In this document: piece by piece, positions 1-64,000 of the stretch
How positions within the stretch are numbered: the first letter of the stretch is position 1
Layout: every line of letters starts with the position of its first letter
IMG/VR virus record: IMGVR_UViG_3300047157_000073
Coordinates: 32,001-96,000 of that record
Source: a virus
Length of the DNA stretch: 64,000 nucleotides
Direction: 5' to 3' (one strand)
The notes under the pieces: generated by a model
What the model was told of the DNA's origin: nothing
The model's input: the letters and a program-made list of their open reading frames with translations, nothing else
Database searches by the model: none
Translations under genes and position numbers: made by a program

Positions 1-1
1 A

Positions 2-115
2 GATACAATTTCTTCAAAGGTAGCAGATGCACTAGAAACAAAAAGAAAAGAAGTAGCAAATACATTTGTTAAGTCTTCTGTCACACAGGATGAGGGAGAT
101 GGCGATAAAGTTTGA
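2..115 (+). CDS. 3' end of prohead core protein (gp67-like), partial
   Basis: Open frame DTISSKVADALETKRKEVANTF...DKV* at the window edge; position upstream of gp21 fits T4-like head gene order. Confidence 0.45.
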   Translation, partial: DTISSKVADALETKRKEVANTFVKSSVTQDEGDGDKV

Positions 116-347
116 TTCTTTTTATAAACCTTTTTTAGAAAAAGATGAACATAAGAAGTCTAAAGAATATAGGAAATTATCCCCTAAGATGAAATCTGCG
201 GTGGATGATATCTTTAAGGTTATGGATGCGAAACCTAATGATTTCCTAAATACTTTCGATAAAACAATAAAAACAGTAAGTAAGAAGAATAGGGTTCGTG
301 AAAAGGACTTAATTTCGTACTTTGAAAAAGAAGTACTGTCGATTTAA
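99..347 (+). CDS. small head-cluster protein (gp68-like position)
   Basis: ATG 99 after GAGGGAG; basic 82-aa protein within the prohead core cluster. Confidence 0.5.
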   Translation: MAIKFDSFYKPFLEKDEHKKSKEYRKLSPKMKSAVDDIFKVMDAKPNDFLNTFDKTIKTVSKKNRVREKDLISYFEKEVLSI

Positions 348-361
348 TAGGAGTTTAATTA

Positions 362-781
362 ATGTCATTCGTAACAACAACATTAAGAGATACAATAGTA
401 AATGCTGCTGGAGCTGGTGGAACTGTCACAGTTAAAGCAATATTTGACAATGATACTGCGGATAACTTAATTCTTGATGCACATACTTTAAGTGGTTTTG
501 CAAATGGAGCAAAATTAGATTTATCTAGAGCATGGTGGGGATTAACACAAGGAACTGCCGCAGCCAATACAGGTGATTGTATCATTAAATTTATTGGAGC
601 ATCTGCTAATGTAGTTGCATTACAACTTGCTGGAAGTGGCCACTATGATGGTTCTGCAGGTTTGATTTTAGGAAGTGCTACAAATACAACAGCAACATCA
701 TCTGATATAAATGCACAAACAAGAGGAACATCTGGTTTCGTTATATTAGAATTTAAAAAGGATGCTAACTACACAACATAG
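362..781 (+). CDS. hypothetical virion/structural protein
   Basis: 139 aa, Ala/Gly/Thr-rich, AGGAG RBS, lies in the head gene cluster. Confidence 0.55.
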   Translation: MSFVTTTLRDTIVNAAGAGGTVTVKAIFDNDTADNLILDAHTLSGFANGAKLDLSRAWWGLTQGTAAANTGDCIIKFIGASANVVALQLAGSGHYDGSAGLILGSATNTTATSSDINAQTRGTSGFVILEFKKDANYTT

Positions 782-789
782 AGAGAATT

Positions 790-1455
790 ATGAGTAATAA
801 AGTAAAATTAATATCCGAAGAATTTGCAAGTGATGTAGAATACATTACCGAAGAAAAAGAAAACGGAAAGAAAGAATATAAAATTAAAGGTATCTTTATG
901 CAGGCTGATATTAAAAACAAGAACGGCCGTGTGTATCCAATGGAAATACTTCAAAAAGAAGTTAACAGATATAATAAAGAATTCATCAAAGAGAAGCGTG
1001 CCTATGGTGAATTAGGACACCCAGAAGGTCCAACAATAAATTTAGAAAGAGCTTCTCACATGATAACTGCACTTTACCCTGACGGTAAAAACTTTATAGG
1101 AGAAGCTAAGATACTTGCAACACCTATGGGTGAAATCGTTAAGACCCTTATGGATGAGGGAGCTAAACTTGGTGTTTCTTCAAGAGGAATGGGAAGTTTA
1201 GAACAAAAGAAAGATGGTAGTAATTATGTGAGAAATGATTTTTATCTAGCTACAGCTGCTGATATCGTTTCAGACCCCTCTGCTCCTAGTGCTTTCGTTG
1301 AAGGTATCATGGAAGGTAAAGAATGGGTATGGAATCATGGAGCACTTGTGGAATCTGAGTTAATGGAAGCGAAAGAAAGAATCAACTCTAGAATTCGGAA
1401 AAAACAAGCATTAGAACAAAATTTGGAGTTTGCTAAATTCCTCAAATTGTTATAA
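790..1455 (+). CDS. gp21: prohead core protease gp21
   Basis: NKNGRVYP, GELGHP, GVSSRGMGS, DIVSDPSAP motifs. Confidence 0.97.
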   Translation: MSNKVKLISEEFASDVEYITEEKENGKKEYKIKGIFMQADIKNKNGRVYPMEILQKEVNRYNKEFIKEKRAYGELGHPEGPTINLERASHMITALYPDGKNFIGEAKILATPMGEIVKTLMDEGAKLGVSSRGMGSLEQKKDGSNYVRNDFYLATAADIVSDPSAPSAFVEGIMEGKEWVWNHGALVESELMEAKERINSRIRKKQALEQNLEFAKFLKLL

Positions 1456-1457
1456 TG

Positions 1458-1465
1458 TATAAATA
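1458..1465 (+). promoter_or_regulatory. T4-type late promoter (gp22)
   Basis: TATAAATA in the intergenic gap before gp22. Confidence 0.8.
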
Positions 1466-1526
1466 AGTGTTAATATAACGAAAAAGATATTAATTAATAA
1501 CAATAGATTTAACTAGGAGATATCCA

Positions 1527-2840
1527 ATGAGCGAAATCGAAAAAACTATTGAAGAATTAGAGGCAGAAGTCCTTAGTGAGCTTGAAGAACAATCGGATGC
1601 TCCTAAGAAAGGTGCAGCTCCCGCTGAACCTCAGTTAAAAGCTTCTGATGCTTCAAGTGTTACACCTGGGGGCGAAGTACAAGATATGGGCCCTGCAGTG
1701 ACACACCCCTCTGATAAGTCTGGCCCTGGTACTCAAGCTGGTAAAAAAGCTGATGAGAAAAAAGGCGATGCTGCTCAGAAAAGTGAAGGTAAACCTGATT
1801 CTGGTGATACACCAAATGACGGCAAAAAGAAAGTTGCTAAACCTTTGGCAGCTGGAGATACTGTTGAAGTAGAAGACGGACAAGAAATAATTGCTGAGAA
1901 AGAAGAAGTTGAAGAAATGTCTAAAATGGAAATGATTAAAGCAATGAAAGATATGGAAACAGAAATGAAAGACATGTCTATGGAAATGGTCAAAGCTACT
2001 TATGACAAAATGAAAGAAATGATGGCTAAAACTGAGGAAGCTTCAGAAGAAGATAAAGAAAAAGAAGCTCTACAGAAAGAAGCTGTTGAACAAAGAATTA
2101 AAACTATAGATGTTACAGAACATGTTGAAGCTCTTATGAGTGGAGAAGGTGACTTAACAGATGAGTTTAAAAAGAAAGCAGCTACTGTTTTCGAATCTGC
2201 AGTTAAATCTAAAGTTCGTGATGAAGTCACAAGACTTCAAGAAAACTATGACAACGAAATAGCAGAAGGTATTAAGTCTAACAAATCTGAACTTACAGAA
2301 AAAGTAGACACATACATGAACTATGTTGTAGAAGAATGGATGAAAGAAAATGAACTAGCAGTCGAAAGAGGTCTAAAAGGAGAAATCGCTGAAGACTTCA
2401 TAGCTGGTTTGAAACAGTTGTTTGAAGACCATTATGTTGACATCCCAGATGACAAGTATGATGTACTACAAGCACAATCAGACAAAATTGCAGAGTTAGA
2501 AGAAAAAGTTAATAAGACTTTAGATGAATCAATAGAATATAAAAAGTCTAATGATGACCTAACTCGTAATAAAGTTATTTCAGAAATGTCTTCTGATTTA
2601 GCTGATACCGAAATTGAAAAGTTCAAAGGTCTTACTGAAGATGTAGACTTCGGAAACGAAGAAGACTTCAAAGGTAAACTTGAAACTTTAAAAGAAAGTT
2701 ATTTCCCTAAAGTTAAAAAGGAAACAACCGAAAATATAGATAATGTAGAAACTGGCCCTGCACAGGACATTGACATAACAGATTCGATGGCTGCTTATAG
2801 TAAAGCAATCGGAACTGCTGTTAAGGGTGCAACTAAGTAA
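1527..2840 (+). CDS. gp22: prohead scaffolding protein gp22
   Basis: Acidic coiled coil; KAATVFE, YMNYVVEEW..ENELAVERG, LFEDHY, KLETLKESYF; lies between gp21 and gp23. Confidence 0.95.
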   Translation: MSEIEKTIEELEAEVLSELEEQSDAPKKGAAPAEPQLKASDASSVTPGGEVQDMGPAVTHPSDKSGPGTQAGKKADEKKGDAAQKSEGKPDSGDTPNDGKKKVAKPLAAGDTVEVEDGQEIIAEKEEVEEMSKMEMIKAMKDMETEMKDMSMEMVKATYDKMKEMMAKTEEASEEDKEKEALQKEAVEQRIKTIDVTEHVEALMSGEGDLTDEFKKKAATVFESAVKSKVRDEVTRLQENYDNEIAEGIKSNKSELTEKVDTYMNYVVEEWMKENELAVERGLKGEIAEDFIAGLKQLFEDHYVDIPDDKYDVLQAQSDKIAELEEKVNKTLDESIEYKKSNDDLTRNKVISEMSSDLADTEIEKFKGLTEDVDFGNEEDFKGKLETLKESYFPKVKKETTENIDNVETGPAQDIDITDSMAAYSKAIGTAVKGATK

Positions 2841-2843
2841 TAA

Positions 2844-2851
2844 TATAAATA
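2844..2851 (+). promoter_or_regulatory. T4-type late promoter (gp23)
   Basis: TATAAATA then AGGAGA RBS. Confidence 0.85.
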
Positions 2852-2875
2852 GTAGAAATATAGGAGATAATAACA

Positions 2876-4198
2876 ATGTTTCAAACAGAAAATCTACAAG
2901 AAAAGTGGTCGCCAGTCCTTGCACATCCCGATTTGCCAAAGATTGAGGATTCGTATAAAAGGGCAGTAACTACTGTAATTCTTGAAAACCAAGAAAAAGC
3001 TATCAAAGAAGATAGAAGTTTCTTAAAAGAAGCAGCTCCAACAAACAGCACTGGTGCTGATGTTGAGAACTGGGACCCAATTTTAATATCGTTAGTTAGA
3101 CGTTCAATGCCTAACTTAATTGCATATGATATCTGCGGTGTACAACCAATGACAGGTCCAACTGGCTTAATCTTTGCTATGAGAGCAAGATTTGCATCTA
3201 TGGACGGGGGCGAGGCTCTCGGAGATGAAGCAGATTCTGGTTTCTCTAATGATGACGCAGCTGGTAACCTAACTTCATCTGCAATGACAGGTTCAAACCC
3301 TGCAACTCTAAACGATAGCCCAAGTGCTGGTACATACTTGTCACCAACAGGTATGACATTGGCTCAAGGTGAAGCTTTAGGTGATACAAACACTAATGCT
3401 TTCGCTGAAATGGCTTTCAGTATAGAAAAAACAACAGTAACTGCTGTAACTCGTGCGTTAAAAGCTGAGTATACAATGGAACTTGCGCAAGACTTAAAAG
3501 CAATTCATGGTCTAGATGCAGAAACAGAACTAGCAAATATCTTGTCTGGTGAAATTCTTGCTGAGATAAACCGTGAAGTAGTTAGAAGTATTTATATTTC
3601 GGCTGTTGCTGGTGCTCAAGTAAACACAACAACTGCTGGAATCTTTGACTTAGACACAGATTCAAATGGTCGTTGGTCTGTTGAGAAATTCAAAGGTTTA
3701 ATGTTCGCTCTGGAAAGAGATGCTAACGCTATCGGACAACAAACTCGTAGAGGAAAAGGTAACATAATCATCTGTTCTGCTGATGTAGCTTCGGCTCTTC
3801 AAATGGCTGGAGTATTAGATTATACACCTGCTCTAAACAACAACTTAAATGTTGATGACACATCTGCTACATTCGCTGGTGTTATGAACGGTAGATTTAA
3901 AGTGTATGTTGACCCATATGCTGCTAATGTCGCTGCTTCACAATACTATGTTGTAGGATATAAAGGTACTTCACCTTACGATGCTGGTGTCTTCTACTGT
4001 CCATATGTACCACTACAAATGGTTCGTGCGGTAGGTGAAAACACTTTCCAACCAAAAATTGGATTTAAAACTCGTTATGGTATAGCATCTAACCCATTCC
4101 ACACAGGAGTGATAGCTGCTGGTACTGCAGAATCAACTGCGATTACTGCAAATACTAACAAGTACTACAGACGCGTAAAAGTAACAAACTTAATGTAA
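2876..4198 (+). CDS. gp23: major capsid protein gp23
   Basis: EKWSPVL, GVQPMTGPTGLIFAMR, RALKAEYTMELAQDLKAIHGLDAE, FQPKIGFKTRYG. Confidence 0.99.
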   Translation: MFQTENLQEKWSPVLAHPDLPKIEDSYKRAVTTVILENQEKAIKEDRSFLKEAAPTNSTGADVENWDPILISLVRRSMPNLIAYDICGVQPMTGPTGLIFAMRARFASMDGGEALGDEADSGFSNDDAAGNLTSSAMTGSNPATLNDSPSAGTYLSPTGMTLAQGEALGDTNTNAFAEMAFSIEKTTVTAVTRALKAEYTMELAQDLKAIHGLDAETELANILSGEILAEINREVVRSIYISAVAGAQVNTTTAGIFDLDTDSNGRWSVEKFKGLMFALERDANAIGQQTRRGKGNIIICSADVASALQMAGVLDYTPALNNNLNVDDTSATFAGVMNGRFKVYVDPYAANVAASQYYVVGYKGTSPYDAGVFYCPYVPLQMVRAVGENTFQPKIGFKTRYGIASNPFHTGVIAAGTAESTAITANTNKYYRRVKVTNLM

Positions 4199-4223
4199 GA
4201 TTGTTTCTTTCAACAAATGAATT

Positions 4224-4248
4224 GGGGGCTTCGGCCCCCTTTTTATTT
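4224..4248 (+). terminator. rho-independent terminator after gp23
   Basis: GGGGGC-TTCG-GCCCCC followed by a T-tract. Confidence 0.9.
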
Positions 4249-4276
4249 CCCCACCATAAAATAAATGGACAAACCC

Positions 4277-4306
4277 TTGACAAAAGATGTTTTAGTATGT
4301 TAGTCT
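4277..4306 (+). promoter_or_regulatory. sigma70-type early promoter upstream of alkB-like gene
   Basis: CCC-TTGACA, 18 bp spacer, TGn-TAGTCT; same family as the other early promoters. Confidence 0.55.
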
Positions 4307-4406
4307 AGCATCATGAAGTTATATTCTATAAGGAATTATTAGTATATTAACAAATACTAATCTAGACAAATAATGGACAAAAGTTAAATACTAGGTTTTT
4401 TTTCTT

Positions 4407-4414
4407 TATAAATA
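4407..4414 (+). promoter_or_regulatory. T4-type late promoter upstream of alkB-like gene
   Basis: TATAAATA. Confidence 0.7.
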
Positions 4415-4423
4415 TAATCAGAT

Positions 4424-4555
4424 ATGTGTTGGAATAGACATCCCTCACTTTCATTCCAAATTGAAAGTGTTCCTTATGTCACATGACTAACACATGGATA
4501 AGTCATTCACAAGGCTGTGAGTGATATAACTATTTCGTGGGAGGAAATACGAAAT
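4424..4555 (+). other. structured 5' leader RNA (three consecutive stem-loops)
   Basis: Nested stems ATGTGTTGG/CTAACACAT, GACAT/ATGTC, CACTTTCA/TGAAAGTG; hairpin TCATTCACA/TGTGAGTGA; hairpin ATTTCGT/ACGAAAT enclosing the SD. Confidence 0.55.
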
Positions 4556-5784
4556 GGGAAATATTTTATTAAACCTTAGATACCTATTAGCACCTGTGTT
4601 AATCATAGTTGCTGGTGCAGGTGTCTTAATTGGTGGCATAATGGCATGGCTAGGAGTAGTTTTACTATTCGTAGGTTTACTTGTCGATATTGCTACTAAA
4701 TTCGAAACATCAGGCGTAGGATATGATGAAAATGGAGATAGTTTAGGTTGGGCAAGTTTCCAAAACTTAACTATGTACTTCATGTTACCAATCTTTGTAC
4801 TGTTTCAACTAGTCATGGCGTGGAGAGTATCTACATACATGTCACTAGGTGGAATGGAAGGCGAAGTCGTAATGTCAATCATACCTGGTCTATTAGTCAT
4901 GCACGAAGGCATAACAGGTCTTAACTTAATCGGTGCAACATTATCATCTGGTATCTTTATTGGAATCGGAATCATCTATGGTCATGAGTTATCTCATACT
5001 AAAGGATTTGGATTCGTAATATCAAGAACTATGATGGCGTTATCTGGTTCAGCACATTTCTGTTACGCTCATGTATACAACCATCATCTAGAACTTGCAA
5101 GTGAAGATGACCCTGCTACTGCTCCTAGAGGGCGTACAATATATGGTCACTATCCACTATCATATCTAGGTCAGTCTAAATTCTTATTCAATATGGAAAA
5201 AGAAAGACTAGCTCGTATGGGTGTATCACTTTATCTCTTGGCAAAATCGTTGGATAAGAGGATATCTAATGGCAGTGCCAACAGTTGCATTATTCTTTGC
5301 AGCTGGTGGTTGGATAGGAATGGCAGTACTAGCAACAATTTGGGGAATCTCAAACTTTGAGCTAGAAGCACTTAACTATCTAGAACACTACGGATTAATT
5401 CGTGTGAAAGACCAACCAATTGATTACAGACATAATTGGGATAATTCAACAGCTTTTACTGCATGGTTCTTTATTGAAATCGGCAGACAAGCAGACCACC
5501 ATGACAGAGGTGAAACTCATTTCTGGGAATTGGAAAATGTTGGTTGCCCAAATACAGGTTGGGGATACTTTGTAGTATTCTTTATCGCTCTCGTACCGCC
5601 AATCTGGCATTGGTACATGCGTAAAAGACTAGCTGCTTGGGATACACATTTTGCAACAGATGAAGAACAAGCAATTGCTAGAAGAATCAACAAAGAAGTT
5701 GGTTATGAAGGCACACCATTTGTTGGAGATGTATTACAAGACGCTGGTAATGTAGACTTAGGTCTTCGTTCAGCTAGAAAGTAA
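4554..5784 (+). CDS. alkB: AlkB-like membrane di-iron alkane monooxygenase (one frameshift near 5220-5235)
   Basis: Multiple TM helices; His boxes HELSH, HVYNHH, NYLEHYG, RQADHH; DPATA motif; ORFs 4554-5360 and 5221-5784 join. Confidence 0.85.
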
Positions 5785-5806
5785 TTACTCTAAATACTTA
5801 CGGAAT

Positions 5807-5836
5807 TGGGGTGTGATGAACACCCCTTTTCTTTTT
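5807..5836 (+). terminator. rho-independent terminator after alkB
   Basis: GGGGTGT-gatga-ACACCCC followed by a T-tract. Confidence 0.8.
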
Positions 5837-5855
5837 AAGTCTTATAAATAACAGT

Positions 5856-6446
5856 ATGACAACAGAAACATCACCACTCAATAGACAACCTACTGCATTA
5901 GACTATACAAGTCCTACACAGTTTCGTTTTCTAATTAATCAATTACCTAAAGTACAATACTTTACTACTGAAGCAAATCTACCTGGTATTACATTAGATG
6001 AATTAGAACTTGGTTCACCACTTAAAGATTTACCACTATTAGGTTCTAAATTAACTTATGATGATTTAACAATAACATTTATTGTTGATGAAAATCTAGA
6101 AAACTATATTGAAATGCATACATGGTTAACAGCAATTGGATTTCCAAAAGATAGAAAACAATTTAGAGATTTTAGAAGTACAACATCAAATGTTGCAACA
6201 GCTACAAGAGGTGAAAGTAAAGACATAGGTGATGTAAAGGCACCAACACCTGAAATATCTATGAGTAGTGATGCTGTATTAACTATACTAACAAACAAAA
6301 ACAATCCTGTAGTAGAGTGTAGATTTGCAGATGTTTTTCCTACAAGTTTAAGTGGATTAACTTATTCTCAAAATCAAACTGATGTTGAATATCTTACAGC
6401 AACAGTAAACTTTAAATATAAATTATACGAAATAATAACACTATAA
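5856..6446 (+). CDS. gp3: tail completion / tube terminator gp3
   Basis: SPTQFRF, ANLPGI, LTITFIVDENLENY..MHTW, FPTSLS; late promoter TATAAATA at 5843. Confidence 0.85.
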   Translation: MTTETSPLNRQPTALDYTSPTQFRFLINQLPKVQYFTTEANLPGITLDELELGSPLKDLPLLGSKLTYDDLTITFIVDENLENYIEMHTWLTAIGFPKDRKQFRDFRSTTSNVATATRGESKDIGDVKAPTPEISMSSDAVLTILTNKNNPVVECRFADVFPTSLSGLTYSQNQTDVEYLTATVNFKYKLYEIITL

Positions 6447-6477
6447 ATAGTTATAGATTTATTATTGTGGAGTGAAC

Positions 6478-6905
6478 ATGACCTTAGATGAATTAAAAAT
6501 TCAAGTCGCAATGACTTGAAAGTAAATGATGAAAGACTTGATACCGAATCTTTAAAAAATCAAGAACTATATTCAAAGTACTTAGAAATAAAAAGTAACT
6601 TTGAGTTATTGATGTATAAAGCAAAAGGTGATTACAAAATACTTTATCGTGATAAGTGGGAATACTATGGCGGTAAAGCAGACGCAAAGATTTACGAAAC
6701 AAAACCTTTCGATTTAAAAGTACTTAAATCAGACTTATCTATCTACATTGAATCAGATGAAGATATAATTAAAATGGAAAATAAAATAGTATACTTAGAA
6801 ACAGTTATCAAGTATGTTGATGGTGTACTTAAATCTATAAGTGCTAGAGGTTGGGATATCAAAAATGCTATACAATGGAAAAACTTTGAAGCAGGATTGA
6901 TGTAA
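6478..6905 (+). CDS. uvsY: recombination mediator UvsY (frameshift near 5' end)
   Basis: KWEYYGGKAD, PFDLKVLKSD, RGWDIKNAIQW; ATG 6478 after GGAG; TATAAATA at 6442. Confidence 0.9.
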
Positions 6906-7423
6906 TGTTTGCAGTATCATATGATAATTTTTTAGAGGAACATATTGCACAACTCATAGACTTTGAAATGAGAGAAGTAAAGTGGCAATATGATTATGAT
7001 AGTAAACCAAATGGAACTCAAAAACATTGGCATGTATTTTGTGGACACAATATTGAAGAATGTAAATTAAATGGATTTGATTTTATTGAACCCATTTGGA
7101 ATTGTATACAAAATCAAGGTTATAAAATAGAATTAGAAAGAGCATATTTAAATGCTCATACTTATGGAATAGAACCACATATTCATAGAGATGATGGTGA
7201 TGTCACTATGATATATTATCCTAGATTAGATTGGAAAATAGATTGGGGTGGTGGAACTGCAATTTATAATAATGAAGTAACAGAGATTGGAAAACATTTT
7301 GTTAACAAAGGTAATAGATTAATTATGTTTGATGCTGACTTACCACATCAAGCACAACCGATTAGTAGATTATGTTTTCAATTAAGAACATGTATAGTAT
7401 TCAAAACAAACAGAGTGACTTAG
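6905..7423 (+). CDS. 2OG-Fe(II) oxygenase
   Basis: HxD (HRD), WGGGT, NRLIMFD, distal PH, C-terminal R. Confidence 0.85.
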   Translation: MFAVSYDNFLEEHIAQLIDFEMREVKWQYDYDSKPNGTQKHWHVFCGHNIEECKLNGFDFIEPIWNCIQNQGYKIELERAYLNAHTYGIEPHIHRDDGDVTMIYYPRLDWKIDWGGGTAIYNNEVTEIGKHFVNKGNRLIMFDADLPHQAQPISRLCFQLRTCIVFKTNRVT

Positions 7424-7425
7424 CA

Positions 7426-7989
7426 ATGTTAAACTACTATAAATTTATTGGACATTATAAAAATATAGTTAGTCAAGAATTATGTAATGCTATAATTGAA
7501 GAAGATTTTAATTATAATGAATCTACTTACTCTACTCATGAAGGCCAGTCACCAGATTGGAAAAAAAATAAAAGAGTTAAAATGGATGAGATATGGATTC
7601 GTAAAGACCATGTTTTTTATGAGGCATTAAATCATGCTGTTTCTGATGTGGCAGAAAGATACTCAGAAGAAATTAAGAAGACTAAAAGAGATTTTGTAGT
7701 ACAAAAGACAACAGACTTTAGATTAAACAAATATGAAAAAGGTGGATACATGAGTTTACATTGTGATAATATACATCATAGTCATGGTCAACAATATGGA
7801 TTTCCACAAGCCTCAGTTTTATTATTTTTAAATGATGATTTTGAGGGTGGTGAATTTGTTGTATCTGAATTACAATTAAATATTAAGAAAGGTGATGCTA
7901 TTATTTTTCCGTCTAATTTTATGTTTCCACATGAAGTTAAAAAAGTTACACAAGGAACACGCTGGAGTATTGTATCATGGTTGATGTAA
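7426..7989 (+). CDS. 2OG-Fe(II) oxygenase (prolyl-hydroxylase-like)
   Basis: HCD, LNDDFEGGEF, FPSNFMFPHEV, GTRWSIVSW. Confidence 0.9.
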   Translation: MLNYYKFIGHYKNIVSQELCNAIIEEDFNYNESTYSTHEGQSPDWKKNKRVKMDEIWIRKDHVFYEALNHAVSDVAERYSEEIKKTKRDFVVQKTTDFRLNKYEKGGYMSLHCDNIHHSHGQQYGFPQASVLLFLNDDFEGGEFVVSELQLNIKKGDAIIFPSNFMFPHEVKKVTQGTRWSIVSWLM

Positions 7990-8570
7990 CTCAACACAAA
8001 GTATTTCCTACTATCATAAATGAATTTCAATTTGGTATGGATAAACAAGAACATGATTTAGTTATTGATGAGCTTAATGACATGGAAAAGTATAAAGAAA
8101 ATAATCTTATTACTCAAACCACAGATGACTTGTCTAAACATATACCAAAGTTTACAAAAAAAATTTATAATATTACAGAACATATATGTGAAAAATATTC
8201 ATACCTATATGATAGATTAGAATTTACAGGTATGTGGGCAAACAAATTAATAAAGGGTGAAGTACATCCACCACATACACATTCCAATAATATTTTTTCT
8301 GGTGTGTACTATCTAGAAGGTGGTTCACAAATACAATTTTTTGACCCAAGACCACAGGCAACTGTTTTACATCCTAACTTAAAATATACTAACTTTGAGA
8401 ACTCTGGTATGATAGGATTTAATTCATCAAAGGGATATGGTTTAATTTTTCCTAGTTGGTTACAACATTGGGTATCTACAACAGACACAACCAGAATTAG
8501 TATATCATGGAATATATTATTAAGAGGTGACTATGGACAACCAAACACATTACAAAATTCACATATCTAA
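7977..8570 (+). CDS. putative 2OG-Fe(II) oxygenase (TIGR02466-like)
   Basis: WAN, HTH, SGVYY, FFDPRP, FPSWLQHWV, RISISWN. Confidence 0.85.
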   Translation: MVDVTQHKVFPTIINEFQFGMDKQEHDLVIDELNDMEKYKENNLITQTTDDLSKHIPKFTKKIYNITEHICEKYSYLYDRLEFTGMWANKLIKGEVHPPHTHSNNIFSGVYYLEGGSQIQFFDPRPQATVLHPNLKYTNFENSGMIGFNSSKGYGLIFPSWLQHWVSTTDTTRISISWNILLRGDYGQPNTLQNSHI

Positions 8571-10021
8571 ACTCAACGAAGTTTATTTAAAAGTAGAATG
8601 TGATAACTCTGGTATATGTTATGAGTTAGTACAGTACTTTACATTTGAAGTGCCTGGTCATAAATTTATGCCTGCATACAGAAATAAAGTTTGGGATGGT
8701 AAGATAAGATTATTCTCAGATAAAACAGGTAAAATATATGTGGGTTTATTATCTTACATAAAAGAGTTTTGTGATAGAAACGAAATAGAATATGTTATTG
8801 CTGATGATGTAGATGATACAGATAATTTAGATATAGAAAAAGTAAAAGACTTTGTTAAATCTTTAAAACCACAATCAAAAGGTAAATTATTAGAAATTAG
8901 AGATTATCAGCTTGATGCTATACAATGCGCACTGAGTAATCATAGAGGAATGTTAGTTTCGCCGACTGCTAGCGGGAAGTCATTAATCATATATGCACTC
9001 ATAAGATTCTATAACTACTTACTTAAAGATAAAAAGATATTAATACTTGTACCAACTACATCATTAGTAGAACAGATGTATTCTGATTTTATTGACTATG
9101 GTTGGAATGATAAATACTTACATAGAATATATCAAGGTCATGAAAAGGTAACAGACAAACCTATAATTATTTCAACATGGCAGTCTACTCTATAAGTTAG
9201 ATAAAAAATATTTTGAAAATTTTGGATGTGTTGTTGGAGATGAAGCACATCTATTTAAATCTAAGTCATTGACTACAATCATGACTAAACTGATAAATTG
9301 TAAATATCGTTTTGGAATGACAGGTACTTTAGATGGTACACAAACACATAGATTAGTTTTAGAAGGTCTGTTTGGTAAAGTAGAAAAAGTAACAACCACA
9401 AAAGAGTTAATGGATAAAGATACTTTGGCTAATCTTAAAATTAAGTGTCTAGTATTAAAACATAAAGAAAGTGAGTGTAAAGAAGTAAAAGATTTAAAGT
9501 ATAGTGAGGAGTTACAGTACATAGTGGCTCACAAGACACGAAATGACTTTATTTCAAGACTTTGTGATAAATTGAGTGGTAATACACTATGTTTATATCA
9601 GCTAGTCGAAAAACACGGGCTAGTGTTGTATAATCTAATGAAAGACTTTGATAGAAAAGTATTCTTTATACATGGTGGAACAGACACAGAAACAAGAGAA
9701 AAAATTAGAGCAATAACGGAGAAAGAAACAAATGCAATCATTGTCGCGTCGTATGGTACATTTAGTACTGGTATTAATATTAGGAACTTGCATAATATCG
9801 TGTTCGCATCTCCGTCTAAGTCTAGAATACGAGTGCTCCAATCCATCGGCCGTGGGTTGCGTAAATCAGATAAAGGCGATATACGAACAACCCTTTTAGA
9901 TATTGCTGATGACTTTACATATAAGGATAGGAAGAATTTTACACTAAATCACTTTTTAGAAAGAATAAATATATACAACGAAGAAGAATTTGATTACGAA
10001 ATAGATAGGATAAGGATATGA
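8533..10021 (+). CDS. uvsW: RNA-DNA/DNA helicase UvsW (frameshift near 9190)
   Basis: WDGKIRLF, SPTASGKS, GDEAH, GMTGT, QSIGRGLR. Confidence 0.95.
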
Positions 10022-10530
10022 CAGATAACACTACTAGAGTAATAAAATTAGCAAATGGTGAGAGTATCGTTTGTACTTGTATACCTACAAGGACAGATGA
10101 AGCTTCTACTAAACTACATGTACTACATCCATTAAAAATGGAATTAAAAAATAGAATCACTAAGAAAGGTGTTGTTGAGGCATTATCTTTATCTCGTTGG
10201 TTACAACCATTTACAGAATCAGATGAATTTGATATTGAAAAATCAACAATCATAACAGTTACACCAGCATCATATGCTTTAAATAATTACTATCAAACAA
10301 TGTTAAACTCATATAGTGCTGCAGATGCTGAGGCAAATGAACCCATTGTACAAAGAACTAGAGAAGAAGATGAAGAAGATGAATTTGAAGACACAGAAAC
10401 AGTAAGAGAAATGTTTAATGAATATGTATCTACATTAAGTGGTCAAAATAAAGAAAAAGAATTAGTACAAGAAGAAATATCAGAAGAAGATTTAGATAAT
10501 ATGATAACATCTAATGATACCAAACATTAA
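10018..10530 (+). CDS. conserved hypothetical protein between uvsW and gp55
   Basis: VIKLANGESIV N-terminus, WLQPF, acidic tail; typical T4-like position. Confidence 0.7.
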   Translation: MTDNTTRVIKLANGESIVCTCIPTRTDEASTKLHVLHPLKMELKNRITKKGVVEALSLSRWLQPFTESDEFDIEKSTIITVTPASYALNNYYQTMLNSYSAADAEANEPIVQRTREEDEEDEFEDTETVREMFNEYVSTLSGQNKEKELVQEEISEEDLDNMITSNDTKH

Positions 10531-10573
10531 CCATCTCTTTAGAGTATATATTATTCTCCGCTGGAACACAGCG

Positions 10574-10602
10574 ATTATAAACTTTCAAACAAGGTTTGTC
10601 AA
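10574..10602 (-). promoter_or_regulatory. perfect-consensus sigma70 promoter on the minus strand, no downstream ORF
   Basis: Reverse complement reads TTGACA-17 bp-TATAAT. Confidence 0.75.
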
Positions 10603-10656
10603 GGTTTATTTGCAAATAAATGCAAAAAAGTTTTTTATATAATTACCTATTATTTC

Positions 10657-10685
10657 TTGACATATTATGCTCAACCTAGTACTAT
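10657..10685 (+). promoter_or_regulatory. sigma70-type promoter for gp55
   Basis: TTGACA-17 bp-TACTAT followed by GGCTACAT as in other early promoters. Confidence 0.7.
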
Positions 10686-10716
10686 GGCTACATAACAATT
10701 CATCAAGGAAAGAAAG

Positions 10717-11280
10717 ATGGCAACAACAAAGAAAAAAGGTGTTCATTACATAGACAATAAAGAGTTTCATGCAGCAATGATTGCGTGGAAAGAATTATGT
10801 AAAGAGGCTGAAGAAGCAGGAGAAGAAAAACCCCAAGTAACAAATTACATTGGAGAGTGTTTTTTAAAGATAGCAAATGGATTATCATACAGACCTAACT
10901 TTATTAATTATACTTATCGTTCTGAAATGGTTTCTGATGGTATAGAAAACTGTTTACAATACATACATAACTTTGACCCAGAGAAGTCAAAGAATCCTTT
11001 TGCATATTTTACACAAATAATATACTATGCATTTTTAAGAAGAATTCAAAAAGAGAAAAAACAAACTCATATCAAAAACAAAATGATTGAGAAACAACAG
11101 TATGAAACTTATACTACAAATGAAGGTGATGATACAGTTTATGATGTAAGAGGTTTTGACCCAGACATTATGTTGCCTGATGAAGATGTATATAAAGTTA
11201 AAAAGAAAGAGAAGTCTACACTACCTGAAGGCCTTGAAGAATTCATGGATGAAAATTCTAAAACAGAAGATAATACTTAA
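10717..11280 (+). CDS. gp55: late-transcription sigma factor gp55
   Basis: HYIDNKEF, YIGECFLKIA, RPNFINY, NPFAYFTQIIYYAFLRRIQKEK. Confidence 0.97.
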   Translation: MATTKKKGVHYIDNKEFHAAMIAWKELCKEAEEAGEEKPQVTNYIGECFLKIANGLSYRPNFINYTYRSEMVSDGIENCLQYIHNFDPEKSKNPFAYFTQIIYYAFLRRIQKEKKQTHIKNKMIEKQQYETYTTNEGDDTVYDVRGFDPDIMLPDEDVYKVKKKEKSTLPEGLEEFMDENSKTEDNT

Positions 11281-12347
11281 TGAAAATAGCAATAATTACT
11301 GATACTCATTTCGGTGCAAGAAATGATAATGTGAATTTTAATGAATACTTCTATCAATTTTATGAGGGAGTATTTTTTCCATATCTACAACAAAACAATA
11401 TTAAAACATGTATTCATTTAGGTGATTGTTTTGATAGGCGTAAGTATGTATCATATAGAACAGCAAAAGATTTTAGAGAAAGATTTGTATTACCATTTAA
11501 TGTATTAGGAATTGACTTACATATGTTAGTTGGTAATCATGATATCTATTATAAGAATACAAGTCAAGTGAATTCACTTACAGAGTTACTAGGTGATAAA
11601 CATAAAAACATTCACATTTATGATGAAGCAACAGAAGTAGACTTTGATGGTTTACCAATATTACTTATGCCATGGATTAATCAAACAAATGAAATCTATG
11701 CAGAAGGTATGATTGATGAAACTAAAGCTGATGTATGTATGGGTCATCTAGAAATAAATGGTTTTCAAATGAACAAGAATGTTATAGTATCACAAGGTGG
11801 TCGTGAAAAAGAATTTTTTAGAAAGTTTGATACAGTTATGAGTGGACATTTTCATCACAAGTCAGATGATGGTCAAATCTATTATCTAGGTACACCATAT
11901 GAAATATATTGGAATGATTGGGAAGATAAAAAAGGATTCCATATCTATGATACAGAAACAAAGGAATTAGAAAGAATAGTTAATCCATATACAATATATG
12001 AAAAGATATATTATGATGATACAAAAGAAAACTATAAAGAACATGACACTACAAAGTATGCAAACAAATATGTTAAATTAATTGTAGTAGTTAAAAAAGA
12101 TTTATATCAGTTTGACCAATTCTTAGATAAGTTATATGCAGCAGATGCATTTGATATAAAAATTGTAGAGGATTTTTCAGACTTAGATGCAAGTTCAGTA
12201 TCAGATGATATTGTAGAGAACACAGAAGACACAGTAACATTATTAAACAAATACATTGATGACCTATCTATTGACTTAGAAAAAGATAGATTAAAGAATC
12301 AAATGAAATCTTTATATACAGAGGCTCAAGACTTAGACTTAGAATGA
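11280..12347 (+). CDS. gp47: recombination endonuclease gp47 (Mre11/SbcD-like)
   Basis: ITDTHFG, HLGD, GNHD, SGHFH. Confidence 0.97.
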   Translation: MKIAIITDTHFGARNDNVNFNEYFYQFYEGVFFPYLQQNNIKTCIHLGDCFDRRKYVSYRTAKDFRERFVLPFNVLGIDLHMLVGNHDIYYKNTSQVNSLTELLGDKHKNIHIYDEATEVDFDGLPILLMPWINQTNEIYAEGMIDETKADVCMGHLEINGFQMNKNVIVSQGGREKEFFRKFDTVMSGHFHHKSDDGQIYYLGTPYEIYWNDWEDKKGFHIYDTETKELERIVNPYTIYEKIYYDDTKENYKEHDTTKYANKYVKLIVVVKKDLYQFDQFLDKLYAADAFDIKIVEDFSDLDASSVSDDIVENTEDTVTLLNKYIDDLSIDLEKDRLKNQMKSLYTEAQDLDLE

Positions 12348-14055
12348 TAATATTTGAAAAGGTTCGTTGGAAAAACTTTCTTTCCACAGGAAACCAATTT
12401 ACAGAAATAGATTTGAATCGTAATGAAACTACACTTATCATAGGTGAGAATGGTGCTGGTAAATCAACAGTGCTTGATGCATTATGTTTTGCATTGTTTG
12501 GAAAACCATTTCGTACAATTAGTAAATCTCAATTAGTCAATACAGTTAATGCAATGGAAACTGTAGTAGAGATTGAATTTAGTATTGCAAGTCGTAGATA
12601 TAAAGTCATTCGTGGTATCAAACCAAATAAGTTTGAGATATGGCAAAACGATAAGATGTTAAATCAAGAAGCCAATAATCGTGACTATCAAAAAATACTA
12701 GAACAACAAATACTAAAACTAAACTATCGTTCATTTACACAAGTTGTTATCTTAGGTAGTTCAACCTTTGTACCATTTATGCAATTAAAAGCAAAATTTA
12801 GGAGAGAGGTTGTTGAAGACTTATTAGATATTAAAATATTCTCAATGATGAATATGATACTTAAACAAAGACTAAAAGATTTAGTTATAGAATTACAAGA
12901 AGTAGAATATAATTATAAGTTATCTGGTGAAAAAATAAATATGCAAGAATCTTATATTGAAAACATTAAAAATAATGCAGGGATTATTATAAAAGAAAAA
13001 CAAAGTAATTATGATAATAACTTTATAGAATTAAATAAAAAGATAAACAATAAAAAAGAATTAGAAAAACTCAAAAAACATTATTTGAATCAGTCACAGA
13101 CCAAATCAATGTAGAATCTAAAGATGTCAAATTAAAAGACTTACGCTCTACACTTGTAGAAAAACAAAAAGAAAAAGATAAAATGATAGCATTTTTTGAA
13201 AAGCATGATGACTGTCCTGTATGTACACAAGACATACCTAAAGATTTTAAATCTGAAATGATAACTACAAAAGAAAAAGAGAAAAAAGAAATTGTGAATG
13301 GTCTTACAAAAATGGAAGAAGAATTAGATAAGACACAAAGTAGACTATCTGAAATAGTAAAAGTTACAAATGAGATACAAGATAACTCAATACAGATAGC
13401 ACAATTAAATACATCTATAAAAGAATTAGAAAAATTTCAAGAAAGATTGTCTAATGAAATTACAGAATTAGAAAAGAGTACAATTAATAATTCTGATGAA
13501 GAAAAACTAAAAACACTTCAAGAAGAATTTAGTGGTATAGAAAAAAATAGAAAAGATTTAAAAGAAGAAAAAATTTATAAAGAAGCAACAAGAGCCATGT
13601 TGCAAGATACAGGTATTAAGACTAAAATTATTAAACAATATTTACCTATCATGAATCAGCTGATTAATAAGTATCTAGCATCTATGGAATTTTATGTAAA
13701 CTTTACATTAAATGAAAACTTTGATGAAACAATCAAGTCAAGATTTCGTGATAATTTTAACTATGCTTCATTTAGTGAAGGTGAGAAAATGAGAATAGAT
13801 TTAGCATTACTCTTTACATGGAGAGCCATAGCAAAAATGAAAAATAGTACAAATACTAATCTATTAATACTAGATGAGATATTTGATAGTTCATTAGATA
13901 GTGCTGGAACAGATGAGTTTCTAAAAATACTAAACACACTAGAGGGTGAGAATGTATTTGTGATAAGTCATAAACAAGATGTATTAGTGGACAAGTTTAA
14001 ACATACACTTAAATTTGAGAAGAATAAAAACTTTAGTAAAATGGTGGTAGCATGA
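12344..14055 (+). CDS. gp46: recombination ATPase gp46 (Rad50/SbcC-like; frameshift near 13070)
   Basis: GENGAGKS, CPVC zinc hook, FSEGEKMRID, LDEIFD, ISH. Confidence 0.96.
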
Positions 14056-14264
14056 CAAATTCAAAACATTTAATACATAGAAGTTTAGACATAGGAAGTG
14101 GACTAATCATTTCGATTATAATACAGTTAACCATATTTCCCCTTTATGGCATATACATTGAGGTGTGGGCAATGTTTCATCTTGCAATTATATTTACAAT
14201 CGTAGGTATCATAAGAAGTTATCTCTGGTCAAAATATGTATTTAAATATGGAGAATCTAAATGA
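14052..14264 (+). CDS. small membrane protein
   Basis: 70 aa with two hydrophobic segments. Confidence 0.6.
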   Translation: MTNSKHLIHRSLDIGSGLIISIIIQLTIFPLYGIYIEVWAMFHLAIIFTIVGIIRSYLWSKYVFKYGESK

Positions 14265-14278
14265 GAATCATTCTCATT
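14260..14278. promoter_or_regulatory. Fur-box-like 9-1-9 palindrome
   Basis: AATGAGAAT-C-ATTCTCATT, perfect inverted repeat. Confidence 0.7.
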
Positions 14279-14369
14279 AACTAGTGATTTTACTGATATC
14301 GTACAATATTTGCACAATCTTATTTTAAAATAATTCATTAATCCTATATAAATCAATAACATACAACCC

Positions 14370-14398
14370 TTGACAAAACCTGTTAGACCTGTCATACT
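14370..14398 (+). promoter_or_regulatory. sigma70-type early promoter
   Basis: TTGACA-17 bp-(TGn)CATACT. Confidence 0.8.
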
Positions 14399-14430
14399 GG
14401 CTGTGTAAATTAAATTGAGAGAGTAGATTT

Positions 14431-16881
14431 ATGAGAAGACAACAAAACCCCCAAAAAATCAAGTTAGAATCTGTAAAAGATAAATCGACTTTAGTCAAAT
14501 TATTGGCTGAGGAAGATGTTACTGTATCTTATCAGAAAGTTCCTACTGCTAGTTTCAATCCGAATACTAGAGAAGTAGTTCTACCTATATGGAAAGATAA
14601 ATCAGAATCAGTTATGGATATGATGTCACTTCATGAAGTGGGTCATGCTTTATACACACCATTATCTTTATTAGAAGATGGTCAAAATAAAAAAGTTAAA
14701 CATTCTTTTCTGAATGTATTAGAAGATGTTAGAATTGAAAAGATGATTCAAGATAAGTATCTTGGGTCAGTTAGAGTATTCAAAAAAGCATATACAGAAT
14801 TATTAGAAAAAGACTTTTTCAATATTAATGGAAAAGACTTATCAAAACTTAATCTGATTGACAGAATCAACATGCATTATAAGAATGTACCAGATGTACC
14901 TTTTGATAATGATGAATTAGAATGGGTTGATAAAGCCAATCAAACAAAAACATCTGATGATGTTTTAAATCTTGCAATCGAATTACAAGAGTGGATGAAA
15001 GCAAATCAAAAAGATATTGATTCAGATAGTTTATTTGAATCAGATATTACAATACCAGATATGGATAAATCAGAAGATGAATCTGATGGTGGAAATTCTG
15101 AATCAGATGATTCTAATAGTTCCGAAGATGGTGACCAAGAATCAGAAGATACTGATGGTGATGGCAATTCAATTCAGATTCAGATTCAGATGATGAAAAA
15201 GATTCAGATGATAAATCAGATGATGGTAAATCTTCTGAGAATGTAGAATCAGATGATAAACAAGAACAAAAAATTAAAGGTTTTTCTAAAGGTTCTGGTG
15301 GTGAAGATTTTGATGGTATCGAAGCAATGACTGATACTAACTATCAGAAAAAACAATATGATTCAGTTGACCAGAATGCTACTGAGATTGAATACTTAAA
15401 TATACCTAAAATAAATCTTAAAGAAGTAATTATAGATTATAAAGATGTTAATAAAGAATTATCAGAACATTATTCAAGTAAAACTCAAGGTAGAGAATAT
15501 AATCAAAAATATATGGACTTTATTAATAAAGATATTGTTAAATTTAAGAATGAACAGAAATCTACAATATCATATATGGTTAAAGAATTTGAAATGAAAA
15601 AGGCTGCTGACTTATATAAAAGAAGTACCGTGTCAAAAACAGGTAGTTTAAATATGGATAAGTTACATAGTTATTCTTACAATGAAGATATATTCTTAAA
15701 AATGAATGTTGAACCAGGTGCTACGAATCATGGACTAGTTATGTTCGTGGATTGGTCAGGTTCTATGCATGATAACTTTTACAATACAATTAAACAGACT
15801 TTAAATTTAGTTTGGTTTTGTGAGAGAGTAAATATTCCTTTTGAAGTTTATGGATTTACAAATGGTTATTCTAACAGAGATGATACTATCAAAAATACTA
15901 ACATTCAAAAAAGAAAACAAAATGATATCATAATTAATGAATTAAGATTATTAAACATGTTATCAAGTAGAGCAAGTAAAGATGAAATGAATGAGGGTAT
16001 GAAAAACATATGGGCAGTTGCTAATTATTATGGAATGCAATGTAGTCAAGTTAAATCTCATGATGAAGATGATAGATATATGTATCCAATTTATGTACAT
16101 ACTGATTATCAATTACACAGTACACCATTGAATCATTCAATAGTTGCTGCTATGGACTTGGTACCTAAATTCAAAAAAGATTATGGATTACAAAAAGTAC
16201 ATACTGTATTCTTAACAGATGGTTCTAGTAATAATATTGATTACAAGTATGAGTGGTCTACACAAGACATAAGACCATACTCTGAAAGAGTTGATAGAGT
16301 TACAGGTAAAGCTATTCCTTTACCAGATGATTATGAAGGTGGATTTCAACCATCAAGTATAAGAGGTTCTTACCATTCTACAGACAAGATAGTAGTTATT
16401 AAAGACCCAATCACTAATAAAAAATGGACTTCTAGTAAAGATGAAAAAAATTCATATAGTCATGATAGTGGATTTTCATATGGAGGTCAAACTAAAATTC
16501 TATTATCATTCTTAAAATCAAGAGTACCAGGTATGAGTGTCACAAACTTCTTTATTGCTGGTAGAAATAGAAAAGGCACAATTTCAAAATATGATATTGG
16601 ACAAATCTTTCGGATTGAATAGTTGGGATGATGAAGAACAAATTAAAAAGATTCAAAAAGAAATTCTAAAAAACAATGTTGCAGTTTGTACTACTCAGGC
16701 TTGGGATGAATTGTATGTCTTACCAGGTGGTCAAAGATTAGATGTATCAAATGATGATTTATCAGATATAAAACCAGGTGAGTTTAAGAAATCAGATTTG
16801 AAAAAGGCCTTTGGAAAAATGTCTTCAGGTAGAAAGAATTCTAGACCATTATTAAATAAGTTTATAGGAATGATTGCTTAA
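14431..16881 (+). CDS. HExxH-metallopeptidase-like + VWA (CobT-like) partner of the CobS/MoxR ATPase; two frameshifts
   Basis: HEVGHALYT, NVLEDVRIE, Asp/Ser linker, VDWSGSM MIDAS, STPL, FLTDG; ORFs 14431, 15327 and 16537 join. Confidence 0.85.
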
Positions 16882-16898
16882 TGAGAATCATTCTCAAT
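16880..16898. promoter_or_regulatory. Fur-box-like palindrome
   Basis: AATGAGAATCATTCTCAAT. Confidence 0.7.
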
Positions 16899-16940
16899 AA
16901 CTATTTTGCAAAGTCTAGTATATATAGGGGTGATAGGCCC

Positions 16941-16970
16941 TTGACAAAACCTGTCTTAACCTGTCATAAT
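16941..16970 (+). promoter_or_regulatory. sigma70-type early promoter for cobS
   Basis: TTGACA-18 bp-(TGn)CATAAT-AGCTACAT. Confidence 0.8.
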
Positions 16971-17009
16971 AGCTACATGATGAGAAAATTAATAAATGAG
17001 ATAATTCCA

Positions 17010-17028
17010 AATGAGAATCATTCTCAAT
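17010..17028. promoter_or_regulatory. Fur-box-like palindrome downstream of the cobS promoter
   Basis: AATGAGAATCATTCTCAAT. Confidence 0.7.
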
Positions 17029-17074
17029 TAGATTTCAAGTCAAAATTAAATAATGAGATATGTGAGGTATCAAT

Positions 17075-18301
17075 ATGAAAACACTAATAAACGAAATGTC
17101 ACCAAAACTAAAAGACTTTTTAATTCTTGTGAATGAAAAGTTAGGTGAAGGTTCAGAAGTTACTAGACAAGAGTTGAATGACATTGCTCTTGGTAATGGG
17201 TTACCAAAACCTAGAACCTTTATTAAATGGTTAACTAAAAATGGATTAAAAACAGGTCATGGTAAATATCAATTACCAACAGATGATACAGAATCATCTA
17301 GTCAACCTAATTTAGTTTCAGTACCGAAAGTTGCTGTGACTAATAATGAACCACAGGCAACTGTGAATCTAATGATGAATACAGAAACTCAAAATCTGAT
17401 TCCAAGCCCATTCGAAGGTTTTGTACCTTGGGGTCATTGTGCTACTATTAAAAAAGTGATTCAATCTAAAATGTTCTATCCTGTTTTTATCACAGGTCTA
17501 TCAGGTAATGGTAAGACATTGATGGTTGAGGAATTACATAGTAAATTGAAAAGAGAATTAATCAGAGTAAACATTACTATTGAAACTGATGAAGATGATT
17601 TACTCGGTGGATTCAGATTAATAGATGGTGAAACTAAGTTTGTACCAGGCCCTGTTATTCAGGCAATGGAAAGAGGTTGTACTTTACTTCTTGATGAGTG
17701 CGACTTGGGTAGTAACAAGTTACTTGCATTACAACCAGTTCTTGAAGGCAAGGGTGTCTTCCTTAAAAAGATTAACAAATGGGTTACACCAAAACCTGGT
17801 TTCAATGTGATTGCTACTGCAAACACTAAAGGTAAAGGTTCAGATGATGGTAGATTCGTTGGAACGAATATTCTTAATGAGGCGTTCCTTGAAAGATTTG
17901 CTGTTACAATCGAACAACCATATCCTAGTTCAAAAGTTGAAAAGAAAATCATACTTGGTTCTATGGAAAAGTATAATAAGATAGATGAGAAGTTTGCTGA
18001 GAATCTAACTGTTTGGGCAGAGGTTATCAGAAAGACTTTTTATGATGGTGGAGTTGATGAGATTATATCTACTAGAAGACTTGACCACATAGTTAAAGCA
18101 TTCTCAATCTTCAATGACAAGATGAAATCAATCGAGTTATGTGTATCAAGATTTGATGATGATACAAAGGAATCATTCATGGATTTATACACTAAAATAG
18201 ATGCTGGAGAGGATGTACAGGGTATATCTGATTCAGATGAAGACTTAGATGACCCTGTTGATGAAACTGTTAATGAAGACGGAGGAGCTGTAAACTACTA
18301 A
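17075..18301 (+). CDS. cobS: CobS/MoxR-type AAA+ ATPase
   Basis: GLSGNGKT, ETDEDDLLGG, LLLDE, ATANTKGKG, NEAFLERF, ISTRRL. Confidence 0.92.
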   Translation: MKTLINEMSPKLKDFLILVNEKLGEGSEVTRQELNDIALGNGLPKPRTFIKWLTKNGLKTGHGKYQLPTDDTESSSQPNLVSVPKVAVTNNEPQATVNLMMNTETQNLIPSPFEGFVPWGHCATIKKVIQSKMFYPVFITGLSGNGKTLMVEELHSKLKRELIRVNITIETDEDDLLGGFRLIDGETKFVPGPVIQAMERGCTLLLDECDLGSNKLLALQPVLEGKGVFLKKINKWVTPKPGFNVIATANTKGKGSDDGRFVGTNILNEAFLERFAVTIEQPYPSSKVEKKIILGSMEKYNKIDEKFAENLTVWAEVIRKTFYDGGVDEIISTRRLDHIVKAFSIFNDKMKSIELCVSRFDDDTKESFMDLYTKIDAGEDVQGISDSDEDLDDPVDETVNEDGGAVNY

Positions 18302-18331
18302 GATTTCAAACTTCATGTTTGATACCTCAGG

Positions 18332-18363
18332 CTGAGGGAATGAAAGTTCCCTCAGTTTTTTTT
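18332..18363 (+). terminator. rho-independent terminator after cobS
   Basis: CTGAGGGAA-tgaaag-TTCCCTCAG followed by T8. Confidence 0.9.
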
Positions 18364-18375
18364 ACAAAATATATT

Positions 18376-19020
18376 ATGTTTAAATATCCATTAAAAAAAT
18401 ACGAAGATATAAAAATTAGAGCATTGATACATTGGAATTCTCTAAGAGTAAACCAACACTATTGGACACCAGAAATTTCAGTTTCTAAACCTTACAAAAA
18501 AGGTTATCAATTAAAATTACAATTATCTAGAATACCATATGATAAAACTCATATACAAACTGATTATGCATCAAAAGAATATTTAAATATTTCTGGTGGG
18601 TTAAATTTATCACCTGGTGCAATACAAGGTAGATTTAAAAAGTTGAATAAACCAATACCAAAAATTACTGCAGACCATATATTAGGTTCATCAAATGTTG
18701 GTGAATGCACATTAGACAATCCTCACTTAATTGAAGATAATGGATTTGGTGAATTTTTTCAATTATTTTTACACAGTTTATTAGTAACGCGTGTAACTAG
18801 AAAAGAAAATGATGACCTTGCATTATTGAGAGGTAAATTTTTAACTAAGGATAAGTATAATGAATTAGGTATTAAACTTTATGATAAAGATAATAATGAA
18901 GTTGAATTACCTGCACCACCAAAAATACTAACAGAGTGGGAGATAAAAAAATTCGGTTTGAAAGATACAGGATACAAACCTGTTTATACTAAACCAAAAA
19001 AACTTATACAATTTGTTTAG
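18376..19020 (+). CDS. hypothetical protein (weak His-Me/HNH-like motifs)
   Basis: Start moved to ATG 18376 beyond the terminator; TADHI...VTRKEN. Confidence 0.6.
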   Translation: MFKYPLKKYEDIKIRALIHWNSLRVNQHYWTPEISVSKPYKKGYQLKLQLSRIPYDKTHIQTDYASKEYLNISGGLNLSPGAIQGRFKKLNKPIPKITADHILGSSNVGECTLDNPHLIEDNGFGEFFQLFLHSLLVTRVTRKENDDLALLRGKFLTKDKYNELGIKLYDKDNNEVELPAPPKILTEWEIKKFGLKDTGYKPVYTKPKKLIQFV

Positions 19021-19096
19021 AAGTTGTATAAATACTTTTGTGAATGCCTAATGGGTTCACACTATAAACTTTGCTTAACTAAGGAGGTTAACTATT

Positions 19097-19642
19097 ATGG
19101 TAAAACTAACACACTTTGATATAAATCAATTCGCACCTTTTACAGTCGGATTCGATAGAGTTTTTGATAGACTCGTAGATTATGGAAACACAAACTATGA
19201 AACTGGTGGATTCCCGCCATACAATATCAGAAAGACTGGTGACTTTAAACATGTTATTGAAATTGCATTAGCAGGTTTCAGTAAGGATGAAATAGAAGTT
19301 GTCTTAACTGATGGCGTTTTAGAGATTAAATCCTCTAATTTGCCAACATCTGATAAACCTAAAAAACTTAAAGATGAAGATATGCAGTATAGTACTGACA
19401 GAAACCAATGGAGTTTAAAAACATACCCAGATGGCGAAACATCATTTGGTCAAAAAACTTCACAGTATGACAATGATGTTTTAATTCATAAAGGTATTGC
19501 AAAAAGAGCTTTCACTAGAAAGTTCACACTTGCAGATGATATTGAAATCAAAGATGCAAAACTAGAAAATGGTTTACTTTTAATAGATTTGGAACAGATT
19601 GTGCCAGAACACAAAAAACCAAAAATTATTAAAGTAAAATAA
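19097..19642 (+). CDS. hsp20: small heat shock protein Hsp20 (IbpA-like)
   Basis: VGFDRVF, FPPYNI, IALAGF, HKGIAKRAFTRKFTLAD, LENGLL; TATAAATA at 19027. Confidence 0.95.
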   Translation: MVKLTHFDINQFAPFTVGFDRVFDRLVDYGNTNYETGGFPPYNIRKTGDFKHVIEIALAGFSKDEIEVVLTDGVLEIKSSNLPTSDKPKKLKDEDMQYSTDRNQWSLKTYPDGETSFGQKTSQYDNDVLIHKGIAKRAFTRKFTLADDIEIKDAKLENGLLLIDLEQIVPEHKKPKIIKVK

Positions 19643-19666
19643 ATTGAAATAAGTGTTAGGAATGCC

Positions 19667-19696
19667 TTGACAAAAGGTGTTCCTATCATGTATAAT
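19667..19696 (+). promoter_or_regulatory. sigma70-type promoter, near-leaderless transcript
   Basis: TTGACA-18 bp-TATAAT, 11 nt before ATG 19708. Confidence 0.75.
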
Positions 19697-19707
19697 GGTA
19701 TGTAATT

Positions 19708-20694
19708 ATGAAAATACTAGGTGATGATGATATTGGTAAAGGAGGTATTGATGTACTCAATACTGAAACTGGTGAATCTAAAACAGTAAGAAAAAGAGAA
19801 ACCGACAAACCTTTTACAATAGATGACTACAATAAAGTCTTAGAAGACGCACAAAAACAGCAGGAAAATATTATGAGTGAAGAAACACAACAAGTGAAAA
19901 GAGCAGACATGATAAATGCTCAAAACAAAGCATCAGAAGAACAACAAATAGATACAGGTGAAGAAGTTCCAAAAAACCCTGGCGGTATTGAAATTGCAAT
20001 GCGACCAAAAACTGCTGTTAATATAATGAGATGTCAATTTCCAAATGAAGTCACAACAGAAATAAATGAACATATAGAAAAAGTTATTATTCCAAATAAT
20101 GTAGACCATTCAAAAGGTTTAGTTGGACAGATATCACAACACGAAAGGTCAGCACAATTAACTTTTCCACATGAAGGCGATGAAGTTGGTGAAATGTTTA
20201 GTGGTGTATTACAAAGACTAGCAAAAGAATTTGTAAATAAGACAGTAGGAATGGAATGTGAAACCTCTATGGAATCAATGTGGACAGTACATAGTTATAG
20301 TGGTGATTACAATCCTGTACATGACCATGGCACAAGAACACCAATGGGTGTATCATGTATTATGTATTTACAAGTTCCTAGATGTATTGCAACCTTAGGA
20401 AACCCATCAGAAAATTTTGATGGTCTAAATGAATCATCAGGTGCAGTAGATGGTTTTACATATTTAACTTGGGGTACTAATGGTATGCGTGATGTTAATA
20501 TGTTAAGACCTATTACAGAAGAATATGTTAAACCAGAAGTTGGTACATTGATTATGTTTCCTAGTTGGTTAAGACATGGAGTTATGCCTTTCTTTGGTAA
20601 AGAAGATGATGAGAGAAGAACATTCTCAGCAAACATTAATATTACTTTAAAAGAAAAACTAACTGGTGACCATTATAGGAAAGATAGAACATGA
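19708..20694 (+). CDS. putative 2OG-Fe(II) oxygenase (TIGR02466-like) with N-terminal extension
   Basis: WTVHSYSGDYNPVHDH, FPSWLRHGV, ERRTFSAN. Confidence 0.8.
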   Translation: MKILGDDDIGKGGIDVLNTETGESKTVRKRETDKPFTIDDYNKVLEDAQKQQENIMSEETQQVKRADMINAQNKASEEQQIDTGEEVPKNPGGIEIAMRPKTAVNIMRCQFPNEVTTEINEHIEKVIIPNNVDHSKGLVGQISQHERSAQLTFPHEGDEVGEMFSGVLQRLAKEFVNKTVGMECETSMESMWTVHSYSGDYNPVHDHGTRTPMGVSCIMYLQVPRCIATLGNPSENFDGLNESSGAVDGFTYLTWGTNGMRDVNMLRPITEEYVKPEVGTLIMFPSWLRHGVMPFFGKEDDERRTFSANINITLKEKLTGDHYRKDRT

Positions 20695-21458
20695 GTTTAA
20701 AAAATCTTTCAGATTCTTTAGGTAAAAAACAAAAACCTAAAAAAGGTAAATCTTTTGATACACAAGCACAAATAAAAACTATACCATCATATAAATTGAT
20801 GGCAGTACAGTTCCCAGATTTTTTTATTGATGATATTAATAAACATATTGATGAAGTTATTATACCAGCAAAAGTATCTCATAAAGGTCAATTAGTAGGA
20901 CAGATTAATAAAAATGAAAAATCTGAACAATGGGCTTTTCCTTTAGATAGTGAAATGGGAAAAGATTTTAAAACTATTGTAGATAGATGTGCTACTAGTT
21001 TACTAAATGATAAACTTGGTTATCAGCGTGACAGTATTGCAGAGGCTTTTGAAGCATGGACTGTACACAGTTATGCTGGAGATTACAATCCTCTACATGC
21101 ACATGGGTGTGAAACACCTGCAGGACTATCTTGTATACTTTATTTAAAAGTACCAAAGTGTATTGAGGAAAAACCAAGAATACCTTTATTACATAATGCA
21201 GCTGGTGGTATTGATGGGTTTACAGGTTTAATCACATCAACAAATACTATTCATGATGTTTACAGATTAAAATTAGATGCACAAGAATATGTAAAACCTA
21301 AAAAAGGATTTATGATGATATTTCCTAATTGGTTGCAACATTGTGTAATGCCATTTTTCGGAGAAGGTGAACGAAGAACAATGTCTGCTAATTTTAATAT
21401 CAGAGATAGTAAAGAAACTGTTAAACAATTTCAATCACCAACATTACATAACGAATAA
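20691..21458 (+). CDS. putative 2OG-Fe(II) oxygenase, tandem paralogue
   Basis: WTVHSYAGDYNPLHAH, FPNWLQHCV, ERRTMSAN. Confidence 0.8.
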   Translation: MSLKNLSDSLGKKQKPKKGKSFDTQAQIKTIPSYKLMAVQFPDFFIDDINKHIDEVIIPAKVSHKGQLVGQINKNEKSEQWAFPLDSEMGKDFKTIVDRCATSLLNDKLGYQRDSIAEAFEAWTVHSYAGDYNPLHAHGCETPAGLSCILYLKVPKCIEEKPRIPLLHNAAGGIDGFTGLITSTNTIHDVYRLKLDAQEYVKPKKGFMMIFPNWLQHCVMPFFGEGERRTMSANFNIRDSKETVKQFQSPTLHNE

Positions 21459-21485
21459 AAAATTTAAACACAAACGGAGTATATT

Positions 21486-22160
21486 ATGAAACTAAGTGAA
21501 CACACAGTAGATGTATTAAAAAACTTTGCATCTATAAATCAAAACCTTGTAATAAAAGAAGGTAGTACATTGACAACAATGTCTGCCATGAAAAATATTG
21601 TTGCAAAGGCTGAAGTAGAAGAATCATTTGATAAGGAAGTAGCAATCTATGACTTAAATGAATTTCTTGCTTCTATATCGTTATTTACAAATCCTGTTCT
21701 AGAATTTAACGAAGGGTTTGTGACTATTAAAGAAGAAAATAATCCAAAGAATTCTTTGAAGTATTTTTATTCAGACCCATCGGTTGTTACTTCACCAAAT
21801 AAAACAATTACTATGCCTAGTAAAGAAGTATCATTTAAACTGAATGGTGAAAACTTAAATAAACTTAAAAGAGCTGCTGGTGTTATACAGGCACCAGATT
21901 TAGTATTAGAGAAAAATAATACTGATGTATTCTTAACAGTAAAAGATAAAAAGAATGATACTGCAAATACATTCTCTATTGATGTTGATACTGTTGCAGA
22001 TGGTAGTGATTTTAAATTCTTTTTCAAAGTAGAAAATCTAAAACTTATGGATGGTGATTATGATGTTGATATTTCATCTAAGAATATTAGTCATCTAGCA
22101 TCTTCTAATAAAGATGTAGAGTATTGGGTAGCACTTGAACCTGAATCAAGTTATGAATAA
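21486..22160 (+). CDS. gp45: sliding clamp gp45
   Basis: MKLSEHT..VLKNFASINQ, IYDLNEFL, YWVALE. Confidence 0.96.
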   Translation: MKLSEHTVDVLKNFASINQNLVIKEGSTLTTMSAMKNIVAKAEVEESFDKEVAIYDLNEFLASISLFTNPVLEFNEGFVTIKEENNPKNSLKYFYSDPSVVTSPNKTITMPSKEVSFKLNGENLNKLKRAAGVIQAPDLVLEKNNTDVFLTVKDKKNDTANTFSIDVDTVADGSDFKFFFKVENLKLMDGDYDVDISSKNISHLASSNKDVEYWVALEPESSYE

Positions 22161-22178
22161 CAAATTGGATTATATATT

Positions 22179-23114
22179 ATGGAAACTTTTTTATGGGTTG
22201 AGAAACATCGCCCAAGCACAATCAATGATTGTATTTTACCAGAGAACTTAAAAAAGACTTTTAAGGAATTTGTAGAAGACAAACATATACCAAACTTAAT
22301 TTTATCAGGTGGGCCTGGTGTCGGTAAGACTACTGTTGCCAAAGCAATGCTTGATGAGATTGGTGCAACATCATTACTAATAAATGGTTCAGAAGAATCT
22401 GGTATTGATGTACTCAGAAATAAAATTAAAAACTTTGCCTCTACTGTATCACTTGAAGGTGGTCGTAAGTATGTCATACTTGATGAGGCAGATTATTTAA
22501 ATCCCCAATCAACACAACCAGCACTTCGTGGATTCATGGAAGAATTTCATAAGAATTGTGGATTCATTCTTACTTGTAATTATAAGAATAGATTAATTGA
22601 CCCTCTACATTCAAGATGTAGTGTAATTGATTTTATTATTGCAAAAGATGATAAACCAAAACTTGCAAAAGACTTTTTTGGTCGTGTTAAGAATATTCTA
22701 GAAACAGAAAATGTAAAATATGAACCTAGAGTTATAATGGAAGTATTAACTAAATATTTCCCAGATTGGCGTAGAACAATAAACGAATTACAAAGATACT
22801 CTACATCAGGTCAGATAGATGCTGGTATTCTTGTAAATATATCAGAGGTAAATATAAATGAACTTATTACCGCACTCAAGGCTCAGGAATTCACTAATGT
22901 ACGAAAGTGGATTGTACATAATCTTGATAATGACCCTGTCCGTATTTATCGCAGGATTTATGACAATTTGTATAACCATGCTACTGCTGGTACAATACCT
23001 CATGCAGTTCTTATCTTATCTAAGTACCAGTATCAGTCAGCTTTTGTGGCAGACCAAGAAATAAACTTGTTGGCTTGTCTAACAGAAATTATGGTTGATG
23101 TGAAATGGAAATAA
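22179..23114 (+). CDS. gp44: clamp loader large subunit gp44
   Basis: LWVEKHRP, GPGVGKTT, LDEADY, LHSRC, FPDWRR. Confidence 0.97.
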   Translation: METFLWVEKHRPSTINDCILPENLKKTFKEFVEDKHIPNLILSGGPGVGKTTVAKAMLDEIGATSLLINGSEESGIDVLRNKIKNFASTVSLEGGRKYVILDEADYLNPQSTQPALRGFMEEFHKNCGFILTCNYKNRLIDPLHSRCSVIDFIIAKDDKPKLAKDFFGRVKNILETENVKYEPRVIMEVLTKYFPDWRRTINELQRYSTSGQIDAGILVNISEVNINELITALKAQEFTNVRKWIVHNLDNDPVRIYRRIYDNLYNHATAGTIPHAVLILSKYQYQSAFVADQEINLLACLTEIMVDVKWK

Positions 23115-23830
23115 AAAATGTACAAGTAGTAAAACCTTTTGGGCCATTAATTTTAGTGGCACAATTACCAGAGGGGTTTATTAAAAAACTTAATGACATT
23201 GTTGATGTAATTAAAGATAAAAAAGACATGGGCTCTAGACTTGCTGGTGTAATTGAAACTGAAAGTGAAATACCACATTCTATGTTGGAAGAAAAAAAAT
23301 GTATGGATGTTTTTCATGCACTATGTAGAAGTTACATAGAACAAGCTTATTTAAATTCTCATCAACAAGATTTATTTAATGCAATGGATATTAAAACTCA
23401 AATGCAATCTATATGGTCTGTATCACAATATGAGAATGAATATAATCCACAACACAATCATTCACATTGTCAAATAAGTTCTGTATTATATTTAAAAATA
23501 CCATCTATGAAACCTAGAAATATACCTAACAAACCAAAAGAAAAAGATGGCCAAATAGAATTTACTTTTTGTCAAACTGATAGTGTCTTTACAGTAGGTT
23601 CTTTTGTGACTAAACCAAAACCAGGCATGTGTTTATTATTTCCAAATACTTTATATCATCAAGTGTATCCATTTCAAGGTTCAGGTGAAAGAAGAAGTAT
23701 TGCATTTAACATGACATACAAAGGATTTAAAAAAGATAGTGGAATACAAATTGCTGGTGATAGTGTGAATTTATATAATGAAACAAACCATGCAGACACA
23801 TTACCATGGCGGAGATTAGATAATGTATGA
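23105..23830 (+). CDS. putative 2OG-Fe(II) oxygenase (TIGR02466-like)
   Basis: YNPQHNH, SSVLYLK, FPNTLYHQVYPF, ERRSIAFN. Confidence 0.8.
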   Translation: MEIKNVQVVKPFGPLILVAQLPEGFIKKLNDIVDVIKDKKDMGSRLAGVIETESEIPHSMLEEKKCMDVFHALCRSYIEQAYLNSHQQDLFNAMDIKTQMQSIWSVSQYENEYNPQHNHSHCQISSVLYLKIPSMKPRNIPNKPKEKDGQIEFTFCQTDSVFTVGSFVTKPKPGMCLLFPNTLYHQVYPFQGSGERRSIAFNMTYKGFKKDSGIQIAGDSVNLYNETNHADTLPWRRLDNV

Positions 23831-24215
23831 GTTAAAAGAATATTTAAAAGCAATTAATACTTCCAAAGAAAAACTTATGGATAGTGAAGATGAGCAATGG
23901 GAAAAGAAATATCCACCCTACATTGTAAATAAATGTCTTGCTCCATTTCAAGATACTATATTTCTAGTCAATGAAATGAACATGAATCATCAGACAGATA
24001 AGAAATTACAGTTTGACTTTTTACTAAATACTCTAAGAACAAGGCAAAGGTATACACCTTGGCTAAAGGCGAAGAAAGAAAAACATTTAGAATGTGTTAA
24101 AGAGTATTATGGATATGGTAATGAAAAAGCAAAATCAGCTCTCAGTATACTAAATGATGAACAAATAAAAACTATTATGAATAGTTTAAATAAAGGCGGT
24201 AAACATGGAAAATAA
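23823..24215 (+). CDS. gp62: clamp loader small subunit gp62
   Basis: YPPYIVNKCL, NEMN, QFDFLLN, VKEYYGY. Confidence 0.93.
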   Translation: MYELKEYLKAINTSKEKLMDSEDEQWEKKYPPYIVNKCLAPFQDTIFLVNEMNMNHQTDKKLQFDFLLNTLRTRQRYTPWLKAKKEKHLECVKEYYGYGNEKAKSALSILNDEQIKTIMNSLNKGGKHGK

Positions 24216-24616
24216 TATACAATGGAAGCAGGAGCAGATGTTTGAAGTTCTTTTAAAAGAACCAGATGACTTCCTAAAGATTAGAGAAACTTTATCTCGC
24301 ATAGGAGTTGCTTCTAGAAAAGAAAGGAAACTATATCAGTCTTGCCATATACTTCATAAACAAGGTAAGTATTACATAGTACACTTTAAAGAATTATTTG
24401 CACTTGATGGTAAGGATACAAACTCTATCAGAAAATGATATTGCTAGAAGAAATACAATAGTTAAACTTCTAAGTGATTGGGGTTTAGTTGCAATGAAAG
24501 GTACACCAGAACCGATTGCACCATTAAGTCAAATTAAAATTATTTCATTCAAAGAAAAAGATGAGTGGATGTTAGAAACTAAATATAACATAGGAAAAAA
24601 GAAAGAGGTAGAGTAG
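24205..24616 (+). CDS. regA: translational repressor RegA (frameshift near 24420)
   Basis: DDFLKIRETLSRIG, LYQSCHILHKQGKYYIVHFKELF, RRNTIVKLLSDWGL. Confidence 0.95.
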
Positions 24617-25026
24617 TGGCATATTCAGATAAAGTTTTAGACCATTATGAGAATCCTAGAAATGTGGGAACACTTGATAAGGATGATTCATCAGTTGGTA
24701 CAGGTATGGTCGGAGCACCTGCTTGTGGCGATGTAATGAAACTTCAAATCAAAGTAAATGATGATGGTATCATAGAAGATGCTAAATTTAAAACTTATGG
24801 ATGTGGTTCAGCAATCGCATCATCAAGTCTATTAACCGAATGGGTTAAAGGACAAAGTGTAGATGAAGCTTTAAAAATTAAAAATAGTGACATCGCAGAA
24901 GAACTTGCACTACCACCTGTAAAAATTCATTGTTCAGTCTTGGCAGAAGATGCTATCAAAGCTGCACTTGCAGACTATAAAGGAAAACAAGAATCAATAG
25001 GTAAATGGCAACCCAACTCAGAGTAA
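24616..25026 (+). CDS. iscU: Fe-S cluster scaffold IscU
   Basis: YSDKVLDHYENPRNVG, GAPACGDVM, GCGSAIAS, LPPVKIHC. Confidence 0.96.
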   Translation: MAYSDKVLDHYENPRNVGTLDKDDSSVGTGMVGAPACGDVMKLQIKVNDDGIIEDAKFKTYGCGSAIASSSLLTEWVKGQSVDEALKIKNSDIAEELALPPVKIHCSVLAEDAIKAALADYKGKQESIGKWQPNSE

Positions 25027-25033
25027 ATACATT

Positions 25034-26449
25034 ATGAAGAACTTTCAATCGTTCATCACAGAAGAAAATGTGAATGATGGTGATATACAAATTGCTGTCT
25101 TAACTAAAACATCTTCAAATAAAGAAGAAGTGGTTGCAAACCAACTTAAAAAATATTCAGATAAAAATAAAATTCCATGTCATATTGTTAACACAAGAGA
25201 GGCATGGGTATCAGATAACGATTTAGAAAAAGGTACTTTAACTATATCAAATGTAGAGGGAGAAAGACTAGACTTTGATATACACAAAACAATAGTGTTT
25301 GTTCGTGCTGGAGTATTAGAGGATGAAGTAGGACTTGCATTACTTTCTACTTTTGAAAAGGCAGGTGCATTCATGATTAACAATCGTGATGGTATGTTAA
25401 CTTGTGATAACAAAATGACATCTTATATAACATTTAATCAAAATGGAATACAAACACCAAAAACATCATTAATTAATAATGAAGATTCGGTTGAAGATGC
25501 ACATAAAAGAATCGGTGGTAAGTTTCCTGTTATCATAAAAACAATTACAGGTACACAAGGTATTGGTGTATCAATAGTAAATGATTTTAAAAGTATGATA
25601 TCTGTTGTTCAATCATTATGGAAGTTTGGTGCTGAACTTTTAGTACAAGAATATTTAGAAATGCCATTTGATGTTAGAACTATTGTAGTGGATGGTGTAA
25701 TTATTGCCTCTACTAAAAGAGTAAGACCAAAAGAAGATTTTCGTTCTAATAGACATAGAGGAGCAGAAACATTTCCTTACAAACTTTCTGATGATGAAAA
25801 GGAATCAATATTAAATGCATATCGTTCTACAGGTGCATACATGGTTGGAGTAGACCATTCAATCGTAAATGGTAAAACATATATCTTAGAATGTAATGGT
25901 TCACCTGGTATCGGTTCTAATTTTGGAAATGGTGATGGTAAATTAACAACCAATGAAAGACTAATTGAAAAAGTAGTAACTCATATTTCAAAAGTTAAAA
26001 GTAGATTTGTAGGTTCAACACAAGTTGCTGGATATGTAGAGAGATTAGAGATAGTAGGACTTGGGCCATTTCGTGCTAAGTTTGATACAGGTAATGGAAC
26101 TAAAGCATCCATGTTTCATGTAGACAAATTAGAAATAAAAGGTAAGATGGCTAAATGGGAAAGAGGTGGTAAAAAATTTACTAACAATATTGTTGGTGTA
26201 TCTAAACCTATGCATGTAGACCAAATAGATAAAAGACCAATAGTATTAGTAGATATAAAATTTAATAACAAATTATATAAAGATGTTCCAATAGGATTAA
26301 CCACAAGAGATTCTAAAAGTACATTTTTAATTAATAGGGAATTACTCACTAGATTAAAAGTTGCAGTAAACCCCGACAGGAAATTCGTTCTATCTAGTTA
26401 TATAGAGCGAGGTGATAACAATGATGAAGACTATAGGGACCCAAGATGA
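25034..26449 (+). CDS. RimK-family ATP-grasp ligase fused to a retropepsin-like protease domain
   Basis: FPVIIK..GTQGIGV, QEYL, FRSN.HRG, ECNGSPG; C-terminal AKFDTGNG; N-terminus MKNFQSFITEE. Confidence 0.88.
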   Translation: MKNFQSFITEENVNDGDIQIAVLTKTSSNKEEVVANQLKKYSDKNKIPCHIVNTREAWVSDNDLEKGTLTISNVEGERLDFDIHKTIVFVRAGVLEDEVGLALLSTFEKAGAFMINNRDGMLTCDNKMTSYITFNQNGIQTPKTSLINNEDSVEDAHKRIGGKFPVIIKTITGTQGIGVSIVNDFKSMISVVQSLWKFGAELLVQEYLEMPFDVRTIVVDGVIIASTKRVRPKEDFRSNRHRGAETFPYKLSDDEKESILNAYRSTGAYMVGVDHSIVNGKTYILECNGSPGIGSNFGNGDGKLTTNERLIEKVVTHISKVKSRFVGSTQVAGYVERLEIVGLGPFRAKFDTGNGTKASMFHVDKLEIKGKMAKWERGGKKFTNNIVGVSKPMHVDQIDKRPIVLVDIKFNNKLYKDVPIGLTTRDSKSTFLINRELLTRLKVAVNPDRKFVLSSYIERGDNNDEDYRDPR

Positions 26450-26670
26450 TAAATGCACTTAGAAAAAAATATGAAGCAGAAGTTGCTGCTGCCAAAGCTA
26501 ACATTGATGTTTATATAAACAATCCTGTTGGTATAGGTGAACACCCAGATTTAGTTGGAGCAATGGATTTAGAAATGACCAAGTTGGCAGATGCGTCTGA
26601 TAAACTTGCAACATTGAATTCATTCTACCCAGAAACCGCAGAAGAATTTTTAAAAGAAGAAAACAAATAA
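26446..26670 (+). CDS. conserved hypothetical phage protein
   Basis: ANIDVYINNPVGIGEHPD motif. Confidence 0.75.
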   Translation: MINALRKKYEAEVAAAKANIDVYINNPVGIGEHPDLVGAMDLEMTKLADASDKLATLNSFYPETAEEFLKEENK

Positions 26671-26673
26671 ACA

Positions 26674-26702
26674 TTGACAAAACTTGTTGAGCCAGATATA
26701 CT
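26674..26702 (+). promoter_or_regulatory. sigma70-type promoter for gp43
   Basis: TTGACA-17 bp-TATACT; the -10 lies within the inverted repeat GCCAG-atata-CTGGC. Confidence 0.8.
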
Positions 26703-26714
26703 GGCACATATATT

Positions 26715-29210
26715 ATGAACTTTTATACAAATGTAACACCATGGGGTAATACCCTGCTTGTCAGAGAGTATGTAAATGGAGAAAGGATTAATCGAAAGGT
26801 TAAGTATTCCCCTACACTATTCTGTAAAGTAATCAAAGAAACTAAACATAAAACTTTAGATGGTCAATATGTTACACCTGTAAAACATAATACAATCAAA
26901 GAAGCAAAAGAATGGTTAAAGTCTTATGAAGACCAACCACATCTTATTTTTGGTAATACTACATTTCAATATAACTATATTGCTGATGAATATCCTAATC
27001 ATGTAAAGTGGGATGTTGATAAAATTCTTATTGTAACGATTGATATAGAAGTTGCATGTGAAAATGGTTTTCCAAACCCAGAAGATGCAATTGAACCTTT
27101 ACTATCAATCACAATTAAGAATCATCAAAACAAACAAATATTAGTTTGGGGTACAGGTGAATATAAAAACACAAGAGAAGATGTCACTTATGTTAAATGT
27201 AAAAATGAAAAAGAATTGATACAAGAGTTTTTATCTTTTTGGCAAAAGAATCAACCAGATATTATTACAGGCTGGAACACAGAATTTTTTGATATACCAT
27301 ATGTTTGTAATCGTATTAAAAATTTATATGATGAAAATGAAGTGAATAGATTATCACCATGGGGTAATGTATCAGGTAGAGAAATTTATCAAATGGGTAG
27401 AAAACATCAAGTCTATGATATACAAGGTGTATCACATTTAGATTATTATGATTTGTATAGGAAGTTTACATATACCAATCGTGAGAGTTATAGACTTGAC
27501 CATATTGCCCATGTTGAACTCGGTGAGAGTAAAGATGATAATCCATACGAAACATTCCGAGAATGGTACTTAAAGGACTTCCAATCGTTTATTGACTACA
27601 ATATACAAGATGTAGAAATCGTTGATAGACTAGAAGATAAAATGAGATTGATTGAACTATGTCTAACTATGGCTTATGATGCCAAGGTTAATTATATGGA
27701 TGTACTTGGTTCAGTTAAATATTGGGATATATTAATTTACAACGAACTTCGAAAGAAAGGTATTGTTATACCACAAAAAATTCAAAGAAACAAAACTGAA
27801 AAGTTTGAAGGTGCATATGTAAAAGAGCCACAAGTTGGTTTACATAATTGGGTTATGTCTTTTGATTTAAATTCACTATACCCACATCTGATTATGCAAT
27901 ATAATATTTCACCAGAAACATTAGTTGCAAATGAAAAAGTTAAAAACATGTCTGTTGAGAAAATGCTAAATAAAAGTGTAGATACATCTGTTTTAAAAGA
28001 TGCGACTATGACACCAAATGGTGCTTTGTTTAAAACAACTCAAAAAGGATTTCTACCTGAACTCATGCAAAAGATGTATGATGACAGAGTAAAATTCAAA
28101 CAGTTAATGTTGGAGGCAAAGAAAGATTATGAAAGAACTAAAGACCCAAAACTTAAAAAAACGATTGCAAAATTTAACAACATCCAAATGGCTAAAAAGA
28201 TTTCTCTTAATAGTGCGTATGGTGCTATTGGTAATAACTGGTTTAGGTATTATAATATTTTGGTTGCTGAAGCAATTACTACCAGTGGTCAATTTGCTAT
28301 TAGATATATTGAACATTCTCTTAACGGGTATCTTAATAAAATACTTGAAACCAATGGAGAGGATTACATTATTGCATCAGATACGGACTCGGTGTATATT
28401 TGTTTTGACAAACTTGTCAGCAAAGTATTCAAAGGAGAACAAGATAAAAGAAAAATCGTTGACTTCTTGGACAAGGTCGCTACAGATAAAATCGAACCTT
28501 TTATTGATAAGTCTTATCAAGAACTTGCTGAATATGTAAATGCCTATGAACAAAAGATGCAGATGAAAAGAGAAGTGATTGCAGACAAAGGTATTTGGGT
28601 TGCAAAGAAAAGATATATTTTAAATACACATGATGTTGAAGGTGTTCGTTATAAAGAACCTAAATTAAAAATTATGGGTGTTGAAGCTGTGAAGTCATCA
28701 ACCCCTGCACCTTGTCGTGAAAAAATTAAACAAGCATTAACAATTATAATGAATGAAGATTCAAAAGTGCTAAATAGTTTTATACAAGATTTTAGAAAAG
28801 AATTTATGACATTAAAACCAGAACTAGTTGCGTATCCACGCTCTGTAAATGGATTAAACAAATGGACTGAATCACATAATCTATTTAAGAAAGGAGCACC
28901 GATACATTGTAAAGGTGCAATATTATATAATCATCTTTTAAAGGAGAAAAAATTACAAGGTAAGTATCCTTTTATACAAGAAGGTGATAAGATTAAATTT
29001 TTACATATGAAAATACCAAACACATATCAATCAACATCTATATCATTTATGACTAAGTTACCAAAAGAATTAAACTTACATAGTATAGTAGATTATGATA
29101 TGCAATTTGAAAAGTCATTTATAGAACCATTAAAATTTATTACAGGTATTATACAATGGCAGATAGATGGTAGTTATGGAACACAAGGAACATTAGAGGA
29201 GTTTTTCTAA
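26715..29210 (+). CDS. gp43: family B DNA polymerase gp43
   Basis: DIE exonuclease motif, SFDLNSLYP, KISLNSAYG, DTDS, KKRY. Confidence 0.99.
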   Translation: MNFYTNVTPWGNTLLVREYVNGERINRKVKYSPTLFCKVIKETKHKTLDGQYVTPVKHNTIKEAKEWLKSYEDQPHLIFGNTTFQYNYIADEYPNHVKWDVDKILIVTIDIEVACENGFPNPEDAIEPLLSITIKNHQNKQILVWGTGEYKNTREDVTYVKCKNEKELIQEFLSFWQKNQPDIITGWNTEFFDIPYVCNRIKNLYDENEVNRLSPWGNVSGREIYQMGRKHQVYDIQGVSHLDYYDLYRKFTYTNRESYRLDHIAHVELGESKDDNPYETFREWYLKDFQSFIDYNIQDVEIVDRLEDKMRLIELCLTMAYDAKVNYMDVLGSVKYWDILIYNELRKKGIVIPQKIQRNKTEKFEGAYVKEPQVGLHNWVMSFDLNSLYPHLIMQYNISPETLVANEKVKNMSVEKMLNKSVDTSVLKDATMTPNGALFKTTQKGFLPELMQKMYDDRVKFKQLMLEAKKDYERTKDPKLKKTIAKFNNIQMAKKISLNSAYGAIGNNWFRYYNILVAEAITTSGQFAIRYIEHSLNGYLNKILETNGEDYIIASDTDSVYICFDKLVSKVFKGEQDKRKIVDFLDKVATDKIEPFIDKSYQELAEYVNAYEQKMQMKREVIADKGIWVAKKRYILNTHDVEGVRYKEPKLKIMGVEAVKSSTPAPCREKIKQALTIIMNEDSKVLNSFIQDFRKEFMTLKPELVAYPRSVNGLNKWTESHNLFKKGAPIHCKGAILYNHLLKEKKLQGKYPFIQEGDKIKFLHMKIPNTYQSTSISFMTKLPKELNLHSIVDYDMQFEKSFIEPLKFITGIIQWQIDGSYGTQGTLEEFF

Positions 29211-29314
29211 TGGCAGGTAAAGGAGATAAAAGAAGACCAATGAAAGTACCACAAGATGATTATGAAAAAAATTGGAATAGAATATTTGAAAAGAAAAAGA
29301 AAGAAAAAAAATGA
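29210..29314 (+). CDS. small basic hypothetical protein (34 aa, absent from the ORF track)
   Basis: MAGKGDKRRPMKVPQDDYEKNWNRIFEKKKKEKK; GAGGAG RBS; overlaps the gp43 stop and the next start. Confidence 0.65.
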   Translation: MAGKGDKRRPMKVPQDDYEKNWNRIFEKKKKEKK

Positions 29315-30501
29315 AATATAAACCATATAATTTAAAAGATGTTGTTAAGGCTTCTGAACAAGAAAAGTTTACAGTAGTATCTACCTTTGCTGGTGGCGGT
29401 GGTAGTTCCACAGGTTATCGTTTGGCTGGTGGTAAGATATTATGTGTGAATGAATTCGTTGAACAAGCCATAAACACATATAAAGAAAACTACCCAGACA
29501 CACCTGTACTACCAGATGATATAAAAAAACTTACTGCAGAAGATTTTAACAAGTATGGTGACATAGATATCTTTGATGGTTCACCACCATGTTCAGCATT
29601 CTCTGTATCTGGTGCAATGGTACAAGGCGGACACTCTAAAGGTTGGGGTCAAACTAAGAACTATTCTGATGGTAAGAAGATTGAGAATATAGAAGATTTA
29701 TTTTTTGAGTTTTTAAGAGTTGCAAAAGATTTAAGACCTAAAGTTATTGTTGCTGAAAATGTAAAAGGATTAACTGTAGGAGAGGCAAAGAAATATTATT
29801 ATAAAATTACAAATACATTTGAAGAAATAGGATATGATGTATCATCTAAAGTTTTAAATTCTGTTCACTATGGTGTTCCACAAACTAGACAAAGAACTAT
29901 CTTTATTGCTGTTCGTGAAGATGTAACACAAGAGATAGGACTAACATTTATGAATATTGCTAGTATCTTCCCAGATGAAAGTAAAGATGTTGTCACACTA
30001 GAAGATTGTTTAAGTGATGTAGAAGTAGATAGAAAAGAAGCAGATGAACTAACAGAAAAATTTAAAAATAAATCTCATTATGAAACTTGGTTGAAAATGC
30101 CAGATGACCCAGACAAGGTTGAAACAGGTTGTGATTATCATCCTAAAGGTCATCACTTTAATATGAAAAAAACATCTAGACATAAACCTGCTCCAACAAT
30201 TACAGCAACAGGTGGGGCTATGCATTGGACTGAACCTAGACCATTTACAATTAAAGAAACAAAAAGAATAATGTCATTACCTGATGATTTTAAATTAACA
30301 GGTAGTCATAGTCAACAGTCAGAAAGATGTGGCAGAATGGTACCACCTCTAATGATGAAAGCAATTGCAGAATCAATTTATGAAAAAGTATTGAAACCAT
30401 ACTATAAAAAAAAACCTAAAGAAATAGGTGGAAGAAAAGATGGTTTAGAACCCACTCGATATAATGATTGGGAATCGAAAGGAAGATGTATAGATTTTTA
30501 A
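29311..30501 (+). CDS. C5-cytosine DNA methyltransferase-family enzyme (motif X Asn->Arg) with C-terminal DUF1674-like tail
   Basis: FAGGGG, GSPPC, ENV, QTRQR, CGRMVPP; tail EIGG...EPTRYNDWESKGRCIDF. Confidence 0.92.
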   Translation: MKYKPYNLKDVVKASEQEKFTVVSTFAGGGGSSTGYRLAGGKILCVNEFVEQAINTYKENYPDTPVLPDDIKKLTAEDFNKYGDIDIFDGSPPCSAFSVSGAMVQGGHSKGWGQTKNYSDGKKIENIEDLFFEFLRVAKDLRPKVIVAENVKGLTVGEAKKYYYKITNTFEEIGYDVSSKVLNSVHYGVPQTRQRTIFIAVREDVTQEIGLTFMNIASIFPDESKDVVTLEDCLSDVEVDRKEADELTEKFKNKSHYETWLKMPDDPDKVETGCDYHPKGHHFNMKKTSRHKPAPTITATGGAMHWTEPRPFTIKETKRIMSLPDDFKLTGSHSQQSERCGRMVPPLMMKAIAESIYEKVLKPYYKKKPKEIGGRKDGLEPTRYNDWESKGRCIDF

Positions 30502-30502
30502 T

Positions 30503-31642
30503 ATGAAATATTCAAAGTATAATTTAAAAGATGTAAAAGAAGCATCGGCACAAAATAAGTTTAGTGTCATATCTACCTTTGCAGGTGGTGGTGGTTCATC
30601 TACAGGTTATAGACTTGCAGGTGGAAATATACTTTGTGTAAATGAGTTTGTAGAACAAGCAAGAATTACATATAAAGAAAATTACCCAGATACAAAAATA
30701 CTACCTGATGATATAAAACAACTAACAGGTAAAGACTTTTTAAAAACTGCTGGAATACAAAAAGGTGAACTAGATATATTAGATGGCTCACCACCATGTT
30801 CTGCTTTTTCAATGTGTGGAACACTAGGACAGTCTGGTTCTAAACATTCTGATGGTTGGGGTAAAACTAAAAAGTATTCAGACAATAAAATAGTAGAAAA
30901 TATAGAAGACTTATTTTTTGAGTATCTTAGAGTTGCAGAAGAAATAAAACCAAAAGTAATCATAGGAGAAAATGTTGCAGGTCTTCTCGCAGGCGAAGCA
31001 AAATTAAAGCTAAATGAGATTGTAAACACATTTGAAAAAATTGGTTATGATGTATCATATAAGATTTTGAATGCATCACATTTTGGAGTACCACAGTCTA
31101 GAAGGCGAGTTATCTTTATAGCAGTCCGTGAGGATGTCACAGAGGCCATAGGATTGACATTTATGAACATTGCTAGTATCTTTCCACAAGAGAATAAAGA
31201 AGTAGTAACAGCAGGAGAGGCACTAGAGGATTTAGAATTAGATAAAGAAGAAGTTAAATGGTGTACAGATACATGGTTAAGTTCCGCACATTACAAGGAT
31301 ACAGCATCTTTAATGCCAGATGACCCAGATAAAGTATTAGGTGGAAATGACTTTCATCCTAAAGGATGGCATTTCAATGTTAAGAAAATGTCTAGACATC
31401 ATCCAGCCCCAACAATTACGACAAATGCAGATGTTTGTCACTTTATTGAAAAAAGGCGGTTGACAATTCGTGAAATAAAGCGTATAATGGCTTTACCAGA
31501 TGATTTTATAGTGACTGGTTCTATGTCACAGAAAATAGAAAGATGTGGTAGAATGGTACCCTCATTAATGATGAAGGCCATTGCTGAATCTGTCTATAAA
31601 AATGTAATACAACCTTATAATTGGGTTTGTGGAATGGAGTAA
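30503..31642 (+). CDS. second C5-cytosine DNA methyltransferase-family enzyme (motif X Asn->Arg)
   Basis: FAGGGG, GSPPC, ENV, QSRRR, CGRMVP; close paralogue of 29311. Confidence 0.92.
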   Translation: MKYSKYNLKDVKEASAQNKFSVISTFAGGGGSSTGYRLAGGNILCVNEFVEQARITYKENYPDTKILPDDIKQLTGKDFLKTAGIQKGELDILDGSPPCSAFSMCGTLGQSGSKHSDGWGKTKKYSDNKIVENIEDLFFEYLRVAEEIKPKVIIGENVAGLLAGEAKLKLNEIVNTFEKIGYDVSYKILNASHFGVPQSRRRVIFIAVREDVTEAIGLTFMNIASIFPQENKEVVTAGEALEDLELDKEEVKWCTDTWLSSAHYKDTASLMPDDPDKVLGGNDFHPKGWHFNVKKMSRHHPAPTITTNADVCHFIEKRRLTIREIKRIMALPDDFIVTGSMSQKIERCGRMVPSLMMKAIAESVYKNVIQPYNWVCGME

Positions 31643-31647
31643 AAATT

Positions 31648-32352
31648 ATGTCTAAAAATTATGACTTTACCTTTGCCCAACGGGAAGAAGGTTTTGATGA
31701 CCATATAGAACATTCGATTCGTGGATATACAAACTTACTAGAAGATGTAATTAGTCTATCTAGAAACTTTGTAGAAGATGAAACAAATGTTGTTGATATT
31801 GGTTGTTCAACAGGAAAATTAACAGAGGCCTTTGTAAAAGGTAATCAATCATTTTGTAAGTATGCTAATTATGTTGGTATAGAACTTGCTCCTAGTTTCT
31901 TCACAGAACTTGACGCAAGACATGAAAGAATGAAAAATGAATACTATTGGGCAAATGTTAATTTTGAAAAGAAAGATGTTCGTAATTACAAATTTGAAAA
32001 TTGTAGTTTAGTAACATCAATATTTACATTACAATTTATGCCTAGAAAAGATAGATTTAATGTATTACAAAATATATACAATGGACTAAATCATGGTGGT
32101 GCTTTTATCTTCGCAGAAAAAACAGTTTGTGATGATTCAAGATTACAAGAAATGATAACTTTTAATTTTTATGATTATAAAAGAAAACATTTCGAAGCAT
32201 CAGATATTTTAGAAAAAGAAAAAACATTAAGGAACATGTTAAAACCTAATACTTGGAAAGAGTTAGAAGGTATGTTAGAATGTGCTGGATTTAAAACTGC
32301 ACAACCATTCTGGCGTAATCATATGTTCGTTGGTGCAATTGCAATTAAGTAG
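31648..32352 (+). CDS. cmoA: CmoA-like carboxy-SAM synthase / SAM-dependent transferase
   Basis: FDDHIEHSIRGY, DIGCSTG, FTLQF, GGAFIFAEK, AGF..A..FW. Confidence 0.8.
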   Translation: MSKNYDFTFAQREEGFDDHIEHSIRGYTNLLEDVISLSRNFVEDETNVVDIGCSTGKLTEAFVKGNQSFCKYANYVGIELAPSFFTELDARHERMKNEYYWANVNFEKKDVRNYKFENCSLVTSIFTLQFMPRKDRFNVLQNIYNGLNHGGAFIFAEKTVCDDSRLQEMITFNFYDYKRKHFEASDILEKEKTLRNMLKPNTWKELEGMLECAGFKTAQPFWRNHMFVGAIAIK

Positions 32353-32361
32353 GGTACAATT

Positions 32362-33380
32362 ATGAATGACTTTTTAAAAGATGTTATCAAAGAAACGGGT
32401 AACGAATATGCAGGAATAGTTTCAGATGGTGTAGAGGCTGGAGATGTAGAGAACTTTATAGATACAGGTTCTCATATATTTAATGGATTAATCTCTGGTT
32501 CACTCTATGGTGGACTTCCACAAAATAAGATTACTGCTCTGGCAGGAGAAAGTGCAACAGGTAAAACTTTCTTTCTCATGGGTATGGTTAAAAACTTTCT
32601 AGACCAAAATCCAAACTCTGGTGTTGTATACTTTGAATCAGAAAGTGCAATCACAAAACAGATGGTTGTTGATAGAGGTATAGATGCAAATAGAATGGTG
32701 ATAATGCCAGTAACAACTGTACAAGAGTTTAGACATCAAGCATTAAAAGTATTAGATAGATACATGCAACAAGATGTAGATATCGAAGACCACTCTTTAT
32801 ATGTTTAGATTCACTTGGTATGTTATCAACTACAAAAGAAGTAGAAGATACAGAGGCAGGAAAAGAAACTAGAGATATGTCAAGAGCACAAATACTCAAA
32901 GCTGCATTTAGAGTTTTAACTTTAAAACTTGGAAAAGCAAAAGTACCAATGGTTGTAACCAATCATACATATGATGTAATTGGTTCAATGTTCCCAACTA
33001 AAGAAATGGGTGGTGGTAGTGGATTGAAGTATGCTGCTTCAAGTATCATATATCTTTCAAAGAAAAAATTTAAAGATGGTACAGAAGTAATTGGTAATAT
33101 CATTCATTGTAAGAATCATAAGTCAAGATTGACTATGGAAAATAAAATGGTTGATGTTTTACTAACTTATGACAAAGGACTTGATAAGTATTATGGACTA
33201 CTTGACTTGGCAGTGGCACATGGAATATTTAAACAAGTATCCACTCGTATTGAATTACCAGATGGTACTAAACAATATGCTAAAACAATTAACAATGACC
33301 CAGAAAAATATTTCACAAAAGAGGTTATGGAAAAATTAGAAGAAGCTGCATTAAAAGAATTTAAATATGGAAACGAATGA
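32362..33380 (+). CDS. uvsX: RecA-like recombinase UvsX (frameshift near 32785)
   Basis: [31 protein letters not shown]. Confidence 0.95.
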
Positions 33381-33922
33381 TAGGTTTAATTAAAACATAT
33401 GATAATACACTTGATACTCAATCTTGTAATAATTTAATAGATAAGTTTGAACAATTTAAAAATCAACATGAATCATTTGATGATAGAGGAATAGTCTTTA
33501 CACAACTGAATATGGCAAAGGCATCTCAGATTTGGAAAACAGAAATAGAAAAATATACAGAAATTTTTCAAAATAGTTTTACAACTTATTTGACAGACTT
33601 AGAAATTTCACCACAACAAATGCCAAGTAAATATATGTGGGAACCTATTCGAATAAAAAGATATTTACCGAATGACCATGATGAATTTAAACCACATGTA
33701 GATGTAAATTCAAAACAAACATCTACAAGATTTTTAGTTTTCTTTATATATCTTTCAGATAATGAAGAAGGCAAAACTACTTTTCCACAATTAGATAGTT
33801 ATGCTGAATGTAAGAAAGGTAGTTTATTAATGTTTCCACCTATGTGGCCATGGCTACATGCTGGAACAAAACCAATAAAGGAAGCAAAATATATAATGCA
33901 GACTTATTTACACTATGTCTAA
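33377..33922 (+). CDS. 2OG-Fe(II) oxygenase
   Basis: [27 protein letters not shown]. Confidence 0.85.
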
Positions 33923-34214
33923 TATTAAAGAATCATATGTTTTTGTAGAAAGTAAAGCACAAGACCAAACTTGTATTGGTATCAAGGGTGGAAAGTTTGC
34001 TGGTGTAATTTATAAGTATGGAAAAGTTTCACTTGGTGAAGAAACAGAAGATGGTAATATGCCATTTAAATTTGAATTTGATATCATAGATAATAATTCA
34101 GTGCCGAGAGAAAATTTTGGAGATGATTGGTCAAATTTAATAGGTGATATTTTAATAGATATAATTGAGGAACAATATGCAGAATCAGACAATAGAAAGG
34201 ACAACTCTAACTAA
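33915..34214 (+). CDS. conserved hypothetical protein at the gp40-like position
   Basis: GVIYKYGKV, F.FDI, IGDILIDII; immediately upstream of gp41. Confidence 0.7.
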   Translation: MSNIKESYVFVESKAQDQTCIGIKGGKFAGVIYKYGKVSLGEETEDGNMPFKFEFDIIDNNSVPRENFGDDWSNLIGDILIDIIEEQYAESDNRKDNSN

Positions 34215-35654
34215 TCTTCTAAACAACGAAGAATATTCTAGAAAGGTTTTACCATTTATAAAACCAGAATACTTTGATGTTAAAGAAGAAAGAATAATCT
34301 TTGATGAGATACAAAAGTTTGTAGACAAGTATAATAAGATACCAACTCAAACATCATTAGAAATAGAAGTTAGTACAAGGAAAGATTTAAATGATGTAGA
34401 ACATAAAAAGATTGTTGAGATAATTAAAACTCTCAAAAAAGAAACTATAGATTTTGATTGGTTAGTAGATACAACAGAAAAGTTTGTCAAAGATAAAGCA
34501 ATCTATAATGCAATCGTAGAAGGTGTTGGTATTATAGATGGTAAGTCTAAAGATAAAACACCAGAAGCAATCCCACACATTTTAACAGAGGCACTTGCAG
34601 TATCTTTTGACAATTCTGTTGGACATGATTATCTAGAAGATTCTGAATCAAGATTTGATTACTATCATCATAAAGAAGAAAGGATACCATTTGATTTAGA
34701 ATTCTTTAACAAGATTACTAAAGGTGGACTTCCACCAAAGACTTTAAATATTGCATTGGCAGGAACAGGTGTAGGTAAATCATTGTTCATGTGTCATCAA
34801 GCTGCAAACTGTTTATCACAAGGAAAGAATGTTTTATATATTTCATTAGAAATGGCAGAAGAAAGAATTGCAGAAAGAATAGATGCCAATATGATGAATA
34901 TCAGTATACCAGATTTACATGACTTACCTAAGAAAATGTTTGATGATAAGATTACAAGATTACAAAAGAAAGCAAAAGGTAAATTAATTATCAAAGAGTA
35001 TCCAACTGCATCCGCACATAGTGGTCACTTTCAGAGGACTACTGAAAGAACTTGCAATTAAGAAATCTTTCAAACCAGATATTATCTTTATTGATTATTT
35101 AAACATCTGTGCATCAAGTAGATTTAAGGCAGGCAGTTCTATGAACTCTTATACAATCATTAAATCTATTGCAGAAGAACTCAGAGGACTTGCAGTAGAA
35201 ACAAATGTACCTATTATGTCTGCAACACAAACGACAAGAAGTGGATTCTCTAATACAGATGTTGGACTAGAAGATACATCAGAAAGTTTTGGATTACCTG
35301 CAACGGCTGACTTAATGTTTGCATTGATATCTACAGATGAACTAGAAGAACTGAATCAAATCTGTGTCAAACAATTAAAGAACAGATACAATGACCCTAC
35401 AATGAATAAGAGATTCATCATTGGAATAGATAGAAACAAAATGAAACTATTTGATGTAGAACTCAAAGCACAAGATGAACTTGTAGACCATGGTCAATAT
35501 GTTACACCTATTGCAGATAAAGGACAAGGATTCGGTAAAGGACACAGGCCCTAATCTATCTGGTAGACCAGATGATGTAAATCCATTCTCAAAAACAGGT
35601 CAAGAACAATCCAAAGAAGACAAATATGACAAATTCTCTAAGTTAAAAGTTTGA
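34177..35654 (+). CDS. gp41: replicative helicase gp41 (frameshifts near 35030 and 35545)
   Basis: AGTGVGKS, SLEMAE, IKEYPT, IDYLNI, SATQTTR, ESFGLPATAD, QLKNRY. Confidence 0.96.
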
Positions 35655-35693
35655 TAAATAGAAACATATAACTATATTTAAATGGAGAAATTG

Positions 35694-37179
35694 ATGTCAT
35701 TACAGACGCTCTATGGAGCAGTTAAGACCTGCTCGTACTCAAAAGATAGACTTACAAGAAAAGGTTCAAATACTTTTAACAGAGGAATCTGAAAAGTTTT
35801 CTACTGCTATGGAAAATGTCATTGGTGCATGTTACGAGGCAGCATCTCAACCTGCCAATCAAAAAGAGGCTAAAATGAACGCCTTGATAAAAAAATTTAG
35901 TAAAGATTTTAATAATACCAGCACTGTTCATAAGGGAGAAGACCAAGTAAAAAATTGTCTTGCGTTTGGAGAAAAAATTAAAAATGCACTGCCTGGTAAG
36001 GGTGACGGAAAATTTGCGGTACAAACAAAAGGAACAATTACAGCAGATTGGAAAAAATGGGGTGGTAAAAACAATACATCTAAAACAGACATAGTGATAG
36101 GTAAATTTAAATGTTCAGTAAAAAATGCAGATGGTGCTCAACTTATGAGTGCAAAGTCTGGTGAATCTATTGCTACTGCTGAAGCTGCAGCAGAAGAAAT
36201 AAATGGAACTAAAAATCCAATACCTGCAAAAACATTAAGTGGTTTAACAGCTGCTATGGATGAGTTGGCACAATTTACATCAGAAGGTTATTATGCATCT
36301 ATGGATAATTTAAGAGCATTAAAAGAGAAAGGACAAGGTAAAACATTAATAAAATATTTAGAAAAAAAACAAAAAGATTATGAAAAAGATTTAGAAAAAT
36401 GGGAAAATAGTGGTGGATTAAAAAAAGATAAACCTAAAGGTTTAACTGCAACAGAAAAGAAAATATTGGCAAATAAAGAAAAGGCATCAGAATATAAAAC
36501 TGTTTTAAAAGGTATAAATGCTGAATTTATGGAAAATGTAGATGGTATCTTTAAACAAAATCAAGATAAAGTTAAAAAATTATTAATAAAAGCATTTGAT
36601 ACTAAAGGTGATTATAAATTAGCATTTGTTCACGAGGCAGCAACAGGTAAAAGAAAGTTTGGAACTGATACAGTACAATATGCAGATTACTTATTAAGTT
36701 GGAGAAAAAAATCAAATATTGCTGATTTTGATGTTGATGTTGAAAGTGTTGGAAAAAGAACAGATTCTTTAATCAAAAAATATGCAAAACAAATAGATTT
36801 ACAAGTAAATTGGAAGTCATCATCTACAACAAAACATGATGGTTATAATTTATATCAAAATGTCCGTCTAGGAGTAAAATCAGCACAAAGTAAAGTAGAA
36901 AAACAAGAAGAAAGTTTTCATCAAAAGATAGATGAATATCAAATGCAATTAAATGAAGGTTTAATAACCGAAGTTTGGTTATGGGATAAGATAAAAGAAT
37001 TAACTCAAAAATTCATGGAAAATATCAAAGGAATATGGAATGGTATTAAAAAATATTTACAACAGGTATTTGAAAAAATTACAGAATTTGCTAGTGAGGG
37101 TATAGAAGCTTTATCAAATGGATTAGGATTTGAAATAGAAACTAATGAACCACTTGAAGGTGTAAATTTAAAACTGTGA
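35694..37179 (+). CDS. hypothetical protein, possible PD-(D/E)XK-like nuclease / internal head protein
   Basis: 488-aa ORF 35713-37179, probable true start 35694 with a frameshift; SKTDIV...CSVK; GATAAATA at 35653. Confidence 0.6.
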
Positions 37180-38425
37180 ATAATCTAGCAGAACAATTAT
37201 TATTCGAAGATAAAGGTGGAAAGAACCTTCATCTAGAACACATAGAAGATGAGATACTTAACTATGGTATCACAGGTGGTCGTGCATCTATAAACTTTAT
37301 ACAGTCACTAAGAGATATGTTTGCTGGTGCAAGTCGTTCATCTATTAACATGACAGTTAAGTGGGATGGTGCTCCTGCAGTCTTTGCTGGAGTAGACCCA
37401 GCAGATGGTAAGTTTTTTGTAGGAAAGAAATCAGTCTTTAATGTAGAACCACAACTCTATAAAACAGATGCAGATGTAGACAAATACACATCTGGTGATT
37501 TAAATAAAAAACTTAAAGTTGCTTTATCAGAGTTTTCAAAATTAGGTATCAAAGGAGTTTTACAAGGTGACTTAATGTTTACAGATGATGTATCTACAGA
37601 TACTATAGATGGTAAGAAGTATTATACATTCCAACCAAACACTATTGTTTACGCAGTAGATGTTGATTCAGATTTTGGAAGTCAAATTAAAAAAGCAAAG
37701 ATTGGTGTGGTATGGCATACAACATATACAGGTAAAGAATTACAAGATATGAAAGCATCTTTTGGAGTAAACATATCAGGTCTTAAATGATGTATCTAGT
37801 GTATGGCAAGATGATGCAACATTTAAAGATGTATCAGGTAGTGCAACAATGACAGAAAAAGAAACAGCAGCTATAACTGCTGAGTTATCCACTGCTGGTA
37901 AAACATTTCAAAAAATTAACTCATCTATGTTAACTAAGTTTTTAAATTTACAAAATAGTTTTACTGGTGCAATGGTATCAGCAGGATTAAAGACATATAA
38001 TAATATTAGTGTTAGACAAGGTAAACCAATAAACAAATCCTAAGGCACATGCTCAAGGTTATGTTAAACATGTAGTATGATAAGTACAAGACAAAGTAAA
38101 AGATTCAAAAAGTAAAGCTGGAAAAGACAAATATAAAAACTTACAAAAAGAGTATACTAGAGAAGTAAATAAACATGTTAAAAACTTAACAGAAATAATT
38201 ACATTTCAAAATGCGATTGTAAAAGCAAAAATGTTAATAGTAAAAAAATTAAATCGTGTTAAAAGTATTGGAACATTTATTAAAACAGATAATGGATTTA
38301 AAGTATCAAACCCAGAGGGGTATGTTGCAATAGATAGAGTGTCTGGTAATGCTGTAAAATTAGTAGATAGAATGGAGTTTAGTTATAATAACTTTACTGC
38401 TATCAAAGCATGGGATAAGTCATAA
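37176..38425 (+). CDS. conserved T4-like protein with ligase/nucleotidyltransferase-like KWDG motif (DUF6267-like), frameshifted
   Basis: KNLHLEHIED, TVKWDGAPA, LQGDLMF, FQPNTIVY, PEGYVA, KLVDRMEFS. Confidence 0.8.
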
Positions 38426-38805
38426 TGAAAAAATTTAAAGAACATCTACAAGAAAAAGCAACATATGAATTTGGTGGAATTTATGAACCTAAAGGTATCA
38501 AAGATATCAAAACATATGAAAATCCAAATATTAATATAACTGGTATGGCAACATATGATTTAGAAACTATAACAAATATGATAACAAGAAAACTTTTAGA
38601 ATTAACTAAAGAGGCAAGAACATTAGAAAAGGATGCTAAAAAAGATGCCAAACTTTTTAGATATGGTTCATATAGAACTATGCAAAATAAAATAGAGAGT
38701 AATTTAAAATACTTTATTGGAGCTATGGCTGATGTTGAAAGTCAAATGACAACACCAGCAATGAAAGCAAAAGGAACTAAACTAGGGTCTAAAAAATACA
38801 AATGA
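38425..38805 (+). CDS. hypothetical protein with capsid-targeting-like N-terminus
   Basis: MKKFKEHLQEKA. Confidence 0.6.
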   Translation: MKKFKEHLQEKATYEFGGIYEPKGIKDIKTYENPNINITGMATYDLETITNMITRKLLELTKEARTLEKDAKKDAKLFRYGSYRTMQNKIESNLKYFIGAMADVESQMTTPAMKAKGTKLGSKKYK

Positions 38806-41297
38806 AGAGATTTATAGATTTACAAGAAGCAACAGGAACAGTATCATTTACTTTTGGTAGATTTAATCCACCAACGACTGGTCATGAAAAACTATGTGAT
38901 GCTGTAAAGAAAGCAAATCCTAGTGATTATAAAATCTTTGCTTCTCAATCACAGAATCCTAAGAAAGACCCATTACAATATGCAAAGAAAATTGCATATA
39001 TGAAAAAGTCATTTCCTAAACATAAAAGAAATATTGTAGTATCAAAGTCTAGAAACATTTTTGAAATACTAGTAGAACTAAACAGTTATGAAAATCTTAT
39101 TATGGTTGTAGGTTCTGATAGAGTGGCAGAATTTAAAAAAATAATTGACACATATAATGGTGTTAAAGCAAGACATGGATTCTATGAATATAAAACAGTA
39201 AAAGTATTAAGTGCTGGAGAAAGGGACCCAGATGCTGAAGGTGTAGAGGAATGTCTGCATCTAAAATGAGAGCAGCTGCAGTCGATAGTGATTTTGATTC
39301 TTTTAAATTAGGAACACCATTAAACGATACACAGGCTAAAAAATTATATTTTGATGTTCGTAAGTCTATGGGTATCAGAGAAGAATTAAATTTATCTGAT
39401 TTAGAAACACTAAGAGAATTATATCTTTCAGAGCAAATTTGGAATGTTGGTGATTTAATAGAGTAAAAGGTAAAAATGATAATACATATCCAACATGGGA
39501 AATTATTCGTAGAGGTACAAACTATGTAACTATTATAGATGAGAATTACAAATCTCATAAAGTATGGTTACATGATATAGACATTACAGAAGTTAAACAA
39601 GATAAAGAAATTAAAGATAGAGATGGCACTCAACCTGCTAAGTATTATGGAAGTAAGATTGCAAAATCTACAAAAACTAAAAGAGCAGCTCAGTTTAAGA
39701 AACAGACTAAAATGGATGATGATGACCCAGATGCTTACAAACCAGCACCAGGCGATGCAACAGGAAAAACTAAACCATCTAAACATACTAAAAAGTTTAA
39801 ACAGATGTTTGGTGAAGATGGTCCATGTTGGGATTCACATAAACAAGTAGGTACTAAAATGAAAAAATGGTAAGAGAGTACCTAACTGTGTTCCAAAAGA
39901 AGACAATGCTAGAATTCCTAGAAAGAAAGGACAACCAGCAGGAAGTGATAAACATTCAGACTTGTATACAGATGAGAACCCAGAGGGTACAATTCAAGGA
40001 CTAGGATTTAAAGATGTAGAAACTGCAAAGTCAAGTGTTGCAAAGATTGAAAGGTCTGATAGAACACATGCACATAAAATACAAGCTGCAGTTGCAATGG
40101 AACAGAGAGCAAAAGAAATGGGTAAGAACTGCTGAAGCTGCAATCTATCGTACATACATTGAGAAGATGAAAAAGAAAACTAAAAGAATGAGAGAGTTTA
40201 CAGAGTTTATGTATGAGAAGGCACCTGATACAGCAGATGCAATGAAAAGATATAAAGCAGGAAAGGCTGGATTTACAGATATCGCACATCTCAAAGCAAA
40301 AGGATTAATTAAGAGGGCCGATGGTACAAAAAGAAAATCTGAAATGAAAGAGGAGTTTCAATTCTATCCAAAAGATTTAGAAGACTATATTCAAATACCA
40401 GACTTTCCTAAAGATGATATGCAAAGAGAAATGTCAATTATTAGAAAAGCAATAAACACAAGAACTGATAAAGATGTAGAGAGTGTTGCAAACAATGATG
40501 AAGATTCTTTCTACTCAATCAAAAAGTATCTGAAAAAAATGAAAGTAGAATTTCATGAGAACGAGTTAAGAGATATTGTACAACAAGCAGTTCCTACAAT
40601 TAGATATTTTAAAAACAAGTTTAATCGTAAAAGACCTTTTGAGATAGATGGTAATCTAGATGTATTAGGAAGTAAGACAAATAAAACTAGGTCATATCCT
40701 AGTGGACATTCTACACAGGCAATGATTGTTGCTTTATATGTGGCAAGAAAGTTTCCAAAACATAGAGATGGTCTTATGGAGGCTGCAAAAGAAGTTGGAA
40801 TGGGTAGAGTAAAAGCTGGATTCCATTTTATATCTGACCATGTTGCTGGCCAGATGTTAGGAACAAAAATGTTTGAGATGATGAACAAAGCAGATTATGG
40901 AAAGTCTTTAAGAGAATATTATCTAATGGGAACACCTGAGTATGATGAAGTATCTTAAGAAAGTTAACACCAGGTGAAAAGGCAGAAGAAAATACTAAAT
41001 GAGTGGGGTGAAATAGATGAGGATGCTGAGTATCAAGGAAGAAAAGTCAAACTAAATAATCCAACAAAAGGTGATATCAAAAAATTTAAAGTATATGTGA
41101 GAAATGATAAGGGTAATGTAATCAAAGTAGAGTTTGGTGACCCTAATATGGATATCAAAAGAGATAGCCCAGAAAGACTTAAAGCATTCAGAGCAAGACA
41201 TAATTGTGACCAAAAGAAAGATAAGACCACGGCAGGATATTGGTCTTGTAAGTTTTGGGAGAAAGGAAAAACTGTGACAGACTTAATGAAAGGATAA
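38802..41297 (+). CDS. multidomain protein: cytidyltransferase-like domain + small modules + PAP2 phosphatase + Cys/His module (several frameshifts)
   Basis: FTFGRFNPPTTGH, VVGSDR, MSASKMR; CW...VPNCV; K..RP/SYPSGH/R..AG.H..D; FRARHNC..YWSC. Confidence 0.7.
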
Positions 41298-41305
41298 ATA
41301 CTATA

Positions 41306-43388
41306 ATGGATACATTAAACGAAAAAATTGAAGGATTAGTCAAGAAAGCTGAGAAGTCTAAAATGCCATATGGTATACTCAAAAAAGTATATGATAGAGG
41401 TATGGCTGCTTGGAAAACGGGGCATAGACCTGGTACAACCCCACAACAATGGGCCTTTGCAAGAGTGAATTCGTTTATTACAAAATCATCTGGTACATGG
41501 GGTAAGGCAGATGCAGATTTAGCAAAACAAGTTAGAGGTGAAGAAGTGGAAAAAAGAACAACTGCAAAAAGTATGTTAGGACAAGTTAAAGAAGCCAGAT
41601 ATGAAATGAATTTGACAAAGGTGATTTTGGACAAGATAGCAGACCGACCTTATTACTTGCAGATGAAATTCAAAGGTGAATTAGATAGTAAGAAGAATTA
41701 GAGCAAAAGTTAAATCAACTGGTAGTAAAAATATAGAATTTAATACAATATTCCTCAAAGAAAAATGTTAAAAATATTGAAAGATAAATTAGACCTAGAC
41801 TGTTTTTAGAAAAGAAGATATATCAGAAAAACTACCTAAAGATGCTGACGCTGGTGACTATGTAAAAGATTTTAGAAAATCAGATGCTCCACAATTCAAA
41901 GGAAAGTCAGATAAGAAGAAACAGAAGATGGCAATCGCAGCATATCTAGATTCTAAAGAAGAAGTCAAAGAAGAAAAAAGACAACTGAAAGACCCAAAGA
42001 AAGAAACAATGGTTATGAAAGTAAAAGATGCTGGTAGTATACAGGTCATAGATAAAAAAGATTTAGAAAAATTTTTAAGAAAAGGTTACATACAAGTAGA
42101 AGATAATATACAAGAAGAAAATTGCCCAGACTGTAATGAAGACCCATGTAAATGTAAACCATTACAAGAATCAGGTCATACAGATGTGGCATCTATGAAA
42201 ACACAAGTACAGATTGCTAAAGATGCATTAGAAAAAATGAATATAGAATTAGGAAAACTAAGTGATGAAGAAGACCTTCCAACTTGGTGGACAAACAAAG
42301 TTGCAACAGCAGTGGGTAAACTAGATGGGATGGCAGACTACATTGATGCAAAATCAGACCAGGGGCAAAAAATGAATGAAAGTAATTTAACAGAAGAAAA
42401 AGTATTTGTAGTAAGATTTGAAAAGGAAGGCATGAGATTTGCTGTACCATTTAGTGATATGAAAAGGGCAAAGGATGGTGAGAAGATATTAAAAAAATCT
42501 GCTGGAGTTAGTAATGTTAGTGTAACAAAAGATATACTAAAGCCTGGTGTCAGTATGTCTAAATTCAGAACACAACAAGAGGGTAAAATAGTGAAAGAAA
42601 GTAAAATGGGTGAGTTATTCTTAGATATGCAAATGGATGCTCAAGAAATGAGTGAAAGAGATTTCATTAAAACATACTCTAAACAAGGATTCCAAGCAGC
42701 AGAACTAAAAAGAATGCATAAAGAATTCAATGAGGAAGTAGTAAAAGAAGCTGTCGCACAAAATGATGCTTTTATTGTAACTGGTGGACCAGGTGATAAT
42801 GCTCAAAAAGTTATTGCTGTATTTAAAGATAAAGGTAATGGATTAAAGGATGCGAAGAAAGCAAGAGATGATTATAATAAAAAGAATAAACCTACTAAAA
42901 AATCACACTTCGCAAGAATATACAGACAGACTAGATTATCTCAAGCAGGTCAAAGATTAAAACCTGGTGAAAAAATAATGTATTCTACATTTGGTAACAA
43001 ACAACAATTCACTAAAGTAAAAGAAGACATACAAGTAGAAGAAGTAGATAACAGTCTAATGGCACAAGCAACTAGAGTGATATCTCATACATCTATCAAA
43101 GAAAAGATAGACCCTGCTGATGTAGATAATATAGCAACTGCTGATGATAGAAAGGCAGCAGATAAGAATATTATCATTCAATTAAGAAGAGCACAGGATA
43201 TGCAAGGAAAGGCAGATGTTACTTTTAAGGATAAACCTAATAAAAAAGAGAAAATAGATATAAAAGTTATAAATAAAGCTTTAGATATGTTTGATAAAAT
43301 GAGACCAAACGATAAAGCAAAAATGCAAACAACAATAGGTAAGTCATACAGAGATTTACTCAAAACTGTACAAAGGGGGCGAATATGA
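41306..43388 (+). CDS. large modular hypothetical protein, probable internal head polyprotein (frameshifted)
   Basis: ATG 41306 after GATAAATA; VYDRGMAAWKTGHRPGTTPQQWAFARVNSF; FRKSDAPQF..MAIAAY; LPTWWTNKVA; modules separated by xKE-E/xQE-S. Confidence 0.6.
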
Positions 43389-44308
43389 AATACTTTGACA
43401 CAAAAAAAGACAGTCTTGAAGAAGCAATCTCTAAGGCTATAAACGAAGACAATAAACCAAGTGCTAAAGAATTAGTAGATGAAGGTGGTAAGTATCTAAA
43501 GTACTCTGATTTACTTCTACAAAAAGGTAGACTAATGGCAAAAAACCAAAGTACTGCTATGATTGATAAAGAGATTTCTAAAGAAATGAAAAAACTTGGA
43601 ATCAAAGAAGCAACAGGTGATAAAGAAAAATATGAAAAATTCTTTAAAGCTGCACTTAAAAAGTTTGGTGCAGATAGTCCTGCTGACTTAGATGGTGAAA
43701 AGAAGAAAGAATTCTTTAATTATATAGATAAAAACTATAAAGGTGACCATGAAGAATCAGTTGACTTAGAAGAAGTTAATGCTAAAGTTATTATGGATAA
43801 AGACACAGGTAATAGAGATTTACAAAAACTTCTAAAAAAACATAAATTAAAAATGAAAACACTTCAACCAAATGTAAACCCTGGTTATGATGAAGTTGAA
43901 ATTTCTGGTGATAAAAGAGATATGGAAAAAATGATGAAAACCACTGGTGATGATGACATGTATAAGTTTAATCCAAGAACAAAAGAGTTTGAATTAGATG
44001 AATCTAAAAAGTTAGAATCAAAAACTGCAAAAGATGTAGATGAAACTCTAGATAAAATCAGAGAAGCAAACATTCAGAAAGGAAAATCAATGAGAAGTAT
44101 TCTTGCTGATATATGGAAAATGAATGAAGGTAAAAATCCTTTTGAAAAAGAAGAAGGTTTTTCTAGTGATGCACAAAGAAAAGCTGCATTTGCAAGTGGA
44201 TACAAAGAGAAAGGTAAGAAAGGTAAGAAAGAAGAAGATGAAAAATCTTCTAAAACTGCAACAGGACAGAAACCTACTAAAATTGAAATTGAACCTGAAG
44301 TAAAATGA
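43385..44308 (+). CDS. charged hypothetical protein, probable internal head protein
   Basis: YEKFFKAALKKFG..SPADL..KKEFFNYID module; Lys/Glu-rich. Confidence 0.65.
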   Translation: MKYFDTKKDSLEEAISKAINEDNKPSAKELVDEGGKYLKYSDLLLQKGRLMAKNQSTAMIDKEISKEMKKLGIKEATGDKEKYEKFFKAALKKFGADSPADLDGEKKKEFFNYIDKNYKGDHEESVDLEEVNAKVIMDKDTGNRDLQKLLKKHKLKMKTLQPNVNPGYDEVEISGDKRDMEKMMKTTGDDDMYKFNPRTKEFELDESKKLESKTAKDVDETLDKIREANIQKGKSMRSILADIWKMNEGKNPFEKEEGFSSDAQRKAAFASGYKEKGKKGKKEEDEKSSKTATGQKPTKIEIEPEVK

Positions 44309-44824
44309 ATGAAAGATATAAGAGAACTTTTGAAGGTAAACGAAGAAAGTTTACCTAGAATTTATTGTGATATGGACCAAGTTCTTGTTGCCTTTTTAGC
44401 TGGTACAAAAAAAATTACTGGTCAAGACTTTAGGAAAATGGATAGAGATTCTCGTTGGAAGGCTGTATCCAATACACCAAAGTTTTGGGAAAACTTAGAA
44501 TTCATGCCAGGTGCAAGAAGATTACTTCAAAGGATTCAAAAGTATGACCCCTACATATTGTCTGCTTTTACAGACAGAGATAGTAGTTCAAAGGCTGGTA
44601 AGTTTAAGTGGGTTCAGAAGAATACTAAGATTCCAAAGTCACGAACATTAGTCGTAAAAAGGGCCCAGAAACAGGCTTACGCCACTCATAATGGACAAGC
44701 TTCAGTTTTGATAGATGATTATATCAAAAATATCAAGGAGTGGGAAAATAAGGGTGGTATAGGAATACATCATACAGATGTGAGTAAAACATTAAATGAA
44801 CTCTCAAAATTAGGGTTCAAATAA
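44309..44824 (+). CDS. HAD-family 5'(3')-deoxyribonucleotidase-like protein
   Basis: IYCDMDQVL, FWENL, LIDD..KNI.EW..KGGIGIHH. Confidence 0.85.
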   Translation: MKDIRELLKVNEESLPRIYCDMDQVLVAFLAGTKKITGQDFRKMDRDSRWKAVSNTPKFWENLEFMPGARRLLQRIQKYDPYILSAFTDRDSSSKAGKFKWVQKNTKIPKSRTLVVKRAQKQAYATHNGQASVLIDDYIKNIKEWENKGGIGIHHTDVSKTLNELSKLGFK

Positions 44825-44879
44825 TTATAAATAGTATCAAAGTTTTTGAATTAGTTTATTTTAAAAAAGGAGAACGAAT

Positions 44880-46388
44880 ATGAGTGCTTGGAATATGAAT
44901 GATGGTAGTGCTTTAACTGGCACCCATACATTTACAAATGGTAGTGCAGTTGTCAATGGCAATGCATCTGCCGTGTATAAATCAGAAGTAAAAATCGGAG
45001 ATGTTGTCACATCTGCTGCTGGAGAGAGTTTAAGAGTTAAAAACTTAGCACCAGCTAGAACAGTTGCAACCTCTGGTGTCAATGCTAGTACAAATGTAAT
45101 TACATTTACCGCACATGGTTATGTGGACACACAAGAAGTTACATATAATGCTGGTGGGGGAACTGTCATGGCTGGATTGGCTGATGGCACAACATACTTT
45201 ATCAGAGATAAAGCAGATGATACTTTTAAACTTGCTGCTACCTCTGGTGGTACTGCAATAGATATCACTGGTACAGGAAATAATGCACAGAATTTTGTTG
45301 GTGAAACTAACACAGGTATGACAATGACATCTAATATGTCAGGTAGTACTGAATCTGGTGCTGCTGCAAATGTTTCAAGACCACCTGTAGATTTTGCAGC
45401 TGGTGACCCACAAATTAACTCTAATATTTTAGGTATTACAAATGCTGAATCTGTTGCTGGTGTTGATAACATTACTAACATCGCAGTAAATGTTGCTGGT
45501 GCAAGATATGTTCAGGCACCAACTGTAACTGTTGCTGCTCCAACTGCAAGAACTATTGCAACTGCAAAAGTTTCTACATCAGATAATACAATTACTGTAG
45601 ATGCTGGACACAATATGAGAACTGGTACTAAGTTAACTTATACCTCTGGTGGAACAAATATGCAAATTGCAAGTTCTGATATTGATGATGATGATGCTGT
45701 ATTTGTAATCAATACTGGTTCTAGTACTGTATTCAAGATTGCAACATCACTTTCAAATGCACAAGCTGGTACAGCTGCTAATATTAGTGGAGCTGGTAAT
45801 AACTCACAAACTTTTGTGGGTGATACTGCTACAGGAACTGCATCTATATCTGGTGGTGTCGTAACAGGCATTGCAGTAACAGCTGTTGGTTCTGATTATC
45901 AAGCAGTTCCTGCTGTTACAGTTGAAGTACCAAAGATGACTATTCCTACAAGTGCAGTTAATGCTAGTACGAATGTTATTACTTTTGCTGGACATGGATT
46001 ATCTGATACTGACCAAATTACATACAACCAAGTTGGTGGTGGTACTTTAATGACTAATGTTGCAGATGATGCAACTGTTTTCGCAAGAGATGTGACTACT
46101 AATACATTTAAGATTGCTGCTACTTCAGGTGGTACTGCAATTAATATAGGTACAGGACACAGTGCTCAAACTTTCACAATCGTAACTGATGCTGTACAGT
46201 CAACTGCTGTTGCAACTCAAGGTCTTGGTGATGATGGTGATACTAACCAAAGAGAAATCGCACATGTCGGTTGGGTTAAGAAAACTGTAGGTTCTGGTGG
46301 TCGTGCTGGTAGAGTTCATTATGAAACTCTAGTTGCCGCATCAAGTATGTCTGGTGACGCAGAAGATATCGCAACACCTGATAGTTAA
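44880..46388 (+). CDS. virion structural protein with three internal repeats
   Basis: Late promoter at 44826; three copies of N.IT..aHG...TY..GG...F..A.S..GTA; C-terminal HVGWVKKT..RV.YETLVA. Confidence 0.8.
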   Translation: MSAWNMNDGSALTGTHTFTNGSAVVNGNASAVYKSEVKIGDVVTSAAGESLRVKNLAPARTVATSGVNASTNVITFTAHGYVDTQEVTYNAGGGTVMAGLADGTTYFIRDKADDTFKLAATSGGTAIDITGTGNNAQNFVGETNTGMTMTSNMSGSTESGAAANVSRPPVDFAAGDPQINSNILGITNAESVAGVDNITNIAVNVAGARYVQAPTVTVAAPTARTIATAKVSTSDNTITVDAGHNMRTGTKLTYTSGGTNMQIASSDIDDDDAVFVINTGSSTVFKIATSLSNAQAGTAANISGAGNNSQTFVGDTATGTASISGGVVTGIAVTAVGSDYQAVPAVTVEVPKMTIPTSAVNASTNVITFAGHGLSDTDQITYNQVGGGTLMTNVADDATVFARDVTTNTFKIAATSGGTAINIGTGHSAQTFTIVTDAVQSTAVATQGLGDDGDTNQREIAHVGWVKKTVGSGGRAGRVHYETLVAASSMSGDAEDIATPDS

Positions 46389-46397
46389 GATATTATC

Positions 46398-46417
46398 GAG
46401 GGAACTTAGGTTCCCTC
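46398..46417 (+). terminator. stem-loop / probable terminator
   Basis: GAGGGAAC-ttag-GTTCCCTC. Confidence 0.6.
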
Positions 46418-46456
46418 AAATATTTTGTATAAATAGTTTAAATATTGGAGTATATT

Positions 46457-46675
46457 ATGGCAGAAATTGACAAAGATAATTTAGAAGAAAAGATTAAAGT
46501 TTTAGATGAAGACATACAAAAGGTTAGTGACCGATTAGTCGAACTAGAACGAGAAAAAGTTAATACATTGGCGACAATGAATGCACTACAAGGTGCCAAG
46601 TCACAATGTGTTACTTTAATAAAAGAATTACATAATGATGAAGACCAGTCAAATGGTTCTGGTGATGATAGTTAA
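46457..46675 (+). CDS. small coiled-coil protein
   Basis: Late promoter at 46428; heptad pattern; LQGA motif. Confidence 0.65.
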   Translation: MAEIDKDNLEEKIKVLDEDIQKVSDRLVELEREKVNTLATMNALQGAKSQCVTLIKELHNDEDQSNGSGDDS

Positions 46676-46764
46676 TACTATCAGTAACATTCCCCTAATA
46701 TAATTGGGGTTTATATAAACAGAGAAAGAATGAATAATTCTTACTCACAAACAGGAGAAGCCAA

Positions 46765-47247
46765 ATGGCAGATAAGAAAATAACAGCACTGACTGATTTA
46801 TCAACAGGTGTTGCTGGTGCTGATTTACTTCATGTTGTGGATGACCCTACAGGTACACCCATTAACAAGAAAGTTTCAGTAACAAACTTTATCAACAACC
46901 TACCATCGTTTATCGGTTTTAGTAACTCAACAGAAGATATATCTTCTGCTACTCAAACTGCTATCTCTGTTGCAACAGCAATTACATTCCTTGAAACAAC
47001 AGGTACAAATGCTGCTACAACACTCGCTGATGGTACAGTTGTAGGTCAAATCAAAATTATCGTTCACGATACAGCTGGAGGTACATCTGAGATGACACCT
47101 GCTGACCCACTAGGGTTTGTTGATATGGACTTTGTAACTGCTGGTGATACAGCTATGCTTATGTGGACAGGTACAAAATGGGTTGCTCTAGCATCTCATG
47201 CTGCAGCTGCTGACACTGGTGTAGTTGAGGTAACAGCAACTGACTAA
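46765..47247 (+). CDS. virion structural (fibre/decoration-like) protein
   Basis: MADKKITALTDL N-terminus; TLADG..GQIKII; LMWTGTKW. Confidence 0.75.
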   Translation: MADKKITALTDLSTGVAGADLLHVVDDPTGTPINKKVSVTNFINNLPSFIGFSNSTEDISSATQTAISVATAITFLETTGTNAATTLADGTVVGQIKIIVHDTAGGTSEMTPADPLGFVDMDFVTAGDTAMLMWTGTKWVALASHAAAADTGVVEVTATD

Positions 47248-47289
47248 TAATCAGTTAAGTTATCGCACTATAACAGTACGACACGGATT

Positions 47290-47318
47290 TGGGGGGATGA
47301 ACTTCCCCCCAAGTTTTA
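47290..47318 (+). terminator. rho-independent terminator
   Basis: TGGGGGGA-tgaac-TTCCCCCA followed by a T-rich tail. Confidence 0.75.
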
Positions 47319-47335
47319 ATTAAAGGAAAAGAATT

Positions 47336-47791
47336 ATGAAAACATTTAAAAAGTACATAAAAGAAGCAAGTGGATTTCCAACAGGACCTGTTGGTGAAAA
47401 TCCAAATAACTTGGCTGGAGAAGTTACCGATACACTAGGGTCTGATGTATTCAACCCACAGAATTTGAAAAGAATAAATGCTATCATAGGTGCTATTTCC
47501 AACATGGAATATCTTTTACCTGAACACGCAATTACAAGATTGAGAGGTTCATTAGATAAGATTCATTTAACATTCCCACAGGTACCTACAATGGAAGGTT
47601 CTAGTGGAGAGTTTGATTTACCACTTACACTATTTGGTGGAAGATATGGAAAGACTGGTTCAGAAGCACCAGATGAAATAACAAATGATGACGGAATTTC
47701 ACATATGGTTGAAGGTGGATTATCACTTAAACTAAGATATGAAATGATGCCTAATAACAGCTCTTGTAAAATATTCGCAAAGATTGAGTAA
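47336..47791 (+). CDS. hypothetical protein with capsid-targeting-like N-terminus
   Basis: MKTFKKYIKEAS. Confidence 0.65.
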   Translation: MKTFKKYIKEASGFPTGPVGENPNNLAGEVTDTLGSDVFNPQNLKRINAIIGAISNMEYLLPEHAITRLRGSLDKIHLTFPQVPTMEGSSGEFDLPLTLFGGRYGKTGSEAPDEITNDDGISHMVEGGLSLKLRYEMMPNNSSCKIFAKIE

Positions 47792-47793
47792 AA

Positions 47794-48156
47794 ATGTACG
47801 AAAAGATAACACCTCAAAATGTTGTCATGTATGCTATTAAAAACTACGACAATCCGCAATGTGAGGGTGAAAAAGAATTTGAAGATGATTTAAAACGATT
47901 CAAGTATATCAAAAGATTACTGAGGCGTTATTATGATACGGGTGTCTTAAAAGAAAGACTTCTACTTAATCATCTTATTGTTTTAAATAATGTGTTCAGT
48001 ATGGAAGCTGCAACCACATTACTACTCTATAAAATTCAACCTAATTACTGGCCTGCATTAAAGTCATTTTTAATCTTCCTAAATAGTATATCAGACAATG
48101 ATTTAACAGAAATAGAACATGATAATGATGTTCTAGAAACATTAGGAAAGATATAA
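47794..48156 (+). CDS. conserved T4-like hypothetical protein
   Basis: YAIKNYDNPQC, DDLKRFKYIKRL, ERLLLNHLIVL.NVF. Confidence 0.8.
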   Translation: MYEKITPQNVVMYAIKNYDNPQCEGEKEFEDDLKRFKYIKRLLRRYYDTGVLKERLLLNHLIVLNNVFSMEAATTLLLYKIQPNYWPALKSFLIFLNSISDNDLTEIEHDNDVLETLGKI

Positions 48157-48772
48157 TGGGTAGTGCCATAGATTTATTTGTATCATACAGATTTTTAAAG
48201 TTGTTAACAACACCTTTTGAAAAAACTGATGCCTTTAAATTAGGAATCATTGATAAGAAAGGTCATAGAATTATGAAAACAGGTGTCTGATGCAACCAGA
48301 AGTTGAATTATCAACATCTCAATTAAAAAATGCATATACAATACTACATAAGTTAGTATTCAATATTAAGAAACTATTCAACAAAGTACCAGGTCTAAGA
48401 ACAAAGGTTGGTACATATGCAGCTGCATTATTCCTATTAAAAGATACATTTAAAGAACATGTTGAAAACCCAGACTTCTTTGAATCAGAATTAGTCAAGT
48501 ATTTAAAAGAAAATAACATAGAATTTGATAATGAGATATCAGAGGAAGTAATAGGATTTGGAGAGATTTTACCCAAAGGTAACTATGTGCTAGTCAATGA
48601 TATCCTAAATAAAGAAGATGAAGCAATAACTGCTACAAAAGGAGATTTGGTCATGACTTTTGAAGACCAATCACCAGTGGATACAATATTAGGAATAGAT
48701 ATATTTCCTGTAATACATATTGCATCTGGAGAAAAAATATTTGTATCACTAGAGGATATTAAAGATGAGTAA
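48156..48772 (+). CDS. conserved T4-like hypothetical protein (frameshift near 48285)
   Basis: YRFLKLLTTPFEKTDAFKLGIID joined to AYT.LHKLVFNIKK, YAAALFLLK. Confidence 0.75.
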
Positions 48773-49715
48773 ATGGAAAGAAATTAAATCATATATGGAA
48801 AGTAAATCTTTTCATGAAAGTAAATTTAATATCAATAAAAAACAAGCACAGATGATTCTTGACTTGAAAAAAGATGAACTCAAAAAAATGAGATTTCTTG
48901 CTATGTTAGATATCGACAAAGATGAACTTAAACAATTAGCAAAGAAAGACCCTTCTATTGTAAGAGCAATAGGAAAACAAGGTGGAAGTTTCAGAACAGC
49001 AATGGTAAGAAAAAGAGCAAATGAGGAATTAGATGTGAATGAAAGTAATACTAAAAAATACATAGAATTTTTAAAAAGAAAAGGTTTTGCTGATGTTGAC
49101 AAAATGGTTGGTCAAGCTAAAAGATTGAAATTGAAAGATAGAGAATTAACAGATTACATAGATAAAGAAATTAATAAAAAAAGAAATCCATTTGTACCAA
49201 ACATTCAAAAAAGATTTATGGCAGGTGAATTTAAAAAAGAAGATGCACCAACTAACTCAAATGCTGCTGGTGGAGTAGACATGAATCCAACAGGCCTATC
49301 TATGAAGAAGAAAAGAGAATTAGATGCTAGAACAAAAGAGTATAGATTACACAGAAGAAAACTAGAAGCACAAAGAGAGAGAAGAAAACTCAAAGCACAA
49401 AAAAATATTTGTGGAAGTTTCAGAAAAAATGTAAAAGAAAATACTGATAACTTTGTTAGAGAAGAATTTATTCAAGAAGACAATGTGGCAATACTTAGAA
49501 AAATTGTTAAGGACAAAAGGAATATGCCTATAAAACTTAAAGATGGTCAAATGAAAGTAGATTTATATACTGCCAGTGCCTTTGTTCAAACATTAGATAA
49601 TAAAAGTATAAAATCAGCTACTAAAAAGAAATTAGAATTTTTAATTAACAAAGGTTCAAAATCACAATTTTTAAGAACTGTAGATGCTGTTTTTAGACAG
49701 TCATCAAATGTTTAA
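48765..49715 (+). CDS. basic modular hypothetical protein
   Basis: 316 aa; EDAPTN module, DARTKEYR, KDGQMKVDLYTASA. Confidence 0.65.
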   Translation: MSKWKEIKSYMESKSFHESKFNINKKQAQMILDLKKDELKKMRFLAMLDIDKDELKQLAKKDPSIVRAIGKQGGSFRTAMVRKRANEELDVNESNTKKYIEFLKRKGFADVDKMVGQAKRLKLKDRELTDYIDKEINKKRNPFVPNIQKRFMAGEFKKEDAPTNSNAAGGVDMNPTGLSMKKKRELDARTKEYRLHRRKLEAQRERRKLKAQKNICGSFRKNVKENTDNFVREEFIQEDNVAILRKIVKDKRNMPIKLKDGQMKVDLYTASAFVQTLDNKSIKSATKKKLEFLINKGSKSQFLRTVDAVFRQSSNV

Positions 49716-49728
49716 ATAGGATTCAATC

Positions 49729-50229
49729 ATGAAAACTTACAGAATGTTCACAGAAGATTATGTAGATTCATATGCACTACACAGAACAACCACAGGACCT
49801 GGTTTGGATGGTTATGTGCCTACGGCAAACTTAAATGCATCTACAAAAGAATATGGAAAATCTTTAGAAAAAATTGCAAAAGATAGAGCATTAAAAGCAC
49901 TTAGTAGAAAAGATAGAGAAACATTAATGAAGATTGCTAATATGTTAGATAAGGAAAGAAAAAACTTTTCTAGAAGAAAAGAAGAAGTTAAAATAACTGA
50001 ATCACCATTACAAATGAAACATGGTGATGCTATAGATTTAGTGCTTGATAAAATAAAAGATGTTATTAGAAAAGATTTAGAGAGAGGAAAGGTTGATTCA
50101 CTAAACAAACTTGGTAAAATGGTAAAAGTAAAAGCAAGTGGTGTAGAGAATAAACCAGGTAGACATATAGTAACTCTCAATCAAGAATTTACTATGGAAG
50201 AGCGAGAAGATACAACAACAAAGGAGTAA
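49729..50229 (+). CDS. hypothetical protein with capsid-targeting-like N-terminus
   Basis: MKTYRMFTEDY. Confidence 0.65.
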   Translation: MKTYRMFTEDYVDSYALHRTTTGPGLDGYVPTANLNASTKEYGKSLEKIAKDRALKALSRKDRETLMKIANMLDKERKNFSRRKEEVKITESPLQMKHGDAIDLVLDKIKDVIRKDLERGKVDSLNKLGKMVKVKASGVENKPGRHIVTLNQEFTMEEREDTTTKE

Positions 50230-50232
50230 ACT

Positions 50233-50406
50233 ATGTTAAGTATGTTAATAGAATCAATAAAAGAAAAACTATCTGAGGTATCATCTTGGAATGGTGGAAT
50301 GTTTATTGGAACAGGAGTACTAATTATGATTGGTAGTCCAATACTTCACTTAGTAGCTTATGCTGCTATAATTTATGGTATATATTTAATTCTCAAAAAA
50401 GGATAA
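50233..50406 (+). CDS. small two-TM membrane protein (holin candidate; absent from the ORF track)
   Basis: AAGGAG RBS; MLSMLIESIKEKLSEVSSWNGGMFIGTGVLIMIGSPILHLVAYAAIIYGIYLILKKG. Confidence 0.55.
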   Translation: MLSMLIESIKEKLSEVSSWNGGMFIGTGVLIMIGSPILHLVAYAAIIYGIYLILKKG

Positions 50407-50413
50407 GTGATTT

Positions 50414-50884
50414 ATGTTTGGTAGTGTTAGAGTGATAATCATGGCAGTAGTATTCATTGGCATCTCTGGTGTTGGTGTATATGTCATGAAATTACGCTCT
50501 GACAATGCCATTCTACAAGCCAATCAAATTAAATTAGAAATGTCAATCGAATCACAAAAAAAAGTGATTCAAAAACAAAAAGAAGATTTTAGTAAAATTC
50601 TTGCGGCAAACAAGAAGATGAATACTCTTGTCAATAATTTACAAAAAGATATTGATGCATTAGATAAAAGATTTAACAAGGGTGCAAGAGATTTTGGTAA
50701 ACTTGCAAATGAGAAACCAAAACTTGTAGAAAAATTAGTCAACAGAGGTAGTGATAGAGCAGGAAGATGTATTGAAATTGCTGGTGGTTCACCTTTAACA
50801 GAAAAGGAAATCAAAGCAACAAAGAAAAGTGAAATCAATACAGAATGTCCTAGTATAGCAAATCCAAATTATGTCGTATATTAG
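50414..50884 (+). CDS. putative inner-membrane spanin (Rz-like)
   Basis: N-terminal TM, long coiled coil, two C-terminal Cys. Confidence 0.6.
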   Translation: MFGSVRVIIMAVVFIGISGVGVYVMKLRSDNAILQANQIKLEMSIESQKKVIQKQKEDFSKILAANKKMNTLVNNLQKDIDALDKRFNKGARDFGKLANEKPKLVEKLVNRGSDRAGRCIEIAGGSPLTEKEIKATKKSEINTECPSIANPNYVVY

Positions 50885-51255
50885 TATCATATTTTTAGCA
50901 GGTATTTTAACATTGTCTGGTTGTAGTTCAATCAAACAGTTAGATATTTTTAGTTTAGATTTTGAAAGAGAACCTCTTGCATTAGAAAAACCAACAATTC
51001 AAGAGTTAGAAAAATTAAAATGGATTAATCATTACATCTGAAAATGCAGATGAAGTATTTAAAAAAATGAAAGAACAAGGACTTGACCCTGTTATATTTG
51101 GATTAAGTGATAATGACTTTAAATTACTTGCAAAAAACTTTGCACAAATTAGAGCTCACATGATGAAATTAAATGTTATGATAGATGAATACAAAGATTA
51201 CTACGAACCTGATGTTATAAATAAAGATAAAGAATCAACAGAGGATAAAAAATAA
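50871..51255 (+). CDS. putative outer-membrane spanin lipoprotein (Rz1-like; frameshift near 51025)
   Basis: MSYISIIFLAGILTLSGC lipobox overlapping the end of the Rz-like gene; continues into ORF 51067-51255. Confidence 0.6.
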
Positions 51256-51734
51256 TGGGTTCATTTAACGGATTTTTAGATGCAAAATTTATACCACCAA
51301 GAAATTGGTCACTAGATGCTCCGCTCAAATTTAAATCTACACTTCTTACTAAAGAAGAAAGAGAATTATTAGTTGAGTGTGGAATACAAGTAACAAAAAC
51401 AACAAACACAATTACAGTTCCAAAAGGATATGTTACAGACTTAGCTTCTGTACCTAGAGTTTGTTGGTCATTTATAGCACCCTTTGATGTTGCTCGTGCA
51501 GCAGTAGTACATGATATCATGTATGAAAAAATAAATGGTGCGTTTAAAAAAGGAATTATTGAATCTAAAAAAGAGAGAGAGATTTATAGAAAAATTGCAG
51601 ATACAACATTCTTAGAAGGTATGATATCTGCAGAACCAGAAGTGTCTAAATGGAAAATATGGTCTGCATATTATGCAGTAAGAATGTTTGGTCGTTGGGC
51701 AATCAATAGTTCAGCACCTAGAAAAGGTATTTAA
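51255..51734 (+). CDS. DUF1353-family protein
   Basis: VPKGYVTDLASVPR, AAVVHD..Y, AD..F, AVR.FG. Confidence 0.85.
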   Translation: MGSFNGFLDAKFIPPRNWSLDAPLKFKSTLLTKEERELLVECGIQVTKTTNTITVPKGYVTDLASVPRVCWSFIAPFDVARAAVVHDIMYEKINGAFKKGIIESKKEREIYRKIADTTFLEGMISAEPEVSKWKIWSAYYAVRMFGRWAINSSAPRKGI

Positions 51735-51736
51735 AA

Positions 51737-52021
51737 ATGTGGGAAATGATAGAAAGAATGGCGGATGACCGCCTATGGATTTATACTGCTATTGTTGGAG
51801 CATTACTCGGTGCTGCTTTCCTAGCATATTTCAAAGACACAAGAATGGGATTATGGATGTATTCCAAGTTTGATGCAACTCTAGACTTCTTAGTTGACAG
51901 GTGGGGTTGGACTTGGTTCAAACAAGATGATAATGCTTGGCGTAAAAGATATCCAAAGATTACAAAAAAAATAGATGAAATGGAAAAAGAAATAAAATCT
52001 CTTAAAAGGAAAATAAAATAA
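51737..52021 (+). CDS. hypothetical membrane protein
   Basis: One TM segment, Trp-rich, basic C-terminus. Confidence 0.65.
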   Translation: MWEMIERMADDRLWIYTAIVGALLGAAFLAYFKDTRMGLWMYSKFDATLDFLVDRWGWTWFKQDDNAWRKRYPKITKKIDEMEKEIKSLKRKIK

Positions 52022-52440
52022 TGGCTGTAACAGATATAGAATTAGATGTAGAGCTTCTTAAAAAAGAAGTATCAGACATGAAACAAATTCATGGTCGTTT
52101 AGATACTGCTATCACAAAGATAACAGATGTATCTAATTGTATTAATCGTATGTTAGCAGTTCATGAAGAAAAGATATCTCAACAAGAAGAAGTTCAAGTT
52201 AGACAGGCCTCAGAGTTCTCAAATGATGTAAAAGAGTTACACTCTAGAATCACTACAAGTACAAAAGAATTAACAGAGTTAATGACTAAACAACACTATG
52301 AAGCAGATGCTGAAATGAGAAGAATGAGAATGGATATCTCTGAAAGAGTAGTTGTCTTAGAAAAATGGAAGTATCTAATTGTTGGGGGTTCTATAGTAGT
52401 AGGATTTATTATTTCATCTTATCTTAGATATTTCATGTAA
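52021..52440 (+). CDS. coiled-coil protein with C-terminal TM anchor
   Basis: RLD.AI.KI, MLAVHEE, LEKWKY..GG. Confidence 0.7.
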   Translation: MAVTDIELDVELLKKEVSDMKQIHGRLDTAITKITDVSNCINRMLAVHEEKISQQEEVQVRQASEFSNDVKELHSRITTSTKELTELMTKQHYEADAEMRRMRMDISERVVVLEKWKYLIVGGSIVVGFIISSYLRYFM

Positions 52441-52444
52441 ACCC

Positions 52445-52474
52445 TTGACATTCTATGTTTAGACCTGTTATTAT
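52445..52474 (+). promoter_or_regulatory. sigma70-type promoter for primase, probably leaderless
   Basis: TTGACA-18 bp-(TGn)TATTAT, 6 nt before the ATG, no SD. Confidence 0.7.
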
Positions 52475-52480
52475 GGCGAC

Positions 52481-53521
52481 ATGTATTATATTGACCAAAA
52501 GTATCTTCTTTTAATATCATCACAATTAAAATTATTTAAGAAAAAGAATGACGGATTGTACAATTTTCGTTGTCCTTACTGTGGTGATTCTCAGAAATCT
52601 CAAACTAAGGCAAGAGGTTTCATGTTTCGTAAAGAAAATACTATGATATATAAGTGTCATAATTGTGGAGTTGGAGCCAGTTTCAAGAACTTTTTAAAAC
52701 AAGTTGATTCAAAAATTCACAATGAATATATATTAGAAAGGTACAAGAAAAAAGAGTTTGAACCAGACATAAGTCAGTTTAAACAACCTAAATTTTTAGT
52801 AAAAGATTCACCATTAAAATCTCTTATTAAGATATCAACATTGGAGCATACACACCCTGTAAAGAAATACATAGAGAGTAGACAAATACCAAGTCATACT
52901 CATCATGAACTATTTCTAGCCCCAAAGTTTTACGAATGGGTTAATTCTTTAGTACCAAATAAGTTTCCTAGTCTAGATGGTGACCATCCAAGATTAGTGA
53001 TACCATTTTTTGATGAACAGAATAAGATGTTTGCTTTTCAAGGAAGAGCATTTGGAAAAGAGATTCCAAAATACATAACTATTATTCTTGATTCAGAGAA
53101 AGATAAAATTTATGGTCTTAATAATGTAGATTGGAATAAAAAAGTTTATGTTGTTGAAGGCCCGATTGATAGTTTGTTTTTAGAAAACTGTATTGCAACA
53201 GCTCAATCAGATTTAAGAATTAAAAATAAAAAAGAAAATGTAATTCTTATACCTGATAACGAACCTCGTAATAAAGAAATTGTAAAACAGATTGAAAGAT
53301 TTATAAATGATGGTTACTCTGTTGTATTATGGCCAGAGTATGTGAAAGAAAAAGATATTAATGAAATGGTGTTGTCTGGTAAAACAGACACAGAGATTAA
53401 AACAATTATAAATGAACATGTGTATTCTGGCATTGAAGCCAAAACACAATTTGTTTTTTGGAAAAAGGTAGAATTAAAAAATGAAAAAAACTTATCTCGG
53501 AATCAGTATAGACACAGATAA
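52481..53521 (+). CDS. gp61: DNA primase gp61
   Basis: NFRCPYCGDS..CHNC zinc finger, FQGR, VEGPIDSLF, DNEPRN, KDINEM. Confidence 0.96.
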   Translation: MYYIDQKYLLLISSQLKLFKKKNDGLYNFRCPYCGDSQKSQTKARGFMFRKENTMIYKCHNCGVGASFKNFLKQVDSKIHNEYILERYKKKEFEPDISQFKQPKFLVKDSPLKSLIKISTLEHTHPVKKYIESRQIPSHTHHELFLAPKFYEWVNSLVPNKFPSLDGDHPRLVIPFFDEQNKMFAFQGRAFGKEIPKYITIILDSEKDKIYGLNNVDWNKKVYVVEGPIDSLFLENCIATAQSDLRIKNKKENVILIPDNEPRNKEIVKQIERFINDGYSVVLWPEYVKEKDINEMVLSGKTDTEIKTIINEHVYSGIEAKTQFVFWKKVELKNEKNLSRNQYRHR

Positions 53522-55250
53522 AGACAAATTACTTTCAACACAAGCTGCAAAACTATTAAAAGATTATTATTGTATAGAGGGAGAAGATTCACCACAGATG
53601 GCATATGCTCGTGCAGCTAAGGCATATTGTTATGGTGACTTAAAACTTGCACAAAGAATTTATAATTATGTTTCTAACAAATGGTTTATGTTTGCATCAC
53701 CTGTATTATCAAATGCACCTAAACCAAATGCTAAAGTAAAAGCATTACCGATATCATGTTTTCTATCCTATGTACCAGACACTCTCGAAGGTTTGATTGA
53801 CCACACATCAGAATTAAGATGGTTATCAGTTAAAGGCGGGGGTGTTGGTGGACATTGGTCAGATGTTCGTTCAGTATCAGACATAGCCCCTGGCCCTGTT
53901 CCATTTTTACATACAGTAGATGCCGATATGACAGCCTATCGACAAGGAAAGACTAGAAAGGGTTCATATGCCGCCTATATGGATGTATCACACCCCGATA
54001 TTCTAGAGTTTTTAACTATAAGGATACCAACAGGGGATGTGGGTAGAAAGTGTCTTAACATGCATCACGCAGTCAATGTGACAGATGATTTTATGACTGC
54101 AGTAGAAGATAATGAAGATTGGAATTTACTAGACCCAAATGAGGATACAATTAGAGAAACACATAAGGCTCGTAAAATTTGGGAGGCAATATTAGAAACA
54201 AGATTTAGAACAGGTGAACCATATATTAATTTTATTGATACTGCAAATCGTTATCTACCAAAACCAATGAAGAAAAAAGGATTAAAAATTCATGGTTCAA
54301 ATTTATGTAATGAAATACATCTTCCAACAAACGAAGAAAGAACAGCAGTTTGTTGTCTATCATCTTTAAATTTAGAATTGTATGATGAATGGAAAGACAC
54401 AGATGTTGTAAAAGATTTAATTACATTTTTAGATAATGTATTACAATTCTTTATAGACAATGCACCAGACTATATTAGTCGTGCAAGATACTCTGCAACA
54501 CAAGAAAGGTCATTAGGATTGGGTGCAATGGGATTACATTCATTATATCAAAAACATAATATGCCATTTGATTCACTTAGGGCAAGAACATTGAATGAAG
54601 AAATATTTAAAAAGATAAAAGAAGATTCTTTAGAACAAACTCTTATACTTGGTAAAGAAAGAGGTGAGGCACCAGACATGAAAGGAACAGGTAAAAGAAA
54701 TGCACATTTACTTGCCATTGCTCCAAATGCAAACAGTTCTATGATTACAGGATGTTCACCATCTATTGAACCACATAAGGCCAATGCATATACACACAGA
54801 ACAAGAGCAGGGTCACATTTAATTAAAAATAGATATTTAAGAGAAGAATTACAAAAACTAAATATGGATACACCAGAAGTATGGACATCAATAATTACTA
54901 ATGGTGGTTCGGTTCAGCATTTAGATTTTATAAATGATAATATCAAGGAAGTTTTTAAAACTGCAATAGAGATAAATCAAAGAGAAATAATAACACAAGG
55001 TGGTGACAGACAACAATATTTATGTCAAGGTCAATCACTCAATATATTCTTTCCTGCAGGAGCTTCTAAAAAATATTTACATGATGTTCACATGCAGGCA
55101 TGGAAAGATGAATGCAAAGGATTATATTATTTAAGGACAGAAACATCTCACAGAGCAGAGAATGTTGCTGAAAAAGTTAAGTTAAACAAATTAAAAGATT
55201 ACTCAGAAGATGCACAGACAGAAGAAGACTGTGAAGCTTGTCAAGGTTAA
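53481..55250 (+). CDS. nrdA: class I ribonucleotide reductase alpha subunit
   Basis: PISCF, GGGVG, SNLCNEI, AIAPNA, LYYLR, C-terminal CEACQG. Confidence 0.97.
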   Translation: MKKTYLGISIDTDKDKLLSTQAAKLLKDYYCIEGEDSPQMAYARAAKAYCYGDLKLAQRIYNYVSNKWFMFASPVLSNAPKPNAKVKALPISCFLSYVPDTLEGLIDHTSELRWLSVKGGGVGGHWSDVRSVSDIAPGPVPFLHTVDADMTAYRQGKTRKGSYAAYMDVSHPDILEFLTIRIPTGDVGRKCLNMHHAVNVTDDFMTAVEDNEDWNLLDPNEDTIRETHKARKIWEAILETRFRTGEPYINFIDTANRYLPKPMKKKGLKIHGSNLCNEIHLPTNEERTAVCCLSSLNLELYDEWKDTDVVKDLITFLDNVLQFFIDNAPDYISRARYSATQERSLGLGAMGLHSLYQKHNMPFDSLRARTLNEEIFKKIKEDSLEQTLILGKERGEAPDMKGTGKRNAHLLAIAPNANSSMITGCSPSIEPHKANAYTHRTRAGSHLIKNRYLREELQKLNMDTPEVWTSIITNGGSVQHLDFINDNIKEVFKTAIEINQREIITQGGDRQQYLCQGQSLNIFFPAGASKKYLHDVHMQAWKDECKGLYYLRTETSHRAENVAEKVKLNKLKDYSEDAQTEEDCEACQG

Positions 55251-55260
55251 GGAGAGAATA

Positions 55261-56493
55261 ATGGAAGTACAAATTTATACAAAAACAGATTGCCCATTTT
55301 GCGTTCAAGCAAAACAATGGTTCAAAGAATTTAACATAGATGTTATTGAACATTGTATGGATGTAGAAGAAGATAGATTATCATTCTTTCAAAGAATCAA
55401 TCATAATCAAGAACAGTTGGGTGAGAAGTTACCACAGATTAATACTGTACCTCAAATATTTGTAGATGGTAATCGTATTGGTGGATATGCAGAGTTACTT
55501 AAAAAACAAGAAACAATTTTAAAAAATAGAGGTGGGTCTCTTACTAAGTTATCAGAAACTTATAAACCATTTTACTATCCATTTGCTGTTGACTTAACAA
55601 TTAAACATGAGAAGGCACATTGGATTGAGGATGAAGTTGATTTATCAGAAGATGTTACAGATTGGAAGATGAATAAAATATCAAAAGTTGAAAAAGATTA
55701 CATCACAAATATATTAAGATTATTCACACAGTCAGATGTTGCAGTCGGTCAAAACTATTATGACCAATTTATTCCTAAATTTAAAAACAATGAAGTTAGA
55801 AATATGTTAGGTTCATTTGCAAATAGAGAAGGTGTACATCAAAGAGCATATGCATTATTAAATGATACACTAGGATTACCAGATAGTGAATATCATGCAT
55901 TCTTAGAATATAAAGAGATGGCAAATAAAATAGAGTACATGCAAAAGTCAGATAACTCTACACACAGAGGACTTGCACTTGCATTGGCAAAATCTGTATT
56001 CAATGAAGGTGTTGCTTTGTTTGCATCATTTGTTATGTTACTTAACTTCCAAAGATTTGGTAAGATGAAAGGAATGGGTAAAGTAGTTGAATGGTCTATT
56101 CGTGATGAATCTATGCATGTTGAGGGTAACTCTAATTTATTTAAATCATTCTGTGCAGAACATCCTAAACTTGTAGATGATAGTTTTAAAAAAGAAATCT
56201 ACATGATGGCTACAGAGATTGTAAAACTAGAAGACAAATTTATTGACTTGGCATACAGTCTAGGTGATATAGAAGGTCTATCTGCTGATGATGTTAAAAA
56301 ATATATCAGATATATAACAGATAGAAGATTATTACAATTAGGACTAAAAACAACATTTAAAGTAAAAGAAAATCCATTGTCATGGTTAGAATGGGTACTC
56401 AATGGTGCAGACCATACAAACTTCTTTGAGAATCGTGTAACTGAATATGAAGTTGCAGGACTATCAGGTAATTGGGAAACTGCATATAACTAA
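55261..56493 (+). CDS. nrdB: glutaredoxin-fused ribonucleotide reductase beta subunit
   Basis: N-terminal CPFC, TVPQIF, IGGY; then FTQSD, EGVHQRAY, RDESMH, NFFE.RV..Y. Confidence 0.95.
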   Translation: MEVQIYTKTDCPFCVQAKQWFKEFNIDVIEHCMDVEEDRLSFFQRINHNQEQLGEKLPQINTVPQIFVDGNRIGGYAELLKKQETILKNRGGSLTKLSETYKPFYYPFAVDLTIKHEKAHWIEDEVDLSEDVTDWKMNKISKVEKDYITNILRLFTQSDVAVGQNYYDQFIPKFKNNEVRNMLGSFANREGVHQRAYALLNDTLGLPDSEYHAFLEYKEMANKIEYMQKSDNSTHRGLALALAKSVFNEGVALFASFVMLLNFQRFGKMKGMGKVVEWSIRDESMHVEGNSNLFKSFCAEHPKLVDDSFKKEIYMMATEIVKLEDKFIDLAYSLGDIEGLSADDVKKYIRYITDRRLLQLGLKTTFKVKENPLSWLEWVLNGADHTNFFENRVTEYEVAGLSGNWETAYN

Positions 56494-56504
56494 TAAGGAC
56501 ATTT

Positions 56505-56679
56505 ATGCCAATTAAAGAAATAGTATGTGAATCATGCGAAGCATCATTTACAATAGAATATGAAATGTTAGGAACGACAATATCTAGTTAGATTTTGCCC
56601 ATTTTGTAATGAAGAATTAACAGAAGAATTCACTCGTGAAGTTGAAGAATTGAATGATGATGAACCTTATGATATATGA
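56505..56679 (+). CDS. small CxxC...CxxC metal-binding protein (frameshifted; absent from the ORF track)
   Basis: AAGGAC RBS; VCESCEA...RFCPFCNEE, acidic tail. Confidence 0.6.
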
Positions 56680-57008
56680 AAACAAGTTCAGCAAAAGCAA
56701 AAGGTAGAAAACTACAACAATGGATGAGAAATCTTTTAATTGAAAAATTAGAAGTACACCCAGAAGATATTGAATCTAGAAGTATGGGTGCTGGTGGTGA
56801 AGACTTAATCATGGCAAGAGCTGCCAGAGAAAAGTTTCCATTATCAATCGAATGCAAAAATCAAGAAGCAGTAAATGTTTGGAAATCTTACGAACAGGCT
56901 GCTGAAAATTCTGGTAAGTATGAACCTGTAGTTGTAATCAAAAGAAATAAATCAAAACCTTTAGTTGTCATTGATGCTGAATACTTTGTTTCTTTGTTCG
57001 ATAAATAA
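56676..57008 (+). CDS. PD-(D/E)XK nuclease, Holliday-junction-resolvase-like
   Basis: SAKAKGR.LQ, MGAGGEDL, SIECKNQE. Confidence 0.8.
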   Translation: MKTSSAKAKGRKLQQWMRNLLIEKLEVHPEDIESRSMGAGGEDLIMARAAREKFPLSIECKNQEAVNVWKSYEQAAENSGKYEPVVVIKRNKSKPLVVIDAEYFVSLFDK

Positions 57009-57014
57009 TAGACT

Positions 57015-57296
57015 ATGAAATTATTTTTTACAATATTAACAGAGTTTGGTTTACCAGTTGCAGCTGCATTGATAATGGGTTTTTTTATTTACCTAATTAT
57101 TAAATACATTTTAGAATCTGTTATTGGTCAAGTTAAAACTATGCACGCCATAATTACTATGTTAGACAACAGAGTTAAAACTATGAATCACGATATGATA
57201 AGATTGGATTTACTTATATCACATTCACTAAATCTAAAACCAGATGAAGATAGAATATCTAGAGCAGATGGTAAAAATGATGCGAGGCGTGACTAA
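57015..57296 (+). CDS. membrane protein (TM + coiled coil), paralogue 1
   Basis: EFGLPVAAA..MG.FIY, LDNRVKTMNHDMIRL. Confidence 0.7.
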   Translation: MKLFFTILTEFGLPVAAALIMGFFIYLIIKYILESVIGQVKTMHAIITMLDNRVKTMNHDMIRLDLLISHSLNLKPDEDRISRADGKNDARRD

Positions 57297-57577
57297 TGCA
57301 AAATGCTACAGTAATTGATTTACTAAACCAATATGGATTTGCAACAATAGCTGCAATCGGTATGGGTTGGTTTATATATTTTATCTACAAATATATAACA
57401 ACAGAAATTAAAGTAAAACTAGGCGAGATGAATGTTGTGCTCATTGCACTCATTGATAGAGTAAGAATGTTAGATAATGATATCATAAGATTAAAAAGTA
57501 AAGTTAATACTGTTCTTGAATTAAGAGAAAAAGAACAAAACCCCCCTAAGACACCCTCAAAAAAGAGAAATACATAA
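57296..57577 (+). CDS. membrane protein (TM + coiled coil), paralogue 2
   Basis: QYGFATIAA.GMGWFIY, LIDRVRMLDNDIIRL. Confidence 0.7.
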   Translation: MQNATVIDLLNQYGFATIAAIGMGWFIYFIYKYITTEIKVKLGEMNVVLIALIDRVRMLDNDIIRLKSKVNTVLELREKEQNPPKTPSKKRNT

Positions 57578-57586
57578 GTCAATTCT

Positions 57587-57594
57587 TATAAATA
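57587..57594 (+). promoter_or_regulatory. T4-type late promoter heading the csgF-csgG operon
   Basis: TATAAATA. Confidence 0.75.
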
Positions 57595-57599
57595 CAGAT

Positions 57600-58082
57600 A
57601 TGATAACACTAGAATTTAAAAAGATAGTGTTAGTATTCTACGCATTATGTATTTCCTTGATTAATACTAGCACAGCAAGTGAGTTAACTCACAAGTTTGG
57701 TAATCCTGCTTTTAGTAAAGAGGGTTATTCTCAACATGCATTATCAATAGAACAATTACAATACACTAGAGAAAATGATAGAATTAAAGATGAGAAGTCT
57801 GCAATATCACAAGCAGAAAGAGATGAGAAGAATAAAACAATTAATAAATTTATTGCCAATGTAGAAAGTCGTATCTATGCTAACTTATCTAAACAGTTAG
57901 TAGACAATATGTTTGGTACAAGTTGTACATCTAATTGTGCAACAAGTGGAACAGCAGAAGTAGAAGGTTCTCAAATATATTGGGTAAAAGATTCATCAAC
58001 AGATGTTATAACATTGACAATAACAGACACAACAGGAACAGTATCAACAATGTCTGTACCAGTTGGTGATTTTATTTTTTAG
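57600..58082 (+). CDS. csgF: curli assembly component CsgF-like
   Basis: Signal peptide then SELTHKFGNPAFS; F..N.ESRIYA.LS; C-terminal TLTITD..G. Confidence 0.8.
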   Translation: MITLEFKKIVLVFYALCISLINTSTASELTHKFGNPAFSKEGYSQHALSIEQLQYTRENDRIKDEKSAISQAERDEKNKTINKFIANVESRIYANLSKQLVDNMFGTSCTSNCATSGTAEVEGSQIYWVKDSSTDVITLTITDTTGTVSTMSVPVGDFIF

Positions 58083-58090
58083 GATAGATT

Positions 58091-58906
58091 ATGTCTTGGA
58101 CTTATATATTAATATTTTTAATGGGAATGTGCCTGTCAGGTTGTTCAACAACAATGGGAAACTATGTTGAATATTCTGATAAACCTTTTACACAAGTTAC
58201 CCCAACAGGTGACTTGTTAAGGAATGTACCTGATTTAGGGCAAGAGAAAATAACTATTGCCATTTATGATTTTCCTGATAGAACAGGACAGAGAAAACCA
58301 AGTACTAATTTTTCTCAATTAAGTACGGCAGTTACACAAGGGCCTGAAGTGTATTTAATACAGGCACTTAAAATGGTAAGTGAGGGAGATTGGTTTACAG
58401 TAGTAGAGAGAAAAGGATTAAGTAGTCTAGTCAAAGAAAGACAATTGGTTAGGTCTACAAGAGAATTATATGATGGTGAAAAATCTGCAAACACAGTATT
58501 GAAACCACTGATATTTGCAGGTCTTATTATAGAGGGTGGAGTTGTTAGTTATGATTCAAATATGATAAGTGGTGGTGAGGGTGCAAGGGTATTTGGTATT
58601 GGAGCTTCCAAACAATATCGAACAGACCAAGTAACTATTAGTATGAGAATAATTGCAGTGCAAACAGGAGAAGTATTGATGACAATATCAGCAAGTAAAA
58701 CTATTGCAAGTCATCAAGCAGGTGCAGATGTATTTAGATTCTTTGATTTAAGGACTAAAGCATTAGAAGTAGAATCTGGCGCAGCTGTCAATGAACCGAC
58801 AGACTATGCCATTCGTTCTGCTATAGAGTATGGTGTTTTAAAAATGGTTGAGAAAGGTGAGAAACTAGGGTATTGGAAGTTTAAGAAATGGAGAGTAGAA
58901 GAATGA
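58091..58906 (+). CDS. csgG: curli secretion pore CsgG-like lipoprotein
   Basis: LSGC lipobox; AIYDFPDRTGQRK, STAVTQG, WF.VVER.GL..L..ERQ, IIEGGVVSYD. Confidence 0.93.
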   Translation: MSWTYILIFLMGMCLSGCSTTMGNYVEYSDKPFTQVTPTGDLLRNVPDLGQEKITIAIYDFPDRTGQRKPSTNFSQLSTAVTQGPEVYLIQALKMVSEGDWFTVVERKGLSSLVKERQLVRSTRELYDGEKSANTVLKPLIFAGLIIEGGVVSYDSNMISGGEGARVFGIGASKQYRTDQVTISMRIIAVQTGEVLMTISASKTIASHQAGADVFRFFDLRTKALEVESGAAVNEPTDYAIRSAIEYGVLKMVEKGEKLGYWKFKKWRVEE

Positions 58907-59586
58907 AAAAAATAATATCAATAATGATGTTGATGATTATTTCGTTATCGGTTTATGCTAATGATATCTACATAAACCAATCTGGTGCTACACTAGATTT
59001 AGATATCACACAAGATGGCCAGAATAACACAGTAGGAAGTTCTAGTACAGCTTCTAGTGTGATTGGTGCGACAACAAACTTGGCAATTACACAAGTAGGT
59101 GATAATAATGTCATGACTTTTGATGTTAATGGTGCAACCTATACAGGTACATATTCTGTAACAGGTAACTCAAACAACATAGACTTTAATTGTGATAGTG
59201 GTGGAAGTAATTCAAGTTGTGGTACTGCTACTGCATCTATCGTTTGGGTAGGTTCATCTAATGATATTGACATAGACATAGGTGAAACATCATCTGCTAC
59301 AGGTGCAACAGTATCTATTACTGGTGCAAGTGGTAGTGATAGTAATACAGTCTTAGGTACAATAGATGGTAATTCAGCAATACTAACATTGTCAATTAAT
59401 GGAGATACAAATAACTTCTTAGTTGATATAGATGGTAATGGAGATAGTGTTGGACATACTTACATACACACTCATACAGGTTCTATCGCAGATGTAGATA
59501 TAACTCAAAGTGGTATCTATGATAACATGATAACATTAACAACATCTGGTGATAATCACGATATAGATATAATACAACGAGATTAA
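58903..59586 (+). CDS. secreted curlin-like beta-solenoid protein
   Basis: Signal peptide; repeats of the type I.ITQ.G.NN about every 22-24 aa. Confidence 0.7.
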   Translation: MKKIISIMMLMIISLSVYANDIYINQSGATLDLDITQDGQNNTVGSSSTASSVIGATTNLAITQVGDNNVMTFDVNGATYTGTYSVTGNSNNIDFNCDSGGSNSSCGTATASIVWVGSSNDIDIDIGETSSATGATVSITGASGSDSNTVLGTIDGNSAILTLSINGDTNNFLVDIDGNGDSVGHTYIHTHTGSIADVDITQSGIYDNMITLTTSGDNHDIDIIQRD

Positions 59587-59587
59587 A

Positions 59588-60682
59588 ATGAAAAAGTTTT
59601 TTATTATGATTTTGTTGTTTAGCACTAATGCCTTCAGTGCATCTATTGGTGATGTAATATTACAAGAAGGCAATGGTGTTGTAGAGAGAAAAGAGGGTGA
59701 TGAGTTTGAAAGTAAGAAAGACTTAGACATTTTTTCTTATGACACAGTTAGAACAGGCAAAGGTAAAACTGCCATTGAGTTTGTTGATGATACTAGAGTA
59801 GATGTAACAGAACATTCTAAACTAGTAATTGATGAATTTGTTTATGACCCAAATACAAAAACAGGTGCCTTATCTCTAAAGGCATCTTTGGGTACAGTAA
59901 GATATGCATCTGGTCAGATTGCAAAAAACTCAAAACAAAATGTAAAGATAAAAACACCAACAGCAACAATCGGTGTTCGTGGAACAGACTTTACAATGAC
60001 TATAGATGAAACAGGTAGTTCTACAATTATACTATTACCATCATGTGATACAAATGGTAATTGTTATGTAGGAGAAATTGATGTAACATCAGATGCTGGA
60101 CAAGTTATCATGAATCAAGCATTTCAAGCCACAGTTGTTGAAACAGTTGCAAGTAATCCTATGAAACCTGTCATTCTAGATTTAGATGAAAAACTAATTG
60201 GTAATTTATTAATTATATCTAAACCAAAAGAAATACAAGAACAACAAAACAAAGAAGACTATGTAAAAATTGCCAATGCATTAGAGATTGACTTTTTAGA
60301 ATTTGATGATTTAGAAATAGATTATCTAGAAGAAGAAACAGAGAATTGGGCAACAGGATTAGATATAGATTTTTTAGAACAAAACTTCTTAGTAAACATT
60401 CTAGACCAAATCAATGCTGAGTTGGCAAAGGCAATGAGAAGTGAATTTGATAAAGGTCAAGATGGTATAAGATTAGGTAAAGACCCAGAAACAGGTATTA
60501 CAGTATTAGATGAAGACCCCGATTGGGTGTGGAGTAGAGAGGATGCTGCTGGTAATTATATTGAATTAAGACTTAATAAAGAATATGGTTATGTTCTAAA
60601 TATAACACAAGGTGATTATGAAATTATTGATTACGAATTAGGGGGAGTAGAAAATGCAATTACAATTAATCAAATTCAGTAG
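59588..60682 (+). CDS. secreted FecR-domain protein
   Basis: Signal peptide; D.VRTG.G...I.F.DDT.V, L..G.VR..SG, KTPTATIGVRGTDF. Confidence 0.88.
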   Translation: MKKFFIMILLFSTNAFSASIGDVILQEGNGVVERKEGDEFESKKDLDIFSYDTVRTGKGKTAIEFVDDTRVDVTEHSKLVIDEFVYDPNTKTGALSLKASLGTVRYASGQIAKNSKQNVKIKTPTATIGVRGTDFTMTIDETGSSTIILLPSCDTNGNCYVGEIDVTSDAGQVIMNQAFQATVVETVASNPMKPVILDLDEKLIGNLLIISKPKEIQEQQNKEDYVKIANALEIDFLEFDDLEIDYLEEETENWATGLDIDFLEQNFLVNILDQINAELAKAMRSEFDKGQDGIRLGKDPETGITVLDEDPDWVWSREDAAGNYIELRLNKEYGYVLNITQGDYEIIDYELGGVENAITINQIQ

Positions 60683-60995
60683 TATATTATTATTACTACT
60701 AAGTTTTTCAGTATATGCAAATGATGTAAACTTAACAGTTATCACATCAGAGGGTGGTACTTTTGATGTACTACAAGATGGTGAAGATAATGACATTGAT
60801 TTTGACATACAAAGTATGGATGGTTTTGTTATTAATCTAGACCAGATTGGTGATAATAATGCCATTGATATAGATGTTGATGGTAGGACTAGTAATGGTT
60901 CTTCAATGACTATTAACCAAAGTGGTAATAACAAAAGTTATTCAGGTAGTTTTTGGTGTGGTGGTGCATATTGTTCAATGACAGTTACTCAATGA
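60654..60995 (+). CDS. short secreted curlin-like protein
   Basis: Signal peptide ending VYAND as in 58903; QDGEDN, QIGDNN, QSGNN repeats. Confidence 0.65.
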   Translation: MQLQLIKFSSILLLLLSFSVYANDVNLTVITSEGGTFDVLQDGEDNDIDFDIQSMDGFVINLDQIGDNNAIDIDVDGRTSNGSSMTINQSGNNKSYSGSFWCGGAYCSMTVTQ

Positions 60996-62841
60996 AAAAA
61001 TTTATAACTCATTGGACATTCGCATTTGTAACTTTAGTCGTTCATTAACATTCTATAGGTTTACAAGAACCATATGTCAAAGAAATATTAAAGTTAAAAT
61101 CATTTGACATTCTCATACAACAAGAAGAAAAAGAATTATCAAAAGACATTGGTATAGTTACAATAGATGAAAAGTCTATTGAGAAGTATGGACAATGGCC
61201 ATGGAAAAGAGATGTAATTGCAGAAGTCATATCTAATTTAAGACAATCAGGTGCTGGTGTAATATTATGATACCTATACTATTTTCAGAAGAAGATAGAT
61301 TAGGTGGTGATGATATACTATCACAAACATTGATAGATAATGGAGTTGTAATTGCACAAGTTGGTACATCTCAAATCAATAAAAACTCTGTTCCAAGAGG
61401 AGTTGCAAAAATAGGAAATCCATTACCATATCTTTTTGAATGGGATGGTATGTTAGGCCCAATCCCAATGCTAGGTCAAAATGCAAATGGAGTTGGTGTA
61501 ATTAATACTGCACCAGAAATAGATGGTGTTGTAAGAAGAATACCATTGATAATGAGAATAGGACAAGATACTTATCCTACAATGGCAGTAGAAGTCATTA
61601 GAGTTGCAACAGGTAATCCAAGTTATCAAGTCAAGGCAGGTGATGGCGGAGTTCAAGCAATAAGAGTACCAGGTTTTCCTATTATTAATACAGACCCAAA
61701 TGCTAGAATCTGGTTGCATTGGAATAAAGACTTTTGAAACTATATCAGCTTCAGAAAATGACTTTTCAAAATTTAAGGTCGTACTGTAATTATAGGAATG
61801 ACTGCTGAAGGTCTAGGTGGAATTATTGCAACACCAGTCGGTGAACAATATGATTATATGTTATCGGCATCTACATTACAAACTATGATAGATGGTAAAC
61901 AAATTAATCGTTATGATGTAAGTTCATTTCTAGAATTAGTTTTATCTTTTGTATTAGGTATTGTAGTTATACTGATTGCAAGATTCACACCTTATTGGTT
62001 TGTTGGTTTAAGTTTACTATCACTTTATGGAATAAGTGTCTATGGTTCTTATTATCTGTTTAACAACATTTAATATTATCAGATGTCAGTTGGATAATTA
62101 TTGTAATTACCATAGTTGGTATGCATAGTATATTTAATAGATTTATTTTAGAGTTTAGATTAAAACAACAAATAAGAAAACAATTTGAAACATATCTAGA
62201 CCCAAGACAAGTTGCATAGTTACAGAAAGACCCAAGTAAATTAAAACTAGGTGGTGATAGAAAAGAGATGAGTTTTCTGTTTATGGACATTGTAGGATTT
62301 ACACCAATATCAGAATACTATAAAAACAAAGATGACCCAGAGGGATTAGTTGAAGTTATCAATGACTATCTAAATCGTATGACTAAGATTGTTTTAGAGA
62401 ATGGTGGAACAGTTGATAAGTACATGGGTGATTGTATTATGGCATTTTGGAATGCACCACTTGATTGTGAAGACCATGCAGAGATGGCTGTCAAGACTGC
62501 TATAGAATGTGCAGATAGAAACAGAAAGACTAAAACAAGAATTCAAAGAAAGAGGACTACCAGATATCAATATAGGTTCTGGTGTCAATACAGGAACATG
62601 TATAGTTGGTAATATGGGTAGTGATACTAGATTCGATTATTCAGTCATTGGAGATGCGGTAAACTTGGCCGCAAGATTAGAGGCAGCAACAAGAAATTAC
62701 AAAGAAGAAAATGGTGGTATTGTATCTACCCTCTATTCTTCCTATACTATGGAAAAACTTAAAACTATCAAATCTGTAGAAGTTGATAAAATCAAAGTCA
62801 AAGGAAAAGAAGAATTAATCACTATCTACAAACCTAAATGA
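60992..62841 (+). CDS. CHASE2-domain class III adenylate cyclase (several frameshifts and one in-frame stop)
   Basis: IDEKSIEKYGQWPWKR, DGVVRRIPL, TM helices, FMDIVGFT, DKYMGDCIMAFWNAP, GNMGS..RFDYSVIGDAVNLAARLE. Confidence 0.88.
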
Positions 62842-62872
62842 GAAATTCTCATATAAGGAAACTCATATACTC

Positions 62873-62891
62873 TATGAGAATGATTCTCATT
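62873..62891. promoter_or_regulatory. Fur-box-like palindrome
   Basis: TATGAGAATGATTCTCATT; a shortened variant ATGAGAA-A-TTCTCAT lies at 62838-62852. Confidence 0.65.
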
Positions 62892-62921
62892 TGACCCCCT
62901 AAAATAAGGCCAAATTAGGCC

Positions 62922-62950
62922 TTGACAATACTTGTTCCACCTGTCATAAT
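62922..62950 (+). promoter_or_regulatory. sigma70-type early promoter
   Basis: TTGACA-17 bp-(TGn)CATAAT-AGCTACAT; 3' part identical to the 16941 promoter. Confidence 0.8.
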
Positions 62951-62981
62951 AGCTACATAATCATAGAAAGAGAGAGGAAAT

Positions 62982-63480
62982 ATGAGAGAAAAAAATCTAA
63001 ATTTAAAACCAAGTGAAAATTTATATGTGACTACTTACGAAGACGGAGAAGTAGAATATATACCCTGTACACCAGATGAAATGAAAAAGAAGAAAAAAGA
63101 TTAAGAAATCTTGGAGTGAAATTCACTACCGAAATAAGAAATGACTTAATAAAATATATAGATTACAAGAACAGAGGAATATAGAGAGAAAAATATGAGA
63201 TACACAAGATTAACAGAAAAAGACAGAGAAATGATTGATTATGTCTTTTATAAGATAGTACAAAACCAGAATATGAAAATATAGAGTGTGGATACCCTTG
63301 GTATGATATTTCAGTATTTTCATGGAATGACTTAAAAATTCAGATAGATTCTGATTTATTGATAAGAAACTATACTGAATATCAAATTTTCACCCTTTGG
63401 CCGTGATAATTGACTTATCATTGATTCAAGGATGGTGAATGAGAACATGTAGATGGCCAAATGAATAACGATTATTCAAG
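62982..63480 (+). other. probable short early genes broken by sequence errors
   Basis: ATGs at 62982 and 63196 after GAGAGA-type RBS; frames close early. Confidence 0.35.
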
Positions 63481-63484
63481 ACTA

Positions 63485-63503
63485 AATGAGAATCATTCTC
63501 ATT
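63485..63503. promoter_or_regulatory. Fur-box-like 9-1-9 palindrome
   Basis: AATGAGAATCATTCTCATT, perfect, identical to 14260. Confidence 0.7.
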
Positions 63504-63522
63504 AACAACACCAAATTAACCC

Positions 63523-63552
63523 TTGACATATTCTGTATGGATATGTTAAGAT
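63523..63552 (+). promoter_or_regulatory. sigma70-type early promoter
   Basis: CCC-TTGACA-18 bp-(TGn)TAAGAT. Confidence 0.7.
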
Positions 63553-63583
63553 GGTCATGTAAATTAAATAAAAGAGGTAAATT

Positions 63584-63832
63584 ATGAAAGAGAGTATGAG
63601 AAAAGAAATAATGAGTATGGATTTATCAGAGTTAAATAGTCTGATAGATTTTATTCGTGATGTACAAGTGATGAATGCAAAGTCATCATTACAAGAAGGT
63701 CAACAAGTGTATGTAGTTCAAAAGACTAAAAGAGAGTTGGGTACACTTATCAAAATTAAACAAAAAAGATGTACAGTTGATATACAAGGTCGTAGATATT
63801 CTGTACCAATGTCAATGTTGGAGGTTGCTTAA
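63584..63832 (+). CDS. small early hypothetical protein (SH3/KOW-like C-terminal half)
   Basis: GAGG RBS; GQQVYV...G.LIKI..KRCTV....RYSVP. Confidence 0.65.
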   Translation: MKESMRKEIMSMDLSELNSLIDFIRDVQVMNAKSSLQEGQQVYVVQKTKRELGTLIKIKQKRCTVDIQGRRYSVPMSMLEVA

Positions 63833-63834
63833 TT

Positions 63835-64000
63835 ATGGGTGCTGTAAAAGGAATGATAATGGATGATGCTGAAAATATTCTAAATGTTACTGCTGATAAA
63901 CTAATTGGTGGTGACATATCAGAAGATGATGCACTAGAAATTTTAGATAACAATTTAGACACATTAGGAATGTTAGGATTTGATAACAAGTATGATGCCT
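63835..64000 (+). CDS. hypothetical protein, partial
   Basis: MGAVKGMIMDDAE..., open to the window end. Confidence 0.5.
   Translation, partial: MGAVKGMIMDDAENILNVTADKLIGGDISEDDALEILDNNLDTLGMLGFDNKYDA

Follow-up and report, generated by a model that had tools for sequence, protein, structure and literature searches.

Why does a T4-like phage genome repeat one palindrome at the ends of genes and beside some of its early promoters, and which protein would read it? The question is raised by a 64,000-nt window (the whole stretch of DNA that was analysed), corresponding to positions 32,001-96,000 of IMGVR_UViG_3300047157_000073, and was pursued in the whole phage contig, G000. This contig of 123.7 kb is 71% complete, about 29% of the genome being missing.

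A repeated palindrome beside early promoters

The pattern AATGAGAATNATTCTCATT, allowing up to 2 mismatches, has 5 matches in the window against 0.03 expected, a number that none of 100 shuffles reached. Matches without mismatch lie at 14260 and 63485 and matches with 1 mismatch each at 16880, 17010 and 62873, all of which an earlier note on this DNA had listed as such. The shortened copy that it had placed at 62838 was found at 62837-62853, where 2 bases are missing. All 5 sites contain the 15-bp core TGAGAATNATTCTCA without mismatch, and the window holds no other match at up to 2 mismatches. The genome-wide motif scan proposed in the same note was run on the contig and returned 7 exact cores across 123.7 kb, compared with 0 for a reversed control pattern. 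Beyond the window, 2 more exact copies are found at positions 117194 and 122947 of G000, each upstream of a TTGACA promoter. The repetition of the palindrome is not due to chance. All 7 copies have the form of a Fur box, a 19-bp 9-1-9 inverted repeat (AATGAGAATsATTCTCATT) with a 7-1-7 core (TGAnAATnATTnTCA). A non-coding, GC-richer stretch upstream of box 7 had no Rfam match at E up to 0.1.

The window was compared with syntenic relatives (G001-G005 and L286) of 72-94% nucleotide identity. The sites and their neighbouring genes are the following.

14260..14278, no strand: Fur-type box 1 (AATGAGAATCATTCTCATT), overlapping the TGA stop of ORF 14052-14264, 91 nt from the next -35
14370..14398, + strand: early sigma-70-type promoter of the 'peptidase' gene (TTGACA-17-CATACT, TG-extended), conserved in G004
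14431..16881, + strand: 'peptidase' gene (phrog_459), in three pieces in the window
16880..16898, no strand: Fur-type box 2 (AATGAGAATCATTCTCAAT), overlapping the TAA stop of the 'peptidase' gene, 42 nt from the -35 of the cobS promoter
16941..16970, + strand: early cobS promoter (TTGACA-18-CATAAT, TG-extended)
17010..17028, no strand: Fur-type box 3, a roadblock position within the cobS leader (about +34 to +52 of the 16941 promoter)
17075..18301, + strand: cobS-like AAA+ ATPase gene (PF07728, phrog_249)
62837..62853, no strand: decayed box 4a (AATGAGAA-ATTCTCATA), 2 bases short, overlapping the TGA stop of ORF 62509-62841
62873..62891, no strand: Fur-type box 4b (TATGAGAATGATTCTCATT), 30 nt from the -35, present in G001 and missing from G002, which retains 4a
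62922..62950, + strand: early promoter of a small-ORF cassette (TTGACA-17-CATAAT, TG before the -10); G002 has another cassette here
63485..63503, no strand: Fur-type box 5 (AATGAGAATCATTCTCATT), 19 nt from the -35, conserved in G001 and G002
63523..63552, + strand: early promoter ahead of ORF 63584-63832 (TTGACA-18-TAAGAT, TG before the -10)

The 'peptidase' is a single 816-aa ORF ending at box 2, given two indels taken from contigs of other public runs. Box 1 is identical in G004 and L286 despite diverged flanks. Box 2 is conserved in the same two relatives, and G004 has a 17-nt indel between it and the promoter. This indel shows the spacer to be non-coding and variable in length, and ORF 16881-17078, which starts with an ATG inside box 2 and spans the cobS promoter, was rejected as a gene, being broken in G004. 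Box 3 is conserved in L286, and its counterpart in G004, TGAGAATCATTATCA, is still a 7-1-7 Fur core. Contigs from RNA libraries contain natural variants on both sides of box 3, none being listed within it. Box 4a is full-length in G001 and G002.

All five box-bearing gaps contain a CTTGACA early promoter, which is found in only about 13-16 of the 74 gaps measuring 40 nt or more (hypergeometric p ~1e-4 to 3e-4, with crude gene calls). The boxes nevertheless mark only a subset of the early promoters, as had been claimed, including for gp55, gp43, gp61 and 19708, whose promoters were said to lack them. Promoters at window positions 10656 (before gp55), 19666 (before 19708) and 52444 (before the primase) have no box, and neither does the TTGACA at 26674, ahead of the DNA polymerase.

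Across the contig, the six upstream boxes end 11, 19, 30, 42, 77 and 91 nt before a -35, with no helical phasing, and among relatives the spacing shifts by 17 and ~60 nt through indels. The distance of about 20-90 bp from a TTGACA given in the earlier note holds at four window promoters (19-91 nt), but the note had missed that the copy at 17010 lies downstream of its promoter, in the cobS leader. Repressing Fur operators usually sit over the -35 or -10. No box overlaps either element, hence the geometry is unlike that of a classical Fur repressor site, and box 3 is the sole box positioned to block transcription. Such loose, drifting spacing suits the precise geometry of an activator or repressor poorly. 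Most genes downstream of the boxes have no assigned function, and iron-uptake genes are not among them.

The same sequence at bacterial iron genes

The model of the single-dimer Fur site in the available text of PMC2189734 is a 9-1-9 or 7-1-7 palindrome, which the phage sequence fits. The exact 19-mer occurs at no fewer than 121 bacterial genome loci. Flanks were complete at 80 loci; 77 of these offered ORFs for scanning, 123 in total. A metal-family ORF (iron or zinc uptake or storage, or fur) adjoins the exact 19-mer in 39 of the 80 loci, placing it at the promoters of iron genes. The match is specific in 31 of the 39 (Plug/TonB receptor, FecR, FTR1, FeoA/B, ferritin, HemS/ChuX, Peripla_BP_2, Iron_transport, ZnuA, ZIP or FUR) and generic in 8, which have an SBP_bac_6/8 binding protein, a type found in ferric-iron ABC transporters. 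In SAR86, the 19-mer lies 12-14 nt ahead of an FTR1 permease ORF and also ahead of TonB-dependent receptor genes. It lies upstream of ferric-iron binding-protein genes in the Pelagibacteraceae and upstream of feoB and of a porin gene in the Methylophilaceae. The earlier note had recognized the palindrome as a Fur box, an identification borne out by these exact copies directly before Fur-regulon-type genes in many bacteria. By its sequence, the phage palindrome is a genuine Fur-family operator.

Two other comparisons were set aside. The cyanobacterial Zur box (RegPrecise, quoted in PMC9337993) has AATGA in common with the palindrome but differs in half-site spacing and is another motif. An IMG/VR-wide scan with a 16-mer returned at least 123 loci, with 6 from this phage clade among the matches listed. 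The other listed loci are about as many as expected by chance for 15 fixed bases, and no enrichment across IMG/VR is claimed. A C or G centre is found in 105 of the 123 matches listed, an excess that may come partly from coding 'MRIIL' starts.

Other members of the family could also be considered as readers of the site. Zur, Mur and PerR read near-identical boxes in some phyla, and the 19-mer with an A or T centre precedes znuA/zur in Actinomarina and other Actinomycetota, as well as ahpC in Gracilibacteria. The binder would then be a host paralogue of Fur or else an early DNA-binding protein of the phage, possibly encoded in the missing 29% of the genome; the contig, although only partly complete, does contain one weak winged-helix ORF (HTH_39, E = 6e-5, G000 97384-97698). 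However, in the proteobacterial groups infected by the phage's relatives, the box precedes iron and not zinc genes, and a non-Fur phage protein reading the exact host Fur consensus is an extra assumption. A phage-encoded regulator of the Fur family, the alternative offered in the earlier note, is unsupported: the 123.7-kb contig (71% complete) had no PF01475 match in its six frames, while the same search was positive in 14 of 14 control genomes. A binder other than host Fur is improbable.

The variant of the box bears on the identity of the host. The G/G core accounts for 43 of 70 7-1-7 sites in the SAR86 family, 5 of 66 in the Pelagibacteraceae and 8 of 61 in the Methylophilaceae, in a comparison that uses sites of candidate marine groups and may not include the Fur box of the actual host. 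This flavour hints weakly at SAR86. A search with the major capsid protein identified T4-like contigs in 3 of 266 SAR86-order genomes, and these have at most 78% protein identity and 69-72% DNA identity to the phage. Such similarity is no greater than to cultured SAR11 and OM43 phages, and no conclusion on the host was drawn from it. The ribosomal protein S21 of the phage was uninformative, matching the S21 of 5 out of 10 candidate genomes, drawn from four groups, at only 29-40% identity.

Conservation of the boxes and the stem-loop alternative

In 11 homologous site pairs from the syntenic relatives, 153 of the 154 specified core bases are kept, compared with 1018 of 1418 (72%) in the 60-nt flanks (Fisher p = 1e-19). 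By this measure, the palindromes are under purifying selection. The 20 copies found in seven contigs all have one sequence, and their stems show no compensatory variation. The cobS promoter is flanked by two boxes in all three genomes possessing them, and the cobS leader is longer in the presence of boxes, the TTGACA lying at -143/-175 from the start of the cobS match against -55 to -102 in 20 box-less relatives. Turnover affects boxes 4a and 4b ahead of the 62922 promoter, where every genome nevertheless has one intact box or more. Box retention therefore looks locus-specific at the cobS bracket and at the 62922 promoter.

The distribution of the boxes among phages is narrow. Boxes were found at 2 of 71 cobS loci of related phages and were absent from Mosig, Melnitz and HTVC008M; cultured relatives infecting SAR11 and OM43 are without them. 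Presence at the homologous promoters of relatives had been proposed as a test of the Fur reading, and its outcome is divided, all close relatives having the motif and all distant ones lacking it. Judging from this pattern, a single narrow clade of uncultured, widespread marine T4-like phages of the 'pelagimyophage' type has gained the boxes. No substitute recurs at box-less cobS promoters, where an A/T-rich palindrome with 7-bp arms was seen at 3 of 31 loci, different in each.

A palindrome at a gene end may also act as RNA. Folded as a hairpin, the phage palindrome lacks a U tract and reaches -4.5 to -6.5 kcal/mol. A terminator scan made no call at any of the 5 window copies, whereas the phage's own terminator (4224) has -18.5 kcal/mol. 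Fold energies and scan rule out the palindrome as a terminator. They also bear on the PeSLs of T4-type phages, described in the available part of PMC4122927 as units of a stem-loop and an early promoter that end the upstream message and serve as recombination points in cassette shuffling. The palindrome would, on that reading, be only the stem-loop half of such a cassette, and its likeness to the Fur box would be coincidental. The arrangement of stop, palindrome, sigma-70 promoter, Shine-Dalgarno and start does recur at six places as in the PeSL layout of that source, units 4-7 lie among small ORFs, and indels and exchange are found near the units, as seen in the turnover of 4a and 4b and in the cassette between units 4 and 5, which is replaced in G002. 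Units 1-3, on the other hand, belong to a conserved block, stem-loop and promoter are anywhere from 11 to 91 nt apart, and box 3 lies beyond its promoter, unlike in a PeSL.

The terminator half of a PeSL is lacking, given the weak hairpin and the silent scan. Contigs from RNA libraries span boxes 1, 2 and 3, only a weak hint against the ending of messages there, because such libraries may contain DNA. PeSL stems vary in sequence, according to the part of PMC4122927 cited above, while the phage palindromes are invariant in 20 copies, and 8 of the 14 CTTGACA promoters having a plausible -10 are without the stem-loop. Finally, chance is very unlikely to have produced an 18/18 identity with an operator that precedes iron genes in no fewer than 39 bacterial loci. 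A coincidental PeSL stem is accordingly given little credence.

Host Fur as the candidate reader

The best explanation is that the palindromes are operators of host Fur, acquired by one narrow phage clade and putatively bound by that regulator, a reading to which we assign a probability of about 0.58. It starts from three properties of the DNA itself, namely identity with sites before marine proteobacterial iron-uptake genes, base-for-base retention and the tie to a subset of sigma-70-type early promoters. Since exact copies of Fur sites adjoin some early promoters, these candidate sites probably tie part of the phage's early programme to the host iron regulator, and binding of host Fur in vivo is somewhat better than an even bet. 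Upon infection, metal-loaded Fur dimers of the host would occupy the single site in the cobS leader and the sites at the ends of upstream genes, which precede the -35 elements of six early promoters by 11-91 nt. Occupancy would then change the output of the transcription units with the iron state of the cell. This could occur through a roadblock in the cobS leader or at gene ends, disturbed upstream promoter contacts at the nearest sites, or activation from upstream. The units affected would be those of the 'peptidase', cobS, three small-ORF cassettes and the TusA unit, which may include rubrerythrin. Iron-dependent control of adjacent early units is our tentative choice for the main consequence, at rather less than even odds.

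Bound Fur could have a secondary or alternative effect, as at least 7 perfect sites per replicating genome would draw Fur off the few host operators. Taken as an explanation in its own right, this makes the sites decoys: replicated genomes, with hundreds of sites, would titrate host Fur and derepress iron uptake by the FTR1, TonB receptor, Feo and ferric ABC systems of the host, feeding the iron enzymes of the phage. The Fur titration assay rests on the same principle. All copies are perfect consensus and loosely placed relative to the promoter, and they are dense, with 7 exact cores in 0.124 Mb of phage DNA, whereas bacterial genomes of 0.6-1.2 Mb each contain 0-4. In addition, iron and Fe-S proteins are numerous in the phage (NifU_N, IscA-like Fe-S_biosyn, TusA, DsrC, rubrerythrin and class I ribonucleotide reductase), and 7 of its ORFs match 2OG-Fe(II) oxygenase families. 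The density and the iron proteins count in favour of the main reading as well. A decoy, however, needs no promoter siting, yet every box-bearing gap has a promoter; the cobS bracket and the box kept at 62922 look locus-specific; and seven sites are few and lie scattered, without forming a dense tandem array. Hence we regard a decoy as an unlikely explanation and titration as an unlikely main consequence.

Large areas of the ocean are iron-limited, and a substantial fraction of the abundant streamlined heterotrophs is killed by phages. If host Fur is read or overridden by the phage, how an infection ends and how much iron the infected cell requires would hinge on iron supply, in a specific and testable manner. 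We consider it doubtful, if far-reaching, that a global marine T4-like clade infecting streamlined heterotrophs captured the host Fur operator as an iron sensor or decoy, with a flavour pointing to SAR86 rather than SAR11. If so, chosen early genes would track host iron status in the sensor version, the infected cell would be forced into iron uptake in the decoy version, and viruses would have a hand in the iron regulation of the iron-limited ocean. A correct SAR86 flavour would assign a T4-like lineage to the uncultured SAR86 through regulatory-motif matching, and comparing the flavour of phage-carried operators with that of candidate-host operators could yield a host-prediction signal. Because the sites are short, perfect and few, binding and reporter tests are straightforward even without a cultured host.

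By titles and abstract starts, no work was found on Fur boxes of lytic phage genomes, marine ones included, and the combination of 'cyanophage' and 'Fur box' gave nothing on phage Fur boxes. The words 'Fur' and 'iron' are absent from the text of the pelagimyophage paper PMC7029224. The closest known systems are compared in turn. The phage boxes have the identical sequence to proteobacterial Fur boxes (PMC2189734, in the portion available) but are placed in a leader or 11-91 nt ahead of the -35, before phage early genes, and at a density ~30-60x that of bacteria. With PeSLs they share a repeated stem-loop at gene ends, a near-consensus sigma-70 early promoter, small variable ORFs and cassette exchange. 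They differ in that the stem is AT-rich and weak, without a U tract, and that its sequence, not just its structure, is invariant and equals a host operator. This raises the question of whether some 'stem-loops' of T4-type promoter cassettes are really host-regulator sites.

Sites for host regulators are known on other phages, including a Fur box at stx1 in Shiga-toxin prophages, a DtxR operator at tox in corynephage beta, and PhoB and NtcA boxes in T4-like cyanophages. In each case, as proposed here, the operator of a host nutrient sensor lies at phage promoters and viral genes follow nutrient status. The cyanophage boxes belong to phosphate and nitrogen regulators, not to an iron regulator, while stx1 and tox each represent one accessory toxin gene in a temperate phage. 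In the present case, at least 7 candidate boxes are carried by a T4-like phage of virulent type and accompany early promoters.

Palindromes, early promoters and gene content of the phage

An earlier note had described a Fur-box-like palindrome in the window, with two perfect copies, three copies carrying one mismatch and one shortened copy, and the five full-length positions are reproduced by a pattern scan. AATGAGAATNATTCTCATT is matched without mismatch at 14260 and 63485 and with one mismatch at 16880, 17010 and 62873, giving five matches where 0.03 are expected and none of 100 shuffles reached five, and the shortened copy at 62837-62853 is missing two central bases. The 15-bp core TGAGAATNATTCTCA is exact at all five window copies, and no further match with up to two mismatches occurs in the window. 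The whole 123.7-kb contig (G000) contains seven exact cores, including two beyond the window at G000 117194 and 122947.

Boxes and gene sets of the phage (bare coordinates are window positions; all genes of the window are on the + strand; gaps run from box end to -35; G001-G005 and L286 are syntenic relatives)
Box 1, 14260: at the stop of the upstream ORF; promoter 14370, gap 91 nts; kept in G004 and L286
Box 2, 16880: at the stop of the upstream ORF; promoter 16941, gap 42 nts; kept in G004 and L286
Box 3, 17010: downstream of the 16941 promoter, about +34 to +52 of the cobS leader; kept in G004 and L286
Box 4a, 62837-62853: at the stop of the upstream ORF; decayed in this contig, full-length in G001 and G002
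Box 4b, 62873: promoter 62922, gap 30 nts; kept in G001
Box 5, 63485: no upstream ORF called; promoter 63523, gap 19 nts; kept in G001 and G002
Box 6, G000 117194: at the stop of the upstream ORF; promoter G000 117224, gap 11 nts; kept in G003
Box 7, G000 122947: promoter G000 123043, gap 77 nts; kept in G005
14431-16881, +: 'peptidase', split
8533-10021, 12344-14055, 24205-24616, 32362-33380, 34165-35554, +: other split core genes
24706-25023; 7372-8570, 19708-21458, 23105-23830, 33377-33922; 4554-5360, +: iron and Fe-S gene set
G000 104863-105186, 105327-105620, 117880-118095, 120052-120468: iron and Fe-S gene set outside the window

The promoters that follow the boxes are strong. A stop codon is overlapped or adjoined by boxes 1, 2, 4a, 5 and 6, whereas no box overlaps a -35 or -10 element. 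The earlier note's association of the palindromes with early promoters is borne out, as a promoter is present in all five box-bearing intergenic gaps, compared with about 13-16 of 74 gaps overall (p roughly 1e-4 to 3e-4, based on crude gene calls). The early promoters share a consensus beyond the hexamers (cCTTGACAAnAcyTGTnnnAcCTGTcATAATrGCTAC; window 4276, 10656, 14369, 16940, 19666, 52444, 62921 and 63522, and six more in G000), with a conserved spacer and a TG-extended -10, which suggests either extra contacts or the recent spread of one promoter type. Right before box 7, about 370 nts without an ORF (G000 122570-122940) look structured and have a G+C content above their surroundings; neither an Rfam family (E up to 0.1) nor a tRNA was matched in this stretch, and its upstream part, up to G000 122768, can be aligned to the relative G005.

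The source record is linear (123,703 bases, estimated completeness 71%), and the window, its bases 32001-96000, has a G+C content of 32%. PHROG and Pfam scans identify a T4-like myophage from its core genes, namely prohead protease, scaffold, major capsid protein, gp55, gp45, gp44/62, gp43, gp41, gp61, UvsW/X/Y, RegA and ribonucleotide reductase, which are accompanied by cobS, Hsp20, many 2OG-Fe(II) oxygenases and a CsgF/CsgG 'curli-like' operon. The major capsid protein shares 75% identity with its counterparts in Pelagibacter phage Mosig and Methylophilales phage Melnitz, and 71.5% with that of Pelagibacter phage HTVC008M. The curli-like operon is typical of pelagimyophages according to PMC7029224. 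At 57600-62841, a FecR-domain protein and a split CHASE2/adenylate-guanylate-cyclase protein come after the CsgF/CsgG pair, and the end of this block coincides exactly with box 4a.

Positions 13900-17400 represent a stretch that is common in sea water: 20 public runs contain it, whole or in part, and 16 of these at least half of its sampled words, across 16 studies; one run is possibly the source of the record itself. Many core genes (the 'peptidase', UvsW helicase, gp46, RegA, UvsX and gp41) are broken into two or three ORFs. In contigs from other public runs, the 'peptidase' has one base inserted behind 15171 and one deleted at 16611, and applying both changes turns its three pieces into a single 816-aa ORF. 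Hence the split genes are probably indel errors of the record rather than real pseudogenes; these errors leave the boxes untouched.

A predicted Fur-family operator and its likely binder

As discussed in PMC2189734, the 9-1-9 model of a site for a single dimer includes the 7-1-7 core of Baichoo and Helmann; the phage palindrome conforms to this model. The exact 19-mer occurs in at least 121 loci when one genome is taken per prokaryote species, where about 9 would be expected by chance under uniform base composition. For the 80 loci with full flanks, the nearest outward-reading ORFs on either side were taken, and 123 ORFs from 77 loci were compared with Pfam. Among the matches listed, a metal-homeostasis family flanks the 19-mer at 39 of the 80, including the TonB-dependent receptor plug, FecR, FTR1 iron permease, FeoA/FeoB, ferritin, HemS/ChuX, Peripla_BP_2, Fe2+ transport protein, ZnuA, ZIP and FUR itself; eight of the 39 rest on a generic SBP_bac_6/8 binding protein, of the type used by ferric-iron ABC transporters. 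Beyond these, AhpC is found at two loci and an ECF sigma factor at one. The 19-mer precedes iron genes in Proteobacteria and znuA/zur in Actinomycetota. In marine bacteria, it lies 12-14 nts 5′ of an FTR1 ORF and also 5′ of TonB receptor genes in SAR86, 5′ of a ferric-type binding protein in Pelagibacteraceae, and 5′ of feoB and a porin gene in Methylophilaceae. With metal genes beside it at no fewer than 39 loci, the 19-mer is hence a functional operator of the Fur family across many phyla, in agreement with the Fur-box identification proposed in the earlier note. A 363-nt sea-water contig (record 28 of DNA run X2) carries two boxes 67 nts apart, the same spacing as in the double box of a SAR86 genome (G010), and probably represents a double operator of host type present in that water and no piece of the phage.

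Could the palindrome instead act as RNA? Its fold would be weak (-4.5 to -6.5 kcal/mol), with a loop of 3 nts and without a U tract, and a terminator scan called none at any of the five window copies, which speaks against a terminator; the real terminator of the phage at 4224 reaches -18.5 kcal/mol with a U tract. All 20 copies in seven contigs are one sequence, and compensatory stem changes are absent. Only the centre shows a C/G flip, which in a palindrome is the identical site read from the opposite strand. Contigs from three RNA libraries cross boxes 1, 2 and 3, a weak hint against termination, as RNA libraries may include some DNA.

The 123.7 kb of this 71%-complete contig encode no FUR domain, which disfavours a Fur-family regulator of the phage itself, the alternative raised in the earlier note. 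Among 104 ORFs from G000 32001 onward compared with Pfam, the only extra candidate regulator is one weak winged-helix ORF. Host Fur is the economical reading of what would bind the boxes.

The flavour of the core was counted among all exact 7-1-7 sites (TGAnAATnATTnTCA) of three bacterial groups. The G/G core of the phage makes up 43 of 70 sites in the SAR86 family, with at least one in 26 of 30 genomes (24 of 28 without two genomes picked by motif), 5 of 66 sites in Pelagibacteraceae (5 of 31 genomes), where TGATAAT is dominant, and 8 of 61 sites in Methylophilaceae (5 of 31 genomes). Among the three groups sampled, the flavour favours a SAR86-like host and proves nothing; because hybrid sites exist, Fur of all three probably accepts both flavours. 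Searches with the capsid protein and ribosomal protein S21 gave no host link. The phage-encoded S21 (G000 96050-96382, PF01165) shares just 29-40% identity with its counterparts in the SAR86, SAR11 and Methylophilaceae genomes compared.

Conservation and distribution of the boxes

At least six IMG/VR loci from the motif scan, among the matches listed, are syntenic relatives of the contig. Five of their records (G001-G005) can be aligned with it along most of their length (nucleotide identity 72-94%), L286 being the sixth relative in the comparison, and a box is found at every homologous position of all six. The two members of 11 site pairs agree at 153 of 154 specified core bases, compared with 1018 of 1418 aligned positions in the 60-nt flanks (Fisher p = 1e-19), a conservative comparison since the flanks include coding ends and promoters. 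The sole core change, from TGAGAAT...ATTCTCA to ...ATTATCA, still gives a Fur core. The aligned sites thus show predicted Fur-type operators under purifying selection. Natural variants in the RNA-library contigs change eight bases around box 3, and none is listed within it. The spacer between box and promoter is variable, with a 17-nt indel at box 2 and one of about 60 nts at box 6. Before the 62922 promoter, G000 has the decayed 4a and an intact 4b, G001 both and G002 4a only, so that each genome retains at least one intact box; G002 has a different small-ORF cassette between units 4 and 5.

Further out, the boxes are absent. Of 80 IMG/VR loci encoding a CobS relative, nine with almost no DNA upstream of the match were dropped, and only the two closest of the remaining 71 carry boxes, L286 and L287 (CobS 82% and 81% identical), with all three boxes each; L287 and G004 are one and the same contig. 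The other 69 (at most 68% identity) have no box within 450 nts upstream, even as the generic TGAnAATnATTnTCA with one mismatch, and the cultured phages Mosig, Melnitz and HTVC008M lack such a set, showing only one or two background matches at one or two mismatches. The motif in homologous promoters, a point on which the earlier note's reading turned, is therefore present in the closest relatives and absent from these more distant ones. Among 33 loci viewed in detail, 20 box-less ones have TTGACA 55-102 nts before the start of the CobS match, and none of these shows a recurrent palindrome there. In the box-bearing clade TTGACA lies at -143/-175, leaving a longer cobS leader with room for box 3. 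Boxes confined to the closest CobS relatives and a TTGACA shared with box-less ones show that a single narrow clade gained the boxes recently, next to a promoter that is older. HTVC008M (L010) carries a single perfect palindrome with a related form, TGAGTATCATACTCA, at 89047-89061, within the span annotated as peptidase (88343-89494) where the 'peptidase' fragment of the contig aligns; it may be due to chance.

Possible modes of action and known systems

Metal-loaded host Fur would be expected to occupy the boxes. Classical promoter occlusion is argued against by geometry, since no box overlaps -35 or -10. Three other routes can be envisaged. The boxes at stop codons, as well as box 3 in the leader of cobS, are positioned such that they could block the passage of RNA polymerase; with their ends 19 and 11 nts from -35, boxes 5 and 6 could disturb upstream promoter contacts; and Fur might activate from upstream sites. 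Fur-activated promoters with upstream Fur sites are known from work on Neisseria.

A serious rival is titration, in which the boxes would act by drawing host Fur away. All sites are perfect, their density is about 30-60 times that of bacterial genomes (7 in 0.124 Mb versus 0-4 in 0.6-1.2 Mb), and the phage carries many iron-dependent genes. However, the pair of boxes that brackets the cobS promoter persists in three genomes and the 62922 promoter always retains one box or more, which argues that position matters; local regulation would hence rank above pure titration. The iron and Fe-S gene set is unusually rich, with a NifU_N scaffold, an IscA-like Fe-S_biosyn protein, TusA, a DsrC-like protein, rubrerythrin, class I ribonucleotide reductase and a fatty-acid-desaturase/AlkB-like di-iron protein. 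Six ORFs match 2OG-Fe(II) oxygenase families; a seventh was counted (6905-7423), which has no oxygenase match of its own and matches phrog_274 (DNA endonuclease V), a family also among the matches of the oxygenase ORF 33377-33922. TusA, and perhaps also rubrerythrin, lies downstream of box 6.

Literature searches listed no report of Fur boxes at promoters of a lytic marine phage. Control of temperate-phage toxin genes by host iron regulators is classical, as for stx1 with Fur and tox with DtxR, and T4-like cyanophages carry PhoB and NtcA boxes. The closest layout is that of the PeSLs (promoter-early stem-loop cassettes) of T4-type phages, which combine a stem-loop at a gene end with an early promoter (PMC4122927). 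The units of this phage likewise repeat a gene-end stem-loop and an early promoter and flank a swapped cassette. In contrast to PeSLs as described there, the phage stem is not terminator-grade, and its sequence is constant where that of PeSL stems is variable. The box-promoter units could well double as sites of recombination.

Follow-up and report, generated by a model that had tools for sequence, protein, structure and literature searches.

The closest described system is the DNA cytosine carboxymethylation pathway of Synechococcus phage S-B43, which Yang et al. (Nat Commun, December 2025; PMC12783734) established biochemically and structurally. In that phage SpCmoA produces carboxy-SAM (Cx-SAM) with a kcat of 2.33 per s, and SpCmoX, which recognises only a 2-bp GC motif, accepts Cx-SAM and no other cofactor. 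Residue R350 of SpCmoX contacts the carboxymethyl group in the crystal structure, and the R350N mutant is inactive with either cofactor. The product, 5-carboxymethylcytosine (5cxmC), blocks HhaI; analysis of native DNA from S-B43 detected the glycine amide alone and no 5cxmdC. No CmoB homologue was reported for S-B43, and the sequence specificities of other CmoX enzymes remain to be determined according to the same authors. Furthermore, a C5-methyltransferase (C5-MTase) can use Cx-SAM when its motif-X Asn is exchanged for a basic residue, as in the engineered M.MpeI N374K (PMC12783734). The preliminary description of the locus analysed here had mentioned that a related cyanophage system had been reported. 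This is the S-B43 system, and its publication means that the chemistry proposed below is not new. The main text of PMC12783734 makes no mention of CmoX paralogues, duplication, multiple CmoX or DUF1674.

We examined a 64,000-nucleotide stretch of viral DNA (the window) belonging to a linear contig of 123.7 kb with a CheckV completeness estimate of 71%. The slot between gp43 and uvsX holds, directly 3' of gp43, two C5-cytosine transferase paralogues, CmoX1 (29311..30501; 396 aa) and CmoX2 (30503..31642; 379 aa), and a CmoA homologue (31648..32352; 234 aa), closely packed and all on the + strand. The left border, the gp43 DNA polymerase gene (26715..29210, + strand, an 831-aa ORF), lies 100 nt from the CmoX1 ORF; 1 nt separates the CmoX1 stop from the CmoX2 ATG, and 5 nt separate the CmoX2 stop from the cmoA ATG. 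The right border, uvsX (32362..33380, + strand), is split by a 1-nt deletion with respect to relatives (a single-base gap near 32782/32783 against contig L008) into two pieces that both match RecA. Since uvsX and gp41 of the source contig carry single-base indels relative to close relatives, either the contig sequence contains errors or the phage has a defective genome. In a tblastn search gp43 was most similar to the DNA polymerase of phage Melnitz of Methylophilales (64%), and cyanophage sequences reached about 55%. The source phage is a marine T4-like phage of an uncultured group, with a polymerase nearest to that of Methylophilales (OM43) phage and not to those of cyanophages. A megablast search of the phage collection with the 3-kb cassette region gave no match. 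The relatives used for comparison are the best 80, by similarity, of 509 confirmed IMG/VR matches, and the counts given below consequently hold for near relatives only.

Both transferases match the C5-MTase profiles PF00145 (1.5e-59 for CmoX1 and 2.8e-57 for CmoX2) and TIGR00675. Residues 5-362 of CmoX1 and 5-370 of CmoX2 align with the crystal structure of SpCmoX (PDB 8YF3; E 1e-147 and 4e-138), and tblastn identities to SpCmoX are 61% and 58%, respectively. The alignment contains FAGGGG, SPPC, ENV, QxRxR (QTRQR or QSRRR) and G-R-M-V motifs in both proteins, and the catalytic SPPC (S91-P92-P93-C94), present in both window copies, is invariant among the sequences aligned. ORFs, profiles and alignment thus agree with the preliminary description of two tandem paralogues with intact motifs after gp43, and the Arg codons it had placed in motif X at 30334 and 31550 are in place. 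Arg342 of CmoX1 (30334..30336, + strand) aligns with SpCmoX R350, with M.HhaI N304 and with the GN of M.HaeIII, and Arg350 of CmoX2 (AGA, 31550..31552, + strand) likewise aligns with SpCmoX R350. Among 122 CmoX ORF pieces, motif X reads GRMVP in 107 and GRMVA in four copies of a third clade, nine pieces being cut before the motif and two uninspected; the Arg is kept in every copy inspected. By homology, Arg342 of CmoX1 would be the contact for the Cx-SAM carboxylate.

The third gene matches the CmoA model TIGR00740 over its full length (E 5.7e-36 to 7.6e-36, 124 bits), and matches the E. coli CmoA structures 4GEK (full length, E 2.6e-26) and 4IWN, which bears out the earlier claim of a CmoA-like gene directly downstream of the transferases. 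Identity to the assayed SpCmoA is 58%, with 230 of 231 residues aligned, and identity to the homologue of Synechococcus phage S-CRM01 is 60-61% over the full length. Translation probably starts at ATG 31648 and not at TTG 31621 (243 aa), since the shorter form can be aligned with SpCmoA from end to end, and in the longer form the alignment with homologues begins only at residue 14. Note that the NCBIfam equivalog cut-off of TIGR00740 (193.3 bits) lies above the scores of the window protein, of the S-CRM01 homologue (119.1 bits) and also of assayed SpCmoA (115.6 bits), so that this cut-off leaves out the whole phage clade. The EKEKTLRN region had been regarded as divergent. The assayed SpCmoA reads DKEKELRD there, which removes the concern, and KEKxLRxMLKPNTW is invariant across the three phage CmoA proteins compared. 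The accessible part of a review (PMC10491745) gives no CmoA residues, and the comparison with SpCmoA was used instead.

The proposed pathway follows that of S-B43. CmoA would convert SAM and prephenate into carboxy-SAM. CmoX1 and CmoX2 would use the standard C5-MTase mechanism, in which C6 is attacked by the SPPC Cys and C5 receives the group; as the motif-X Asn is replaced by Arg, which would bind the cofactor carboxylate, the group transferred is expected to be carboxymethyl, giving 5cxmC in phage DNA that should block restriction. The steps from Cx-SAM to 5cxmC, which the preliminary description had predicted, are assigned to the window proteins by close homology: the cassette proteins are 58-63% identical to the assayed S-B43 enzymes and keep their defining residues. 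Overall, the cassette is very probably a CmoA-CmoX DNA hypermodification system of the S-B43 kind, with free 5cxmC as end product, two transferase paralogues and a captured tail on one of them.

The two transferases share 66% amino acid and 69.5% nucleotide identity. A CmoX1-clade gene occurs in 38 loci (the window and the best 80 of 509 IMG/VR loci). CmoX2 comes next in 33, and the contig stops within 291 nt 3' of CmoX1 in the remaining five; every one of the 33 contigs long enough to show it thus has CmoX2 directly behind CmoX1. Relative to the window copies, dN/dS ranges from 0.07 to 0.25 for CmoX1 (27 valid pairs) and from 0.05 to 0.18 for CmoX2 (26 pairs), after leaving out pairs with dS <= 0.02 and contigs L034 and L035, whose values of about 1.1 are an artefact of ungapped extraction across an indel. 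Each clade has an SH-aLRT support of 100%, with stem lengths of 0.31 and 0.28, and a search for tracts of near-identity between the two genes found none and hence no sign of gene conversion. A quick tree returned their relationship as a polytomy. The AU test did not reject monophyly of CmoX1 plus CmoX2 (p 0.737; the constrained tree was better by 18 lnL units), and duplication in place is therefore compatible with the data. On these phylogenetic and substitution patterns, CmoX1 and CmoX2 are old paralogues retained together under purifying selection.

A perfect sigma-70-type consensus (TTGACA-17-TATAAT) lies inside CmoX2 at 31460..31488 on the + strand, 160 nt upstream of the cmoA ATG. The 64-kb window contains three such perfect sites against 0.16 expected, a number reached in none of 100 shuffles. 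Across 20 CmoX2 genes the consensus is matched at 12/12 positions in 13, at 11/12 in five and at 10/12 in two, and the residue encoded between the hexamers varies (R, L, N, T, S or K). The site is possibly an internal promoter. A broader scan of 28900-32700 found no excess of promoter-like sites (22 against 19.0, sd 4.7, in shuffles) and two terminator-like sites, both on the minus strand.

What the pair of transferases achieves is the weakest step of our reading. Most likely CmoX1 and CmoX2 cover different sequence contexts, as suggested by the concentration of their divergence in the variable (target-recognition) region: amino acid identity is lowest, 30-43%, at codons 226-270, and fixed differences, found in 55 of 388 alignment columns, peak after the PC motif (10) and in columns 241-270 (8). 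Alternatively, the two enzymes could be redundant, sharing one target motif and being retained for reasons of dosage or timing, or one of them could be regulatory. Every catalytic motif is kept in both, much of the variable region is common (e.g., GLTFMNI, MPDDPDKV and HPKGxHFNxKKxSRHxPAPTIT), and the conserved consensus within CmoX2 hints that parts of the cassette are timed differently; moreover, SpCmoX needs GC only (PMC12783734), so dense modification is possible with a single enzyme. However, the proteins are 34% divergent on long clade stems, and purifying selection acts on both genes, between which gene conversion has left no sign, a state in which redundant phage copies are seldom kept. 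The divergence peaks fall in the variable region and in the loop that follows the catalytic Cys. L047-L052 carry another type of CmoX pair, the variable region of which is clearly distinct. Redundancy is accordingly a somewhat unlikely explanation, though the one among the alternatives that keeps the most ground. With SpCmoX already limited to a 2-bp GC motif, the need for two enzymes is left unexplained.

Close relatives of this cassette often carry a further gene, CmoY, for an Asn-synthetase-like ligase that amidates 5cxmC; where present in them it always lies between gp43 and CmoX1, and it is found there in 28 of the 35 relatives with a visible gp43-CmoX1 junction. The interval is only 100 nt in the window and in six contigs (L006, L007, L009, L010, L021 and L046). 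Searches for the ligase by tblastn with SpCmoY and two nearer homologues in the window and the 123.7-kb contig (best E 0.98), by protein search of the contig with SpCmoY and by profile search of the contig with PF00733 gave no match; PF00733 does detect SpCmoY (54.7 bits) and CmoY of relatives (42.9 and 24.3 bits). Consequently, modification is predicted to end at free 5cxmC and not at its glycine amide. The earlier suggestion that the carboxyl is open to further decoration stands for relatives with CmoY and finds no ligase to support it in this contig. The cassette may nevertheless work with an amidation step supplied from elsewhere, either by a ligase in the missing 29% or so of the genome or by an unrecognised enzyme such as a RimK-like ATP-grasp protein. 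The contig is just about 71% complete and a ligase could sit in the missing part, CmoY is frequent among the relatives, and S-B43 DNA gave the amide alone (PMC12783734). Yet the site that CmoY occupies in relatives is here reduced to a mere 100 nt. The ATP-grasp gene that lies 2.9 kb upstream of the cassette (25034-26449) co-occurs with CmoY (L019, L024, L027 and L031, among others) and is also present, adjoining the polymerase gene, in phages that have neither CmoX nor CmoA (Melnitz, Mosig and L092), so that it behaves as a backbone gene outside the cassette and was rejected as a stand-in for CmoY. We therefore consider hidden amidation improbable and retain free 5cxmC as the predicted end product. 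A methyltransferase with an NPPF motif inside the cassette of some relatives was also considered as an amino-carboxymethyltransferase; this role is unlikely, a CmoX adjoining the gene in only 4 of the 18 loci that contain it.

That both CmoX proteins are ordinary SAM-dependent 5mC methyltransferases, with CmoA serving tRNA modification, SAM depletion or the like, would suit the generic PF00145 and TIGR00675 matches and a CmoA score under the curated equivalog cut-off, none of them specific, but is very improbable given that wild-type SpCmoX, 58-61% identical, took Cx-SAM only and its R350N mutant neither cofactor, that the motif-X Arg is kept in every inspected CmoX copy, and that S-B43 has no reported CmoB homologue (PMC12783734).

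The preliminary description had also mentioned a fusion. Residues 363-396 of CmoX1 (34 residues plus stop; 30397..30501, + strand) form a DUF1674/SDHAF4-like tail, in which PF07896 (DUF1674) matches residues 366-396 (4.5e-14; 53 bits against a gathering score of 23.5). SDHAF4 binds the flavoprotein subunit of succinate dehydrogenase. The match spans profile positions 21-50 of 50, so that the conserved C-terminal motif alone is present, and in a profile search of the 123.7-kb contig this tail was the sole PF07896 match (55.7 bits). The CmoX1-type tail occurs in 16 other contigs. A stand-alone DUF1674 (SDHAF4-like) gene of 58 aa with its own N-terminal part (e.g., P0014) occupies the gp43-uvsX slot of 10 contigs with no CmoX or CmoA nearby, the gp43 of which is 89-95% identical to that of the window. 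Its product ends in 26-27 residues (KEIGGRKDGLEPTRYNDWExKGRCIDF) that share 96-100% identity with the CmoX1 tail, and the tail DNA, from AAAGAAATAGG to the stop, is near-identical to the 3' end of the stand-alone gene in relatives. The join is in frame and falls at an A-rich tract, following 'KPY' in CmoX1. As far as this near-identity at the same site can tell, the tail derives from a small stand-alone phage gene of the same slot, the 3' end of which was captured, and it clearly exemplifies the exon-like capture of a small neighbouring gene. The literature searched yielded nothing that pairs DUF1674 with phage.

These features permit a more speculative reading, which we advance only tentatively and hold less likely than the redundancy considered above: two CmoX enzymes with different motifs, kept in a lineage of marine T4-like phages that has lost the ligase, would leave virion DNA with 5cxmC that is free and negatively charged at sites of two kinds, and the tail may be functional, for example binding the host SdhA flavoprotein or delivering an SdhA-binding peptide, instead of being a tolerated recombination scar. 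If true, the free 5cxmC end state would be one so far undemonstrated in native phage, S-B43 having given the glycine amide alone. The conserved, diverged CmoX pair in one operon offers a ready comparison for CmoX sequence specificities. Near-identical contigs with and without CmoY, together with relatives that have only DUF1674 in the slot, could show the value of the amide step and of the cassette against host defences. The cassette chiefly adds to the known range of CmoA-CmoX systems, which it extends to uncultured marine T4-like phages.

The CmoA-CmoX-CmoY genes of S-B43 are likewise co-oriented and adjacent in a T4-like phage, and SPPC and the R350-equivalent Arg are common to both systems. 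The gene order is X1-X2-A in the window and A-Y-X in S-B43, and the cassette lies between gp43 and uvsX in the former and after primase-helicase/pyrophosphatase genes in the latter. The window has two transferases where S-B43 has one, CmoY is present in S-B43 and was not found in the window or its contig, the DUF1674 tail of CmoX1 is a further difference, and the window has a phage backbone closest to that of Methylophilales phage Melnitz and not to those of cyanophages. The cmoA-cmoX pair of S-CRM01 (HQ615693.1), annotated merely as methyltransferases, is also adjacent, ligase-less and located in the replication module, with CmoA 60% and CmoX 57-59% identical to the window proteins; it differs in having a single CmoX, the order A-X and a position between gp62 and regA. 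M.MpeI N374K was engineered, acts on CpG and has Lys, in contrast to phage CmoX, which is natural and carries Arg, and the characterised member of which targets GpC. E. coli CmoA (4GEK/4IWN), of the tRNA cmo5U pathway, has the same fold and, by homology, the same Cx-SAM synthase reaction, although it is distant in sequence (96 bits by phmmer) and reads KRSMLEN where the window protein, which SpCmoA resembles, reads KEKTLRN; it feeds CmoB, whereas the window CmoA would, by homology, feed a DNA transferase. Finally, the stand-alone DUF1674 gene is a separate gene in its phages, and the window keeps just its 3' end, fused to CmoX1.

The cassette sits within a T4-like replication module on a linear IMG/VR contig of 123,703 bases, 71% complete by CheckV estimate; the window covers bases 32001-96000 of that contig and has a GC content of ~31%. 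The genes upstream encode, in order, the gp45 sliding clamp, the gp44 clamp loader, a 2OG-Fe(II) oxygenase, gp62, a NifU-like protein and a RimK-like ATP-grasp protein. To the left of the cassette lies gp43 (26715-29210), followed by three close-packed genes, all on the plus strand, for the transferase paralogues CmoX1 (29311-30501) and CmoX2 (30503-31642) and for the carboxy-SAM (Cx-SAM) synthase homologue CmoA (31648-32352, from an ATG), and then by uvsX, a second 2OG-Fe(II) oxygenase, a 99-aa ORF and gp41. Minus-strand ORFs within the cassette region are short (52-115 aa). The TTG at 31621, chosen by the ORF finder as the start of CmoA, is probably not the true start, since alignments with homologues begin only at residue 14 of the TTG form, and SpCmoA of Synechococcus phage S-B43 and the ATG form match from one end to the other.

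The nearest match of gp43 is in Methylophilales phage Melnitz, at 64%, cyanophages reaching ~55%. CmoA matches came from 69 phage records, which include neither Melnitz nor Pelagibacter phage Mosig. The NifU-like Fe-S cluster assembly protein of the replication module (24616-25026) matches phrog_8429 (6.2e-43). The RimK-like protein (25034-26449; PF08443, 2.2e-31) has a C-terminal extension of ~140 residues, and its homologues occur upstream of gp43 in relatives and Melnitz, with one in Mosig too, independently of CmoX. Note also that uvsX (32362-33380) is broken near 32782/32783 by a 1-nt deletion relative to the related contig L008, and gp41 (34165-35554) near 35032 by a 1-nt insertion relative to L089. 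These differences from near-identical relatives reflect either sequencing or assembly error or a defective genome; the reading frames of CmoX1, CmoX2 and CmoA are intact despite them.

The preliminary description had predicted that two Arg-substituted C5-MTases and a CmoA write 5-carboxymethylcytosine (5cxmC) on phage DNA, and its sequence observations were right in every particular. Both transferase ORFs belong to the C5-cytosine MTase family (PF00145, 1.5e-59 and 2.8e-57, with a TIGR00675 match too), and in both the alignment reveals the motifs FAGGGG, SPPC, ENV, QxRxR and G-R-M-V, with Arg codons at 30334 and 31550 (the latter AGA).

Relatives were gathered by an IMG/VR pattern scan with a CmoX alignment, which gave 509 tblastn-confirmed loci. 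The 80 most similar were kept, and all counts of pairs, ligases and tails refer to the window plus these 80 of the 509, that is, to near relatives. A gene of the CmoX1 clade was found in 38 records, and CmoX2 came next in 33 of them; in the remaining five the contig ends no more than 291 nt past CmoX1. A tree built from 88 distinct CmoX sequences places CmoX1 and CmoX2 in separate clades (24 rows each, SH-aLRT 100% for both) on long stems (0.31 and 0.28, respectively) that meet other CmoX lineages in a single polytomous node. Constraining the two as one clade was not rejected (AU p 0.737), and an old duplication in place is thus a possible origin of the pair.

Protein identity between the window's paralogues is 66% and DNA identity 69.5%. 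The two could simply be redundant, a reading that we regard as unlikely but worth keeping in view. No tract of near-identity was found between the two genes, and there has thus been no recent gene conversion between them. The dN/dS ratios relative to relatives (0.07-0.25 for CmoX1 and 0.05-0.18 for CmoX2, two pairs being left out as alignment artefacts) show that both are maintained as working genes. Furthermore, 55 of 388 alignment columns hold fixed differences between the clades, clustering most in the variable region and immediately past the catalytic PC motif, and identity between the window's copies falls to a minimum of 30-43% over codons 226-270. This pattern fits different DNA contacts, and given their divergence and co-retention CmoX1 and CmoX2 would cover different sequence contexts.

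Tandem arrangement is found in a second form in L047-L052, related loci in which the upstream copy belongs to a distinct third clade (GRMVA, a different variable region, 50-55% identity to CmoX2) and the downstream copy is CmoX1-like (70% identity to CmoX1) and followed by CmoA. Other contigs (L055-L057, L071, L078, L080, L082, L084 and L085) have just one Arg-type CmoX in the gp43-uvsX interval and no CmoA in the fetched stretch, which in L078, L080 and L082 includes little or no sequence past CmoX; their Cx-SAM would have to come from the host or from another part of the phage. Four loci contain an adjoining ORF of ~166 aa (L006 2460-2957, L025 3294-3791, L173 5001-5498 and L175 5001-5495) with the amino-methyltransferase motifs EPCRGTGSF and NPPF and a match to phrog_799 'DNA methyltransferase' (3.9e-31). 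It is placed between CmoX1 and CmoX2 in L006, L025 and L173, the rest of L006 being 99-100% identical to the window. Since only 4 of the 18 loci with this ORF have it beside CmoX, it probably encodes an ordinary, mobile MTase; the association is worth noting because Yang et al. (Nat Commun 2025), in the text of their S-B43 study, report no N6/N4 candidates associated with CmoA (PMC12783734). In one related viral contig, L034, an ammonium transporter gene (4284-5558; PF00909, 9e-97) lies between CmoX1 and CmoX2 and may be an auxiliary metabolic gene.

A perfect TTGACA-17-TATAAT promoter consensus lies inside CmoX2 (31460-31488), 160 nt 5' of the cmoA ATG. The window contains three perfect sites of this kind against 0.16 expected; the other two, with spacers of 16-18 nt, are at 10574-10602 (minus) and 19667-19696 (plus). 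Across 20 CmoX2 genes examined, the site matches at 12/12 positions in 13, at 11/12 in five and at 10/12 in two, and the residue encoded between the hexamers is variable; the equivalent position in CmoX1 matches at 8-10/12. We infer that the site may drive cmoA separately.

In S-B43, the Asn-synthetase-like ligase CmoY, encoded alongside, amidates 5cxmC with glycine, and native phage DNA contains the glycine amide with 5cxmdC undetectable (PMC12783734). A CmoY homologue occupies the gp43-CmoX1 junction in 28 of the 35 near-relative records showing that junction, with a PF00733 match and mostly 44-48% identity to SpCmoY (~22% in L035 and L041). The window and six relatives (L006, L007, L009, L010, L021 and L046) instead have an interval of ~100 nt without CmoY. 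L008, with the ligase, and L009, without it, sit side by side in the CmoX1 tree; presence of the ligase thus varies even among very close relatives. A ligase could be encoded in the 29% of the genome that the contig lacks; with the usual junction empty, and with searches of all 123.7 kb of the contig (71% complete) finding nothing like CmoY or PF00733, we consider this quite improbable. Going by gene content, the modified base would then remain free 5cxmC.

The fusion mentioned in that description was borne out at the C-terminus of CmoX1, whose last 31 residues match PF07896 (DUF1674) well over the gathering score. SDHAF4-family proteins, to which this domain is similar, bind the SDH flavoprotein. 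Counting the window's, 17 of 38 CmoX1 genes end in the peptide, three more being cut by a contig end, and the tails differ at a few residues but keep GGRKDGLEPTRY(N/S)DWExKGRCIDF. When short proteins bearing the peptide were searched for, stand-alone proteins of 58 aa were recovered; over their last 26 residues they share 96-100% identity with the tail. In ten IMG/VR contigs (L086-L095, with gp43 89-95% identical to the window's), such a DUF1674 gene was the only match in the gp43-uvsX slot, with no CmoX or CmoA there. The gp43-uvsX slot is a hot spot of variable cargo, and within the phage group the CmoX-CmoA cassette as a whole is polymorphic. In nucleotide sequence, the tail in the window agrees with the stand-alone gene's 3' end from AAAGAAATAGG to the stop inclusive. 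The join lies at an A-rich tract, and the ~100-nt piece fits exactly between 'KPY', where CmoX1 genes without a tail end, and the ATG of CmoX2. The DNA match and the slot occupancy thus identify the tail as a captured fragment of the stand-alone gene otherwise found in this slot. In cellular genomes the generic C-terminal motif turned up and nothing more, with 69-88% identity in assemblies from proteobacteria.

The chemistry of the cassette is best read against the S-B43 enzymes. SpCmoA converts SAM and prephenate to carboxy-SAM, and SpCmoX, which uses Cx-SAM and not SAM, places the carboxymethyl group on cytosine C5 within GC motifs; its R350 contacts the cofactor carboxylate in place of HhaI N304, and the R350N mutant is dead (PMC12783734). 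The SpCmoX structure, 8YF3, is the top PDB match of both window transferases over the whole catalytic domain (1e-147 for CmoX1 and 4e-138 for CmoX2), and SpCmoX R350 aligns with R342 of CmoX1 and R350 of CmoX2. The proposed position of the Arg at the motif X Asn likewise held, R342 pairing in sequence alignment with M.HhaI N304 and the Asn of the M.HaeIII GN motif. Ordinary 5mC methylation, the usual activity of this family, is scarcely credible here, the Arg being kept in every CmoX copy inspected in the window and its near relatives.

The third gene is CmoA-like as described, aligning over its full length to CmoA models (TIGR00740, 5.7e-36) and E. coli CmoA structures (4GEK, 2.6e-26), with 58% identity to SpCmoA and 60-61% to the S-CRM01 homologue. 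Its NCBIfam score of 124 bits lies under the cut-off of 193.3, as does that of the assayed SpCmoA (115.6 bits). The segment EKEKTLRN, which had raised concern as divergent, is a phage-clade trait and not a CmoA defect, because SpCmoA reads DKEKELRD there and KEKxLRxMLKPNTW is invariant across all three phage proteins. By analogy with its homologues, CmoA would make Cx-SAM, and CmoX1 and CmoX2 would each carboxymethylate cytosine C5 in phage DNA.

The predicted route from Cx-SAM to 5cxmC is consequently well supported by homology to the S-B43 enzymes, and the locus is a further instance of the CmoA-CmoX system, the chemistry of which was already in print in December 2025. Yang et al. retrieved 5,615 CmoX candidates (SPPC and R350) and 4,257 CmoA candidates from IMG/VR and other sources, and the main text of their paper mentions neither a CmoX pair nor DUF1674 (PMC12783734). 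Peculiar to the present locus are the conserved CmoX pair, the lack of a ligase and the captured DUF1674 tail.
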